From: Candidatus Spongiihabitans sp.
Lineage (GTDB): Bacteria > Pseudomonadota > Gammaproteobacteria > Arenicellales > Poriferihabitantaceae
Assembly (NCBI RefSeq): GCF_965247905.1
Contig: NZ_OZ252047.1
Location: 2,518,845-2,582,844, forward strand
Direction of reading: 5' to 3'
Length of the DNA: 64,000 bases
The stretch's first letter is position 1, and each line of letters opens with the position of its first letter. Below the pieces are notes generated by a model. It ran no database searches and was not told the DNA's origin. It was given only the letters and a program-made list of their open reading frames with translations. Position numbers and translations under genes: made by a program. Positions 1 through 64,000 of this stretch are shown here, one piece after another.

Positions 1-1
1 A

Positions 2-679
2 AAAGATTGGGTCGGCGCGCAAACGCCGAACGACAATGCGCTGCCGGGCAAGCACTGCCGTTGCGAGCCATTAAACCTGAAACGCCACAGCGAGCAGCTA
101 TTCAACGCTTATAAACAGGATGCGGAAAACCGCGTATGGGTATACCTGCCCTACGGGCCCTTTGACCGCATCGGCGACTATCGCGATTGGATGAATACAA
201 CCTGCTTTAACGGCGACCCGCAATTTTACGCTGTCGTCGATCGCGCCACGCAACAGGCGGTCGGGGTCGCCAGCTACTTGCGAATCAAACCGGGCCAAGG
301 CTCAATTGAAGTTGGGCACATCAACTTTTCGCCGCAATGCCAGGGCACGGTGGTCGCGACCGAGGCCATGTATTTAATGATGAAAAATGCATTTGATATG
401 GGATATCGACGTTATGAATGGAAATGTAATGCCTTAAACGAAAAATCCTGCAATGCCGCGCGGCGGCTTGGTTTCACTTATGAAGGCACCTTTCGACAGA
501 TGGGGATTGTGAAAGGCCGAAATCGGGATTCCGCGTGGTATTCCCTGCTCGATCGAGAGTGGCCGGTCATCGACAACTCGTTCCAGCAATGGCTCTGCGC
601 GGATAACTTTGATGACCGGGACCGGCAAAAAATCGCTTTATCCCGTTTGACCAGAGATGCCTTGGCTGCACTCCAATAG
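2..679 (+). CDS. GNAT acetyltransferase, RimJ/RimL family (5'-truncated by window edge)
   Basis: Frame is open from position 2 (KDWVGAQTP...PYGPF...) into ORF 191..679. Motifs EVGHINFSP, GYRRYEWKCNALN and AARRLGFTYEGTFRQ. Confidence 0.85.
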   Translation, partial: KDWVGAQTPNDNALPGKHCRCEPLNLKRHSEQLFNAYKQDAENRVWVYLPYGPFDRIGDYRDWMNTTCFNGDPQFYAVVDRATQQAVGVASYLRIKPGQGSIEVGHINFSPQCQGTVVATEAMYLMMKNAFDMGYRRYEWKCNALNEKSCNAARRLGFTYEGTFRQMGIVKGRNRDSAWYSLLDREWPVIDNSFQQWLCADNFDDRDRQKIALSRLTRDALAALQ

Positions 680-697
680 ACAACCGAAATTTAGCAT

Positions 698-1159
698 ATG
701 ACCCATTCAACCCGGATAATCGTAAAACCAACGCAACCCGAAAACCATGACGATTGGTGCAACCTATACCGCGGATATGCGGAATTCTATAAAGTGCCGA
801 TGAATGAAGAGATTCTCGGAAGTTTATGGCGCTGGATTTTGGATAAAGATCATGAGGTCGAAGGATTCCTGGCTTTCATCAAAGGACAATCCAAACCTTG
901 CGGACTGGCCCATGTGCGGCGTATGCCAAGTCCATTGCGTGGCATTGATATCGGCTTCCTTGATGACCTGTTCGTTGATCCGCAGGCGCGTGGCAACCAT
1001 ATAGGCGAAGCATTATTTAAAGCCTTGAACGACCATGCAAAACAAAAAGGCTGGCCAAAAATTCGATGGATTACCGCAGACGACAACTACCGCGCCCGCA
1101 GCTTGTACGACAAGCTATCCGTTAAGACGATGTGGAATACATACGAGATGGAAATCTAG
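698..1159 (+). CDS. GNAT N-acetyltransferase
   Basis: FLDDLFVDPQARGNHIG acetyl-CoA motif; WITADDNYRARSLYDK. Confidence 0.85.
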   Translation: MTHSTRIIVKPTQPENHDDWCNLYRGYAEFYKVPMNEEILGSLWRWILDKDHEVEGFLAFIKGQSKPCGLAHVRRMPSPLRGIDIGFLDDLFVDPQARGNHIGEALFKALNDHAKQKGWPKIRWITADDNYRARSLYDKLSVKTMWNTYEMEI

Positions 1160-1200
1160 TTGGAAACAGTTAATGGGCAACACTTGATTTAAACGCAGAA

Positions 1201-1221
1201 ATGGTATATTTTTTATACCAT
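1201..1221. promoter_or_regulatory. Inverted-repeat operator candidate for brnT-brnA autoregulation
   Basis: Perfect 8-bp arms ATGGTATA-TTTTT-TATACCAT overlapping the brnT start codon. Confidence 0.55.
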
Positions 1222-1366
1222 GCTTTCATTTGAATATGACGAGAAAAAAAGCCAAGCAAACCTATCGAATCATGGGTCAGCGATAATGACTCACCGAAAT
1301 CAAAATATTCGCATCATTTCTATTCGACGTTCACGAGACGAGGAGGTTACATTATATGAAAGCTAG
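1220..1366 (+). pseudogene. brnT: BrnT-family toxin with in-frame internal deletion (48 aa)
   Basis: Own translation: MLSFEYDEKKSQANLSNHG joined directly to SAIMTHRNQNIRIISIRRSRDEEVTLYES*. Both BrnT ends are present and the centre is missing. The stop overlaps the brnA start. Confidence 0.75.
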
Positions 1367-1583
1367 AAAATTCGATTCAGACTTTGAGAGTGGAAAGAAC
1401 ATTACCGACTCTCTCGATCTCTCTAAAATTAAACGTCCTAACCAAATTCAAAAAAGAGTGAATGTGGATTTTCCTACCTGGATGATTGACTCGTTGGATA
1501 AAGAAGCATCCCGGCTAGGCGTAACACGTCAATCAATCATCAAGGTTTGGTTGGCTGAACGCCTGGAGAATTCGGGCCGCTAA
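1356..1583 (+). CDS. brnA: BrnA/CopG-family antitoxin (ribbon-helix-helix)
   Basis: KRVNVDFPTWMIDSLDKEASRLGVTRQSIIKVWLAERL; overlaps the brnT remnant. Confidence 0.8.
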   Translation: MKARKFDSDFESGKNITDSLDLSKIKRPNQIQKRVNVDFPTWMIDSLDKEASRLGVTRQSIIKVWLAERLENSGR

Positions 1584-1678
1584 CAAAGCGGCCAGCGTCG
1601 AGCGTAAAATCCGCGCGCGGTCGGCAAGGGAATCCCATTACCGTTTATTGCATAAACTTATATATACCAGAATCAGTG

Positions 1679-2644
1679 TTAGTTGGAATACTCCACGCCA
1701 TGCGCCAGGTATTCCACGGTTTCGGCAGGCACCTCGCCCATAACCGTGATTCTGTGATTATTCAAGGTCTTGCGGTAGGCGTGCACCGCGCCCATTCGGC
1801 TTAAACCGCTCATTTCGCTTTGCCCCGCACGTATTGCCTTGATGAAAACGGACACGGAAGATAATCCATCGGTGTAAACCAGATGCTCAACTTCGCCGGC
1901 ATCCATCGGCGACATTCTGCGAATATGTTTACTCAGCGTATAACCGTCGGGCATTTGCGTGAGCCGCCAATCGGAAAAATCCGCCGCCACGCTCAGCGGC
2001 ATATTGTTGCCGAACAACTGAAGTTCATCCTGGTCGCTCACCGCGACCAACTGCTCATCGGCAATGTCGCCGCCAATTTCGACATCGACAAACAAGTACT
2101 GTTCTAAAATCTCATCGCGTTGATTGATTAAATCCGACCGCAACAACAATCCCGTGGCCCTATCCGCCCAAAGACTGTATCCATAGCGGTAGGCATCGTT
2201 GGGGATGACTTTAATTTGGTGTGCCGGGCGATCGGCGATACGGCCATCAGCGCCTTCCACGAAGTGATAGTTGCGCTCCAGTTGTTCAAGATCGCCCGGC
2301 AGTATTTTCGGAAATCCGCTCTGGGATATCTGTCGATAATCATGCACCACGATATTTTGGTCGGGAATATAACACCACACCTGGTCCATCCCTCTAATCA
2401 CTTCCCGCGGCGCGCCGTTCAGTGAATACAGCCGCTCTTGCATCATCCCATCTTCAACGCGGCGCGCAACTTCCAACGCTTCAATCTCGCCGTCATGGAT
2501 ATAAACGAAGGTGCCGGCAAAATTCACCTCTGCCGCGGCCGAATTAATTCTCATCAACCAGTCGGTCGCATCGGCGACAACCTCTGCGGATAGCAATGCA
2601 AGCAAAAAGGCAAGCAACCGCGCGCTGAAAGATGACATCATCAT
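1679..2644 (-). CDS. rseB: Sigma-E regulator RseB/MucB
   Basis: NFAGTFVY, YGYSLWADRATGLLLRSD, HLVYTDGLSSVSVFI, ITVMGEVP. Start placed at MMMSSF (signal peptide). Confidence 0.9.
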   Translation of the reverse strand: MMMSSFSARLLAFLLALLSAEVVADATDWLMRINSAAAEVNFAGTFVYIHDGEIEALEVARRVEDGMMQERLYSLNGAPREVIRGMDQVWCYIPDQNIVVHDYRQISQSGFPKILPGDLEQLERNYHFVEGADGRIADRPAHQIKVIPNDAYRYGYSLWADRATGLLLRSDLINQRDEILEQYLFVDVEIGGDIADEQLVAVSDQDELQLFGNNMPLSVAADFSDWRLTQMPDGYTLSKHIRRMSPMDAGEVEHLVYTDGLSSVSVFIKAIRAGQSEMSGLSRMGAVHAYRKTLNNHRITVMGEVPAETVEYLAHGVEYSN

Positions 2645-2651
2645 AACATTT

Positions 2652-3212
2652 TCAGCGTTGTTGCAGTTGCTCGGCGCTGACCAACTTGGCATAGGCAATC
2701 AAGCCATTCATTCCCGGCGAAGCGGTGAACTCGGCGTGATCAACCAGCATTTGATCAAACTCATGGGAAAATTGGAGCGCCTGACTTGAGTTGGATGCGG
2801 TGCGACTTGCGGTTAATTGATGCGCTCTGCCATCGAATGTCACCGGCGCTAAAGTGACCACAGCAACCACGATCAACGATGCGGCAATCGCAAATAATCC
2901 AACCGACTGCCAAACATCTTTTCTCGCATTTTTTCTTTCATTGGAAACCGGTTTCTTAATCCTTAACGGCACCAACACGGTCGGTTCTTGTTCCAGTTTA
3001 TCGCGAACCCGCGCGGATAAATCCTTGCCCATGCTGGACACTTCATCGCGCATCACATTGCCAATCAAGTGATAACACTTCCAGGACTTCCTCGCCGCGT
3101 CATCGTTTCCCGCGTCATTGTTCGCATCATTGTTTATCAGTCGTTCAAGCAGCGCATCGCGCTGCGCCGGGTTCAACTCCTGGTCTATCAGTTGTGAGAT
3201 TTTTTCTTGCAT
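2652..3212 (-). CDS. rseA: Anti-sigma-E factor RseA/MucA
   Basis: MQEKISQLID, W..YHLIGNVMR, single TM helix; lies between rpoE and rseB. Confidence 0.85.
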   Translation of the reverse strand: MQEKISQLIDQELNPAQRDALLERLINNDANNDAGNDDAARKSWKCYHLIGNVMRDEVSSMGKDLSARVRDKLEQEPTVLVPLRIKKPVSNERKNARKDVWQSVGLFAIAASLIVVAVVTLAPVTFDGRAHQLTASRTASNSSQALQFSHEFDQMLVDHAEFTASPGMNGLIAYAKLVSAEQLQQR

Positions 3213-3284
3213 GGTTGGTTTCCGACAGGGTGTTAATTTGCTATGGTTTTAGTGTTGAAATAACAAAGATAGTTCACAAAAATA

Positions 3285-3863
3285 TTAACTTTCCACCAAA
3301 TCGGCAATCGCGCGCTCCACCGCCTCGCGCGCTCGGAAGATGCGCGAGCGCACTGTTCCAATGGGGCAATTCATCGCAACAGCGATATCTTCATAACTTA
3401 ACCCGTCCAACTCGCGTAGTTCGATCGCCTGTTTCAACTCTTCCGGCAATGCGCTTATGGATTGCTTAATCGCCTCTACCAATTGGTCGTTCTGCACGAT
3501 TTGTTCCGGCGAATTTGCCTCTACCAACCGCTCGGCGCCACGGCTGTGCACCATCTCATCTACAATCACATCCTGAGCCGGTGGTCGCCTGCTCGTGGCC
3601 ACCAAATAATTTTTAGCGGTATTCACGGCAATTCTATAGAGCCAGGTATAAAACGCGCTGTCACCACGAAACCGCGATATTGCCCGGTACGCCTTGATAA
3701 AGGACTCCTGAACGATATCTTCTTGTTCATGCACATCTTTCACAAACCGACCGACCACATGCTTAACTCGAAATTGATATTTTTCGACCAACAGGTTAAA
3801 CGCCTGTTTATCGCCATTTTGGACGCGTTGCACCAGAGTAATGTCGTTTTCGTCTTGGTCCAT
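3285..3863 (-). CDS. rpoE: ECF sigma factor RpoE/AlgU
   Basis: LVQRVQNGDKQAFNLLVEKYQ, FRGDSAFYTWLYRIAVN, CPIGTVRSRIFRAREA. Start set at MDQDEN. Confidence 0.95.
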   Translation of the reverse strand: MDQDENDITLVQRVQNGDKQAFNLLVEKYQFRVKHVVGRFVKDVHEQEDIVQESFIKAYRAISRFRGDSAFYTWLYRIAVNTAKNYLVATSRRPPAQDVIVDEMVHSRGAERLVEANSPEQIVQNDQLVEAIKQSISALPEELKQAIELRELDGLSYEDIAVAMNCPIGTVRSRIFRAREAVERAIADLVES

Positions 3864-3867
3864 CAAA

Positions 3868-5697
3868 CTATTCCGATGTTGGCTGAAAATGCTCAATAAT
3901 CAACTGCAACGATCGCCTGCCTCGAAATTCATTAACATCTAACTGATACACGGCATGTATTCGGTCTAATTGAGGCCTCGGCTGTCCCGGCTCGATTGCC
4001 CGAAATGCAATCCCTTCAAAGCGGCAAGTCCCATCAGCGGGTTGCAAGGTGAAACGCAAGTGATGCTCGCCAACCACTTTTTGCGCGGTCACGATAAACA
4101 CGCCGTCAAACAGCGGCGCCGGAAACCCCTGCCCCCAAGGCGCAGCCGCACGCAATTGTTCGGCATTGTCCAGGGTGATTTCGTTTTCCGGCAAATCGCC
4201 GTCGGTATAGATCGCGCCCGTTGCGTCGGCGTTGGCAAAATGCGCGGCGACATGATTGTGAAACGCCGCTTTGAACGCCACGAAATTTTTCTCGGCGATG
4301 GTCAACCCCGCCGCCATCGCATGACCGCCGAACTTTACGATGAGCCCGGCGTGCGCGGCTGAAATATTTTCCAGCAAATCTTTTATATGCAGCCCGGCGA
4401 CCGAGCGCGCCGAGCCGGTCAACTTGTCATCTACGGTATCCGCGAACGCAATCACCGGTTGGTTGGTTTTATCTTTTACCCGCGAGGCGACCAGCCCGAC
4501 TATTCCCTGATGCCAGTCGGGTTCGTATAAACAAAAGCCACTCAAGTTTGTCGCACGATCATTTTTATTTTGCTTAGCTTTATTTTTCTTGGCTTTATTT
4601 TGTTTTGCGGAATTGACGATGCCGCGAACTATCTTCATCGCCTGCGACTGCATCTTTTGCTCAAGCACTCGACGTTCAAGATTAATGTCGTTGAGCGTCT
4701 CGGCGTAGTCGCGCGCGGTATCGCGGTCGTCGGTCAACAAACATTCAATGCCGATGGAGATATCATCCAGCCGGCCGGCCGCATTCAATCTCGGCGCGAT
4801 AACGAAGCCAAGATCTGATGCGACCATATTGCGATAGTCGCGCGCGCTGACTTCCATTAAAGCGAGGATTCCCGGCCTGCATCTCCCGGCCTTGATTCGG
4901 GCGACGCCCTGCGCGACCAATATTCTGTTGTTGTAGTCCAATGGCACCATATCGGCAACCGTGCCCAACGCCACCAAATCCAGATACTCCGCTAGATTTG
5001 GGGCCGTCAGATGCATGTCCGCAAACCAGTTCGCCGCTTTTAATTTCGCGCGCAGCAATAACAGCAAATAGAACATCACGCCCACCCCGGCAAGCGCCTT
5101 GCTCGGAAAACCGCAGCCGGGCTGGTTGGGGTTTAAGATGGCGTCAGCATCGGGGAGTATTGGGCCGGCCAGATGATGATCGGTGATTATGACCGAGATA
5201 TTCCTTTGTTTCAGCACCGAAACCCCTGGCACGCTATTAATGCCATTGTCCACCGTAATAACCAGGTTGGGATTTTTTTGCACCGCGACTTCGGCAATTT
5301 CCGGCGATAAGCCGTAGCCAAACTCAAACCGATTGGGCACCAGGTAATCGATATTGTCCGCGCCCATCGCGCGCAAGCAAATCAGCCCCAGCGCCGTCGC
5401 AGTCGCACCATCGGTATCGTAGTCGCCAATGATTAAAATACGCTGTTGGCTGGTTAACGCCGCGAACAGCAATGCCGATGCCCGATCAGCATTTTTTAGC
5501 GTATCGGGCGGCAGCATCCGTGCCAGCGGGTAGGTCAACTCGGCCGGATCGGTTAGATTTCGGTTTTCAAATATGCGCTTCAGCAAGGGCGACAGCCTGG
5601 CGCCGGCCGCATCGACCGGCATGGTTTCTCGGTTGGAATCGGCCCGCTTGGCATCGCACCGCCTGCGGCAAATCTTTCTCATACCCTGCCAATCCAT
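3868..5697 (-). CDS. recJ: ssDNA exonuclease RecJ
   Basis: GDYDTDG, ITVDNG, TDHH (DHH), PRLNAAGRL, GGHAMAAG. True start uncertain. Confidence 0.95.
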   Translation of the reverse strand: MDWQGMRKICRRRCDAKRADSNRETMPVDAAGARLSPLLKRIFENRNLTDPAELTYPLARMLPPDTLKNADRASALLFAALTSQQRILIIGDYDTDGATATALGLICLRAMGADNIDYLVPNRFEFGYGLSPEIAEVAVQKNPNLVITVDNGINSVPGVSVLKQRNISVIITDHHLAGPILPDADAILNPNQPGCGFPSKALAGVGVMFYLLLLLRAKLKAANWFADMHLTAPNLAEYLDLVALGTVADMVPLDYNNRILVAQGVARIKAGRCRPGILALMEVSARDYRNMVASDLGFVIAPRLNAAGRLDDISIGIECLLTDDRDTARDYAETLNDINLERRVLEQKMQSQAMKIVRGIVNSAKQNKAKKNKAKQNKNDRATNLSGFCLYEPDWHQGIVGLVASRVKDKTNQPVIAFADTVDDKLTGSARSVAGLHIKDLLENISAAHAGLIVKFGGHAMAAGLTIAEKNFVAFKAAFHNHVAAHFANADATGAIYTDGDLPENEITLDNAEQLRAAAPWGQGFPAPLFDGVFIVTAQKVVGEHHLRFTLQPADGTCRFEGIAFRAIEPGQPRPQLDRIHAVYQLDVNEFRGRRSLQLIIEHFQPTSE

Positions 5698-5757
5698 TTA
5701 AATGCCAGGCCCATTTAAATACCAGCCCATTTAAATACCAGCCCATTTAAATACCAG
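5694..5757. repeat. Tandem repeat, 16 bp x4
   Basis: CCCATTTAAATACCAG at 5710, 5726 and 5742 plus a variant at 5694; lies between hom and recJ. Confidence 0.9.
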
Positions 5758-5804
5758 ATGTTGCCATTATCGATTTCATGCCCCGGTCAGGCCACTCAGG
5801 CCGA

Positions 5805-7115
5805 TCAGGACAACTGTTCAATTCGGACTCGCATAACCCGGCCATGCACCGTATCCAGGCTTTCAACCTGCTTGAGCGCTTTCACAAGATTGTGCTCCAG
5901 CGTGTTTTGGGTGAGCATGATTATGGTCACATTTTCATTTGGCTGGCCGCTGCCTTTCTGTAAAATGGTGTCAATGCTGATATCGCTGTCGCCAAAAATC
6001 GTGGCGATGGACGCCATCACCCCAGGCCGATTGACCACGCTCATGCGCAAGTAATACGCCGTTTCAATCTCATCCATCGGCAATATGGGCAGGTCAATTA
6101 TCGCCTCAGGGTGGAACGCCAAATGCGGCACGCGGTTGCCCGGGTCGGTGGTGATCGTACGCACGACATCTATGAGATCAGCAACCACCGCGGACGCGGT
6201 CGGCTCGGCGCCGGCGCCGGCGCCGTAATACAATGTGGGACCGACCGCATCGGACTGCACCAATACCGCATTCATTACGCCGTCAACATTGGCGATCAGT
6301 CGTTTTTGCGGTATCAGGGTCGGATGCACACGCAATTCCACGCCGCCGCCGGTTTTTCTGGCGATGCCCAGGTGCTTGATACGATAACCCAGTTCCCGAG
6401 CGTGGATAATATCTTCGCCGCTGATTTCCGCAATGCCCTCCCGATAGACATTTTCAAATTGCAGGGATATGCCGAATGCGATGGATGCCAGGATGGTCAG
6501 TTTATGCGCCGCATCGGTGCCGTCAATATCAAACGCCGGGTCGGCTTCGGCGTAGCCCAACGCCTGCGCTTCGGCTAACACCTCGGCGAAGTCGCGGCCG
6601 CTCTCCTCCATTTGCGTCAGAATGTAATTGGAGGTGCCGTTGATGATGCCGGCCAGCCATTCGATGCGGTTTGCCGACAATCCCTCGCGAATGGATTTTA
6701 TGATCGGAATGCCGCCGGCCACTGCGGATTCAAAAGCCACTACCAATCCCTTGGCATGCGCCTTTGCAAAAATGTCATTGCCGTGCAGCGCAATTAACGC
6801 TTTGTTCGCGGTCACCACGTGTTTGCCGTTGTCTAATGCGGTCATCACCGCTGCCAGCGTCATGTCATCCCCGCCGACCAGTTCAACCACGATTTCAATA
6901 TCGGGATGATTGACGATCTCAAATGGATCTCGGGTCAAGTGCAGCGCCGAGGTGTCAACCGCACGCGGCTTTGAAATATCTTGCACCGCGGCCGCGATGA
7001 CGTGGATTTGCCGCCCGGCTCGTCGGCTGATCTCTTCGGCGTTTCGTTGCAGCACTGATAACGTGCCGCTGCCGACGGTGCCTAAGCCAATCAGGCCGAT
7101 ATTGACTGCTTTCAC
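5805..7115 (-). CDS. hom: Homoserine dehydrogenase with ACT domain
   Basis: IGLIGLGTVGSG, VTANKAL, FESAVAGGIP, GYAEADP, C-terminal ACT domain. Confidence 0.95.
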   Translation of the reverse strand: MKAVNIGLIGLGTVGSGTLSVLQRNAEEISRRAGRQIHVIAAAVQDISKPRAVDTSALHLTRDPFEIVNHPDIEIVVELVGGDDMTLAAVMTALDNGKHVVTANKALIALHGNDIFAKAHAKGLVVAFESAVAGGIPIIKSIREGLSANRIEWLAGIINGTSNYILTQMEESGRDFAEVLAEAQALGYAEADPAFDIDGTDAAHKLTILASIAFGISLQFENVYREGIAEISGEDIIHARELGYRIKHLGIARKTGGGVELRVHPTLIPQKRLIANVDGVMNAVLVQSDAVGPTLYYGAGAGAEPTASAVVADLIDVVRTITTDPGNRVPHLAFHPEAIIDLPILPMDEIETAYYLRMSVVNRPGVMASIATIFGDSDISIDTILQKGSGQPNENVTIIMLTQNTLEHNLVKALKQVESLDTVHGRVMRVRIEQLS

Positions 7116-7225
7116 GATTATTTTAAGTGTCCCCTTGCGCGGGAATTAAATTGAATAGTTGGTAAACTGCGGCTTGGTTTTTTATCACTCAAATCAATTT
7201 TCGGTCAATTTTAGGCAATGTTAGA

Positions 7226-7603
7226 ATGAAACTTGTGCTTAACCAGCCTGAGCAGTTGCAAATAATCCGCGCCTGCGAAAAAATCGGCCATAGGTATCAA
7301 ATCAGGATTGGCGACACGCTTTACCAAGAGAGCATAATTTTAACACCGCAAAAACTGGAAATGTGGCCAATATCTCAGGTTTCTGATTTGAAAAATGAGG
7401 ATTTTGTGCATTTTGCAAATCTTGGCGCCGAAGTCCTGATTCTTGGAACCGGAGCCACCATGGTCTTCCCTGACCCGGTGATCACCCAGGCATTGATGGC
7501 AAAAGGCATCGGCATGGAGGTAATGGACACCGCGGCCGCTTGCCGAACCTACAATATTCTACTCAGTGACGGGCGTAGCGTAGTTGCCGGATTGATGCTA
7601 TAA
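7226..7603 (+). CDS. Mth938-like (DUF498) protein
   Basis: EVLILGTG, GIGMEVMDTAAACRTYNILLSDGRSVVAGL. Confidence 0.85.
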   Translation: MKLVLNQPEQLQIIRACEKIGHRYQIRIGDTLYQESIILTPQKLEMWPISQVSDLKNEDFVHFANLGAEVLILGTGATMVFPDPVITQALMAKGIGMEVMDTAAACRTYNILLSDGRSVVAGLML

Positions 7604-7691
7604 ACGATCAAGACGCCATGCGCGCATTAAATTGAACTCTCGGTTGTAAATGTGTTCTACCATTGCAAATTAAATCCACGCACTTAATATT

Positions 7692-8441
7692 ATGAAACGA
7701 ATTTTTATCGCGCTCGCTTTTGTGGCCGTTGCGCTGGCAGTGGTCAAATTGGCGACCAGTCAATCTGAATCCATCACCGCTCAGGTCATAACCAAACCGC
7801 ATGACAGTGCGACTGATAGTGCGGCGGAAAAAAACACCGAGCACTCAGGGTTGGCAGTGGCGACTTTCGCCGGCGGCTGTTTTTGGTGCATTGAGTCCAC
7901 ATTCGAAAAACTGGACGGCGTGAGCGCGGCGGTGTCCGGCTATAGCGGCGGTCATACGGACAACCCAACCTACCGTGAAGTCGGGGGCGGAAGCACCGGG
8001 CATACCGAAGCTGTACAAATTTTCTACGACCCGAAAGTGGTGTCTTACGAAGCGTTGCTGCACCAATTCTGGAAAGACATCGATCCCACCGATGCCGACG
8101 GCCAGTTTGTCGATCGCGGCAGCGAATACCGGCCTGCAATTTTCTATCACAATGAGACCGAAAAGGAAATGGCGATAAAGTCGCGCGATGAGTTGGAGGC
8201 GAGCGGCCGCTATCGCAAGCCGATATCGATAGAAATCGTGCCCTTCGATAGGTTTTACGATGCCGAGGAGTACCATCAGGACTATTACAGGAAGAGCCCG
8301 TTGCGCTACAAGGTTTATCGTCACGGCTCGGGACGCGATCAATATCTTGAAAAAATTTGGGGCGACCAACTGCATCTTAAATACGGCGAAAAAACGTCTG
8401 CGGTCGGTCAACCCGCCGACATCGCGCGGCGGATTATCTGA
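7692..8441 (+). CDS. msrA: Exported methionine sulfoxide reductase MsrA
   Basis: AGGCFWC active site, GHTEAVQ, AEEYHQDYY, N-terminal signal peptide. Confidence 0.93.
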   Translation: MKRIFIALAFVAVALAVVKLATSQSESITAQVITKPHDSATDSAAEKNTEHSGLAVATFAGGCFWCIESTFEKLDGVSAAVSGYSGGHTDNPTYREVGGGSTGHTEAVQIFYDPKVVSYEALLHQFWKDIDPTDADGQFVDRGSEYRPAIFYHNETEKEMAIKSRDELEASGRYRKPISIEIVPFDRFYDAEEYHQDYYRKSPLRYKVYRHGSGRDQYLEKIWGDQLHLKYGEKTSAVGQPADIARRII

Positions 8442-8556
8442 GGTGAGGATTCAGCCTCGCCAAGCCATTGCCAAGATGGCAGAACTAAAGTCCCACTTCC
8501 GAGATGGGCATGATTGACGGAAGTGAGGCTTCAGCCTCGCCAAGCCATTGCAAATG
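8440..8556. repeat. REP-like inverted doublet plus a partial second copy between convergent msrA and rlmB
   Basis: 8440-8500 GAGGTGAGGATTCAGCCTCGC..GGCAGAACTAAAGTCCCACTTCC and 8519-8556 GGAAGTGAGGCTTCAGCCTCGCCAAGCCATTGCAAATG; same module as inside the MITE copies. Confidence 0.8.
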
Positions 8557-8568
8557 CAACCGTTGCGC

Positions 8569-9348
8569 TTAGCCGGATGCGCGCCGCCTTTGCCGCATCG
8601 CTTCAAATAAAAAAACGCCGGCCGCAACCGATACGTTCAGGCTGGATACCGCGCCCAACATTGGAATCTTGGCCAGATAATCGCAGTGCTGCGCGGTTAA
8701 TCTGCGAAGCCCCTTGCCTTCCGCGCCCATGACTATGGCGATGTTGCCGCTGAAATCGCAATCATACAGCGTCATCTTTCCCTGCTCGGCGGCGCCGATT
8801 ATCCAGTATTCCAGCCGCTGAAGTTTTTTCAGGGTCTGCGCCACATTGGCGACATAAACCATGTTCACGTTTTCAACCGCCCCGGACGCCGCCTTGCGCA
8901 CCGTGTCATTCACCGGGCTGGCGCCAGCGCGAGGCACGATAACGGCATCCACCCCGGCGCATTCCGCGCAGCGCAAGCAGGCGCCCAGATTACGGGGATC
9001 CTGAATATGATCAAGCACCAACACCAGCCCCTGAGTCAACCCGTTCAAGATCATTTCCAGTTGCTCGCCTTTGGCCGGCGGTCGGGATTTCACGTGGGCT
9101 TTCAAAATAGCGACAATGCCCTGATCATTCACCCCATCACTGGCGGTTTCCGCTTCTTCCCGAGTGGAAAACCGAAATGAAACTTTCGATTTCTCCAGCA
9201 GCGCCGCCATCTTTTTTGTGCGTGGGTCGGTGCGCCGCCGATTGATGATCACCTCCACCACTTGCTCGCGGTTGCGTTTGACGACCGCCTCCACGGCGTG
9301 AAAACCGCGCGCAATATTCGGGCGTTGATGATGACGTTTTAGTGCCAT
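8569..9348 (-). CDS. rlmB: 23S rRNA Gm2251 methyltransferase (SpoU family)
   Basis: LDHIQDPRNLGACLR, MGAEGKGLR, SLNVSVAAG; follows rnr. Confidence 0.93.
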   Translation of the reverse strand: MALKRHHQRPNIARGFHAVEAVVKRNREQVVEVIINRRRTDPRTKKMAALLEKSKVSFRFSTREEAETASDGVNDQGIVAILKAHVKSRPPAKGEQLEMILNGLTQGLVLVLDHIQDPRNLGACLRCAECAGVDAVIVPRAGASPVNDTVRKAASGAVENVNMVYVANVAQTLKKLQRLEYWIIGAAEQGKMTLYDCDFSGNIAIVMGAEGKGLRRLTAQHCDYLAKIPMLGAVSSLNVSVAAGVFLFEAMRQRRRASG

Positions 9349-9620
9349 GACTTATAGTCTGTTCCAATATGAAACGATACTGAACGGTTGTTGTGTTTCT
9401 AACGTGAAATCATACCAAAGTGAGGTGTTTTCTGTTGATGATGGCTGGAGCGGTTCGGTCACTCGATTCCCTGTCGTCATTCTCGCGCTTCGCGCCGGCT
9501 TCGCCGAGCCCAGGAATCACTTCCACTACCCCGACGACAACCCCGGTTCAGTCTCTTTTTAGCTTTGGAATCGCCGCTTATTTGCGACCGCTTTCAATAG
9601 TGTTTTTGGGATTGCGCTTA

Positions 9621-12041
9621 TTATCCGAATCCGCGGGGCTTGTTCTCGCCGATGTTTTTGTTTCGGGCTTGCCCAGATAATCCCCGGGTGCTACCCGAGG
9701 ATTTTCTATCCGGAGATGCGGACTGTGAAATTAAATCGAAATCAATTTTCGCTTCATTGAGATCAACCCGCGCCACGCGGATTCTTACCCGGTCTCCCAA
9801 ACGAAAACGCCGACCGCTGCGCTCGCCGACCAATTGATAGCGCGCGGGATCAAAATGGTAATAATCATCGCCAAGCCCGGTAACATGCACCAAGCCGTCC
9901 ACGAATATTTCGTTCAACTGAACGAATATGCCGAACTCTTTCACGCCGGAAATGATGCCCGCGAATTCCTGCCCGATTTTTTCCTGCATAAATTCCGCCT
10001 TCAGCCAGGCGATCACATCGCGGGTGGCATCGTCGGCGCGGCGCTCGGCAAACGAGCAATGCTCGCCAATTTGGCTCAGGTTGATTTCGGGGCTGATTTC
10101 AGGGCTGATTCCGGGGCTGATTTCGGCGGGCGAGACCTTGCGCGACTTGCCCGTGTGCGACTTGCCGTCATGTAAAATAGGGTGCAAAATCTGGTTAATT
10201 TGTCGGTGCACCACCAAGTCGCAATAGCGGCGAATCGGCGAAGTGAAGTGGCCGTAAATCGGCATGGCCAGCGCAAAATGACCGATTTGGTCGGTGCTAT
10301 ACACCGCCTGACTCAAACTGCGCAACAAGACGATCTGCACCAGCCTCGCCATGTCGGACGCCACGCTGGCGAGCAACTTGGCATAATCCTTGGCCACGGG
10401 TTGCGCGCCGCCGGTCAGGGTCAATCCCAGCACGCCAAGAAATTGCCGTAATTTATTCAGCGCGTCCCGGTCCGGCCCGTCGTGGTTGCGATAAATGGCG
10501 TGGTTGCCTTTGTGGATTTGCAAAAATTCCGCCGCGCAACCATTGGCGGCCAACATACATTCCTCTATCAACTTATGCGCATCATTTCTTTGCCGGGCGG
10601 ATATCCGGCGAATGCGTTTTTTATCATCAAATTCAATGACCGGTTCCGGAAACTCAAAGTCAATCGCGCCGCGCCTATCGCGTTTTTTCCGCAGACGCAG
10701 ACTCATTTTATAAAGATGATCAAGGTGCGGCGTCACCGCCGCCCAAGCCCGTCGCTGATGGCGATCTTTTTCAACAACAATGGCATTGACCAACGCATAG
10801 GTTAATCTGGCGCGCGAGCGCATGAGTGCGGGATAAAAATGAAACTTCGTCACCGCGCCATGCTGCGCGATTCGCATATCGCAAACCATGCAGTAACGAT
10901 CTTCGTCTGGCTTCAACGAGCAAATACCATTGGACAGATCTTCCGGCAGCATCGGCACCACCCGATTTGGAAAATACACCGAATTGCCGCGCACATAGGC
11001 TTCGCAATCCAGCGCGCTGCCGGGCTTGACATAGTGACTCACATCGGCGATGGCAACCACCAGCCGCCAGCCCGAAGCGCGCGGCTCGCAGTAAACCGCA
11101 TCGTCGAAATCCTGCGCGTCTTCGCCGTCAATCGTGACCAACGGCAGGTCGCGAAGGTCTTTGCGGGGTTGGTCGCGCGGTTGGTCGTGGTGTTGCTCGC
11201 CATTTTTTTTGCGGGCGGATTCTTCATGTTTTTTTTCCGCCGCGACGCTTTGCAACAGGCGCGCCATTTTTTTCAACTGCGCTTGCACCGCGTCGGGCCA
11301 CGCGGTCAGGACGCCGTGTTTGCGGATGGCGATCTCGGTTTCCATGCCCGGCGCTAAATCGCGACCCACAACTTCGATAATCTCGCCAACGGCATGCTTA
11401 TGCTCGATCGGATGCTGGCGTATTCGCGCGACCACAATATCTCCATTTTTTGCGCCATTGAAACGATTATCGGGAATGCTGATGTCGCGCGCAAAGCGCG
11501 GGTCGTCCGGCTCCACGAATCCGCTGCCGCCTTGCAGATGAAAATGCCCGACAATTTCACGCGCGCGCTCGCTCAGCACCTCCACAATCACCCCCTGTTT
11601 GCGTCCGCGACTGTCGATGCGTTTGGTTTTCGCCAGCACGCGATCGCCATGCAGCACTTTTCGCATTTGGTTGTGATGCAAATAAAGATCTTCGCCGCCT
11701 TGGTCAGGAATGACAAACCCGAACCCTTTCGCGTGACCGACCACCCTACCAACCACAATATCCATTTTTTCGGGCAGGCCGTAGCGGTTTTTGCGATCCA
11801 TCAATAGATAGCCATTTTTGCTCATTCGCTGCAATCGCCCGGCCAGGGCATTGACTCCTTCCGGACTTAAAATATTGAAGTGCGCGCAAATAGACTGCAG
11901 CGCAGCAGGCTGGTTTGCGCGAGCAAGATACTCAAGTATCTGCAATCTCGAGGCCACCGGCACGCCGCTGGAGTCGGCCGCTCGGTAACCCGCTGCTTGG
12001 TAACCTGATTTAGTGGCGTTGTGATCTGTTTTTTGTTTCAT
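9621..12041 (-). CDS. rnr: Ribonuclease R
   Basis: TIDGEDAQDFDDA, YGHFTSPIRRYCDL, cold-shock and S1 domains. Confidence 0.96.
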   Translation of the reverse strand: MKQKTDHNATKSGYQAAGYRAADSSGVPVASRLQILEYLARANQPAALQSICAHFNILSPEGVNALAGRLQRMSKNGYLLMDRKNRYGLPEKMDIVVGRVVGHAKGFGFVIPDQGGEDLYLHHNQMRKVLHGDRVLAKTKRIDSRGRKQGVIVEVLSERAREIVGHFHLQGGSGFVEPDDPRFARDISIPDNRFNGAKNGDIVVARIRQHPIEHKHAVGEIIEVVGRDLAPGMETEIAIRKHGVLTAWPDAVQAQLKKMARLLQSVAAEKKHEESARKKNGEQHHDQPRDQPRKDLRDLPLVTIDGEDAQDFDDAVYCEPRASGWRLVVAIADVSHYVKPGSALDCEAYVRGNSVYFPNRVVPMLPEDLSNGICSLKPDEDRYCMVCDMRIAQHGAVTKFHFYPALMRSRARLTYALVNAIVVEKDRHQRRAWAAVTPHLDHLYKMSLRLRKKRDRRGAIDFEFPEPVIEFDDKKRIRRISARQRNDAHKLIEECMLAANGCAAEFLQIHKGNHAIYRNHDGPDRDALNKLRQFLGVLGLTLTGGAQPVAKDYAKLLASVASDMARLVQIVLLRSLSQAVYSTDQIGHFALAMPIYGHFTSPIRRYCDLVVHRQINQILHPILHDGKSHTGKSRKVSPAEISPGISPEISPEINLSQIGEHCSFAERRADDATRDVIAWLKAEFMQEKIGQEFAGIISGVKEFGIFVQLNEIFVDGLVHVTGLGDDYYHFDPARYQLVGERSGRRFRLGDRVRIRVARVDLNEAKIDFDLISQSASPDRKSSGSTRGLSGQARNKNIGENKPRGFG
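9661..9703. repeat. Palindromic repeat remnant inside the rnr C-terminal codons
   Basis: Hairpin AATCCCCGGGT-GCT-ACCCGAGGATT; the minus strand also carries GGATTATCTGGGCAAGCCCGA, similar to 37575-37604. Confidence 0.5.
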
Positions 12042-12251
12042 TCCTTTTTGTTCCGGACTTGTCGGGCGGCACCATCACGGTAGCCATTAAGGTAGCCATC
12101 AAGGTAGTCATCAAGGTATCATGAGCAACGCGGATAATTTATAATCCCCGGCGCGGTCGGCCAGCATTCGCGGCAAGTCTTCATGCTTAGCGACTTCATG
12201 CTTGGCGACCATGGCCGACCACGACCCATCATAACAACATGAAATAACAAG

Positions 12252-13847
12252 ATGAAAATAGGTATCCCAAAAGAAATTCACGGCGATGAGTGTCGGGTTG
12301 CCTGCACACCGCAAGAAACCCAAAAAATAATGGCGCTCGGTTACGACGTGTTGGTCGAAAAAGATGCCGGACTAGCTTCGGGGCATGTTAATGAAGACTA
12401 CCAAGCCGCCGGCGCGTCAATCGTTGATGATACACCCGAACTATGGAAACAGGCGGATTTAATTTGCAAAGTCCGTCCGCCGGAACAACATCGCGCGCTT
12501 GGCGTTCATGAAGCCGACTGGCTGAGCGGCGGCAAGACGTTGATCAGTTTTTTCTGGCCCGCGCAAAACGCCGAGTTGCTCGCGCAAATTGCCGCGCACG
12601 GTGCGAGCGTGCTGGCCATGGACGCGGTGCCGCGCATATCGCGCGCGCAAAAAATGGACGCGTTGTCCTCGATGTCGCACATCGCCGGCTACCGCGCGGT
12701 CATTGAAGCCGGGCAGCACTTCGGCCGATTCTTCATCGGCCAGATCACCGCGGCCGGGAAGATTCCCGCGGCCAAGGTTTTGGTGATTGGCGCCGGCGTG
12801 GCCGGACTGTCCGCCATCGGCACGGCCGTGAATCTCGGCGCGATGGTGCGCGCATTTGACACGCGCCTGGAAGTCAAGGAGCAAATTGAAAGCATGAGCG
12901 CTGAGTTCCTTGAACTCGACTTCACCGAAGAAGGCGCGGGCACGGGCGGTTACGCCAAGGTAATGAGCGCTGAGTTTATCGCCGCCGAAATGGCGCTGTT
13001 TGCCGAGCAGGCGCGGGAAGTGGACATCATTATCACCACCGCATTAATCCCCGGCAAACCGGCGCCGAAATTAATCACCAAGGAGATGGTGGACTCCATG
13101 AAGCCGGGCAGCGTGATCGTCGATCTGGCCGCGGAACAAGGAGGAAACTGCGAGGGCACCGAAGCCGGGCGCGTGGTCAAGCAAAACGGCGTCAGCATTA
13201 TTGGCTTCACCGATTTGCTCAGTCGAATGGCGGCGCAATCCAGCCAACTTTATGCCGCGAATATCCGCCACTTGCTCAGCGATCTCACGCCCGAAAAAGA
13301 CGGCGTCGCCAATATCAACCTGGACGACGAAGTGATCAGGGCAACGACCGTGGTGCATAACGGAAAGATTACCTGGCCGCCCCCGGCCGCGGCGCCGAGC
13401 GTTGCCAGCGGTCGCGCAAGCGATGACATGGGCGATAAAATGAGCCATAAAAAACCGGCCGCCGTGACCGCGCCGGGCATTGCGGACACCCCCTCCGCCG
13501 GACATCGCGCGGCTAAGACCTGGCTCGGCGTCGCCATCGGCGCATTGGCGATTGTGGGTATGGGCGCGGTCGCGCCGCAGTCATTCATGAATCACTTCAT
13601 CGTGTTCGTGCTGGCCTGTTTCGTCGGCTGGCAGGTGGTCTGGAATGTGACCCCGGCGCTGCATACGCCGTTGATGAGCGTGACCAACGCCATCAGCGGC
13701 ATCATTGTCATCGGCGCGCTGTTGCAAATCGGATCGTCATCGCCGCTGGGAGCGCTGCTGGCAATGGCAGCGGTGGTCATTGCCTCGATAAATATTGCCG
13801 GCGGGTTTTGGGTCACGCAACGCATGTTGAACATGTTCAAAAAATAA
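12252..13847 (+). CDS. pntA: NAD(P) transhydrogenase alpha subunit
   Basis: [32 protein letters not shown]. Confidence 0.96.
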
Positions 13848-13860
13848 TCAGGCGTCATTC

Positions 13861-15315
13861 ATGACCAGCGGCATTACCCTTGGCGCCTACATCGTCGCCA
13901 GCATTTTCTTTATCCTCAGTCTGGGCGGATTAAGCGGTCAGGCAAGCGCGCAGCGCGGCAATCTTTATGGCATGGCCGGAATGGCGCTGGCAATCGCCGC
14001 AACGTTATGGGGCGATGTGGCGCATGATGATGGGGTACGGGGCTACGGCGTAATCGCCGCGGCCATGGCCGCAGGCGCGGTCATCGGCGGAATTCTGGCG
14101 CTGCGCGTGCGCATGACCGCGATGCCGGAACTGGTCGCGATGCTACACAGCCTGGTCGGGCTGGCGGCGGTGTTTGTCGGCTTCTCAACTTATCTGGGTG
14201 CCGATGTTGGCCATGCCGACGTTATTGCCATGGATGGCATGGTCGCGGGCGCAGGACGCGCAGGAGCGACCGCCAAGACCATCCTCGACATCGAAATTTA
14301 TTTGGGCGTTTTGATTGGCGCGGTAACCTTCACCGGCTCGGTCATTGCGTTCGGCAAACTCAAGGGCATCATCGGCAGCAAGCCGTTAATGCTGCCGGCG
14401 CGACACGGCATCAATCTGCTCATCTTAATCGCCTGCATCTACTTGGGATATGAATTTGTTCGCGCCGACAGCATCGCCGCCGGGCTGACGCCGCTGCTGA
14501 TCATGGCCGCGCTGGCATGCCTGTTTGGCATACACCTGGTCATGGCCATCGGCGGCGCCGACATGCCGGTGGTAATCTCAATGCTGAACAGTTACTCGGG
14601 CTGGGCCGCGGCCGCAACCGGGTTTATGCTGTCCAATGATTTGCTGATCATCACCGGCGCGCTGGTCGGCTCAAGCGGCGCCATACTCAGCTACATCATG
14701 TGCCGAGCGATGAATCGCTCTTTCATCTCCGTCATCATCGGCGGGTTTGGCGCGGCGCATTCCGGCGACAGCGGCGCGCTGGCAGCTCAGGGCGAAGTGG
14801 TGGCGATCAACGCCCACGAGACCGGCGAGTTATTGAGCAACATCGACTCGCTGGTCATCGTTCCGGGATACGGCATGGCGGTTGCCCATGCCCAGCACTT
14901 GGTTTCCGAGTTGACCCGGAAACTGGAGGAGCGCGGGGTCAAGGTCAGCTTTGCCATTCATCCGGTGGCCGGACGAATGCCGGGGCATATGAATGTGTTG
15001 CTCGCGGAAGCCAAAGTCCCGTATGACATCGTCTTTGAAATGGAGCACATCAACCGGCAACTGGCCGACACCAATGTTGTGCTGGTCATCGGCGCCAACG
15101 ATATTGTCAATCCCGCGGCCATCGACTCGCCGGATAGCCCGATCGCGGGGATGCCGGTTATCGAAGCGTGGAAGGCGCATCAAGTTGTCGTCTTGAAACG
15201 CAGCATGGCCAGCGGCTATGCCGGGGTTGAAAATCCATTGTTCTATAAGGAAAATACCCGAATGTTGTTTGGCGATGCCAAGCACAGCATCGAGCAGGTG
15301 CTGGCGGCGCTGTGA
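13861..15315 (+). CDS. pntB: NAD(P) transhydrogenase beta subunit
   Basis: [37 protein letters not shown]. Confidence 0.96.
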
Positions 15316-15321
15316 AGTTTT

Positions 15322-15418
15322 CACGGCGGTGACGGCGGTCGCGGGCGATGAAAAATGACGGCGGGGGAGTGACGGCGGGGGAGTGACGACGGTGGTGGCG
15401 GCGACGGCGTCGACGGAG
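15322..15418. repeat. Degenerate TGACGGCGG tandem repeats
   Basis: Several GACGGCGG(T/GGGAG) units between pntB and hisG. Confidence 0.7.
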
Positions 15419-15479
15419 AAAAGCAAACGGGTGACGACCTTTATCGGTTATACTCATTTTCTTTTTTTCATCGCAAGCC

Positions 15480-16358
15480 ATGTCAAACATACTCAAGCTG
15501 GGCATTCCCAAAGGCAGCCTCGAAGAAGCCACCAAATCTCTGTTTGCTCAAGCAGGATGGTCGATCAACGCCCGCTCGCGCAACTATTTTCCATCCATTG
15601 ATGATGCGGAAATACATTGTTCATTGGTGCGCGCCCAGGAAATGGGACACTACATTACCAATGGCGTGCTTGACGCCGGCTTGACTGGCCAGGATTGGCT
15701 GGCGGAAACCAACGCCGAGGTCGCGGTGGTGGCCGACCTGGTGTATTCCAAAGCATCCGATCAAAAATGCCGGTGGGTGTTGGTGGTTAAAAACAACTCC
15801 GAAATAAAATCAGTCGAAGATCTGGAAGGCAAAAGGGTCGCGACTGAATTGGTTAATTTCACCAAGCAATATCTCGCGCACCGCAACATCAACGCCATTG
15901 TGGAATTTTCCTGGGGCGCAACCGAAGCGAAAGTGGTGGAAGGACTGGCCGATGCGGCGGTCGAAATTACCGAGACCGGCAGCACGATAAAAGCCCATGG
16001 CTTACGCATCGTCTGCGACTTGCTGGAAACCCATACGGTTTTCGTAGCCAACAAAACGGCGTTGCAGGATGCCTGGAAAAAGCAAAAAATCGAGCAAATC
16101 GCCTTGCTGTTGCAAAGCGCCTTGATGGGGCGGGAAAAGGCGCTGTTGAAAATGAACGTCCCCAAAAGCCGACTCGATGAACTGGTCAAGCAGCTTCCGA
16201 GTTTGCATGCGCCCACCATCAATCGGCTTTATGGCGATGATTGGCTGGCGGTGGAAACGGTTGTGAGCAAGAAGGAAGTCAGGAAAATTATACCGACCTT
16301 AAAAGCCGCGGGCGCGGAAGGAATCCTTGAATTCGAGTTACGCAAAATGGTGCTTTAA
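15480..16358 (+). CDS. hisG: ATP phosphoribosyltransferase, long form
   Basis: LKLGIPKGSL, DAGLTGQDW, FSWGATE, ETGSTI; C-terminal regulatory domain (LPSLHAPTIN). Confidence 0.93.
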   Translation: MSNILKLGIPKGSLEEATKSLFAQAGWSINARSRNYFPSIDDAEIHCSLVRAQEMGHYITNGVLDAGLTGQDWLAETNAEVAVVADLVYSKASDQKCRWVLVVKNNSEIKSVEDLEGKRVATELVNFTKQYLAHRNINAIVEFSWGATEAKVVEGLADAAVEITETGSTIKAHGLRIVCDLLETHTVFVANKTALQDAWKKQKIEQIALLLQSALMGREKALLKMNVPKSRLDELVKQLPSLHAPTINRLYGDDWLAVETVVSKKEVRKIIPTLKAAGAEGILEFELRKMVL

Positions 16359-16482
16359 TAATCACGGCATAACACTGCTGTATTATTCGGCACCACTCAA
16401 TACTATAAAGCAATACCACTATAAAGCAATACCGCAAAAATCAGACGCAAAACGTAGCCGTTGTGACCAACAACTTGCGCGT

Positions 16483-16584
16483 CTAATTAACTAGCCCGGA
16501 TTAATTAACCTGGATTAATTAACCTGGATTAATTAACCTGGATTAATTAACCTGGATTAACTGGCCCGGATTAATTAACCTGGA
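16483..16584. repeat. Higher-order tandem repeat, 14-bp TTAATTAACCTGGA
   Basis: 4 exact copies at 16501-16556, 1 at 16571-16584, plus 2 variant ...CCCGGA units. The last copy contains the LysM gene stop codon. Confidence 0.92.
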
Positions 16585-17099
16585 TTTTTCAGGTACTCTA
16601 TATCAGACGCCTCGATCGGCCCGACCGCCCAGGCGCCGCGCGTCCTGGCATGGTTGATTGCCGCATCTATTGCACTTTGCGTCGCGTCTCTCGGTATTGC
16701 CAATACTTGTCCCGGATAGATTAAGTCGGCGTCAATAATCTGGTCGAGATTGGCTTTGTAAATCAACGGCCACCTTTCCGGCACATTGTAAACCTCTTCT
16801 ATGCCGGCAATAGACCAAAGGTTGCTGCCGGCCACCACCGTCCAGTTGGTAAGTTGGTCGGCTACAGGTTCAACTTCTGCTACTACGGGGGCAGAGACTG
16901 CAGGGGTTATAGGGGTTGCAGGCGCAACAACTGCGGCGGCTGCGGGGGTGGCAACTGCTGTTGGCTCGCTTTTTGCGCTTATACAGCCAGCCACCAAAGT
17001 TGTAGCCGCCAAAATCAGGGTCAGCTTAAATGCTGAATTGATTTTCTCAGAATTGATTTTATTAGAGGTGTTTTGCATACCCGATATCTCTAGTTTCAT
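16575..17099 (-). CDS. LysM-domain lipoprotein
   Basis: Lipobox LVAGC, Ala/Pro linker, WTVVAGSNLWSIAG...WPLIYKAN...DADLIYPGQVLAIPR. Confidence 0.85.
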   Translation of the reverse strand: MKLEISGMQNTSNKINSEKINSAFKLTLILAATTLVAGCISAKSEPTAVATPAAAAVVAPATPITPAVSAPVVAEVEPVADQLTNWTVVAGSNLWSIAGIEEVYNVPERWPLIYKANLDQIIDADLIYPGQVLAIPRDATQSAIDAAINHARTRGAWAVGPIEASDIEYLKNPG

Positions 17100-17221
17100 A
17101 ATTATTGTGTAATGCCCTGATAAGCATGATCAGTCATCATGCTTCTCCCCAGCATCCTATCAAGGCGAGTTTAACGCCCAACCACCGCTCTTTGCAAGCG
17201 ATATATGCAGATAATTTCTGT

Positions 17222-18685
17222 TTATTCGATGCCGCCCATGCACAAATATTTCATTTCAAGGTATTCTTCAATGCCGCAGGAGGAACCTTCCCGCCCCAGC
17301 CCGGATTGCTTGACTCCGCCAAACGGGGCGACTTCTGTGGAGATTAAGCCGGTGTTAATGCCGACCATGCCGTATTCCAGTTCTTCGGCCACGCGCCACA
17401 CCCGCGCCAGATCATTGCTATAAAAATAAGACGCCAACCCAAACTCAGTGTCATTCGCCATTTTGACCACTTCATCCTCCTCGCTAAACCGGAACAGCGG
17501 CGCCAGCGGACCGAAGGTCTCTTCCCTGGCCACTTTCATGTTCGAGGTTACGTTGGTTAATAAAGTCGGCTGGAAATAAGTCCCGCCAAGTTCATGACGC
17601 TTGCCGCCGACTACAATTTCCGCACCGTGGCTCACCGCATCCGCAATATGCTGCTCGACTTTCTCGACCGCATTCATGTCAATCAATGGGCCCTGAACCA
17701 CGCCTTCATCAATGCCTGAGCCCACTTTCATGTTCGCAACTTCTGCGGAAAGTTTTCCGGCAAACTCATCATAAACGCCAGCCTGGACATAAATGCGATT
17801 ACTGCAAACGCAGGTTTGCCCGGCGTTGCGGTATTTCGAGATGACCGCGCCTTGTACCGCGGCATTGATATCCGCATCTTCGAAAACAATAAACGGGGCG
17901 TTGCCGCCAAGTTCCAGCGCCACCTTGATGACCGAATATGAGCATTGCCTCATTAATAACCGGCCAATTTCCGTGGAGCCGGTGAAGCTCAAATGGCGCA
18001 CCGCAGGATTCGAGGTCATCTCGCCGCCAATGGCGCGCGCGGCACCGGTCAATACGCTGAACAACCCGGGCGGCAGTCCAGCGCGCTGCGCCAACTCGCA
18101 TAATGCAAAAGCGGACAGCGGCGTTTGCGTGGCCGGCTTGACCACCACAGCGCAACCCGCAGCCAAAGCCGGGCCGACTTTTCGGGTGATCATGGCGGAC
18201 GGAAAATTCCACGGCGTAATGGCGACGCACACCCCGATCGGCTGCTTGATGACGATCAGCCGTTTGTCGGCTTGATGCTGCGGTATCGTGCCGCCGCTGA
18301 TGCGCCGCCCTTGGTCGGCAAACCACTCCAAAAATGAGGCGGAATAACCGATCTCACCGCGCGACTCGGCCAATGGCTTGCCCTGTTCCAGGGTCATCAG
18401 CAGGGCCAGGTCGTCCTGATTTTCCAGCATCAAGTCGCTCCAGCGCCGCAAAATAACCGCGCGCTCCTTGGCCAGCGTTTTCCGCCAACTAAGCTGAGCG
18501 ATCCTGGCATGTTCAATCGCCTCGCGCGTCTCGTCCGCCCCCATGTTCGGCACCTTGCCCAAAACCGAGCCATCGGCAGGATTGGTTACCGCGATTTGCT
18601 CTCCGCTATTTGCATCACGCCATTGACCGTTGATATAACATTGCTGGCGGAATAATTTTGAATCCTTAAGTTTTATGGTTGCCAT
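17222..18685 (-). CDS. gabD: Succinate-semialdehyde dehydrogenase (NADP+)
   Basis: ITPWNFPSAMITRK, LELGGNAP, RNAGQTCVC, EETFGP. Confidence 0.9.
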   Translation of the reverse strand: MATIKLKDSKLFRQQCYINGQWRDANSGEQIAVTNPADGSVLGKVPNMGADETREAIEHARIAQLSWRKTLAKERAVILRRWSDLMLENQDDLALLMTLEQGKPLAESRGEIGYSASFLEWFADQGRRISGGTIPQHQADKRLIVIKQPIGVCVAITPWNFPSAMITRKVGPALAAGCAVVVKPATQTPLSAFALCELAQRAGLPPGLFSVLTGAARAIGGEMTSNPAVRHLSFTGSTEIGRLLMRQCSYSVIKVALELGGNAPFIVFEDADINAAVQGAVISKYRNAGQTCVCSNRIYVQAGVYDEFAGKLSAEVANMKVGSGIDEGVVQGPLIDMNAVEKVEQHIADAVSHGAEIVVGGKRHELGGTYFQPTLLTNVTSNMKVAREETFGPLAPLFRFSEEDEVVKMANDTEFGLASYFYSNDLARVWRVAEELEYGMVGINTGLISTEVAPFGGVKQSGLGREGSSCGIEEYLEMKYLCMGGIE

Positions 18686-18719
18686 GGTCTAATCTCAAGA
18701 TAATGTATAAGTCGCCTAC

Positions 18720-19023
18720 TGTCTGGGTTCACCACATATGAGACAAAATCAGGTCGCCAAGGCGGGTTGCCGATAATACGCCATCGGCGTCATTAAATCC
18801 AAACTATCGTGTGGTCGGCATGATTATAGGTCCACTGGTAATGGACCAGTTCCTGGTTGATCGCGGTCACCTTCAACGGCCCTCGGCAGTGAGGCTTCAG
18901 CCTCGCCAAGTCATTGCCAAGATGGCGGGACTAAAGTCCCGCTTCCGACGCCGTCGGCCTGACCTGCTTTAAGCGCACTAGCCGGGCCAAGTCAACAGTC
19001 TCTTATGTGTCTGAGCCCGAACA
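18720..19023 (-). mobile_element. MITE copy 1 (IS481-like derivative, 304 bp)
   Basis: Ends TGTCTGGGTTCACCACATATGAGAC...GTCTCTTATGTGTCTGAGCCCGAACA; flanked on both sides by CCTAC. Confidence 0.9.
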
Positions 19024-19039
19024 CCTACCGATAAGCGGA

Positions 19040-20410
<1,371 letters not shown>

Positions 20411-20599
20411 CTAGCGCACGAAATACAACAAAACCACGCCCGCAACCATGCTTCCCAATCCAATGTTTCTGAGCGCGGATTCCGGCGCCGTGATCAAGTT
20501 TTGCATAATGCGCTTAAATGCGGCCGGGCTGAAAAACGGGGTAAACCCTTCCAGAATCAAATACAAGGCGAACGCGGCCAGCAGGTCTTCCCAGTTCAA
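20411..20599 (-). CDS. DUF2065 (YjeT-like) membrane protein
   Basis: WEDLLAAFALYLILEG...LRNIGL; usual position between hflC and purA. Confidence 0.85.
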   Translation of the reverse strand: MNWEDLLAAFALYLILEGFTPFFSPAAFKRIMQNLITAPESALRNIGLGSMVAGVVLLYFVR

Positions 20600-20681
20600 C
20601 GCCCGGCATTAAATTTTAAACGCAATGTTAAACCGGCCCTTGATTGAACCCTGAATCGAACGGCGAATAATCAAGCAAAAA

Positions 20682-21560
20682 CTAGTTGGCTGCAGCCGCT
20701 TCCGAACCCTTGAAATACTTGAAAAACGCTGAACTGGGATCGACTATGATTAAATCCTGTTTGCTGTTAAAGCTGTCTCGGTATGCATTAAGACTGCGGT
20801 ACAGATTATAAAACTCCTGATCTTTGCCGAATGTGGCGGCGTAAGCCGCGGTTGCTATGGCGTCGCCTTCACCGCGGATAATCTGCGCATCGCGGTCGGC
20901 ATTGGCCAGCAAAATTTCCCGTTGACGGTCGGCATCGGCGCGAATTTTTTCGGCCGCCTCTTCGCCTTGCGCGCGCAACTCTTTGGCCACGCGCTGCCGC
21001 TCTGCGGCCATGCGTTGATATACCCGTTCGCTAATCGCTGGATCCAGATCCACTCTTTTCAAGCGCACATCTATAATTTCTATTCCCAGCGTCGCCGCTT
21101 CTTCATTCATAATTTTCTGCACCACTTCCATAATTTGCTTTCTATCCCCGGAGATTACTTCTTGCACGGTACGCTTGCCGAACTCCTGACGCAGGCTGTC
21201 GTTCACGCGTTGCGACAAGCGCGATCTCGCGTTCTCCTTGCGGCCTTTCAATCTCGTGTAATACTGGTGCACATCCCTGATCTTCCATTTCACGAACGAA
21301 TCGACCACCAGATTTTTCTTTTCGCGGGTTAAATACAACTCTGGATCAGCATCCATAGTTTGCACCCGGGCATCAAAGTACTGGACATTGTTAATGAATG
21401 GAATTTTCCAGTGCAGTCCAGGTTTGACATCGGATTGCACAATCTCGCCAAACTTGAAGACGATGGCCTTTTCCCGTTCATCGACAAAGTATGCCGCGGA
21501 AAAAACGATGGCTCCGACAATCGCAACAAGTGCAAGAAGGAGTGTTAATTTAGCGTTCAT
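20682..21560 (-). CDS. hflC: FtsH modulator HflC
   Basis: PGLHWKIPF, LVVDSFVKWKI, RMAAERQRVA. Confidence 0.95.
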   Translation of the reverse strand: MNAKLTLLLALVAIVGAIVFSAAYFVDEREKAIVFKFGEIVQSDVKPGLHWKIPFINNVQYFDARVQTMDADPELYLTREKKNLVVDSFVKWKIRDVHQYYTRLKGRKENARSRLSQRVNDSLRQEFGKRTVQEVISGDRKQIMEVVQKIMNEEAATLGIEIIDVRLKRVDLDPAISERVYQRMAAERQRVAKELRAQGEEAAEKIRADADRQREILLANADRDAQIIRGEGDAIATAAYAATFGKDQEFYNLYRSLNAYRDSFNSKQDLIIVDPSSAFFKYFKGSEAAAAN

Positions 21561-21574
21561 GATTATTGCCCCGA

Positions 21575-22888
21575 TTATTGTCTCACTGTGCGATCAACGC
21601 TTCGGTCGGTCGATCTTAAAGAACGATTAGTTACCTGATTGCCAGCCGAGCGATTGACGCCGCCCTGATTTGACAGACCGCTTTCTTCTGACAGCTGGCT
21701 TCGATTTTTTAACAATTGATCGAGCGGTAAATACATGACAGTGTTACCACCGCTCTGCTGATCGATAATCATTTTACTGGAACGACTAAATACCTGTTCC
21801 ATGGTTTCCAGGTAAAGACGATCTCTGGTGATATCCGGCGCCTTGCTATATTCGCTCAACACCTGATCAAAACGCGCCGTTTCACCATCCGCCTTGGCTA
21901 TAATTGAGGCCTTATAGGCATCCGCTTCCTGCAGGATTCGCGCCGAGAAACCGCGCGCCTTGGGGATGATATCGTTGGCATATGCTTCGGCAAGATTTTT
22001 CAACCGCTGCTCATCCTCTCGCGCCCTGACCACATCGTCAAATGCATCCTTGACCTGTTCCGGCGGTTGCGCATTTTGCATCTCAACGGTACGAACATTA
22101 ATGCCGGTCTGATAACGATCGAGAATATCTTGTACCAGCGATTTGGCTTCTGATGCCAACTGCGCGCGTCCCTCGGTAATGGCAAAATCCATGGTATTGC
22201 GACCAACGATTTCCCGCACCGCGCTTTCCGTTGCCTGTCGCACGACACTGTCGGCAAGATCCCGAGAGTTGTACTCACTGACATTGAACAATAAATCGGT
22301 GGGATCCTTAATATCATATTGCACGGCAAAATGAATATCGATAATGTTTTCATCCTGAGTAAGCATCAGTGCTTCACGGGGCACCGATTGAATCGATCTA
22401 CTGCCCTTGCGATAACCCACTTCCACAGTGTTAACGTTTTGAGTATTTACTATTTCAACGGATTCAAACGGGGTGGGGATATGCCAATGTAGTCCGGCAT
22501 CATTGGTTTCGGTATATTTTCCAAAGCGCAACTCGATGGCCTGTTCACCTTGATCGACGGTATAAACGCCGGTAAAAACCCAAAATCCCAGGCCGATAAC
22601 CAGCAATAGTATAATCAGGCCGTTTCCGCCGGCCCTGCCGCCGCCAGCGCGGCTGTCGCCATTGCCGCCGCCACCGCCTGTTCGACGACCAAACAGATTA
22701 TCTATACGCTCTTTTGCTTGACGAAACATTTCGTCCAGGTCAGGCGGCCGCTGTTGGCGGCTATGTCCACTACGATTACGCTGATTCCCACGTTGATTCC
22801 CGCGCTGATTCCATGGGTCATCGTTGTTACCGTCCGTTCCAGATTGATTTGATTCGGGTCGGTTTGATCCGGATTCATTCCAAGGCAT
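21575..22888 (-). CDS. hflK: FtsH modulator HflK
   Basis: MPWNE, PPDLDE, MLTQDENI, AQPPEQVKDAFDD. Confidence 0.95.
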   Translation of the reverse strand: MPWNESGSNRPESNQSGTDGNNDDPWNQRGNQRGNQRNRSGHSRQQRPPDLDEMFRQAKERIDNLFGRRTGGGGGNGDSRAGGGRAGGNGLIILLLVIGLGFWVFTGVYTVDQGEQAIELRFGKYTETNDAGLHWHIPTPFESVEIVNTQNVNTVEVGYRKGSRSIQSVPREALMLTQDENIIDIHFAVQYDIKDPTDLLFNVSEYNSRDLADSVVRQATESAVREIVGRNTMDFAITEGRAQLASEAKSLVQDILDRYQTGINVRTVEMQNAQPPEQVKDAFDDVVRAREDEQRLKNLAEAYANDIIPKARGFSARILQEADAYKASIIAKADGETARFDQVLSEYSKAPDITRDRLYLETMEQVFSRSSKMIIDQQSGGNTVMYLPLDQLLKNRSQLSEESGLSNQGGVNRSAGNQVTNRSLRSTDRSVDRTVRQ

Positions 22889-23018
22889 TGTTTAGTCCCG
22901 CAATATTGAGTAAGTTGGTGATTGTATCACAATGGTTTAAAATTTAACGATCCATACTACGCTAAATCTCGGCTAAATATCGATAGAGTTGCAGCATTAT
23001 TTCGGTCGGCTATTGACG

Positions 23019-24428
23019 TTAAACGCTGTAATACATTTCGAACTCAATCGGATGAGTCGCCATTCTAAGGCGATTCACCTCCTCCATTTTCAGATCGATG
23101 TAAGCGTCAATCGAATCATTACTAAATACGCCACCAACCAGCAAAAAATCGCGGCCACGATCAAGCGCTTCCAGGGCAATATCCAAGCCGTGAGCCACGG
23201 TAGGAATATTTTTTTCCTGTTCTGGCGGCAGGTCGTACAAGTCCTTATCGCCAGGCTCGCCGGGGTGGGTTTTGTTCTGAATCCCATCCAGCCCGGCCAT
23301 CAGCATTGCTGAAAATGCCAAATAAGGATTCGCCGTTGAATCGGGAAAACGGATTTCAATCCTCCGACCTTGTGGATTTGACTCATATGGAATGCGGCAG
23401 GCGGCAGAGCGGTTACAGGCCGAATAAGCCAATAATACCGGGGCTTCAAAACCCGGCACCAGCCGTTTGTAACTATTGGTGCTGGCATTGGCAAAAGCAT
23501 TGATCGCCCTGGCGTGCTTGAAAATTCCGCCAATGTAATACAACGCCTGATCGCTTAAACCGCCGTATTGATCGCCGGAAAAAATGTTATTGCCGCGTTT
23601 GGATATGGATTGGTGAACGTGCATACCACTACCATTGTCGCCGACCACGGGCTTAGGCATAAAGGTTGCCGTCAACCCGTGCTCATGCGCGACATTGTGA
23701 ACCACATATTTGAAAATTTGCACTTCATCTGCTTTTGCGACCAGCGTATTAAATTTGCAGCCGATTTCTGCTTGTCCCGCAGTTCCCACTTCATGGTGAT
23801 GAACTTCCACACCCAACCCCATTTGCGCCATAGTCAAGCACATCTTGCTCCTGACATCGGCTTGGCTATCCACTGGCGCAACCGGGAAATACCCGCCTTT
23901 GATACCGGGCCTGTGGCCGATGTTACCGTCTTCGTATTCTTTCGCGCTGTTCCAGGCGGCTTCGGATGAATCGATGTCGTAAAACGCGCCGCTCATGTCG
24001 TTTGCCCAATGCACGGCGTCAAATAAAAAGAATTCGTTTTCCGGACCAAAGTAAGCGGTATCACCAATTCCCGTTGAAGTCAAATAAGCCTCGGCACGTT
24101 TAGCGATGGATCTGGGGTCCCGGTCATAGCCTTGCATATCTGCGGGTTCAATAACATCACAGCGCAAATTCACGGTGGCATCCTGGGTAAATGGATCCAC
24201 TACTGCGCTGGCCGGATCAGGCATCAGAATCATGTCGGATTCGTTTATTGCTTTCCATCCGGAAATTGACGATCCATCAAACATCTTGCCGTCTTCAAAT
24301 AACTCTTCATCCACCATGCCGGTCGGCAAGGTGATATGCTGCTCCTTGCCCAGCGTATCGGTAAATCGCAAATCGACAAAATTCGCCTTGCTTTCTTTTA
24401 TTAATTTCAACGCGTCTGCTACAGACAT
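23019..24428 (-). CDS. glnA: Glutamine synthetase type I
   Basis: [33 protein letters not shown], adenylylation-site region KDLYDLP. Confidence 0.97.
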
Positions 24429-24429
24429 A

Positions 24430-24462
24430 TAAATAACCTCTAAATAACCTCTAAATAACCTC
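24430..24462. repeat. Tandem repeat, 11 bp x3, containing the glnA RBS
   Basis: TAAATAACCTC x3; reads GAGGTTATTTA on the glnA strand. Confidence 0.9.
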
Positions 24463-24565
24463 GGTTCAAATACCAGAAATCCCCTGCAATTTAACTATTG
24501 GGGAGCTCTGAATAATGCCAACTTTAATATTATGGAATATACCCTATCCCAAAACATATTATTAC

Positions 24566-24867
24566 TGTCCGGGTGCACCACATATGAGACAAAATCAGGT
24601 CGCCACGGTGGGTTGCTGATAATACACCATCGGCGTCATTAAATCCAAACTATCGTGTGGTCGGCATGATTATAGGTCCACTGGTAATGGACCAGTTCCT
24701 GGTTGATCGCGGTCACCGTCAACGGCCCTCGGAAGTGAGGCTTCAGCCTCGCCAAGCCATTGCAAATGGCGGGACTAAAGTCCCACTTCCGACGCCGCCG
24801 GCCTGACCTGCTTTAAGCGCACCAGCCGGTCCGGGTTAACAGTCTCTTATGTGTCTGAGCCCGAACA
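24566..24867 (-). mobile_element. MITE copy 2 (302 bp)
   Basis: Near-identical to copy 1; TGTCCGGG...CCCGAACA; TTAC on both flanks. Confidence 0.9.
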
Positions 24868-24901
24868 TTACCCCGATGCACTATATTTGCGCCGGGTAAT
24901 T

Positions 24902-25555
24902 TTATAGTGCTGATTTTACTGAGGGAGCATAAAAACACTTGGAGAAAACCAGCATTCGATTGTTCGCGGGCATGGCCACATCGTCAATCAGCGACAGTTG
25001 ATTTCGATTCGCCAGGGCGACAATGGCGCGATCATCCCGAATTCCCATCTGTGAGTCCTGGCAGAGCAGACTGCCATGAAATTTTTGGTTGCTTGGGCTG
25101 GTGAATTCTCCATTGCGGTTGAACGGCCCATACAAGATAAACAGTCCATTATCCAGTAGCAGACACCCCACTCCTCTGAACATTTCCACCACCGCATCCC
25201 AGCCCATGATATGCGCGGTATTGGCGCTGAAAACGCCATCAAATTTGGTGCCCAAATTATGTTTGTTGTCCTGTTTACCGGCTGGCCATTGCTCCTTTTG
25301 TCGCACGTCAAGGGCGATGGGCTTGCCAATATTATCTAATGCAGCATCGGCTATCCAAAGATTAATGCCCGGATGAAACTGAACCTGGTCGCTGGTTTGC
25401 CAAAATAGCCCAGGCAAATTCTTCGCAAAAAACACGGCATGCTGACCGCTGCCGGAACCGATTTCCAGAACGCGCGAGGCCTTGGCAAAATAATTTTTCA
25501 ATACCTCAAGAATAGGTTGTTTATTATTTTCGCAAGCCTGTGAAAATGGCTTCAT
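24902..25555 (-). CDS. DUF938 SAM-dependent methyltransferase-like protein
   Basis: FSQACENNKQPI, VLEIGSGSGQHA, FSANTAHIM, MPANN. Confidence 0.85.
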   Translation of the reverse strand: MKPFSQACENNKQPILEVLKNYFAKASRVLEIGSGSGQHAVFFAKNLPGLFWQTSDQVQFHPGINLWIADAALDNIGKPIALDVRQKEQWPAGKQDNKHNLGTKFDGVFSANTAHIMGWDAVVEMFRGVGCLLLDNGLFILYGPFNRNGEFTSPSNQKFHGSLLCQDSQMGIRDDRAIVALANRNQLSLIDDVAMPANNRMLVFSKCFYAPSVKSAL

Positions 25556-25561
25556 ATTGAT

Positions 25562-28500
25562 CTATTTGAATGCTTCGTTATCGACGTCGGCGTCATTTTT
25601 GCTGGCATCATTTTCGGCGGCGTCTGTTCCGCTTGCGCTACTCGCCCCGCTGTTTCGCGCCATCCGACATACATCTGCATTGGCGCGGGTTTTATCATAC
25701 AACCCTTGCGCGAGCAGGCTTAGCCCGCCGCTGGCGATAGCCGCACCTAAGGCGATACCGGATTCCACCAACCCTTTAGGGTCTGCTTCGATTCGAGGAT
25801 GCTTCATGGTGCCGCCCACTCGAATCATTTTTGCAATGGAGTTAACATTGATTCCGAAACCTCTTCTGGCTTTTGGTCTAATGACCAGTTTTAATTTCTC
25901 ATCACCCAGTTTGATCTCGCCACCGCCAAGCAATGTGACCACGGTAGTTTTTAACGCCAAGCCATGCTCTGTTTGCGCGACGCCATTATCCACATTAAAT
26001 TGAATCACCCCGCATTCAATGTCCAGATACTCGTCTTGTTGACTCAGCGGATTGATCGCATCAAACAATCCCAGAAATAAATCCCCGCCAAGGCGTTGCA
26101 GACTATCGTTTTTAATTTGCGCCCCGCTGAACTCCAACAATACCGAGCCGGTGGCGTTGCCGGCGATTTCTGAAACAGAGCCGCCTGTTCCATCGAGATT
26201 AATAGCCACGGAAAATACGCCGGCATCGTCAGCAACTGATTTTCCCAGTTTGGTCAGCGCGGAAAAATCAACATGCTCACCGTTAACATCGAGATGTGCA
26301 TTGAATTTTTGCCCTGTTTTATTCTGCCCGTCTTGATTTTGCCTGTCTTGACTTTTTGGCGCCAGTGCAAGATTTGCGTTAATCGACCCCTGGCTGCTTT
26401 CTCCGCTTACTGTGGTAACCAGATGTCCATTGTCAACTGAGATTGTGGCTTGGAAATCATCCAAAATAAAGCTGGTGCTCTTGAAATGTTCAGCACTAAA
26501 ATTTATTTGCGCCTGGGTATCCATCAACCCATCGAGTTTCAGCGGAGTCTCGGAGAAAAACTTATCCGCATCATCGCCTTCGACTAACAACTCGGTTAAA
26601 TCAAAATTTTTCGAAACCAGTTCCGCCCAATAGTTTCTTTTCACAACTGCAGCGTCGCCTGCTTCTGCGTCCGCTTTTGAATGAATAAAACCCATTTTCC
26701 CTGAAAGATCATTGCCTGCTATTTCAATATCAAGCGAGATATTCTGGGTATTATCACTATTTTTAAAACTGATCGTCCCCTGCGCAGGATTATCCCATAC
26801 CAAGGGTAAATCGGTGCTGCGCACGATGGCTGCCAGCGACTTGGCATCAAATTTCAACTCAAATTCATCTGCTTGTAATGGAGAAATCTGGCTAAATGCG
26901 CCACTGGCATTGAGCATGACATGCTCTGAATTTATATTGAAATCGATGTTTTCCAAACCAACGCCGCCATCCGCGAACACAATATCCATAGAACCGGACA
27001 AGTCGCCGGACAGCATAGCGGGATTTAACACTGGAACATCCACGGCGGCTATAAATTCAGGGTCTGCAATCCCCGACAATGCCATTGACAATCTGCCGGA
27101 TAATGTTTGAGCAAGCCGGTCGAGCAAATCACTCGATGGCACAGGCGCCTTAGCGGATAAATTAGTCACGGATAAATTATTCACAAATAAATTGTCCAGG
27201 CGTCCGGAAATCTGTCCGCTGAATTTATCGGATAGCGTGGCCACGTTTATTTTCTTGAGTGAGTAGCCACCAGATTCACCCACAACGGCTTGACCCGATA
27301 ATTGAGCGCTGCCGTTCAAAGGCAGTAACTGAGATAACCAGCCAGAAAACGGGAGATTTGGATACATGTCATCAATGGGAGCGACGGAATCCAGCCTCAA
27401 TCCTATATTCAGATTGATGTTTGGCGCATCCCCAAGTTCAAGGATTTGACCATCAATATCAATCGTTAAATCAGGGTCAACCAGAGTTGCGGTAATTTTG
27501 TTGAGATTGAATTTTCCTGCAGCATCCTGCTTCAATACGCCAGTCATATTCAAAGGCCCGGCCTTGGGCAACTTGCGATTGGCCAGCGACTCAAGTTTCG
27601 AGAGACTGTTTACACCCAACTGCATATCCATTTGAAAATCCCGAAATTTTAACAAATTTCCGGCCGAGCCAAGGCCGCTTAGTTGAACCCCATCGCCCTG
27701 TCCGCGAATCTCAAGATTAGACAACTCCACCGATGAACCTTTAATTAAAACTGCTCCAACCAGTGATAATTCATCAACCAATGCCAGCAACCTGGAGGGG
27801 TGAATTTGACTCAGCATCTCCTGATTGATCACGGCAGCGAACTCAATTTCACCCATTTGGCCCGAGCCCAGGTCATTTATTTTTCCTGTTGCATTTAGAT
27901 TTAAACTTTCCGCGGTGCTTGCTATTTTGTCGCTTGATATTTTAATGGCCATCAAATCAAAACTCGATGCCCGACGATTAAGATTGGCCACGACTTTTAT
28001 CGCTTGCGTGTCAGGCCACCACAATCCCGCGGACGCTCCCTCAGGCCGGTCAAATAGCCTGACCAGTGAGTCCGGGCTCTCTATTGTCATTTCCAGCGGC
28101 AAGGGCGCCGACCAGTCGTTGAGCGCATTGGCAACTGCGCCAGCCGCATGGACGCTGATGCCCTCGGCAACAATTTCCGCATGCTCTATATTGAGGGTTA
28201 AATTTCTCCGGTCGCCGAAAACGCTTCCGGCAATGACGGTTTCCAGCTTCGCTTGATGACTGATACTTGGCGATATGATTTCCCTATCAAGATTTCCGGT
28301 GGCATTAAATCTAATATCCACTTCATTAAATCCTATCAATTGCCCGATTTCCCCCTCCGCGTAAGCCTGCAATCCGTGCTCCGATGATGCCAGATTCAAG
28401 GACTCCACTCGCATCGTTCTGGGCGTTTCCGGTTGAATCAATTCCCATCGTGCCGAGATATTTCTATATGGCGGCAACCAAAACCCGAACAAGTTTGACA

Positions 28501-29287
28501 AATCGGCTAAATTGGTTACGTTGGCATCGATCCAAAGATTCAATCCATGCCATAGAAACAAATTCTGGATCACGCCGGAAATCGAAACTTGATTGGCGGG
28601 CGCGCCAACGTATCCGCTGAGCGCGACCGGCGATTCGCGAAAGCGCAACAATGATTCCAGGCTGCCTAATTCTCCTGACATCGAAATGGCGGTTTTTTCG
28701 GCTTCGCCCGAGGCCTCAATGCGAGTAGGTCGATTGGCTCCCATTGATGTTACGCTGGCATGGTCAATGCTAAATTCCCAGTCGCGGTTTTTACGAAAAT
28801 AGAATATCCGGCCATTACGAATAGTCAGCGCTTCTATGGCCACCCAAGCCGGGAATAATCGGCTCATTTTAGCGGTCTTGTTGGAGGTCTTGTTGGGTGA
28901 TCTTAAATCAAGATTAAATATTTTCGTCTCAGAATTCCGCTCAATCCACAATTGCGGTTGGTCCAATTCGATGGCGGTGACCGTCAACTTACCGCGCAGC
29001 AACTCCGCAAAAGAAAGCGAAAGGGTTAATTTGTCTGCGGTAAAAGCAAACGGCGTTCGCGCCCAACTGCTGTTTGCAAGCCTGATCTGCTGCGCGTAAA
29101 TCGTCGGGGACAGGCTCCATTCTGCGCCCAAGCCGCCGGCAATGGTAAATGCCCGGCCGGTTTTCGATTCCACATACGATTCGATTGCATGCTGTACATC
29201 GCTTTGATTCAAAAACACCGTGGCCGCCAGCGGTATAAGCAAGACGATGGCGGCCACGGAAATAATTATTTTTGCCTTATACGACAT
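25562..29287 (-). CDS. AsmA-family protein (1241 aa)
   Basis: N-terminal TM then VESKTGRAFTIAGGL; C-terminal IECGV...GVAQT...LLGGGEIKL. Confidence 0.8.
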   Translation of the reverse strand: MSYKAKIIISVAAIVLLIPLAATVFLNQSDVQHAIESYVESKTGRAFTIAGGLGAEWSLSPTIYAQQIRLANSSWARTPFAFTADKLTLSLSFAELLRGKLTVTAIELDQPQLWIERNSETKIFNLDLRSPNKTSNKTAKMSRLFPAWVAIEALTIRNGRIFYFRKNRDWEFSIDHASVTSMGANRPTRIEASGEAEKTAISMSGELGSLESLLRFRESPVALSGYVGAPANQVSISGVIQNLFLWHGLNLWIDANVTNLADLSNLFGFWLPPYRNISARWELIQPETPRTMRVESLNLASSEHGLQAYAEGEIGQLIGFNEVDIRFNATGNLDREIISPSISHQAKLETVIAGSVFGDRRNLTLNIEHAEIVAEGISVHAAGAVANALNDWSAPLPLEMTIESPDSLVRLFDRPEGASAGLWWPDTQAIKVVANLNRRASSFDLMAIKISSDKIASTAESLNLNATGKINDLGSGQMGEIEFAAVINQEMLSQIHPSRLLALVDELSLVGAVLIKGSSVELSNLEIRGQGDGVQLSGLGSAGNLLKFRDFQMDMQLGVNSLSKLESLANRKLPKAGPLNMTGVLKQDAAGKFNLNKITATLVDPDLTIDIDGQILELGDAPNINLNIGLRLDSVAPIDDMYPNLPFSGWLSQLLPLNGSAQLSGQAVVGESGGYSLKKINVATLSDKFSGQISGRLDNLFVNNLSVTNLSAKAPVPSSDLLDRLAQTLSGRLSMALSGIADPEFIAAVDVPVLNPAMLSGDLSGSMDIVFADGGVGLENIDFNINSEHVMLNASGAFSQISPLQADEFELKFDAKSLAAIVRSTDLPLVWDNPAQGTISFKNSDNTQNISLDIEIAGNDLSGKMGFIHSKADAEAGDAAVVKRNYWAELVSKNFDLTELLVEGDDADKFFSETPLKLDGLMDTQAQINFSAEHFKSTSFILDDFQATISVDNGHLVTTVSGESSQGSINANLALAPKSQDRQNQDGQNKTGQKFNAHLDVNGEHVDFSALTKLGKSVADDAGVFSVAINLDGTGGSVSEIAGNATGSVLLEFSGAQIKNDSLQRLGGDLFLGLFDAINPLSQQDEYLDIECGVIQFNVDNGVAQTEHGLALKTTVVTLLGGGEIKLGDEKLKLVIRPKARRGFGINVNSIAKMIRVGGTMKHPRIEADPKGLVESGIALGAAIASGGLSLLAQGLYDKTRANADVCRMARNSGASSASGTDAAENDASKNDADVDNEAFK

Positions 29288-29368
29288 GATACGACATTGT
29301 ATTTGCGCTTAAAAATCGCGACCGATCTTTATGCGATTTCCAGCGCCAAAGTATGTTAACAATATAAT

Positions 29369-30550
29369 TTATCGTTGCGCTAACCTGGCAATGACATCAC
29401 AAAATTTTTCGATTTCGTCTTCAGTGTTGTAATAGTGCAGCGATGCCCTGGCCAGTGCATCGATTCCCCGATTCTGGAAATCAACCAGGCTGCCTGGGCC
29501 TGCAGAAACCCAGATATTGATTTTATGTTCGCTTAGCCTGCTTCTGGTTTCGGACGGATGTTGGCCATTGACAGCAAATGTCACAATGCCGCATTGCACC
29601 GCCCCACGATCATAAACGGTAACTTTTGGGATGTTTATCAGTTGTTGACGACAAATTTTCGCCAATTTGTAAATACGATTTTGGATAGGGGTCATGCCTA
29701 TTTCATCGGCATAGTCCATAGCCGCCGCCAACCCTAATTTCCCCGCCATGTGACATTCAAAATTCTCGAATCGTCGCGCGCTGTCAACCAGTTCATAATG
29801 ACTGTGGTCGATCAGATTAACGCCTTGTTGCTCCAGAAACAGGGGTTCCGCCGTTTCAAAATAACTTCTCGCAACATACAAAACGCCGGTTCCTCGGGGC
29901 CCGCGCAAATATTTTCGCCCGGTTGCGGACAATGCGGTGCAGCCGATTTTTTCAGCCTGCAGATGCAATTGCCCGATAGACTGACAGGCATCCAGCAAAT
30001 ACGGGATGCCGGCTTGTGCCGCAACCGCGCCCACCGCTTGTGCATCATTAACCATTCCACAACCGGTTGGAATATGGCTAATTGAAATCAGTTTGGTTTT
30101 TTCGTTGATCAAGCCTTTCAGGCTTTCAAGGTCCAGATCACCCTTGTCATCGGTTGCGATAAAATCAATTTTTACGCCTTTAGTCCGCGCCATTTGTATG
30201 TAAGCAACCATATTGCTGCCGTAGTCAACCCGAGTGGTAATAATCCTGTCGCCGGAATTTAATCGAAGGCTATGGAAAAAATGTTGCCAACCACGGGTGC
30301 TGCCGTCGCAGAATGCGATTTCATCAGGCTTGCAGCCAATCAATTTTGCTGCGGAGGCATAAAACCCTTCTAATTCATCTTTTCTGCGGCGTCCTGTTTC
30401 ATAGCCGCCGAATTGCTGTTCCTGCGCCAGGTATTCAAGAACCTTATTGCTCACCGGTTCAGGCATCAACGAACAACCCGCATTGTTGAAATGAATCATG
30501 TTTTCACAACTTGGCGTGTGTCGCCGAATTTGTTCTATATCCAGTTCCAC
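29369..30550 (-). CDS. Class V PLP aminotransferase (cysteine desulfurase/EgtE-like)
   Basis: HFNNAG, LDACQSIGQ, SATGRKYLRGPRGTG, RASLHYYN. Confidence 0.85.
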   Translation of the reverse strand: MELDIEQIRRHTPSCENMIHFNNAGCSLMPEPVSNKVLEYLAQEQQFGGYETGRRRKDELEGFYASAAKLIGCKPDEIAFCDGSTRGWQHFFHSLRLNSGDRIITTRVDYGSNMVAYIQMARTKGVKIDFIATDDKGDLDLESLKGLINEKTKLISISHIPTGCGMVNDAQAVGAVAAQAGIPYLLDACQSIGQLHLQAEKIGCTALSATGRKYLRGPRGTGVLYVARSYFETAEPLFLEQQGVNLIDHSHYELVDSARRFENFECHMAGKLGLAAAMDYADEIGMTPIQNRIYKLAKICRQQLINIPKVTVYDRGAVQCGIVTFAVNGQHPSETRSRLSEHKINIWVSAGPGSLVDFQNRGIDALARASLHYYNTEDEIEKFCDVIARLAQR

Positions 30551-30615
30551 ATTAATCTCCGAATTGCTCTGGTGTTCACGTCATTTTTTAGCAATACGTT
30601 GCTCTGCAAGCGTTG

Positions 30616-31677
30616 TTAAGGCACCAGCGCAAGGTCCTGCAAGCCACAGGTTTCACCGAAACCGAACATTAAATTCATGTTCTGAACTGCCTGACCGGCC
30701 GCACCTTTGACAAGATTATCTTCTACAGCAAGCACCACGATAGTCCTGCCCTCTTGCGGCCGATGAATGGCGATCTGGCAACGGTTGCTTCCGCGCACAT
30801 TTTTTGTGTCTGGATGAGAGCCTGATGGCAGCACATCAACAAAGGGTTCATGCTCAAAACGTCTTTCGAAGATGGACTGAATCTGATTGATGGTTAAATG
30901 ATTGCTTTCATCGGTTAGCCGTGCGTACAAAGTCGCATGAATTCCCCTGATCATGGGCAGCAGGTGCGGGGTGAATATCAGCTCCACGGCCTGGTTGCTG
31001 ATGGCTTGCAGCCCTTGCTTAATCTCGGGAAAATGGCGGTGACCGGAAACGGCATAAGCCTTGAATGAATCCGAAACTTCGGCGAATGATGTCGCCAAGG
31101 CGGCTTTTCGGCCGGCCCCTGAAACCCCTGATTTTACATCGGCAATCAGGCCATCGGTTTGAATTAAATTATTTTCCAGCAAGGGCAGAAAACCAAGTTG
31201 CACGACCGTGGGATAGCAGCCCGGATTGGCCACCAACCGGGCCTCGCTAATCCGCTCTCGGTAAATTTCCGGCAACCCATATACCGCCTGGGAAATCAAT
31301 TTCGGGCAATGGTGTTTCGTGCCATACCAGGCCTCCCATTCGGCCACATCCTGCAATCTGAAATCCGCTGATAAATCGATGAACTTGACGCCAGCGGCGA
31401 GTAATTGTTCGGCATGGCGCATGGCCACCCCTTTTGGCGTCGCGCTAAACACCACATCGCACTGGGTCAAATCACAATGATCCGGATCAGAAAATGTGAT
31501 ATCGCAGCGACCCATTAAAGAAGGAAAATACGCGGATACCGATCGCCCGGACTCGGCACGCGAGGTGACGACCGTTACCTGGGCATAAGGATGATTAGCG
31601 AGAATTCGCAGCAGCTCAATGCCGGTATAACCGGTGCCACCCATAATTCCGATCTTTATCGAGGTCAATTTTTCCAT
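30616..31677 (-). CDS. argC: N-acetyl-gamma-glutamyl-phosphate reductase
   Basis: [29 protein letters not shown]. Confidence 0.96.
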
Positions 31678-31860
31678 CGTTTCAGGCAGTCATGTTGCTT
31701 GCCGAAAAGGCGAATAGTTCAGATAAATCCAATTTTTTATCCCGAATTTCTATGTTTTATGTGTCATTAAACTTGCAGCAGCTCTGATAGAATCAAACAA
31801 TAGCAGCAGTAACCGTGCATTTTTGATGGCTATTAGTATACCTTCAAATTAAATTGAAAG

Positions 31861-32631
31861 TTGCCCATAGAACAAATCACCCGCAATAATATGTCCGTAG
31901 AACAACCACCTCTGGCTAAAAGATATCAGCGAACGCTGGACGCGGTGGCGGAGTATGCGAACCAATATCAAGGCCGAGTATCAACGGTAAAATTGATTGC
32001 AGTGAGCAAGCGCCACAATGCTGAGAAAGTGGTTGAACTGATTAAGCTGGGGCATCGGGATTTCGCGGAAAACTATGTGCAGGAAGGGGTTGAAAAAATT
32101 GACCGAGTGAACCTTGCCCTTGAAAACCTGGCTATGGAAAACAGGGGAGTCGAAAATAACATTTGTTGGCATTTCATAGGCCATATACAAAGCAGAAAAT
32201 GCACAAAGATCGCCGAGTGTTTCGACTGGGTTCACACCGTACACAGCACAAAAGTTGCTGAAAAATTGAATCAACACAGAGGCGACCGACCCCCATTAAA
32301 GGTTTTAATTCAACTCAATTTACAACAGGAATTATCCAAATCCGGTGTCTGCTTAAATGAACTTCCGCAGTTGGCAAACGCGGTGCGCGAACTGCCAAAC
32401 TTAAATTTTCGCGGGCTGATGATTATTCCTGAAATAGAACCCGATTTTGAAAAACAGCGGGCTATTTTCAGGCGGTGCAGAATAGCCCTTGAACAACTCA
32501 ACCAACAGGGTTTCAATCTGGATCAACTGTCGATGGGCATGACCGACGACATGCAAGCGGCCATTCTGGAAGGTGCGACACAAATACGAATAGGGACGGC
32601 AATTTTCGGTCCTCGTCCGACACAGGCATGA
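31861..32631 (+). CDS. yggS: PLP homeostasis protein YggS/PLPBP
   Basis: LIAVSK, FAENYVQE, WHFIGHIQS, LSMGMTDD, RIGTAIFG. Start may be ATG 31891. Confidence 0.93.
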   Translation: MPIEQITRNNMSVEQPPLAKRYQRTLDAVAEYANQYQGRVSTVKLIAVSKRHNAEKVVELIKLGHRDFAENYVQEGVEKIDRVNLALENLAMENRGVENNICWHFIGHIQSRKCTKIAECFDWVHTVHSTKVAEKLNQHRGDRPPLKVLIQLNLQQELSKSGVCLNELPQLANAVRELPNLNFRGLMIIPEIEPDFEKQRAIFRRCRIALEQLNQQGFNLDQLSMGMTDDMQAAILEGATQIRIGTAIFGPRPTQA

Positions 32632-32667
32632 TGAATTCCGAGTGTCCTGATGAACGCAAGGATGTGC

Positions 32668-32971
32668 TGTCCGGGCTCAGACACATAAGAGACTGTTAAT
32701 CTGGCCCGGCTGGTGCGCTTAAAGCAGGTCAGGCCGGCGGCGTCGGGAGTGGGACTTTAGTCCCGCCATCTTGGCAATGGCCTGGCGAGGCTGAAGCCTC
32801 ACTTCCGAGGGCCGTTGACGGTGACCGCGATCAACCAGGAACTGGTCCATTGCCAGTGGACCTATAATCATGCCGACCACACGATAGTTTGGATTTAATG
32901 ATGCCGATGGCGTATTATCGGCAACCCACCGTGGCGACCTGATTTTGTCTCATATGTGGTGAACCCGGACG
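32668..32971 (+). mobile_element. MITE copy 3 (inverted relative to copies 1-2)
   Basis: TGTCCGGGCTCAGACACATAAGAGAC...GTCTCATATGTGGTGAACCCGGAC(G); terminal base altered; no clear TSD. Confidence 0.88.
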
Positions 32972-32990
32972 CCCTTTAGAGAAATTCGCA

Positions 32991-33827
32991 ATGAACCCAT
33001 CCGCAAACAACCGCATCGCATTTATTGGGGGAGGCAATATGGCGCGCAGCATTATTGGGGGATTGATTTCCTCTGGCTGGCACGCGAAAAATATTTTTGC
33101 GTCAGACCCGTCAAAAGTGCAGCGTGATTTACTGGCACAGCAATTTAGCATTGCGATTTACGAAAACAACGAAAAATGCGTCAGCCAGGCCGATATCGTT
33201 GTGTTGTCGGTAAAACCGCAGGTATTAAAACAAGCGGTGGAATCGATTCGCGCAGCATTGGTTGAACATAATCCTTTAATCATATCCATTGCCGCCGGCA
33301 TCAGAGCCAGCGATATCATGCAATGGATTGGACAGGAAGCACCTTTTGTGCGGGCGATGCCCAACACCCCGGCGCTGGTGAATTGCGGGGTCGCTGGATT
33401 GCTCGCCAATGCACATGCCAGCAGTGCGCACAAGCAAGCCGCGGCGCAAGTCATGCAAGCCGTGGGAGCGGTGATATGGGTCGATAACGAAAGCGATATG
33501 GATACGGTCACCGGAATTTCCGGCAGTGGCCCGGCCTACTTTTTCAAACTGATGGAAATCATGATCACGGCGGCGGAATCGCATGGTCTGAGCCGCGCGG
33601 CCGCGAGAACGCTGGTGTTGCAGACCGCATTGGGCGCCGCCAAACTGGCGGCCGATAGCGCGCATTCACCGGCTGAGTTGCGCCGCCAGGTCACCTCGCC
33701 GGGCGGCACCACCGAGGCGGCATTATTGACTATGGAGCAACACGGTATCGATGAGGCCATCACCCTCGGCGTTAATGCCGCCATTGAAAAATCCGCCGAG
33801 CTGGCAAAAACGCTGGGGGCAATGTAA
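32991..33827 (+). CDS. proC: Pyrroline-5-carboxylate reductase
   Basis: FIGGGNMA, RAMPNTP, SGSGPAY, VTSPGGTT. Confidence 0.96.
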   Translation: MNPSANNRIAFIGGGNMARSIIGGLISSGWHAKNIFASDPSKVQRDLLAQQFSIAIYENNEKCVSQADIVVLSVKPQVLKQAVESIRAALVEHNPLIISIAAGIRASDIMQWIGQEAPFVRAMPNTPALVNCGVAGLLANAHASSAHKQAAAQVMQAVGAVIWVDNESDMDTVTGISGSGPAYFFKLMEIMITAAESHGLSRAAARTLVLQTALGAAKLAADSAHSPAELRRQVTSPGGTTEAALLTMEQHGIDEAITLGVNAAIEKSAELAKTLGAM

Positions 33828-34400
33828 ATGCCGTACCTGCAAAATGCGTTGAATTTTGTCATTGAAACCATAGTGGGATTGTATTTGACCGCGGTCATAC
33901 TGCGTTTTCTGTTTCAGTTGCTGCAAGTGGATTTTCGCAATCCTATCTCCCGATTTATTATTATTGCAACCAGTCCGCCCTTAAAAATATTGCGTCGCTT
34001 CATCCCGGGACTGTACGGCATGGACCTGTCGGTGGTCGCGCTGATTCTGATCATTGGGCTGATTAAAACCGGTTTGCTGCTCGCCCTGTCGGGTTATCCG
34101 TTTAACATTCCCGGAACACTGGTGATCACTCTTGCCGAAGTTCTCAATACCATCGCCTGGACTTTCATTATTGTCATTATCGGCAGCGCCATCCTGAGCT
34201 GGGTGGCGCCGGTGTCGCAACACCCGGTCGCGCATTTAATCAACAGCATGAGCCATCCGCTGATCCGGCCGTTCAGAAAAATTCTGCCGCCGATTCAGGG
34301 CCTCGACCTATCGCCGCTGCTGGCTTTGCTGGCATTGAACCTGATCCAGAGACTGGTGATACTCCCAATTACCGATTTCGGGCGCAGCTTTTTTTTCTAG
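33828..34400 (+). CDS. yggT: YggT-family membrane protein
   Basis: VDFRNPISRF, ILSWV, GLDLSPL; abuts proC. Confidence 0.88.
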   Translation: MPYLQNALNFVIETIVGLYLTAVILRFLFQLLQVDFRNPISRFIIIATSPPLKILRRFIPGLYGMDLSVVALILIIGLIKTGLLLALSGYPFNIPGTLVITLAEVLNTIAWTFIIVIIGSAILSWVAPVSQHPVAHLINSMSHPLIRPFRKILPPIQGLDLSPLLALLALNLIQRLVILPITDFGRSFFF

Positions 34401-34460
34401 CTTTCTCCGGGCTTTTTCTCGGGTTTTTTCTCAGGTTTTTTTCTTGGGGCTTTTTTCTGC

Positions 34461-36038
34461 TCAGGAAAATCTGGAATTCCGGGAGATCAATAAGATCAAC
34501 AGAATCACCGGCAGCCCGAGAATCGCGGTAATCAAAAAGAACTGCGCATAACCGACTTCGTTGACCATGCTTCCCGAGTAACCGCCCAGCACTTTGGGTA
34601 TCAAGGTCATCAATGAAGTGAATATCGCAAACTGCATGGCCGTGAACTTTATATTGGTGAGTGCCGACAAAAATGCAACGAAAGCGGCGCTGGCTATTCC
34701 CGCGCTTAAATTATCCGCGCCGATTACCAGGTATAACATTGTCATGTTGTAACCCAACTTCGCCAATATCATAAACAGCAAGTTGGTTGCGGCGGACAAA
34801 ATCGCGCCTAACAGCAATATTCGCAGCACCCCGAATTGCAATGACATCAAGCCACCGAGAAATCCGCCGAACAACGTCATGCCCAATCCAAATGCCTTCG
34901 CTACGGTGGCAACTTCGTTTTTTGAATATCCCAGATCATAGTAAAACACATTGGCCACAACGCCTAAGACGATATCCGAAATTCGATAAAGCCCGACCAA
35001 CGCCAACAGCAATATCGCGCTATGCATGCCGTAGCGCTGAAAAAAATCCCGCACCGGGTTTAAGTAAAGCCCTTGAAGGATCGAGGCCTCAACCAAACGG
35101 GTTTTTATCAGCAATGTCGCGATAGCAAATGCAACAAACAGGCCCAGCGTTAATTTCAAGCATTCGACAATGAATCCTGCCAGCCCCTTGTTGTTGGTTA
35201 ATTCCATCACAAATATTTTCAGGTTTGCGCCCGCTTCGGCGGAATAAACATACGCTACAATGAAACCCGACACACAAAAAATAAACAGCGTCACCGCCTG
35301 AGCGCTATGCCGCGAGTTTGAATGCGAGCGGGGTTTGGAAGCCTCCGGCTCCGGCATCAACAAGGTCGTGGCAACGCCTACAATCATGCACGCCGCCATC
35401 AGCAAGTAGGTGTTGTGCCAGGCGGAAAACGAATACGCATCAGTGGTAGAGCCGAAATAACTTGCCAGATAGAGTGCGCCTGCGCCTGCGACTAACATGC
35501 CAATACGGTATCCGGCGATATAAGTTGCTGACATCAATGCCTGTAACTGAACGCCAGCGGATTCGATGCGGTAGGCATCGATAACGATGTCCTGAGTGGC
35601 GGAAGAAAAACCAAGCATCACTGCGGCCAGAGCTAAATAAATCAAGTTTGTTTGATCGGCTGCGGGATCCAGATTGGCCATCAATACAAGAGCAGCTACC
35701 ACCAACGCCTGGGCGAACAAAATCCAGCTTCTCCTCCGGCCGAGCGCGCGGGTCAAAATCGGTAACGGTAAATTGTCAACCAAAGGCGCCCAGACAAACT
35801 TGAATGAGTAGCCCAAGGTAGCCCAGCTAAAATACGTGACCACGGAACGATCTATGCCCGCTTCCAGCAACCAAAATGACAGCGAGGAGAATATCAACCA
35901 CAACGGCAGCCCTGCTGAAAAACCCAGAAACAACATGGTGACCACCCGAGGATGGGAAAAAGCGCGCAACGAATCTTTCCAGTTGAGATTTTGTGCGTGA
36001 AAATTTGTACTCATGTTTGTACTCAGGTTTGTACTCAT
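34461..36038 (-). CDS. ampG: AmpG-family muropeptide MFS transporter
   Basis: LGFSAGLP, YSFKFVWAPLVD, SATQDIVIDAYRIE, TAMQFAIFTSL. Confidence 0.9.
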   Translation of the reverse strand: MSTNLSTNMSTNFHAQNLNWKDSLRAFSHPRVVTMLFLGFSAGLPLWLIFSSLSFWLLEAGIDRSVVTYFSWATLGYSFKFVWAPLVDNLPLPILTRALGRRRSWILFAQALVVAALVLMANLDPAADQTNLIYLALAAVMLGFSSATQDIVIDAYRIESAGVQLQALMSATYIAGYRIGMLVAGAGALYLASYFGSTTDAYSFSAWHNTYLLMAACMIVGVATTLLMPEPEASKPRSHSNSRHSAQAVTLFIFCVSGFIVAYVYSAEAGANLKIFVMELTNNKGLAGFIVECLKLTLGLFVAFAIATLLIKTRLVEASILQGLYLNPVRDFFQRYGMHSAILLLALVGLYRISDIVLGVVANVFYYDLGYSKNEVATVAKAFGLGMTLFGGFLGGLMSLQFGVLRILLLGAILSAATNLLFMILAKLGYNMTMLYLVIGADNLSAGIASAAFVAFLSALTNIKFTAMQFAIFTSLMTLIPKVLGGYSGSMVNEVGYAQFFLITAILGLPVILLILLISRNSRFS

Positions 36039-36051
36039 GTTTGTACTCAGG
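36004..36051. repeat. Tandem repeat, 12 bp x4, at the ampG start
   Basis: TTTGTACTCA(T/G)G x4; encodes MSTN-LSTN-MSTN. Confidence 0.9.
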
Positions 36052-36183
36052 GATGTTTGATTCTGGTCATGTTTTTGATCTGGCTTATGCGGCTCGTTTC
36101 ATCGTTGCCGCCGACAGACCAATTGGCACGCAAGTATCCTATACTATCCACTAAACCGTATACTTTTGGAAATTTCTAAATTC

Positions 36184-36831
36184 ATGTCCAATTTGAAAGC
36201 CGAACTCCTCGCTATCTGCGTTCAAAACAACATTTTGCATTTCGGTGAATTCACCCTGAAATCCGGCCGCGTCAGTCCGTATTTCTTTAACGCCGGACTA
36301 TTCAATACCGGCGCGCTTTTGGGGCAACTCGCAACGTGCTACGCCGCACTCCTATCGGATAAACTAAAAAATGATTTCATGCTCTATGGCCCGGCTTACA
36401 AAGGCATCCCGTTGGTCGCCGCCACTGCGATACAGCTGGCGAACCGCCAACAACGCAACGTCGCCTATGCGTTCAATCGCAAGGAGACCAAGGATCATGG
36501 CGAAGGCGGCAACCTAGTCGGCGCCGCGCTTAACGGCGACGTGGTCATCGTTGACGATGTCATCACCGCGGGAACATCGATCGATGAATCGGTCAAAATC
36601 ATTAAATCAGCCGGCGCAAAACCCTGTGCAATCGCCATCGCCTTGGATCGCCAGGAAATCGCCGATGGCGACACTCACTCCGCTGTTCAAAAAATCGAGC
36701 GGCAATACAATGTGCCGGTATTATCGCTATTGAAGCTGGACGATTTGGTCGATTATCTGCAGTCGACTCAGGCATATCGACAATATTATGATGCCGTCGC
36801 CGCCTACCGTGATGCTTATGGAAGCAGATGA
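36184..36831 (+). CDS. pyrE: Orotate phosphoribosyltransferase
   Basis: FTLKSGRVSPYFFNAG, GPAYKGIP, RKETKDHGEGG, VDDVITAGT. Start set at ATG 36184. Confidence 0.95.
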   Translation: MSNLKAELLAICVQNNILHFGEFTLKSGRVSPYFFNAGLFNTGALLGQLATCYAALLSDKLKNDFMLYGPAYKGIPLVAATAIQLANRQQRNVAYAFNRKETKDHGEGGNLVGAALNGDVVIVDDVITAGTSIDESVKIIKSAGAKPCAIAIALDRQEIADGDTHSAVQKIERQYNVPVLSLLKLDDLVDYLQSTQAYRQYYDAVAAYRDAYGSR

Positions 36832-36897
36832 TGGCGTGCCGCCGATCGTTATGTCGCCGCAAGAATTAATCGCCCATGGCAAATATCATTGCAAACA

Positions 36898-37357
<460 letters not shown>

Positions 37358-37574
37358 AACTTGGTCATTGGTCTAACAGTACCGAAATTGTGATGTTATT
37401 TCAATGGCAATAAAGTGACTGTACCGCACTTTATAGCTTGATTCCGGGAATAATAATCAAGCAGTGGACGGTTAACTGTTAGCGATAAGCTGACATCTCC
37501 TTTGCACATAACGCTCCAGTCAATGATTATCCGTATTCAATAAAATGTCGCGGCTGCGCCGCATGTGTCGCACT

Positions 37575-37604
37575 GGATTATTGGGTCAGGCCCGATAATG
37601 ACGG
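37575..37604. repeat. Short palindromic repeat
   Basis: GG-ATTATTGGG-TCAGG-CCCGATAAT-GACGG hairpin, enclosed by a GGCTGCG/CGCAGCC inverted pair. Confidence 0.55.
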
Positions 37605-37624
37605 TTATGATGAGTGCCGCAGCC

Positions 37625-37897
37625 ACCCGGCTCGGCTAGTGCGCTTAAAGCAGGTCAGGCCGGCGGCGTCGGAAGCGGGACTTTAGTCCCGCCATCCTGG
37701 CAATGGCTTGGCGAGGCTGAAGCCTCACTTCCGAGAGCCGTTGACGGTGACCGCGATCAACCAGGAACTGGTCAATTACCAGTGTGCCTATAATCATGCC
37801 GACCACACGATAGTTTGGATTTAATGACGCCGATGGCGTATTATCGGCAACCTACCTTGGCGGCCTGATTTTGTCTCATATGTGGTGAACCCGGACA
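37625..37897 (+). mobile_element. MITE copy 4 (one end truncated by ~30 bp)
   Basis: Same interior as the other copies; ends GTGAACCCGGACA; the other TIR is absent. Confidence 0.85.
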
Positions 37898-37948
37898 CTG
37901 TCGTATAGTCAGCACACTGATGATCCCCATAATCGGCCATGATCGGCC

Positions 37949-38425
37949 ATGGTCAGCCGAAAATATTTAATCCACCAATCAAAGACGTTAACCGTGAACC
38001 CCGAAGCCCGCAGAATAGCAAACCGCAAGAAAAATCTTGCCGCCGCTGTGGATGACCTCAAGGTTAATCGCATTGAGCGCCATATCTTTCTGTGTTGCGA
38101 TCAAACCAAGCCAAAATGCTCGCTAAAAGACAAAAGTCTTGAATCGTGGAATTATTTGAAAGCCCGGCTACAAGAACTCGATCTGGTTAAACAGGGAGGA
38201 ATTTTCCGAACCAAGGCAAACTGCCTGCAAATCTGCGTCCATGGACCCATCGCCCTGGTTTACCCGGAGGGTATTTGGTATCACTCTTGCACGCCGCAGG
38301 TGCTTGAAAGAATTATTATGGAGCACTTGATCGGCGGGCGCGCAGTAGCGGAATATGTGATCGTCGCCCAGCCGCTTGCGCGGGTGGCGGAGAGAGAGGG
38401 ATTCGAACCCTCGATACGCGATTAA
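37949..38425 (+). CDS. Thioredoxin-like [2Fe-2S] ferredoxin
   Basis: [33 protein letters not shown]. The 3' end overlaps tRNA-Ser on the opposite strand. Confidence 0.85.
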
Positions 38426-38475
38426 CGTATACTCCCTTAGCAGGGGAGCGCCTTCAGCCGCTCGGCCATCTCTCC
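38385..38475 (-). tRNA. tRNA-Ser (GCT)
   Basis: GGAGAGA acceptor stem, CTCCC-CT-GCT-AA-GGGAG anticodon arm, long variable arm, CCA; directly after csrA. Confidence 0.96.
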
Positions 38476-38537
38476 CGTACTATCTAACTTGCATTATCGG
38501 ACCGACGGCAAGCCAAAACAGTGCAAGGTTGCCGGGG

Positions 38538-38876
38538 TTATGCGTTGCGCGGATCACCCTCTTCCGGATCCAGTTGGTCGTCATCATCATAATCATCTGC
38601 CGCATCATCCGATTGATTGCCCGCGTCATCGGATTGATTGCCCTGATGCCCGTTATCATGACCATTATCATGACCATTATCAGGACCGTTATCATGGCCG
38701 TGACCAGCCGCTTGTTCATGCTTGATGCGATAGTATATCTCCTCGCGATGAACCGGTATCTCTTTGGGCGCATTGATACCGATTCGAACCTGAGTTCCAC
38801 GCACGCCTAAAACGGTTAATCGAACATCGTCTCCGATGTAAACCGATTCGCCTATACGGCGAGTAAGAATTAACAT
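38538..38876 (-). CDS. csrA: Carbon storage regulator CsrA with a long acidic repeat tail
   Basis: [15 protein letters not shown]...[19 protein letters not shown] followed by a GHDN/GNQSDDA repeat tail. Confidence 0.93.
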
Positions 38877-38910
38877 TTTTCTCTGCTCCTAATTATAGAT
38901 TTCAATTTCA

Positions 38911-38949
38911 CCGATACCCTATTCCGATACCCTGTTCCGACACCCTATT
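38911..38949. repeat. Tandem repeat, 13 bp x3
   Basis: CCGA(T/C)ACCCT(A/G)TT x3 upstream of csrA. Confidence 0.85.
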
Positions 38950-39077
38950 CGCCGAATCGCAACAACCTCCAGGCTCCCCGGACGTCAAACCGGATGTCAA
39001 AACGGGAAGCATGGAATATCCACCAAGCTTTCAATTGCCGCCTAAAAACTTCGCCGCAAAACTTTATCCTAAAAACT

Positions 39078-40307
<1,230 letters not shown>

Positions 40308-40455
40308 GGTTGGTTTATCGGTAAAAATGGCGCGGGATTTAAACTGTTCTCAAGATAAAAGTAAAGCGCGCAAATTGGTTTGGATGGGTTCGCTCAGGAA
40401 TGCTTGCGTGAAATACTTGTGCGGAATACTTGAATGCACAACGCGGGCATGGTTT

Positions 40456-43056
40456 TCAATCGCCCTTGATCGAATCTTCCACCCACCGATAAGTCGCTTC
40501 AATCGCATGTTCTATACCCTGGACGTTCGTGCCCCCGGCTTGAGCCAGATTCGGGCTGCCGCCGCCCTTGCCGTCAACCAGCGCTGATATTTTGTGAATT
40601 AATTTCCCGGCCGGCAACTGCGGGCTCAAATCCTTGCTGACCCCGGCTATCAATGTGACCTTGCCGTTACTGGCGCCGGCCACCAGCACCACGCCGCTTT
40701 GCAGTTTATTGCGCCATTGGTCAACCGCCATACGCATCGATTGCACATCCGCATCATCCTGACGAATAGCGACCACTTTAACCCCCCGAATTTCCTTAAC
40801 AACATCGGTGGCCGCGCCGCCAGTCGCCAACCGGGTTTGCAAAGACTGGATTTGACGCTGTTGCCGCTTTTGGGTTTCCAGCATGAATTTTACCCGCTGC
40901 GGAAGATCGGCAGGCGTGGTCCTTAATGCGGCAGTCGCTTTGTCCAATGCTTCGAGTTGTTTGCTGACATGTCTTTCCGCCGATTCACCGGTCAGCGCTT
41001 CAATACGTCGCACCCCTGCGGCCACGCCGGACTCGGCGTTGATTTTGAACAAGCCGATATCGCCGGTGCGATTGACGTGGGTGCCGCCGCACAACTCAAA
41101 TGAAAATTCTCCCATGCGCACGACGCGCACCTCGGCATCGTATTGCTCGCCAAACAACGCCGCGGCGCCGGCGGATTTTGCCTGGTCCAGCGGCATAATA
41201 TCCACGCTGACCTGATGGTTGGCGCGAATATTTTGATTCACCAAAGACTCAATTTCAATCAGTTGCGCGCGACTAAGCGGCTCGAAATGGGAAAAATCAA
41301 AACGCAATCGCTGCGGTTCAACCAACGAGCCCTTTTGCTCAACATGAGGCCCAAGCACGGATTTCAATGCCGCGTGCAATAAATGGGTTGCGGAATGGTT
41401 GTTGGCGCTTAAATGACGTCTGTTTGCTTCAACCTCGGCTTGGCCTGTTTGCTTTAACTCGACTACTCCCGAAACTACCCGACCGAATTGAGCAATTACC
41501 TTGTTGGCAATGTATTGAGTATCGGTAACCTTAAACACCCCGTTGGGCAGCGTGATCAATCCTTGATCGCCGACTTGACCGCCGCTTTGCGGGTAAAACG
41601 GCGACTCGGACAGCACCACAATACCCTGTTCGCCCTGCTCTAATTTTTGCGCCGCTTGCTGGTCTTTTAATAATGCAACGACCTCAGCCTCATAGTTCAG
41701 ATTCTGGTAGCCGACAAATGGGGTGCGCTCCAATCCGTCAATCCCGATCTGGTCTCCCGCAGTAAACTGGCTGGCTGAGCGGGCGCGCTGGCGTTGCGCC
41801 TGCATAGCGGATTCAAACTCATCTTGATTGATGCGCAATCCATGTTCCCGAGCGATATCGGCGGTTAAATCCGCGGGGAAACCGAAGGTGTCGTATAACT
41901 TGAATACGGTCTCGCCAGATAAGACATCGCCTGGCAGCCTGTCGATTTCCTGAGCAAGCATCTTTAATCCCTGCTCCAGTGTTTCATTAAATTTTTCGTT
42001 TTCCTGTTTTAGCGCCCGTTCAACCCGCTTGCCGGAGGCCGCTAACTCGGGGAAGGCCGCGCCCATTTCATCGACCAGCGGCGCCACCAATTTATGCATA
42101 AACGCTTTTTTGCAGCCGAGTTGATAGCCGTGGCGAATGGCTCGGCGAATAATCCGGCGCAGCACATAGCCGCGCCCTTCATTAGACGGGATCACGCCGT
42201 CAACGATCAAAAACGCGGTCGAGCGAATGTGATCGGCGATGACGCGCAACGATTTATGCGCGCTGTCCTTGACTTGCAAAATATCCGCGGCGGCGCCGAT
42301 CAGGTTTTGGAACAAATCAATGTCATAGTTGCTGTGCACCCCCTGCAACACCGCGGCGATGCGCTCCAGCCCCATGCCCGTGTCCACAGAAGGTTTTGGC
42401 AGCGGCTCAAGTTGGCCGTCGCGGTTGCGGTTATACTGCATGAACACCAAGTTCCAGATTTCCACGAAACGATCGCCGTCCTGTTCAGGCGACCCTGGCG
42501 GGCCGCCGGCTACCTCGGCGCCATGGTCGTAAAAAATTTCCGCGCAGGGGCCGCAAGGCCCGGTGTCGCCCATCTGCCAGAAGTTGTCTTTTGCCCCTTT
42601 CCGGGTTATCCGCTCCTTGGCCATGCCAATTTCATTTATCCAAATCGACTCCGCGTCATCGTCGTCCTCAAAAACCGTTACCCAAAGTTTCTCCGGCGGC
42701 AACTTGAACTCAACGGTCAGCAATTCCCAGCAATATCGTATGGCATCGCTTTTGAAATAATCGCCAAAACTGAAGTTGCCCAACATCTCAAAGAAAGTAT
42801 GGTGACGCGCGGTATAGCCGACATTTTCCAGATCGTTATGCTTGCCGCCGGCTCTTACGCATCGTTGTGAAGTGACCGCCCGCGTGTAGGCGCGGGTTTC
42901 ACGCCCCAACAACAAATCCTTAAACTGCACCATGCCCGAATTGGTGAACAACAAAGTCGGGTCGTTGCCCGGCACCAGCGAACTGCCAAGCACGGCTTCA
43001 TGCCCATGCTTGACAAAATACTCGATGAATCGCTGCCGAATTTCGGTGGTTTTCAT
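40456..43056 (-). CDS. alaS: Alanine--tRNA ligase
   Basis: DPTLLFTNSGMVQFK, HHTFFEMLGNFSFGDYFK, ELCGGTH. Confidence 0.97.
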   Translation of the reverse strand: MKTTEIRQRFIEYFVKHGHEAVLGSSLVPGNDPTLLFTNSGMVQFKDLLLGRETRAYTRAVTSQRCVRAGGKHNDLENVGYTARHHTFFEMLGNFSFGDYFKSDAIRYCWELLTVEFKLPPEKLWVTVFEDDDDAESIWINEIGMAKERITRKGAKDNFWQMGDTGPCGPCAEIFYDHGAEVAGGPPGSPEQDGDRFVEIWNLVFMQYNRNRDGQLEPLPKPSVDTGMGLERIAAVLQGVHSNYDIDLFQNLIGAAADILQVKDSAHKSLRVIADHIRSTAFLIVDGVIPSNEGRGYVLRRIIRRAIRHGYQLGCKKAFMHKLVAPLVDEMGAAFPELAASGKRVERALKQENEKFNETLEQGLKMLAQEIDRLPGDVLSGETVFKLYDTFGFPADLTADIAREHGLRINQDEFESAMQAQRQRARSASQFTAGDQIGIDGLERTPFVGYQNLNYEAEVVALLKDQQAAQKLEQGEQGIVVLSESPFYPQSGGQVGDQGLITLPNGVFKVTDTQYIANKVIAQFGRVVSGVVELKQTGQAEVEANRRHLSANNHSATHLLHAALKSVLGPHVEQKGSLVEPQRLRFDFSHFEPLSRAQLIEIESLVNQNIRANHQVSVDIMPLDQAKSAGAAALFGEQYDAEVRVVRMGEFSFELCGGTHVNRTGDIGLFKINAESGVAAGVRRIEALTGESAERHVSKQLEALDKATAALRTTPADLPQRVKFMLETQKRQQRQIQSLQTRLATGGAATDVVKEIRGVKVVAIRQDDADVQSMRMAVDQWRNKLQSGVVLVAGASNGKVTLIAGVSKDLSPQLPAGKLIHKISALVDGKGGGSPNLAQAGGTNVQGIEHAIEATYRWVEDSIKGD

Positions 43057-43150
43057 GGCTTAGAGTGCAGATGATGTCGTCAATAGCGCAAAGATTTTGC
43101 GGTGAATATGCTGATGTAGTCTGCGCCGCGAAGTTTTCGCGTGGCTAAGT

Positions 43151-43663
43151 TTATTCGCCATACGATTCAATTTGCTCCGCAGTGAATCCGCGCTGCTGCA
43201 AAAAGCGCGCTTGCCTGGCCCATTCCGCATAACTCGCCGGCGCGTGGTCGCCGAATTTTCTGCGCCGCACCTGAGCCGCCGATGCCGCCCATTGCCCTTG
43301 ATAAACCGCCATGGCGCGCTCGATTAAATCCGGATTTATGTTATGCTTATTGAGTTCGTGTTTGAGTCTGACCGGCCCCTTGCCGCCGTTAAATCGCGAA
43401 CGACACAGCATCTCCGCAAACCGCGCGTCCGATTGCATTCCCCGCCGCATCAAGTCATCCAGCATGTTATCCAGCAGGTCATCCAGTATTTGAGCGCGAA
43501 TCGGCGGCGGCACCAACTGCGCAAATTTCTGGCGCAGTTCAAATGCGCTGTATTCCCGGCGCGCCAATAATCGGCATGCCTGGTCTTTCAGCAGGCGGAT
43601 TAACTCGTCGGTCTGCGATTGAGAAGATTCCGAATAATTATCCGAATAATTGTTTTGGTTCAA
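43151..43663 (-). CDS. recX: Regulatory protein RecX
   Basis: LLARREYS..EL, QSDARFAE, RFLQQRGF. Start set at TTG 43663 rather than the 307-aa ORF that overlaps recA. Confidence 0.85.
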   Translation of the reverse strand: MNQNNYSDNYSESSQSQTDELIRLLKDQACRLLARREYSAFELRQKFAQLVPPPIRAQILDDLLDNMLDDLMRRGMQSDARFAEMLCRSRFNGGKGPVRLKHELNKHNINPDLIERAMAVYQGQWAASAAQVRRRKFGDHAPASYAEWARQARFLQQRGFTAEQIESYGE

Positions 43664-43685
43664 GGAATTGCTATTTATATCTCGG

Positions 43686-44726
43686 CTATTTCTCAGCCAC
43701 TTCTTCGGGTTTAGCGGCGGCTTGGACACGGGTCGTTTTGATCGATTTCTTGTCCCGAATGATGGCTTCAATTTCATCCGCCATGGCCGGGTTTTCCTTG
43801 AGGAACTCGCGAACATTGTCGCGCCCCTGACCAATGCGGTCGGCGCCGTAAGAATACCAGGCCCCGGATTTCTCGATGCAGCCGACTTCCACGCCAAGGT
43901 CGACAAGTTCGCCGTGCTTTGAAATTCCTTCGTTATAAAGAATATCAAATTCGGCTTTCTTGAACGGCGGCGCAATTTTGTTTTTAACCACCTTGACTCG
44001 AGTCTGGTTGCCCAAGATCTCGTCGCCCTTTTTGACGGCGCCAATTCTGCGAATATCCAGACGAATGGAAGCATAGAATTTAAGCGCGTTACCGCCGGTG
44101 GTGGTTTCCGGATTGCCGAACATCACGCCGATCTTCATGCGGATTTGGTTGATGAAAATCACCATGGTGTTGGAGCGCTTGATGTTGGCGGTCAACTTGC
44201 GCAATGCCTGCGACATTAATCGCGCCTGCAAGCCGACGTGGTGGTCGCCCATATCGCCTTCGATCTCGGCTTTTGGCGTCAGCGCAGCAACAGAATCTAT
44301 CACCACCACATCCACGGCCGCCGAGCGCACCAGCATGTCGGCAATTTCCAGCGCCTGCTCGCCGGTGTCCGGCTGCGACACCAGCAAGTCGTCGATGTTC
44401 ACACCAAGTTTTGCAGCATAGGCTGGATCCAGGGCATGTTCCGCATCGATGAACGCAGCGGTACCGCCGAGTTTCTGTATTTCGGCAATGACCGATAGCG
44501 TTAGCGTGGTCTTGCCTGATGATTCCGGTCCGTAAATCTCTGTCACCCGGCCGCGCGGCAGGCCGCCGATGCCTAAGGCGATGTCAAGCCCCAGCGACCC
44601 GGTGGAACAATATTGTATGTCTTGATCGACATCAGAATCCCCGAGTCGCATTACCGATCCTTTGCCAAATTGTCGGTCAATTTGACTCAGCGCCGCATCC
44701 AGCGCCTTGCGTTTATTTTCATCCAT
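43686..44726 (-). CDS. recA: Recombinase RecA
   Basis: [28 protein letters not shown]. Confidence 0.98.
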
Positions 44727-44751
44727 TTAATTTAATTCCTCGTGTTAATAG

Positions 44752-44796
44752 GTTTAGTTTAGTTTAGTTTAGTTTAGTTTAGTTTAGTTTAGTTTA
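44752..44796. repeat. Simple sequence repeat (GTTTA)9 upstream of recA
   Basis: Nine perfect pentamers, 26-70 bp upstream of the recA ATG. Confidence 0.95.
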
Positions 44797-44897
44797 TGTT
44801 GAGCAGACAACCCCGAATTATCCCACATGCTGTGATTTAGAACCAGCATCCGGCATAAATCAAGTCGTGAATTCGCTCTGAATTGGGCGCTAACGGC

Positions 44898-44944
44898 ATG
44901 CCATTTCTTCATGCCATTTCTTCATGCCATTTCTTCATGCCATT
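44898..44944. repeat. Tandem repeat, 13 bp x3.6, over the sixA stop
   Basis: ATGCCATTTCTTC x3 plus a partial copy; each unit junction repeats the TGA. Confidence 0.9.
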
Positions 44945-45465
44945 GCTGCAGGCCTTTGAAATTCCAGCAATACCGCATCTGCAAGATCCGCGCCGCTAAA
45001 TTGGCCGCTAAATTGTATGATGGCAACTGCGGCAGTGGTCATCAACTTGCCGCTCAGGTTTTCGCGCATCGTAACGTCGGGACAATATCTAAGCAGCACG
45101 CTATCCATGCCCGGGTTGTGCCCGACTATCATCAGCCGATCATGCGCGCTTAAATTCTCAGTAATGATATCAACGATTGCGGATGCGGATGCCATATACA
45201 GCGCGTCGTCAAAATCAATGTTGATATCAGTGGCGAGGTCGCCCCAATCGGCCGAGTCATAAGCCAGTTGTAGCGTCTCTCTGGTTCTGCGCGCCGTTGA
45301 GCAGATGATGCGTTGCGGCGCATAACCCTGTTCGCGCAGCCAGCGCCCGACCTTTGGCGCATCCCTTCGACCGCGATGATTAAGCGGCCTGGCGTGATCG
45401 CTGTGCGCGCTGGAATACCAGTCGGATTTGGCATGTCGCAATAAAATGAGTTGTTTATTCGCCAT
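44935..45465 (-). CDS. sixA: SixA-like phosphohistidine phosphatase
   Basis: LILLRHAKS, RPLNHRG, CSTARRTRET, MIVGHNPG. Confidence 0.88.
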   Translation of the reverse strand: MANKQLILLRHAKSDWYSSAHSDHARPLNHRGRRDAPKVGRWLREQGYAPQRIICSTARRTRETLQLAYDSADWGDLATDINIDFDDALYMASASAIVDIITENLSAHDRLMIVGHNPGMDSVLLRYCPDVTMRENLSGKLMTTAAVAIIQFSGQFSGADLADAVLLEFQRPAAMA

Positions 45466-45570
45466 CAGTCGTTAAAGCCAAGTAGAATACGCGACCTATT
45501 TTAACCGATCTTGCTGCCATCAACATAACAAAAAAAACCCATGTCACAAAAAACCAGGTCATAAAAAACC

Positions 45571-46392
45571 ATGTCACAAAAACGCCACAAACACAAATCA
45601 GGCAGCACCGCCAGCTCGGCGGACCGTCATGCACTGTATGAAATTGCCGTGCAATCGGTTGAATCGGAAATTGATTTTGTTGATGAAACCTTTACCCATA
45701 TCCGCGCGCGCCAAGCCGATTTTTTGCGCGAGGATTTTTGCGGCACCGCGAACACCTGTTGCGAGTGGGTAAGACGGCGGCCATCCAATCGCGCCTTGGG
45801 CCTGGATTTAAGCCAGGAGGTACTGGACTGGGGCATCGCCAATAACATTAAAAAACTGAACAAAAAACAGCAGCAGCGCATCGAATTGCTCAATCAGAAT
45901 GTGCTGCGCTATGAGGGCAAACCAGCGGATATTATTATTGCAATGAATTTCAGTTATCAATTGTTCCAGACTCGGGATGAACTGCGCGGTTATTTTAGCC
46001 GCGCGCGTGATGGCTTGACTGAAGACGGCATTTTATTCATTGACGCCTACGGCGGTTACGATTCGTGGCGTGAAATCAAGGAAAAAACCAAGCATAAAGG
46101 CTTCACTTATTATTGGGATCAGAAAAAATTCGACCCCATAACAGCGAACATGATTTGCCACATTCATTTTAAGTTCAAGGACGGCTCGAAAATGAAGCGC
46201 GCGTTCACCTACGAATGGCGCATGTGGACGTTGCCGGAGCTGCGCGAAATTCTTGGCGAAGCCGGATTCAGCAAGGTGACGGTATATTGGGAAGGAACCG
46301 ATGAGGATGGCGAATGGGATGGCATTTATTCGGCCGCCGAACATGGTGAAGATGAGCCCGCCTGGATCGTTTATGTGACTGCGGAAAAGTGA
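45571..46392 (+). CDS. Class I SAM-dependent methyltransferase
   Basis: LREDFCGTA motif I variant, GLDL, AMNFSY. Confidence 0.75.
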   Translation: MSQKRHKHKSGSTASSADRHALYEIAVQSVESEIDFVDETFTHIRARQADFLREDFCGTANTCCEWVRRRPSNRALGLDLSQEVLDWGIANNIKKLNKKQQQRIELLNQNVLRYEGKPADIIIAMNFSYQLFQTRDELRGYFSRARDGLTEDGILFIDAYGGYDSWREIKEKTKHKGFTYYWDQKKFDPITANMICHIHFKFKDGSKMKRAFTYEWRMWTLPELREILGEAGFSKVTVYWEGTDEDGEWDGIYSAAEHGEDEPAWIVYVTAEK

Positions 46393-46422
46393 CGGCGAAG
46401 GCGGCAAACGCCGTCGCCGTCA
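46390..46422. terminator. GC-rich hairpin between convergent genes
   Basis: TGACGGCGA-A-GGCG-GCAAA-CGCC-G-TCGCCGTCA; no clear U-tract. Confidence 0.5.
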
Positions 46423-46529
46423 TGCCAACGGAAAGCCTGCCCCTGACTTGAACAGGGGTTGGTATCCAGTCAATAGTGCGTCCCGCGCAACGGAACACAA
46501 CCAGCGGCGACGCGCGACCGCCGCTTTGG

Positions 46530-48146
46530 TCATGACTCACAATCAGACGAAATTGCCTGGCAAGGCGTGGTGATTATCCGATCCAGCAAATTATCATATT
46601 CGATGCGGTTGACCTGATAATCAATAACATCATCGATATGTTGCAATTTCACAATCCGCTCGTCTTTATAGGCTTGCAAAAGATCCCTGAAAGATGTTTC
46701 ACCGGATTGATATTTTTGATGCTCAATTTCGGTGCTTTGTGCGGCCGCATCAATGGCCGCAAGCAGTCGGTCTTCGTCCAGCGTCAGCAAGGTATTCAGT
46801 AATTGAATGTCGGCAAGGATGTCTTGCAGTTTTTTTTGGTAGCTGATTTCCAGTTTTCGGACGCCCAACCGGGATTTGCTCAAATTTGCTCGATTAGAAA
46901 TGTTGCCGCCCAAAGGATAACTGAATTCCAAACCGGCTGAATAGGTTATTTTATCGTCATCGTAAGTCGAGGTTGCGGTGGTGTTTCTGCTGTTCAGGTT
47001 TTTTTCGGCGCGCACGGTAAAATTCAACGTCGGCAGGGTTTGTTTTTGGTGATAGTCAATTTCAAGCTGGCTTAATTCGATATTCATGGCAATTCTTTGT
47101 AAATCTCGATTGCGGGTTTGCAAATAATTTGGCAAACTTTCTGTGACCAGTTCAGCGCGCTTGCGTAAATCGAAACTCGGGGTTTCGGTTAAAATCGTCC
47201 GGTCATCCAATAGCACCGATAATTTTTCCCGGATAGCCTGCAATTGGATGCGGGCATCCGAGTCGTATTGTTCGATTTCATAAACCGTGCTTTTCAAAAG
47301 CACTGATTCGGCATTGTCCTTAGGGTTCAATCGCCGCAATTTATGCAACAATTCCCGGTTGATTAGCATTCGTTTTTGATACAAAAGCCACGACAGGTAA
47401 TCGTTTAATCGATCATCCAAAAAATCCTCTTTGGTTTCATAAAATAATAACTGCTGCCGCTTGAAATCGACAATATCGCGGTGGTGAGTTTTCAGCGACT
47501 GGGCGTTGGAATCGGGCTTGAGCAGCGGGTATTTAACGCTAATATACTGCGTGGTTTCGTATTCTTTTAAGGTACGGCTTGCGGTATGAGAAGGTTTTTT
47601 AGCATAAGGCGCACCCCGGCCATCGTCGTCTATGCTGATTCTTTTATATTGATTTTCCCGTGTTTTGTCCTGACTTCGACTCACACCGATTGCCAAGGCA
47701 AGCGGGCTGGTCAAAAACCGTTTTTCAAAACTCAAGCCGATTTTTCTTGGATAGTCTTGGCTTTTTTTCGTATAGGTGAGGGTGGAACTGGCATCCCGAT
47801 CTAAATCCTGGTAACGATAATCCAGATCGACCGACAGGTTTATTTTCCAGTTTTGATAATTATCACGGCTGGCATCGCGTTCGATCTGTTTTATATCCAA
47901 GCCAATTTGCGCTTCTTCCAGCAGTTTGTCTTGAGCCAGCACCTTTTCGATAAACTGCGCTTCGGTGATGGCAAAAGCAGGGGCGGAGAATAAAAGCAAA
48001 CCGCAAGCAAACCACGTGTTGATGCGGATACTACCGCCACCGCCATTGCCACGCTCATTTCCCGTATTTTTCCGTTGCGCTGGCCAACATAATGCCGGCC
48101 AATGTAAGGTGCGTTTTTTCGATGATGTTTTCCTTGTTGCAGTCAT
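46530..48146 (-). CDS. TolC-family outer membrane protein
   Basis: Signal peptide ending APAFA, helical repeats, LPTLNF...GLEFSYPL, YQSGETSFRDLL. Start uncertain. Confidence 0.7.
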   Translation of the reverse strand: MTATRKTSSKKRTLHWPALCWPAQRKNTGNERGNGGGGSIRINTWFACGLLLFSAPAFAITEAQFIEKVLAQDKLLEEAQIGLDIKQIERDASRDNYQNWKINLSVDLDYRYQDLDRDASSTLTYTKKSQDYPRKIGLSFEKRFLTSPLALAIGVSRSQDKTRENQYKRISIDDDGRGAPYAKKPSHTASRTLKEYETTQYISVKYPLLKPDSNAQSLKTHHRDIVDFKRQQLLFYETKEDFLDDRLNDYLSWLLYQKRMLINRELLHKLRRLNPKDNAESVLLKSTVYEIEQYDSDARIQLQAIREKLSVLLDDRTILTETPSFDLRKRAELVTESLPNYLQTRNRDLQRIAMNIELSQLEIDYHQKQTLPTLNFTVRAEKNLNSRNTTATSTYDDDKITYSAGLEFSYPLGGNISNRANLSKSRLGVRKLEISYQKKLQDILADIQLLNTLLTLDEDRLLAAIDAAAQSTEIEHQKYQSGETSFRDLLQAYKDERIVKLQHIDDVIDYQVNRIEYDNLLDRIITTPCQAISSDCES

Positions 48147-48250
48147 TGCAGCCCTCCTTGGCTATCCGTGAAAAAATCCGATTATAGAACACTTTATTAA
48201 AAATAACAATAGATTTTATCGACAAACTTTAGCGTCTCCGGAAGACCATA

Positions 48251-48285
48251 GAGACAATAAATATGAGACAATAAATATGAGACAA
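48251..48285. repeat. Tandem repeat, 14 bp x2.5
   Basis: GAGACAATAAATAT repeated. Confidence 0.85.
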
Positions 48286-48316
48286 CCAATCTGGCAATGC
48301 GCCAGTGCGGTTGAGC

Positions 48317-50767
48317 CTATGCCCTCGGTCTTTCGTTAGCGGGATCCCAAACAGGTTCGCTTAAAACCGTGGCTTTTCTATTCTCGCCCAACAGATAGAC
48401 CTCAAAACTTGACCCGGGTTCGGCGTATTTAGGTGCAACATAGGCAAAGCCCAGGCTACGTTGTGTCGTGTGCCCGTAGCCGCCCGAGGTGGTTACGCCA
48501 ATGACCTGGTCACCGTCTAAAACGGTTTCACCACCCACTACGTCGTTATCGCCTGCTTCCACTTCGAAATAGACCAGTTGCATTGCTATATTATTCTCGA
48601 CCACGTCCAGCGTTGCCTGCCTGCCAACAAAGTTTTCTTTTTTCTCTGAAAAGAATCTCATGGCATCGGCTTCCAGCATGGATATTTCATTGGTTAATTC
48701 CGCCCCCCAGCCTTTGTAGGCTTTTTCGATTCTTAAGGAATTCATCGCATAGGTTCCAAAGTTTGCGATACCATGGGCTTGGCCGGCTGCCCAAACCGCT
48801 TCATAGACTCCAAGCATATTTGCCATTGGGCAATGCAATTCCCATCCGAGTTCGCCGACATAGTTGACGCGCAACGCCCGAACTGCATGTCCCGCAATCT
48901 CAATTTCTTTTCCTGTCAACCAACGAAATGATTGGTTGGACAAGTCGGACTCTGTCAGTCCGGCCAGGGTTTCACGAGTGCTGGGACCGGCAACCACAAT
49001 GACGCCCCAATGGTCGGTAATATTGGTTATGGTCACGTCCTCACCGTCAGCAATGCCCTGGGTCAAAATAGACAAATCTCGTTCTTCGCTGGCAGAACCT
49101 GAAAGCACATAGTATTGTCCTTCTCGCAATCGTGTGACCGTGGATTCGCCATTCAGCCGCCCGCTTTCCGCCAGATAATGGGTCAAGGCGATGCCGCCTT
49201 CGCGAATGGGCATTTTGTTGGCGCTGATGCGATTCAAAAACGGCTCGGCGTCTTTTCCAACCACGTCGTATTTCGCAAATGCGGACAATTCCAAAACGCC
49301 CACTCTTTCGCGAACCGCACGACATTCCTGCGCGACTACTTCAAAGGTATTGTTATGGCGGAATCCGATTTCTTCAATCCGGCCGTCAAGGGAAAACCAT
49401 TTTGGCCTTTCCCAGCCGTTGGCGTCAGTGTGCACCGCGCCTCGGGATTCCAGCAAATCATACAACGGGGTGGTGCGCTGTTTGCGCGAGGCCGGGCGCT
49501 CTTCGCCAGGAAGATGAAGTTGATACATGCACTCATAATCTTCGTGCGATTTGCCCTTGGTGTAATCCCCCGGCGCATAGTCGCTGAAGCGGCGTGGATC
49601 GACGCCGGCCATGTTTATTTCCGCATCGCCGTAAATCATCCATTGGGAAAGGTATTTGCCCGAGCCGGCGCCCGCGGCGATGCCGATTGACGCGCCGTTG
49701 CAATGCCAGAAATTTCGCAATCCCGCGGCTGGCCCGAGAAACGGATTGCTGTCCGGGGTATGCGGTATGGCGCCGCAGACCACGCGCTTGATGCCGAGCT
49801 CGCGCCACATTGGAATTCGTTCCATTACCCGTTCAACATAGGGCATGATGTTTTCTAAATTTGCCTCAAACAACTCATTTTCCGCATCCCATTCGGGCCA
49901 GCCGCCACGATGAGTCCAGCACTCTTCGGAGTTTTGCTTTTCATAAATGCCAATCAACCCGGATTTTTGTTCCTGACGATAGTATGAGGATGGATAGGGA
50001 TCGCGAATGATCGGCATTTCGTCATCCCGGTCCAAAAATTCCTGAACCGTGTCGGTGACCAGATAGGTGTGCTTCATATTGATCATCGGCACATCGGCGC
50101 CGACCATTTGACCGACCTGCCGGGCATAGCACCCGGCCGCATTGACCACGTGCTCGGCGATGACCTTGCCCTGTTCCGTAAGCACTTCCCATTCGTCGCC
50201 TTTGCCACCGGATTTACGCTGCTTAATATCGGTGACGCGGATACCGGTCACTATTGTCGCGCCCATTTGCCGCGCGCCTTTGGCCATGGCATTGCACACC
50301 CCGGCAGGGTCAACATGGCCATCGGTAAAGGTGCGCGCGCCGGCAAGCACGCCGTCGATGTTGGCGTACGGAATGAGTTGCTTGATTTTTGCGGGATCGA
50401 TAATTTCGCAATCGAAGCCAATCATTTTTCCAACGCCTTTGACGCGCTGAAACCATTCCACCTCGGCCGGTTTTAATGCGAACCTGATGCCGCCGCAACC
50501 ATGCCAACTGACATACTGCCCGGTGAGTTGCTCCAGTTTGGGATACAGGCGCACGCCGTAATCATGAATTTTCGCCATGTTGTAATCGGCGATGAGGTTC
50601 GGACACTGCCCGGCCGCGTGCCAGGTGGAGCCGGAAGTCAACTCGCCTTTTTCAATCAACAAGCAATCGCTCCAGCCCTCCTCGGCCAAGTGATAGGCCA
50701 GGCTCGTGCCCATCATGCCGCCGCCGATGATGACGACTTTTGCCTGGGATGGGAGTTTTTTAGTCAC
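48317..50767 (-). CDS. Dimethylglycine/sarcosine dehydrogenase-like FAD oxidoreductase with GcvT domain
   Basis: IIGGGMMG, ELTSGSTWHAAG, GWERPKWF, LRIEKAYKGWG, TSGGYGH. Confidence 0.88.
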   Translation of the reverse strand: MTKKLPSQAKVVIIGGGMMGTSLAYHLAEEGWSDCLLIEKGELTSGSTWHAAGQCPNLIADYNMAKIHDYGVRLYPKLEQLTGQYVSWHGCGGIRFALKPAEVEWFQRVKGVGKMIGFDCEIIDPAKIKQLIPYANIDGVLAGARTFTDGHVDPAGVCNAMAKGARQMGATIVTGIRVTDIKQRKSGGKGDEWEVLTEQGKVIAEHVVNAAGCYARQVGQMVGADVPMINMKHTYLVTDTVQEFLDRDDEMPIIRDPYPSSYYRQEQKSGLIGIYEKQNSEECWTHRGGWPEWDAENELFEANLENIMPYVERVMERIPMWRELGIKRVVCGAIPHTPDSNPFLGPAAGLRNFWHCNGASIGIAAGAGSGKYLSQWMIYGDAEINMAGVDPRRFSDYAPGDYTKGKSHEDYECMYQLHLPGEERPASRKQRTTPLYDLLESRGAVHTDANGWERPKWFSLDGRIEEIGFRHNNTFEVVAQECRAVRERVGVLELSAFAKYDVVGKDAEPFLNRISANKMPIREGGIALTHYLAESGRLNGESTVTRLREGQYYVLSGSASEERDLSILTQGIADGEDVTITNITDHWGVIVVAGPSTRETLAGLTESDLSNQSFRWLTGKEIEIAGHAVRALRVNYVGELGWELHCPMANMLGVYEAVWAAGQAHGIANFGTYAMNSLRIEKAYKGWGAELTNEISMLEADAMRFFSEKKENFVGRQATLDVVENNIAMQLVYFEVEAGDNDVVGGETVLDGDQVIGVTTSGGYGHTTQRSLGFAYVAPKYAEPGSSFEVYLLGENRKATVLSEPVWDPANERPRA

Positions 50768-50788
50768 CGCTCAAATAGATGATTGTTA

Positions 50789-51376
50789 TTAGTCGTCATT
50801 CGGGGAATGTTCATCCACTTCCGTGTGCGACTTCCCTTCCATCTGCAGCACTCTATCCCGCAACGCGATACCGACAACACGAGTGATTTTTTCTATATCA
50901 ATATCTTCATCAAACGCAACCTGCGATATTTTATCAAACTGATCTTTATCCTTCGCCTCCAAATCATCCAATAATTTTTCCTTACAGAACAAGAAACACT
51001 GTTCCTGCACTTTATAGGCATTCATGCCTTGAGTATCACCATGCAGTTTGTCTGCATAGGCATCCACTACTTTCTCGGCATCTATTTTCTCGAAAAGTTC
51101 TTGACCATACTCAGATAATGTTACTGGGCTATCGATTTTTTCTATGGCACGGCCATGACGCATCACAATCACCCGATAAACTTCGTCCACCTTTTTGGTG
51201 AGTCCTTCAACGTTTTTAGTGAGTCCTTCAATGATTTTCTCGACCCCAGATAATCTGTTGTCGACCGTGGTTGTCCAAGTTGATATTTTCCAGACCACCC
51301 CAATAACGGCGATGACAACCGCAACCCAACCCCAAGAGGAAAGATTAAACGATTGCATTATGGCGTTTATATTCAT
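50789..51376 (-). CDS. Hypothetical protein (N-terminal TM, coiled coil)
   Basis: 195-aa ORF; hydrophobic WGWVAVVIAVIGVVW, EGLTKNVEGLTKKV repeat; family not recognised. Confidence 0.7.
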   Translation of the reverse strand: MNINAIMQSFNLSSWGWVAVVIAVIGVVWKISTWTTTVDNRLSGVEKIIEGLTKNVEGLTKKVDEVYRVIVMRHGRAIEKIDSPVTLSEYGQELFEKIDAEKVVDAYADKLHGDTQGMNAYKVQEQCFLFCKEKLLDDLEAKDKDQFDKISQVAFDEDIDIEKITRVVGIALRDRVLQMEGKSHTEVDEHSPNDD

Positions 51377-51428
51377 GCTGATTCTCCTTATCTGTTATGC
51401 GATATGCGCGCAGTATTGTAGCAAATTT

Positions 51429-53015
51429 TTATTCCGGTTCAAACCTTGCCTTCATCTGCTCGCGCGGCAGCCTTATATCAAATTTTTCCCGAATGCGCGC
51501 ATCCAGTTCATCGGAGATGTGCGTCGGGAAATGAGTTGCCAAAATTTCTTTGGTTTTTTCCCGCGCAACATCATTGACTGTTTTGGAGCCCAATTCCTTC
51601 CATTCCGCCGGGGTTAATCGGTTGCCCACATCAGGATAAACGTAATCGGATTCCATCCTCGATAAAGTGGCTTGGTGTCCAAGAAAATGCTCCGGGCCGT
51701 TTATGCAAACATCCTCAATGGCTTCCAGGGCAAGGTTTTCCGTATCCACTTCAACGCCGCGAACGCTGCGATTGATCGCGCCCAGCATATCATTATCGAT
51801 GGTCGCGCCCTCAAAACTAAAGCCGAGCAAACTGGCCTGCATCCCCACCGTTTCATACACCAAATTGGCGCCGCTATGGCCGGCAAGCGCTAGGGTATAG
51901 CCTTTTTCAAACCCGGACTGGGCATCGGGAATTTTGGAATCGGCCATGCCCGCGGCAATGCCGGTGGGCAAGTTCAAATAGCGGCCGACCTGGCCGCAAG
52001 CAGCCATCAAAATCGCCTGCTCGCCACTGCCGCCGCTCATGGCGCCGGTGCGTAAATCGGAAACAAACGGCCATGGGCCATAGATACAGGGATGTCCCGG
52101 AACAATCAGATTGGCATACGCCAATGCCGCCAAAGACTCCGCACATTCCTGCACCACCGCGCCAGCCAGCGACGCCGGACTGGTCGCGCCGGCCTGCCCG
52201 GCCGCGAGCAGCAATACCGGCATGCCGCCGCGAATGCATACCTCCATAACCCGGCACGCATCTTCGGCGAAACGCAATGGCGGCACCACAAAACAACACG
52301 ACACGCTGGCAAACGGGCGGGCGCGCCATTTATCTTCGCCGCCGGCGATTTCATGCAACAGTTTCAAGCCTTCCTCGGCGTGCTGCGGTTCCACATAACT
52401 TACCCCGCAGTGTTTGGTGGTGCCGGAAACCGAGGCATAGGTGGTATTCAAATCCATCGCTGCCGGCTGCTCGATATCGCGGGCAACCATGCAACGCTGG
52501 AAAAAATGAATATGCTCATGATGATCCACCAAGCGCGCCGCATCGTATAAATCCTGCAACGTGGATTCCCGATAAACGCCAGCTTTTCTGCCGGTGTATT
52601 GATCATGATGCTTCCATTCATCGACCACATGCACCGCCGCGCCTGCGGTGCCGAAATGTATTTTGTTTCCGCTGAGGTGCATATCATGTTCAGGAGACTG
52701 ACCGTACAGGGTAATATCGCGCGCGCAGGTTTCCATAGTCCATTCAATCAGTTCTCGCGGAAACAACAACCGACCTTCCGCGGTTAACTTCCCCCCAGCC
52801 TTGGTCACCATTTCAACGCACGATGGCAACTGCCGGGTAAAGCCGACATTCTCCAAAAGATCGAGCATAGCTTCATGCACCCGTTTTAAGTCAGCCTCAG
52901 TCAGCGGCATAAACCGCCCGCCGCTTTGCCCCGGTCGAACCGGCTTGTTCTCTTCGGCTAACGGTGCGGCGCGTAATGCCTTTCTCGCTTCTCTGCCGCC
53001 TGCTCTTCTAACCAT
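51429..53015 (-). CDS. MttB-superfamily (non-pyrrolysine) methyltransferase
   Basis: FGTAGAAV, GATSPASLAGAV, SDLRTGAMSGGSGE, DSKIPDAQSG; no internal TAG. Confidence 0.88.
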   Translation of the reverse strand: MVRRAGGREARKALRAAPLAEENKPVRPGQSGGRFMPLTEADLKRVHEAMLDLLENVGFTRQLPSCVEMVTKAGGKLTAEGRLLFPRELIEWTMETCARDITLYGQSPEHDMHLSGNKIHFGTAGAAVHVVDEWKHHDQYTGRKAGVYRESTLQDLYDAARLVDHHEHIHFFQRCMVARDIEQPAAMDLNTTYASVSGTTKHCGVSYVEPQHAEEGLKLLHEIAGGEDKWRARPFASVSCCFVVPPLRFAEDACRVMEVCIRGGMPVLLLAAGQAGATSPASLAGAVVQECAESLAALAYANLIVPGHPCIYGPWPFVSDLRTGAMSGGSGEQAILMAACGQVGRYLNLPTGIAAGMADSKIPDAQSGFEKGYTLALAGHSGANLVYETVGMQASLLGFSFEGATIDNDMLGAINRSVRGVEVDTENLALEAIEDVCINGPEHFLGHQATLSRMESDYVYPDVGNRLTPAEWKELGSKTVNDVAREKTKEILATHFPTHISDELDARIREKFDIRLPREQMKARFEPE

Positions 53016-53147
53016 ATGTTTGAATCATGAGTTTTAATGTTGAAAAGGAACGCGGAGTATCATTGAATCCGATGTCAATGATATAATATTTAACGACTCG
53101 AATTTCAATTTCCGCGCCGTTGAAATTTTCGCCATTGCAATCAATTA

Positions 53148-54122
53148 TCAGGCCTTGCGGGCGTCTCGCGGGGTAACGCCATAACTGGAATAATAGCGGC
53201 TGCTGAAATGTCCGGCGGACTTGAACCCGCAAGCCACCGCAACATCAATAACTTTCATGGCGCTGGTCTCCAGCATTTTTCGAGCGGCATCCAGCCGCAT
53301 AGTCAGATAGTAGCGCGCCGGGGTGGTATTCAAGTAGCGGCGGAACAACCTTTCCAACTGGCGTTTGGATACCTCGACCAAACGCGCCAGTTCGTTAGGC
53401 GACAGCGGTTGCTCTATATTGGCTTCCATCAGCTCAATGCACTCCAGCAACGCCGGATGGCTTACACCGGTGCGCGCCTGAATATGCATTCGTTGTGGTT
53501 CGCCAGGGTGGCGAATATTGGGATGAATCATCGCATCCGCCACCGAGGCGGCTAACTCGTGTCCATGATGTTGCTCAATGATATAGAGCATCATATCCAT
53601 GGAAACCGCTCCCCCGGAACAGGTTACTCGGTTGCCGTCGATTTCATAGACATCGGATGACACTTTATGTTTTGGGAAGGCTTCAACAAACTCGGCCCGA
53701 TTTTCCCAGTGGGTGGTGCATTGAATGCCATCCAGCAGACCCGATTCAGCGAGAATGTGGCAGCCCGTTTCAATGCCACCAATAACAATGCCGCGCTTAC
53801 TCTGCCTCACCAGCCAATCAAGCGTCAGTTGATGATTGAAATTTTTAGGCTCATAGGGGCCGCTGACAAAGATCATGGCAAAATCCGGCGCATTGTCAAC
53901 CGCGTATTTTGCGGCTAATGCCATCCCATTGGTTGCGAAAACGCTGGCTCCGTTTTCAGTGACGATAGACCACTGATACAGCGGTTTGCGTGACATGCGA
54001 TTGGCTATGCGCAACGGCTCTACCGCCGATATCAATGGCAGCATGCTGAAGTTATCGGATATATAAAACCCTATTTCTCGTTCCGCGCCTTCCGTGATTG
54101 CGCCGTATTGGGCTTTGTTCAT
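53148..54122 (-). CDS. GlxA/GbdR-type AraC regulator
   Basis: EPLRIANR, DJ-1-like N-terminal domain, RQLERLF and CGFKSAGHFS HTHs. Confidence 0.88.
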   Translation of the reverse strand: MNKAQYGAITEGAEREIGFYISDNFSMLPLISAVEPLRIANRMSRKPLYQWSIVTENGASVFATNGMALAAKYAVDNAPDFAMIFVSGPYEPKNFNHQLTLDWLVRQSKRGIVIGGIETGCHILAESGLLDGIQCTTHWENRAEFVEAFPKHKVSSDVYEIDGNRVTCSGGAVSMDMMLYIIEQHHGHELAASVADAMIHPNIRHPGEPQRMHIQARTGVSHPALLECIELMEANIEQPLSPNELARLVEVSKRQLERLFRRYLNTTPARYYLTMRLDAARKMLETSAMKVIDVAVACGFKSAGHFSSRYYSSYGVTPRDARKA

Positions 54123-54397
54123 GTGTCTGGAAAGATTAAAATAATTGGCTTATTATCAATTGAGAAAACGTCATTGGCAATAAACATTGACAAGAAATTA
54201 TTGCCGAATGCCACTTTTTCATTGACAGAGGGCGATACGGCAATCAAAATACGCCCGATTTACGATTACTCGTCACCATCGCCTGCGGCTATTCCGATTT
54301 AGCCTGACCCGATTTAGCCGGAATGTAGTGTATAAAACATGAGCAACAAGCCACCAGAAGAGCGCTTGTATTCATACTTAACTTATGACCCGTCGTC

Positions 54398-54436
54398 AAT
54401 AATCATTGGGAATAATCATTGGGAATAATCATTGGG
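54398..54436. repeat. Tandem repeat, 13 bp x3, overlapping the tRNA-Gln 5' end
   Basis: AATAATCATTGGG x3; the last TGGG is the tRNA start. Confidence 0.9.
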
Positions 54437-54510
54437 GTGTAGCCAAGCGGCCTAAGGCACCAGATTTTGATTCTGGCATTTCGGAGGTTCGAATCCTCCC
54501 ACCCCAGCCA
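54433..54510 (+). tRNA. tRNA-Gln (TTG)
   Basis: TGGGGTG acceptor stem, CCAGA-TT-TTG-AT-TCTGG anticodon arm, GGAGG-TTCGAAT-CCTCC T-arm, CCA; precedes prs. Confidence 0.95.
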
Positions 54511-54541
54511 CTAGATTCGCCCATTCAATTTGTAAGCAAAC

Positions 54542-55495
54542 ATGGTATCACCTGAAAATCTGGCAGTATTCGCCGGCAACGCTAATCCCGGATTAGCCGC
54601 GGAAGTGGTGCAGTCGCTGGGAATACCCCTGGGCAAAGCCACCGTGGGAACGTTTAGCGATGGTGAGGTCAACGTGGAGATTATGGAAAATGTTCGCGGC
54701 CGGGATGTTTTTATCATCCAGCCCACCTGCGCCCCGAGCAATGACAATCTGATGGAATTGCTGGTCATGATAGACGCCATTAAACGCTCGTCCGCAGGCC
54801 GAATTACCGCCGTTATCCCCTATCTCGGTTATGCCCGCCAGGACCGGCGGCCGCGCACCGCTCGGGTTGCCATTTCGGCGAAACTGGTTGCGGAAATGAT
54901 CAGCGTTGCCGGCGCTGATCGGGTTCTGACCATGGATCTGCATGCCGATCAAATCCAGGGCTTTTTTGATATTCCCATAGACAATATCTATGGATCGCCG
55001 GTATTGATGAGCGAATTATGGCGCAAGCAACTGCCTAATCCGATTGTTATATCGCCTGACGCCGGCGGCGTCGTGCGTGCGCGCGCGATGGCCAAACAAC
55101 TGGAAACCGGTCTTGCCATCATCGACAAACGCCGTCCCAAAGCCAATGAAGCTAAAGTGATGCATATCATCGGCGATGTTTCTGAGCGCTCCTGTATTCT
55201 GATCGATGACATAGTGGATACCGCCAATACCCTGTGCGAAGCGGCGCGCGCGCTAAAACAGCACGGCGCAATCAAGGTGCTTGCAAGTTGCACTCATGCG
55301 GTTCTGTCCGGCGACGCGATCAAGCGCATCAATGATTCGGAAATCGATGAACTGCTGGTTACCAATTCAATTCCGCTGCGGGAAGATGCCCAAAATTGCG
55401 CCAAGATCAAGCAATTAAGCGTGGCCGAATTATTAGCCGAGTCGATCCGCCGCGTGGCGACCGCCGACTCAATCAGCAACCTGTTTATCGATTAA
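54542..55495 (+). CDS. prs: Ribose-phosphate pyrophosphokinase
   Basis: [35 protein letters not shown]. Confidence 0.97.
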
Positions 55496-55530
55496 CCCCA
55501 CTATTGATTAACCCAACCAAGAGTAAGAAA

Positions 55531-56232
55531 ATGCCAGATCAATTTGAACTTATCGCCAGAGTCCGAGCCCGTTCGGGCACTAATCTGGTCAGACGATTGC
55601 GTCGTGAAGGCGATGTGCCTGCGGTTTTATACGGCGGCGATAAGGAAAATGTCCATATTGCCATCAACCATGATGTCTTGTTCCATAGTTTGGAAAAAGA
55701 AGAGTTCCATTCGGCGATTATCATTATCAACACGGACGGCAACAAGGAGCAAGCCATACTTCGGGATGTCCAACGCCATCCCCATAAAATAAGCATCCTG
55801 CATGCGGATTTTCAACGCATAGATGAAAAGAAAACTTTGACCATGTCACTACCGATTCACTTCATCGGCGAACAAGATTGTGTCGGCGTCAGAACCAGCG
55901 GCGGCATCATTTCTCACTTGATCAATGATGTGGAAATATCCTGCTTGCCGGGCGACCTGCCGGAATCCATTGAATTGGATATCACCCATCTTGATTTAAA
56001 TGAATCATTGCATCTGTCGGATATTAAACTTCCAGAAGGCGTGAGCATCACCACATTGATGCATGATGAAAACAACGAACATGATTATGCCGTGGTCTCG
56101 GTGCTGCCACCTCGCATCGAAGTTGAACCTGAGGAGGCAGTGGTCGAAGAAGAGGGACTGGAAACCGATGCGGAAGATTCAGAGAAAACAACCCCCGACG
56201 AGTCCGCCGATGACAAGTCGAGAGACGGCTAA
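55531..56232 (+). CDS. rplY: 50S ribosomal protein L25/Ctc
   Basis: RRLRREGDVPAVLYG, QRHP..ILHADFQR, CLPGDLPE. Start set at ATG 55531. Confidence 0.93.
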   Translation: MPDQFELIARVRARSGTNLVRRLRREGDVPAVLYGGDKENVHIAINHDVLFHSLEKEEFHSAIIIINTDGNKEQAILRDVQRHPHKISILHADFQRIDEKKTLTMSLPIHFIGEQDCVGVRTSGGIISHLINDVEISCLPGDLPESIELDITHLDLNESLHLSDIKLPEGVSITTLMHDENNEHDYAVVSVLPPRIEVEPEEAVVEEEGLETDAEDSEKTTPDESADDKSRDG

Positions 56233-56267
56233 CGCGGTCTGGCACCTTGCTCACCGGTGTAGAGATC

Positions 56268-56419
56268 GGGGTCAGAGTAGAAATTATTGGGGCTTTGGGC
56301 CAGGTTTTTCTGACTTCTAAAATCTTTCACTCCCAAACGCTATACAGCCATTTGTTGCATTTCTCAGGTCATCATGCAATGAATCTATTTGCTTAACAAA
56401 TAATTTCTACTCTGACCCC
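56268..56419. mobile_element. 152-bp element bounded by a perfect 21-bp inverted repeat
   Basis: GGGGTCAGAGTAGAAATTATT (56268-56288) and AATAATTTCTACTCTGACCCC (56399-56419); CTCTGACCCCTAATTGATTG is duplicated at 56410-56449. Confidence 0.6.
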
Positions 56420-56557
56420 TAATTGATTGCTCTGACCCCTAATTGATTGAAGCACGGGTGGTGGCGAGTTAAGTTGGTGACGCGCCTTCCAAATCTTTTT
56501 CCTTCAGGTGCTAAAGGCCGGAGCCCTTCGCCATGGAATAGAACTTGAAGGCAGTTA

Positions 56558-58360
56558 TCACGACATCTCCTCGACCCACTGCTTGATTTTGAGTGCCATT
56601 AGCCTGCGACGCTCGGCCAGGAAATCCTCGTAGTCGAATGAACCGCCGTCCAGCATATTATCGGGTATGCAATTGGCGGCCAGGTTGGCACGCATCTCTG
56701 CTTCATTAGTGATTCCACCATAATATTTCTTTCCGCCGTTGCACTGCTCGGCTAACGCGCGGAAGTATTCTTCGGGTGCCTTATCACCAATGGCGATGTT
56801 GATCTCGCTTTGAGCGATGACGAAGTTAGCGATCTGGTTATAACGCCCGCGATTTAATCCCTGGCGTTGCAGGTACTTGCGCGGAAAGACGTGGTGTTTG
56901 TCACCGCGGCTAATCAACAGATCGCGCACAGTAATGTCGGTTGAGAGAAAACCTTTATCCCCCAAATTCACTTGCGCTGCCTGGTAGGCGATAAAATACG
57001 GACTGATGGCCGAGGAAGTATCCATCTCCTGCAACAACATCCCGGTCCAAAAAGTGTCCGGTAACTCGTTCTCAATAACAGTCTCTGTGTAGGCTTTCAC
57101 GCCCCGGTCCGTAATCTGGCGGATGTCGACATCGAAAGTAGTTTCCGGACTACCAGAGTATCGTCCTGTCAGTACCGACATGGCATACCAGCGACGGACC
57201 ACATGCTCAATGTCATTGGCGGGCAGATTTTCTTTGCGTCCGCGCAGATAAAGAATGTAGGCAAAGTTGACGGCATTGCGACTGCGGATAAGCGCACTGG
57301 TGATGAACCCGGCCGACCGCAAAATCATAGTCAGGCGGTCAAAATGGGTCTTGCTCATAAAGGCATCAATGCCACTTTTAAGTTGGGCGAAAGACTTTTC
57401 GGTAATAGCCTCCTCGTATTCGCGAGTCTCAAAGTTGCGACCTGATAGCAGGGCAACAAGGTCCTGCAATTTGCCGCGGCCAAACTCGGATGTGAAGGCG
57501 ACGCGCAGCATATCGGTATAGGTCGGGTCATAGAGGTCGTCGTTGATGTCCTTGAGCCAGCGCATCTTCGGCAGGAATTCCGACTGCGCAAAATTTGGGT
57601 CGCCCTTCTCGATCTTGGAGAAATACTCTGGTGCTACGGCCAAGTGACAAAAATAATCAATAGCCTTGCGCAACAAGTTTCCACCGAATTTCTCGTCGAC
57701 CGCAATCTTCGACATGGCGAAGTCGGCTTGGGAAAGCACGGCACCAGCCGAGTTCACACGAATAAAGATTTCGGTAACGGTCTCAATATCGAGGTCCTCG
57801 GCCAATTCAATCAAGCCTACATGGTTATTGACTATCTTGCCTACCTTCTGCAATATTCTGCTGATGGTCTTGCGGTCTGTTGTCGGGTTCTGTGTGAAAT
57901 ACTGGTCGATCAATTCAATTAAGTCTGCATCGGGGCCGAAAAATACCGACACATCATCAATCCATGCGGCGTCCCTGGCGATGGCCGGGTTGTGCACTTC
58001 GAAACGCTCTTCGCCGGGATGAAAGGCAATACGAATGCGGACCGTCTCGTAGTCCTTGGTCAACACTTCGCGACCCAGCAATGATGCCATCAGCGCGGTT
58101 ACTCGTTGCTGACCATCAATCAAGACACGTTTGCCAGCAGAGTGTGATCCGTCCTTAAGTTTGACGGTCGGGTTACGCCAGGAGATGAGGTAGCCGACCG
58201 GATAGCCTTGATAGAGTGAGTCAAGCAAGTTGCGCACCTTGGTCGCATCCCAGACGAACGGGCGTTGAATCTCAGGTATGGCAATATCGCCGGATTTCAC
58301 CCAGGCGAGCAAAGTATCAACAGGGTGCGGGGTAACGGAATATCGTTGTGTAGCCATCAA
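56558..58360 (-). CDS. GmrSD-like (DUF262 + C-terminal HNH-like) type IV restriction protein
   Basis: [40 protein letters not shown], then DKHHVFP...NQIANF...N. Confidence 0.8.
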
Positions 58361-58421
58361 TTAAACTCCTGCTGAATGGAAAACATGCCGATTGGTATAA
58401 TCATAACATGAAATTTTTTAC

Positions 58422-58649
58422 TTGGCTTGTTGCCAAACAAAAAATAAGGTTCAAGATACTATAAAGGATGATTTCGGAAAGCCTTCAATAGATGGCTGTA
58501 CATGGTTTCATGATAGCGGAGAGTCATACTGGACAAAGGTTTTGTGGGATAAACCAATCGCCTACAGAGATGAAGTTATAACTAATCCATCTGGCTGGTT
58601 TTCTATGAAGATTCCGGCGGATGATAAAGCGTTTATTTTTTATTACTGA
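58422..58649 (+). CDS. Short hypothetical ORF or gene fragment
   Basis: 75-aa ORF in an AT-rich stretch next to the IS; no recognisable family. Confidence 0.25.
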   Translation: MACCQTKNKVQDTIKDDFGKPSIDGCTWFHDSGESYWTKVLWDKPIAYRDEVITNPSGWFSMKIPADDKAFIFYY

Positions 58650-58651
58650 AC

Positions 58652-59368
58652 TCAAATCTGCTTTATTGGTTGTGGACGGTGCAAACCGATTGTCGACATA
58701 TGACAAAAAAAATTTTGGGGCTGTCCTAGATAACTAACCCATTGTTTCAATTGGTTTAATTGAGACTTCGGGTCACTGTTGTTAAAACGCCACTCACACT
58801 CCTTCAAAAACAGCGGAAAATGACCCCTCGGAACCCCGTTAAACTTGCGTAATTGCCGCTTCGCCTGGCTCCAAAAATTCTCAATGCCATTGATGTGATT
58901 CTGCTCGTCGGCAAACATTTTGCTATGATTAATACGCAGATGCTTAAACTCAGATACATCCAGCACATTATAACCGCGAAATGAATCGGAATAAACCACG
59001 CTGTCCGGCTTCACCTTGCGCCGAATAATCGGCATCAGGGTTTTACTCCGAGCATCGGCTATGGGCACCGCACACACCCTGCCATCTCGTTTAAGCAAGC
59101 CAAATACCGGTGCCTTGCCACTTGCCCCGCGACCGCGCTTGCCTTTGCGTTTTCCACCAAAATAACTTTCATCCACCTCAATCTCGCCGGCCATCAACCC
59201 GCCATTGTCATCGTTGCGATAAATCAGATCACGAAGACGGCGAAAATAATAACTGGCAGTCGTCTTGTTAATACCCACTAACGACGCGGCCGTTCTGGCT
59301 GTCGCACCCGCCACAAATAACTCAATTAATCGATTTTGTTTATACTGGCTTAAACGACTCTTTCTCAT
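58652..59368 (-). CDS. IS1016-type DDE transposase (reads through the right TIR)
   Basis: MRKSRLSQYKQ, EVDESYFGG, VYSDSFRGY, HINGIENFW. Confidence 0.9.
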   Translation of the reverse strand: MRKSRLSQYKQNRLIELFVAGATARTAASLVGINKTTASYYFRRLRDLIYRNDDNGGLMAGEIEVDESYFGGKRKGKRGRGASGKAPVFGLLKRDGRVCAVPIADARSKTLMPIIRRKVKPDSVVYSDSFRGYNVLDVSEFKHLRINHSKMFADEQNHINGIENFWSQAKRQLRKFNGVPRGHFPLFLKECEWRFNNSDPKSQLNQLKQWVSYLGQPQNFFCHMSTIGLHRPQPIKQI

Positions 59369-59409
59369 TCCGCTATCCTACGATAAACTTAGTTATATAG
59401 GACAGCCCC
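58717..59409 (-). mobile_element. IS1595-family (IS1016 group) insertion sequence, 693 bp
   Basis: TIRs GGGGCTGTCCTA(G/T)ATAACTAA, 20/21 identical; contains a transposase. Confidence 0.92.
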
Positions 59410-59479
59410 TAAAATTATAAAAAATAACTTCTATGCTGATACAATTATACTTTTATATGAATTGAGCGCATGAAATAAA

Positions 59480-60181
59480 ATGGAGCAGGCAGGAATTGCG
59501 CTGATTGCGGGGTTGGGAAACCCCGGCAATCGCTACGCCGCAACCCGACACAATGTTGGGTTTTGGTTGCTTGAGCGGTTGCAACGCACCTACCCGATTA
59601 CCTTCGCCACAGAAAAAAAATTCAAGGCGCAAACCGGCCGATTCGAATGTAACGGCAGGCACGTTCGCATCATTGCGCCTGATATTTTCATGAATCTAAG
59701 CGGACAATCCATTGCGCCGATGGCATCATTTTATCGCATCGCGCCAGCGCAAATACTGGTCATTCACGACGAACTCGATCTGCCGCCGGGTAGCGCGCGA
59801 TTAAAAATTGGCGGGGGACATGGCGGTCACAACGGTTTGCGCGACCTTGTTTCCAAACTTGGCGCATCGGATTTTTTAAGGATGCGAATCGGTATAGGGC
59901 ATCCCGGCATCAATCTTCCTGGCGTCAATCAAGATGTTTCGGGCTATGTGCTGAACAAACCACCGTCAAGTGAGCAAACACTGATCGAGGATGCGATTGA
60001 CAAGGCAATTGGCGTTTTGCCCGATGTGGTGTGCGGGAACTATCAAAAAGCGATGAATCAGTTACACAGCGAAGCGGAAAAAGATAACCTTGGGAAAGAT
60101 AAAATCGGCACAGACAAAATTGAAAAAGCCAAAGTTAAAAAAGATGAACTTGACGAGGGCGATAATATTGAACGGCGCTAA
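59480..60181 (+). CDS. pth: Peptidyl-tRNA hydrolase
   Basis: [34 protein letters not shown]. Confidence 0.96.
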
Positions 60182-61287
60182 TGGGCATTAAATGCGGCAT
60201 TGTCGGCTTGCCCAATGTCGGCAAATCAACGTTGTTCAACGCGCTGACTCGGTCGAACAGCGCGCAAGCCGCTAACTATCCTTTTTGCACCATCGAACCC
60301 AATGTCGGGATGGTGGAGATGCCTGATTCTCGGTTGTCGAATTTGGCAAAAATTGCCGAATCGCAAAAAGCAGTCCCGGCCACCATCGAATTTGTTGACA
60401 TCGCCGGATTGGTTGCCGGCGCCTCCAAAGGCGAAGGATTGGGCAATCGATTCCTGACCCACATCCGGGAAGTGGACGCCATCGCCCATGTTGTTCGTGG
60501 ATTTGAAGATCCGAATATTGCTCACGTATCAAATGCCGGATCGAATGCTATTGATCCAGCGGCGGATATTGAAACCATCAATACCGAGTTAATGCTGGCC
60601 GACCTGGAAACTGCTGAAAAAGCGTTGCAGCGGGCACAGAAAGGCAGTAAATCCGGTGACAAAGAACAGCTCGCCATGATAGCGTTATTGTCCACGGTGA
60701 AATCTCATCTGGATGGCGGCAATACGCTGGCTTCACTGAAACTTGCCAAAGAGCATCTGAAATTATTAAAACCGCTGTGCTTTCTGACCATCAAGCCGAC
60801 TTTATACATTGCAAATGTTAGTGATCGTGGTTTTCAAAACAATCCCCATCTTGATGCGGTAAATAAAATAGCCGAGCAAGAATCCGCGCAAGTGGTCGCC
60901 ATTTGCGCGGCTATTGAACAGGAACTCTCCGAGCTCAGTGATGACGATGCCGTAATATTTCTTGAGGAAATGGGGCTTGAACAAGCCGGACTTAATCGGG
61001 TAATTCGGGCCGGTTATTCATTGCTTGGGATGCAAACTTATTTTACCGCGGGACCTAAAGAAGCTCGCGCATGGACTGTCAAAATCGGAGCGACCGCGCC
61101 GCAGGCCGCCGGGGTTATTCATAGCGATTTTGAACGCGGATTCATCTGCGCCGAAACCATCGCCTATCAAGACTTTATAAAATATAATGGCGAACAAGGC
61201 GCCAAAGAATCAGGTCGCCTGCGTTTGGAAGGGAAAAAATATATTATTCAGGACGGCGACGTGGTGCATTTTCGTTTTAATGTTTAG
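60181..61287 (+). CDS. ychF: Obg-like ATPase YchF
   Basis: [33 protein letters not shown]. Confidence 0.97.
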
Positions 61288-61482
61288 CATCCAGACAAGA
61301 CGGGCAAGACCATATCTCTAAGTTACGAAAAAATAGAATCGGCGCTGGATGAATACCTCGAACCGGCGCTTTCAACCCGGCGCACCTCCGAAGCGCCGGC
61401 TCGCGGTTTAACCACGCTCCCTCTGAAGCAACAAAAGTTTGCGCTGCATTGGACCGACGTTATCCGTAAGTCCAACGCCGAA

Positions 61483-63426
61483 ATGGCTTATCAATTTGTA
61501 AGCCATGTTCCATTTGCCTTAAAGCTTATGAATCTGGACGGAACACATCAGTGGCTGTTGCACGCTATGGATATTTACGACAAGGAAGGGTTGTATCCCG
61601 GTAGTGCGGCCCTTGGAAACATCGAGCAATTCGCCAGAGAATATCGATTAAGCCACATCACTGTAACCCTGGAACAGGTTCGCGGCGTCCTCGAAACCAT
61701 CCTCTGCGGCTTGAGCGGGCGAAACTTAAAAATAGAAGCAGGCAACCGTATTTTCACCGATACCGAAACCTTGTATCTGCCGGTTGCGATAAACCGATTT
61801 AACGAGCGCGAAAAAAACTATCAACTGTACAAGGTTACGGCAGTTCACGTATGGGCACAAACCTGGTTTGGCACCTTCAAGCGACCAACGCCGGATGCGC
61901 CGCACTTGAGCGAGATCATAGGGAATTTTTCCGATAGCGGGCGCGCGCTCAAACTGTTTAACCTGTTGGAGACTTTTCGATTGAACGCCTGCCTGCATCG
62001 CGAACTTCCGGGACTTGGCCGGGAAATGCTCGAACTGCATACCCCGCCGCCGGTGCATGATGCAACCTGGGAAAAGATGATACGCACTCTGGAAGCGTCG
62101 CAAGCGACGGTAATTGAAACATTGGCGGCAACAACGCAACTTTATCATCGGCAACTTGCCTGGCCCGACGCTTTTTTATATCAGGGTGGCTTTAACCTGA
62201 ATGCCGCTGAACTGACTATCGACCAGCGCATCGAACTCGAAAAATCGCAATTGCAAGCGGCGTTGAACGCGATCGTCGAAGCGCAACGCGATGCCGCCGA
62301 TGACGATGACGACGCGGCGCGCGCGCAAAATGTGGACGCGAATGTGGAAGCGAACCAAGATGAAAACGGCGCGGCGCAACTGACGCTGGACGGCGAGCCG
62401 TTGTTCCTGCCGCCCGACACAGGCCGCCTGTTGTCGTCCCTGCTTCAGGATTTCGATAATATTCCGGAACACTGGCTGGTGCCGGCCGGCGATGGAGATG
62501 ATGCGCAAAACAAAAATAAAGCCGAGGATGCGTGGCCAGACGATCGCCGCGAACCAGGCGCATTCTTATACGATGAATGGGATTTCCGCCGGCAAGCCTA
62601 TCGAAAAAACTGGTGCGTGTTGCGGGAAATGACGACCGCTCCCATTTACGATGATTTTCCGGAAAACACCTTGCAGCGCTATGTTCATCTGGTTGGCGAT
62701 ATTAGAAAGCATTTTGAAGTGTTGCGTGGAGAAGACAAAATACTTAAAGCGCAACCCATCGGCGATAACATCGACCTGGACGCATTGGTCACCGCGCACA
62801 CCGATATGCAGACCGGTGTTGAGATGACCGATCGCCTGTATACGCATCGGCGAAAGCAGGAGCGTGATCTGGCGGTTATCTTTATGGTGGATGTCAGCGG
62901 ATCGACCAAAGGCTGGATCAATGATGCTGAGCGGGAAAGCCTGATCTTGCTCTGTCAGGCACTGGAGATACTGGGTGATCAATATGCAATTTACGGATTC
63001 TCAGGCATGACCCGTAATCGTTGCGAGGTCTATAAAATCAAGACCTTTGAACAGAATTATGATAAAGACGTGCGCGCCCGCATCAGTGGACTTCGACCGC
63101 AGGACTATACCCGCATGGGCGTAACCATTCGCCACCTGACCGGTATTCTCAACCAGGTTGAGGCAAAAACCCGAATCCTGATCACCCTGTCCGATGGCAA
63201 GCCGGACGATTATGACGGCTACCGCGGCGATTACGGCATAGAGGACACGCGACAAGCCTTGCTGGAGGCGCGCCATACTGGCGTGCATCCGTTCTGCATC
63301 ACCATTGATACCGAAGCCAGCGACTACCTGCCGCACATGTATGGCCATGCGAGTTTTGTGGTGGTCGATGAAGTGCGCAAACTGCCGTTAAAGGTGGCGG
63401 ACATTTACCGTCGGCTGACTACATGA
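61483..63426 (+). CDS. NorD/CbbO-type vWA-domain adaptor (frame open from 61288)
   Basis: YDEWDF, GDNIDLDA, MIDAS-like MVDVSGST, DYTRMG, LSDGKPDDYD, PFCITID. Confidence 0.85.
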   Translation: MAYQFVSHVPFALKLMNLDGTHQWLLHAMDIYDKEGLYPGSAALGNIEQFAREYRLSHITVTLEQVRGVLETILCGLSGRNLKIEAGNRIFTDTETLYLPVAINRFNEREKNYQLYKVTAVHVWAQTWFGTFKRPTPDAPHLSEIIGNFSDSGRALKLFNLLETFRLNACLHRELPGLGREMLELHTPPPVHDATWEKMIRTLEASQATVIETLAATTQLYHRQLAWPDAFLYQGGFNLNAAELTIDQRIELEKSQLQAALNAIVEAQRDAADDDDDAARAQNVDANVEANQDENGAAQLTLDGEPLFLPPDTGRLLSSLLQDFDNIPEHWLVPAGDGDDAQNKNKAEDAWPDDRREPGAFLYDEWDFRRQAYRKNWCVLREMTTAPIYDDFPENTLQRYVHLVGDIRKHFEVLRGEDKILKAQPIGDNIDLDALVTAHTDMQTGVEMTDRLYTHRRKQERDLAVIFMVDVSGSTKGWINDAERESLILLCQALEILGDQYAIYGFSGMTRNRCEVYKIKTFEQNYDKDVRARISGLRPQDYTRMGVTIRHLTGILNQVEAKTRILITLSDGKPDDYDGYRGDYGIEDTRQALLEARHTGVHPFCITIDTEASDYLPHMYGHASFVVVDEVRKLPLKVADIYRRLTT

Positions 63427-63466
63427 GAATGTAAAGCATGAGAATGTAAAGCATGAGAATGCAAAG
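63422..63466. repeat. Tandem repeat, 15 bp x3, over the vWA gene stop
   Basis: CATGAGAATG(T/C)AAAG x3. Confidence 0.9.
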
Positions 63467-63493
63467 CGCGAAAATACAAGGCGCGAAAAATTA

Positions 63494-64000
63494 ATGCCGC
63501 AGTCCAAATCGACCGATGTAAAAACCCTGGGCGTGCTGATTAACAATCTTGGCACGCCAGATTCCGCGTCGATCAATGATGTGAAAAAATTCCTGAAGGA
63601 ATTTCTGTGGGATTCTAGAGTAGTGAAAATGGCGCGCCCGCTGTGGTGGCTTGTTTTGAATATGATCATTCTCAACACCCGACCTAAAAAATCCGCGGCG
63701 GCTTATCAAAAAGTATGGACTGAACACGGCTCGCCGTTGCTGGCGATTTCGAAAAAACAAACCGACTTGATTCGACAAACCCTGCATGAAGCGAATGCCT
63801 ATGCGCCGGCAAACATACGCGTGGAACTTGGCATGCGTTACGGCAATCCATCCATCGAGGAAGGCTTGAATAATCTGCGCGACGGCGGCGCGACCCGGTT
63901 TTTAATTGTTCCGCTGTATCCGCAATTTTCGTTCACAACCACGGCCTCGGTCGAGGACGAGGTTATCAGGGTCCTGCAAAAATGGGAATGGCGAGGGCAG
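63494..64000 (+). CDS. hemH: Ferrochelatase (3'-truncated by window edge)
   Basis: Own translation: GVLINNLGTPD, FLKEFLWDSRVV, SAAAYQKVW..GSPL, MRYGNPSI, PLYPQFS. Confidence 0.92.
   Translation, partial: MPQSKSTDVKTLGVLINNLGTPDSASINDVKKFLKEFLWDSRVVKMARPLWWLVLNMIILNTRPKKSAAAYQKVWTEHGSPLLAISKKQTDLIRQTLHEANAYAPANIRVELGMRYGNPSIEEGLNNLRDGGATRFLIVPLYPQFSFTTTASVEDEVIRVLQKWEWRGQ

Follow-up and report, generated by a model that had tools for sequence, protein, structure and literature searches.

The 64-kb window analysed here is a chromosome stretch of a sulfur-oxidising sponge symbiont, an uncultured species of Candidatus Spongiihabitans, and its many short tandem arrays are genuine, evolutionarily young duplications of local chromosomal sequence. 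Our best reading is that they are the product of a known universal process, with no new kind of element involved; microhomology-mediated tandem duplication (MTD) followed by in-register slippage, elevated in one species and filtered by selection, is the probable course of events. The sole unusual feature of the arrays is their amount, about 15-fold that of other gammaproteobacterial loci and 2.5–9-fold that of sister species, which suggests that in this species such duplications either arise more often or are retained more.

Array density across strains and species

Tandem Repeats Finder (TRF), run on the window with a minimum score of 30, gave 63 rows that reduce to 60 non-overlapping arrays, with 42 arrays at a score of at least 40 and 29 at a score of at least 50. 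Thirty dinucleotide-preserving shuffles yielded 11.4 ± 3.5 arrays at a score of at least 30 and 0.2 ± 0.5 at a score of at least 50, bearing out a preliminary description of the window as dense in tandem micro-duplications. Per 10 kb, the window holds 4.38 arrays, against a median of 0 and a mean of 0.48 in 80 glnA loci, and the 50-kb csrA–alaS–recA region of E. coli contains 0. Density follows the lineage: a conspecific strain has 4.0 arrays per 10 kb and sister species 0.5–1.8 (1.8 in Ca. S. thiooxidans), so that the finding withstands the comparison with related genomes proposed in that description.

Exact repeats with at least two copies and periods of 10–24 bp number 16 in the window; other gammaproteobacterial loci totalling 1.4 Mb have 23, a rate of about 1 per 64 kb. 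The excess is confined to units of 10–25 bp, with periods of 4–7 bp and homopolymers in the window at background. The period spectrum of the exact repeats peaks at 13–14 bp and has none at 8–9 bp (roughly P = 0.02); periods of 20–25 bp are also present among the arrays. Comparison of the units gave no motif common to them, each array having its own local unit, as the earlier claim of unrelated, locally copied units had it.

The conspecific strain, approximately 99% identical (1–1.3% divergence) and from an independent assembly (ERZ26167708), was compared over 39.8 kb. Nine of the 15 indels that separate it from the window are whole-unit changes in arrays (12, 16, 14, 42, 24, 12, 13, 5 and 26 bp); about one-third of the arrays differ between the strains, through both gains and losses of units. 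Sister genomes, namely L006, L082 and L083 (Ca. S. thiooxidans, Illumina assembly), with outgroups 10–15% diverged, mostly carry one copy, or fewer copies than the window, at the array sites and have arrays of their own elsewhere.

Related assemblies were made from PCR-amplified ultra-low-input HiFi libraries with metaMDBG (PMC12988363), which could favour an origin of the arrays in sequencing, amplification or assembly. We consider such an artefact extremely improbable. The same arrays recur in the independent assembly of the other strain, which served as a proxy for the raw reads that the preliminary description had named as a test; homologous arrays occur in the Illumina assembly and a separate Logan assembly of Ca. 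S. thiooxidans; array copies have diverged by point mutations; and arrays inside genes obey a multiple-of-three period rule.

Bacterial VNTR or minisatellite-like loci serve MLVA typing in Yersinia pestis, Burkholderia pseudomallei and Mycobacterium (MIRU). The arrays share with them short units, a mostly intergenic or in-frame location and whole-unit polymorphism between strains, but copy numbers here are low (2–7), loci per kb are very numerous and per-array change is modest at the divergence compared. The intergenic TAACTGA heptamers of Beggiatoaceae and cyanobacteria (PMC4679880) are likewise abundant short direct repeats in uncultured sulfur-oxidising gammaproteobacteria; there, however, one heptamer is used genome-wide, unlike the local units found here.

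Arrays along the window

Almost every site named in the preliminary description was found, including the copied stop codons (LysM, sixA and 647-aa protein genes), start codons (AsmA, ampG, ferredoxin and methyltransferase genes), ribosome-binding site (glnA) and tRNA 5′ end, and the repeat peptides of RecJ, RNase R, HflK and CsrA. In recJ, a 15-bp unit (×2.6; 4564–4602) encodes AKQNKAKKNKAKQNK in frame and is also present in conspecific L085. The array between recJ and hom (5694–5757; 16 bp ×3.9, with ATG in each unit; 3 copies in the conspecific strain) had been taken to copy the recJ start codon. The array is there, but the true recJ start is probably downstream of it, the gene being called as 584 aa in the conspecific strain with a family match from about residue 26; the unit copied would therefore be ATG-containing intergenic sequence and not a working start codon. 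The RNase R gene (rnr) has an in-frame array encoding ISPGISPEISPEI (10082–10126; 12 bp ×3.8), the rnr–pntA intergenic region has another (12072–12118; 12 bp ×3.9), and two adjacent arrays lie upstream of and over the pntA start (12179–12257; 15 bp ×2.1 and 13 bp ×2.1). The polymorphic pntB–hisG intergenic array (15356–15392; 14 bp ×2.6) is reduced in the conspecific strain to 1.6 copies, a 9-nt direct repeat with a 5-nt spacer, and is absent in L006. A perfect intergenic array (16402–16433; 16 bp ×2.0) corresponds to one shorter copy in L006, and the polymorphic array overlapping the LysM protein stop codon (16486–16586; 14 bp ×7.2) is three units shorter in the conspecific strain and has about two copies in L006. 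Two abutting arrays just upstream of purA (20354–20410; 14 bp ×2.1 and 15 bp ×2.3) are both missing in L006 (28-bp gap), the in-frame hflK array (22778–22812; 12 bp ×2.9; NQRGNQRGNQR) adds 24 bp relative to L006, and a perfect array (24430–24462; 11 bp ×3.0) triplicates the glnA ribosome-binding site (GAGG) together with its spacer.

AsmA-family coding sequence holds two in-frame arrays of 15-bp units, one (26307–26355; ×3.3) with fewer copies in L006 and the other (27154–27193; ×2.7) with one unit fewer there; a third array, over the start codon of the AsmA-family gene (29279–29297; 10 bp ×1.9), creates an out-of-frame upstream ATG and is single copy in L006. The convergent yggT and ampG stops flank an array of 12–13-bp units (34402–34458; 25 bp ×2.2) that is 36 bp shorter in L082. 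At the ampG start, the in-frame array that encodes the N-terminus MSTNLSTNMSTN (36004–36051) records its own history: a 12-bp unit doubled, one base diverged and the resulting 24-bp pair then doubled; the conspecific strain has 24 bp fewer. The array over the ferredoxin start codon (37927–37951; 10 bp ×2.5) consists of CCATG arms and an ATCGG spacer. An in-frame C-terminal extension of csrA, a minus-strand gene, comprises two arrays (38600–38701; 21 bp ×2.1 and 12 bp ×4.7) encoding a (GHDN)n and GNQSDDA ×2 tail; the conspecific strain lacks one of the 12-bp units, and sister species have other repeat units at this place. Of two arrays between csrA and lysC (38911–39005), the first (13 bp ×3.1) is common to L082 and L083 and the second (12 bp ×2.3) is single-copy in both. 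The polymorphic lysC–alaS intergenic array (40397–40432; 13 bp ×2.8) is longer by one unit in the conspecific strain and has a homologous counterpart in L083.

Within recX, an in-frame array (43454–43486; 12 bp ×2.8, or 3 units in another phase) adds 24 bp relative to L082 and L083, and a further in-frame array near the recX start (43629–43651; 12 bp ×1.9) is single copy in both. A repeat of shorter unit, (GTTTA)9, located 26–70 nt upstream of the recA start (44752–44796), varies likewise: the conspecific strain has 8 copies and sister species have about 2. A unit junction is spanned by the sixA stop codon (TGA) in a perfect, polymorphic array (44897–44944; 13 bp ×3.7), for which the conspecific strain has 1.7 copies, a 9-nt repeat with a 4-nt spacer; inside sixA, an in-frame array encoding FSGQFSGA (44992–45015; 12 bp ×2.0) is already represented in L083 by two diverged copies. 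The array over the methyltransferase start codon (45533–45582; 15 bp ×3.3) has 33 bp fewer in L083, where an intergenic array of three copies, the last diverged (48251–48285; 14 bp ×2.5), and an in-frame array in a 195-aa protein gene (51192–51238; 21 bp ×2.2; EGLTKNVEGLTKKV) are each single copy. At the 5′ end of tRNA-Gln, the unit of a perfect array (54398–54436; 13 bp ×3.0) ends in the first 4 nt of the tRNA, which starts at 54433. A perfect intergenic array (56410–56449; 20 bp ×2.0) adjoins a GmrSD/IS1595 insertion, and two overlapping arrays (63422–63489; 15 bp ×3.1, at 63422–63467, and ×2.1) stretch from the 647-aa protein's stop codon to a point just short of the hemH start.

Placement, reading frame and selection

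The period is a multiple of three in every one of the 16 arrays inside genes, compared with 10 of the 26 outside genes (Fisher P = 4 × 10−5), and arrays are 11-fold denser in non-coding DNA (3.1 per kb) than in coding DNA (0.29 per kb). A start or stop codon is touched by 9 of the 26 extragenic arrays, where random non-coding placement predicts 9.3 (P = 0.62). The bias towards gene boundaries that had been claimed is thus no greater than chance in these counts; the caveat attached to it, that the boundary pattern reflects purifying selection, agrees with the frame rule and the density ratio. Within genes, only multiple-of-three duplications survive, confined to loops and tails that tolerate them; intergenic DNA retains duplications of any period, which is why arrays pile up there. 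Many of them overlap starts, stops, ribosome-binding sites or the tRNA end because intergenic regions are short, and one intact copy of each overlapped signal stays.

Arrays cover the glnA ribosome-binding site and several start codons and also lie upstream of recA, and several of these arrays differ between strains; they could be viewed as adaptive contingency loci, in which copy number at ribosome-binding sites, starts and promoters tunes or switches the expression of neighbouring genes. We find this improbable, given that the arrays lie relative to gene ends as random non-coding placement predicts, that the affected genes are housekeeping genes of every kind, that the units are mutually unrelated and that genic arrays, unlike classical phase-variable loci, never shift the frame.

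It is also unlikely that duplications enter at an ordinary rate and accumulate through weak selection against mildly deleterious intergenic insertions in a host-restricted symbiont of small effective population size, or through slow array deletion. Although the clade is marked by genome reduction and repair-gene loss (PMC5361782) and sister sponge symbionts also lie above the typical median of 0, selection is plainly effective in this window, which is 87% coding and has 0 out-of-frame arrays inside genes. Moreover, sister species of the same lifestyle have 2.5–9-fold fewer arrays around the corresponding genes, perfect and hence young arrays are also in excess, and arrays gain as well as lose units between strains.

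Birth and growth of the arrays

For the preferred course, duplication followed by slippage at an elevated rate, we infer that a segment of about 10–25 bp would be copied head to tail during replication, by strand misalignment or MTD, possibly helped by faulty lagging-strand flap processing. Once two copies are present, in-register slippage would add or remove whole units, so that arrays reach 3–7 copies and differ between strains. Published MTDs (10.64898/2026.02.28.708716; PMC8639346) are alike in the head-to-tail duplication of local segments of this size, in partial-copy ‘arms’ at array ends, in one-, two- and three-copy states among close strains and in the preferential retention of in-frame events in genes. 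Partial terminal copies of 5–10 nt occur in 6 of the 16 exact arrays, with at least 3 nt expected by chance in 1.6%, and some of them are full extra copies cut short by point mutation. Two arrays in the conspecific strain are in an arm–spacer–arm state with 9-nt arms, corresponding to the single-copy state in the published MTD model (10.64898/2026.02.28.708716; PMC8639346). No arm is present in 44% of arrays, resembling the armless share of perfect duplications in bacterial reference genomes, 50–60% (10.64898/2026.02.28.708716). Unlike MTDs, the arrays are far denser than those of the other bacterial loci examined, their period spectrum is narrow (10–16 bp) with nothing at 8–9 bp, and polarised births show little microhomology.

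The last two of these features would suit a microhomology-independent process that makes the first two copies, with slippage acting only afterwards: either a nuclease, transposase or integrase nicks opposite strands 10–16 bp apart and fill-in and joining follow, or an Okazaki flap of roughly primer length is ligated directly without being processed. Among the 16 exact arrays, the match beyond a whole number of copies is 0 nt in seven and 1 nt in three, and the few births polarised by an outgroup (arrays at 16402, 20354, 38978, 43454, 43629, 48251 and 51192) have flanking microhomology of only 0–3 nt. Had microhomology driven every event, more would be expected, and the clustering of periods at 10–16 bp has a lower limit that simple slippage does not predict. 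With outgroups 10–15% diverged, however, arms at the polarised births may have decayed, as is thought for the arms of old bacterial duplications (10.64898/2026.02.28.708716), whose armless fraction in ordinary bacteria is matched here. The occurrence of 20–25-bp periods and the lack of a common motif among units also weigh against this process, as do the short target duplications made by mobile elements in the window (about 5 bp for a 305-bp MITE). IS1595 elements make an 8-bp target duplication, and we know of no excised bacterial insertion sequence that leaves its target duplication behind. We therefore hold a microhomology-independent birth to be doubtful; end-joining fill-in and staggered nicking, as suggested in the preliminary description, do not fit 3–7-copy arrays, whole-unit gains and losses between strains, 5–10-nt partial copies and the spread of periods.

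As for what raised the rate in the favoured duplication-and-slippage reading, MutS is not known to act on loops of 10–16 nt. This limit, the modest array density of Ca. S. thiooxidans and the background level of short repeats and homopolymers make defective mismatch repair, another earlier suggestion, insufficient on its own. Loss of mismatch repair is still plausible as a background, MutL–MutS having been reported absent in Ca. S. thiooxidans (PMC5361782). RecA, RecX and RecJ are encoded in the window and look intact. A duplication mutator phenotype is known from E. coli polA 5′-nuclease mutants. Yeast rad27 flap-endonuclease mutants are cited for such a phenotype in the MTD preprint of Wei et al. 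(10.64898/2026.02.28.708716); their duplications are flanked by 3–12-bp direct repeats, a feature that the arrays show only partly. The arrays would resemble the outcome in flap-endonuclease mutants in a genome-wide rise of short tandem duplications with other mutation classes not raised.

Dense tandem duplications in a housekeeping region

The gene content of the window is that of an ordinary chromosome, with housekeeping genes that include recJ, hom, rnr, pntAB, hisG, gabD, purA, hflKC, glnA, argC, ampG, pyrE, glnB, csrA, lysC, alaS, recX, recA, sixA, prs, rplY, pth, ychF and hemH. Its GlnA is 93% identical to that of a metagenome-assembled genome (MAG) labelled Candidatus Spongiihabitans sp. 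(NZ_OZ250154.1, locus L006) and 86–89% identical to those of other sponge-derived Spongiihabitans and Arenicellales MAGs, and its AlaS is 90% identical to that of GCA_001543005.1 (locus L083), the genome of ‘Gsub’, a symbiont of a cold-seep sponge (PMC5361782); PMC12426252 names this symbiont Ca. Spongiihabitans thiooxidans. Exact-protein look-ups with GlnA, YchF and PurA returned no match, and those with AlaS and Hom led to identical proteins on ENA metagenome contig ERZ26167708 ctg196927_450x_l (1.095 Mb). The DNA of this contig is 98.98% identical to the window over one stretch (L081) and roughly alike over another (L085, 220 mismatches in 17.2 kb). Two identical proteins combined with about 99% DNA identity indicate that the contig comes from a conspecific strain, independently assembled.

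Tandem Repeats Finder (TRF) with a minimum score of 30 returned 63 rows for the window, corresponding to 60 non-overlapping arrays, 42 of which score at least 40 and 29 at least 50. Thirty dinucleotide-preserving shuffles of the window yielded 11.4 ± 3.5 arrays at a score of at least 30 and 0.2 ± 0.5 at a score of at least 50, and the 50-kb csrA–alaS–recX–recA region of E. coli K-12 contains no array scoring at least 50 and one scoring at least 40. An exact-repeat scan, which is independent of TRF thresholds and counts perfect tandem duplications of at least two copies, found 16 with periods of 10–24 bp in the window, versus 23 in 1.4 Mb of other gammaproteobacterial loci (approximately 1 per 64 kb). 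The preliminary description of dense tandem micro-duplications is thus borne out, the arrays being strongly non-random against both shuffles and other loci, and the sites that it listed were recovered at its coordinates, together with all the peptides. Its reading of the array at 5694–5757 as a copy of the recJ start codon calls for correction: the array is present, but it probably lies upstream of the real start, because recJ is called as a gene of 584 aa in the conspecific and the match to the RecJ family starts around residue 26 of the long open reading frame (ORF) in the window.

Shorter repeats are at background level. Exact repeats with periods of 4, 5, 6 and 7 number 181, 53, 25 and 2 in the window, versus 195, 60, 37 and 5.4 expected per 64 kb, and homopolymers of at least 7 are ordinary (3.1 per 10 kb versus 2.7 elsewhere). 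The same scan found no repeat of period 8 or 9 in the window, so that the spectrum begins sharply at 10 bp (about P = 0.02 for none at 8–9). Arrays reach 7.2 copies with periods of 10–25, and each is a head-to-tail copy of local sequence, with units unrelated from locus to locus. No motif is common to the units; the only nominal 4-mer excess is CATG (7 of 26 versus 2.3 expected, uncorrected P = 0.0045), a signal that the overlap of units with start codons explains and that fails correction for 136 tests, and a shared motif or nuclease site was therefore rejected. A search of the window against Rfam matched three tRNAs and one PYLIS_3, and none of the matches lies on an array. PYLIS_3, the pyrrolysine insertion element of mttB, matches 51848–51947 (−) within a 528-aa MttB-family ORF (51429–53015) that is uninterrupted and presumably encodes a non-pyrrolysine MttB homologue.

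The density of arrays scoring at least 50 is 4.4 per 10 kb in the window and 4.0 in the conspecific strain (L081), including 4 kb past the window. It is 1.8 in Ca. S. thiooxidans (L083), 0.9 in each of the sister loci L006 and L082 and 0.5 in the comparison locus L001; L002 has no such array, and 80 loci of relatives around glnA have a median of 0 and a mean of 0.48. The difference between the window and its conspecific on one side and the sisters on the other bears out the proposal of a duplication process acting at the level of the lineage. Some unrelated GC-rich MAGs have 2–3 arrays per 10 kb with similar periods, so the phenomenon is not unique in kind, and the window just marks the upper end of the loci sampled. 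The arrays belong to a known kind, that of slippage-type tandem duplications or VNTR-like loci, here at exceptional density in one uncultured sponge symbiont. Our literature search found no account of dense tandem duplications in sponge symbionts, Spongiihabitans included. Should the whole genome prove as dense as the window, it would rank among the bacterial genomes richest in tandem repeats. It would also lend itself naturally to studying what determines how often short tandem duplications arise in bacteria and how their sizes are distributed; such duplications are the raw material from which tandem repeats evolve.

The arrays are not artefacts. All 16 that lie wholly inside ORFs have periods that are multiples of 3 (6, 12, 15 or 21), versus 10 of the 26 others (Fisher P = 4e-5), a pattern that only selection on real proteins yields. 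Furthermore, the conspecific assembly carries the same arrays, Ca. S. thiooxidans has homologous arrays in two assemblies, one from Illumina and an independent Logan assembly of its reads, and in many arrays the copies have diverged by point substitutions.

Births and copy-number changes

We aligned orthologous sites with L006 (approximately 80–88% nucleotide identity), L082 and L083. At most array sites the unit is single in these relatives or repeated less often than in the window (for example at 16402, 20354/20375, 22778, 26307, 27154, 29279, 34402, 38978, 43454, 43629, 45533, 48251 and 51192), and a few older arrays are shared with them (28874, 38911, 40397, 44992 and the array at the LysM stop codon). 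The relatives also bear arrays of their own elsewhere, such as an 11-bp unit in 3.6 copies near recX and a 9-bp unit in 5.7 copies in the csrA tail of L083. Together with the lack of a common motif, this means that the process copies whatever sequence is present and is active clade-wide. CsrA (38538–38876, −) is 112 aa long in the window versus 61 aa in E. coli, and its added C-terminal half is acidic and consists almost wholly of in-frame repeats; the repeat units differ in the sister species, which marks the tail as a recurrent hotspot. Between alaS and lysC, L082 has an insertion (its positions 12831–14913) with an N6/N4 DNA methyltransferase gene and a gene of no assigned kind, which is absent from the window.

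Copy number continues to change between strains. Over 39.8 kb, the window and the conspecific differ by 371 substitutions and 15 indels, 9 of which are whole-unit changes in arrays: 12 bp at 2918, 16 at 5709, 14 at 15376, 42 at 16498, 24 at 36004, 12 at 38672, 13 at 40403, 5 at 44752 and 26 at 44897. The remainder are five single-base indels and one of 80 bp that involves a fragment of a dispersed element. The changes run in both directions, gain and loss. At a sequence divergence of roughly 1–1.3%, approximately one in three of the arrays compared differs between the strains. At two of the sites the conspecific has two arms around a spacer, TGACGGCGG-GGGAG-TGACGGCGG at 15376 and CATGCCATT-TCTT-CATGCCATT at 44897. 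Such an arm–spacer–arm arrangement is the one-copy state in the model of microhomology-mediated tandem duplication (MTD), and also the state to which a duplication reverts (PMC8639346; 10.64898/2026.02.28.708716).

The 5-bp change lies in (GTTTA)9 at 44752–44796, located 26–70 nt upstream of the recA start codon, which has 8 copies in the conspecific and approximately 2 in the sister species and could alter recA promoter or leader spacing. Outside the arrays, a 1-bp indel at 9635 alters the C-terminal end of RNase R (806 aa in the window, 820 aa in the conspecific). Of the 151 substitutions relative to L081, 105 lie in approximately 3 kb (about 48400–51400) covering a DAO/GCV_T-family gene and its neighbours, a clustering that suggests recombination import.

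Placement relative to genes

Array density is 3.1 per kb in non-coding and 0.29 per kb in coding sequence, an 11-fold difference. Nine non-coding arrays touch a start or stop codon, versus 9.3 expected by random placement (P = 0.62; gene starts are those of the longest ORFs, which makes the test approximate), and a special affinity for gene boundaries was rejected. The caveat that had accompanied the boundary observation, namely that boundaries are where purifying selection tolerates duplications, was therefore right. Judged by frame and placement, the arrays are also very unlikely to be phase-variable contingency loci, which would shift the frame or promoter spacing of particular gene classes: all 16 in-gene periods preserve the frame, and non-coding placement is as chance predicts.

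Gene callers are misled where start codons, ribosome-binding sites or stop codons are duplicated, as at the recJ and ampG starts, and in-frame repeats add length to the conserved proteins CsrA, RNase R, HflK and RecJ. The arrays also offer ready-made strain-typing markers for an uncultured sponge symbiont.

Mechanism and cause of the high density

The multi-copy arrays, whole-unit polymorphism, partial terminal copies and absence of a motif lead us to favour replication misalignment, in which an initial tandem duplication would come first and in-register slippage would follow. Three features expected of slippage or MTD are found here: local and unrelated units, one or fewer copies in relatives and whole-unit changes between strains. 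The MTD route has been reported in every bacterium tested, with arms of at least 3 nt in about 70% of new events and in only 40–50% of perfect duplications in reference genomes, a drop ascribed to arm decay (preprint 10.64898/2026.02.28.708716). In the window, the exact arrays are followed by no extra matching base in 7 of 16 cases, by one in 3 and by 5–10 in 6, and among these last 6 there are several full copies that a point mutation has shortened. The counts agree with the reference-genome pattern and discriminate no further. Two observations speak against a purely microhomology-driven origin: births polarised with an outgroup, in alignments with L006, L082 and L083, have only 0–3 nt of flanking identity, and the exact-repeat spectrum starts abruptly. 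An origin independent of microhomology, by a staggered break with fill-in or by flap ligation, is therefore a rival to which we give a low but real probability.

Staggered-nick fill-in of the target-site-duplication type is a poor match to the arrays, as it expects exactly two copies of an enzyme-fixed length. Copy numbers up to 7.2, varied periods and whole-unit gains and losses between strains contradict it, and leave the earlier suggestion of end joining or staggered nicks unsupported.

As one possible cause of the duplications, the preliminary description had named defective mismatch repair, an idea with some footing because the sister species Ca. S. thiooxidans reportedly lacks MutL–MutS (PMC5361782), but insufficient alone. 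The same sister has 2.5 times fewer arrays than the window. The signature of mismatch-repair deficiency is lacking in the window, where periods 4–7 and homopolymers of at least 7 are at the level of other loci, and the strains differ by five 1-bp versus nine whole-unit indels. MutS is not known to recognise loops of at least 10 nt; it mainly restrains slippage between imperfect copies. Weak selection alone is also a poor explanation, since the genes tolerate no array that would break their frame and arrays are far scarcer in the sister symbionts.

In E. coli, single-strand exonucleases (RecJ, ExoI, ExoVII and ExoX) and the 5′ nuclease of Pol I suppress such duplications. In yeast, they become more frequent when the flap nuclease Rad27 is lost (preprint 10.64898/2026.02.28.708716). 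We mention, as a speculation to which we give a low probability, that this Spongiihabitans species may be a natural ‘duplication mutator’, in which a change particular to the lineage, affecting lagging-strand maturation or the function of single-strand exonucleases, in a background possibly already without MutS/MutL, would generate microhomology-poor tandem duplications genome-wide. Candidates would include the Pol I 5′ nuclease, RNase H and the ExoI/ExoVII/RecJ set, and the duplications would span approximately one to one-and-a-half helical turns, roughly the length of a primer or flap. Scaled from the window, such a mutator implies well over a thousand arrays in the genome of approximately 2.8 Mb. 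RecJ, RecA and RecX are encoded in the window and look intact, recJ itself carrying an in-frame repeat.

Transposon footprints are an unlikely source of the arrays, as no resident element makes duplications of array length. A dispersed intergenic element of approximately 305 bp occurs in four copies that are 93–97% alike, at 18717–19023 (+), 24563–24867 (+), 32668–32970 (−) and 37625–37897 (−), with fragments at 8437–8554. Its terminal inverted repeats of approximately 25 nt (GTCCGGGTTCACCACATATGAGAC...) and flanking duplications of approximately 5 bp (ATTAC, CCTAC) make it look like a MITE, and 96 bp of it are also found in the sister genome L006. At 8443, the two strains differ by 80 bp of a fragment of this MITE and not by a micro-duplication. 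The window encodes a single transposase, a member of the IS1595 family, whose elements make 8-bp duplications. Its gene (58652–59368, −) is inserted, together with that of a GmrSD-type restriction endonuclease (56558–58360, −), between rplY and pth, and the insertion is adjoined by a perfect 20-bp duplication in two copies at 56410–56449.
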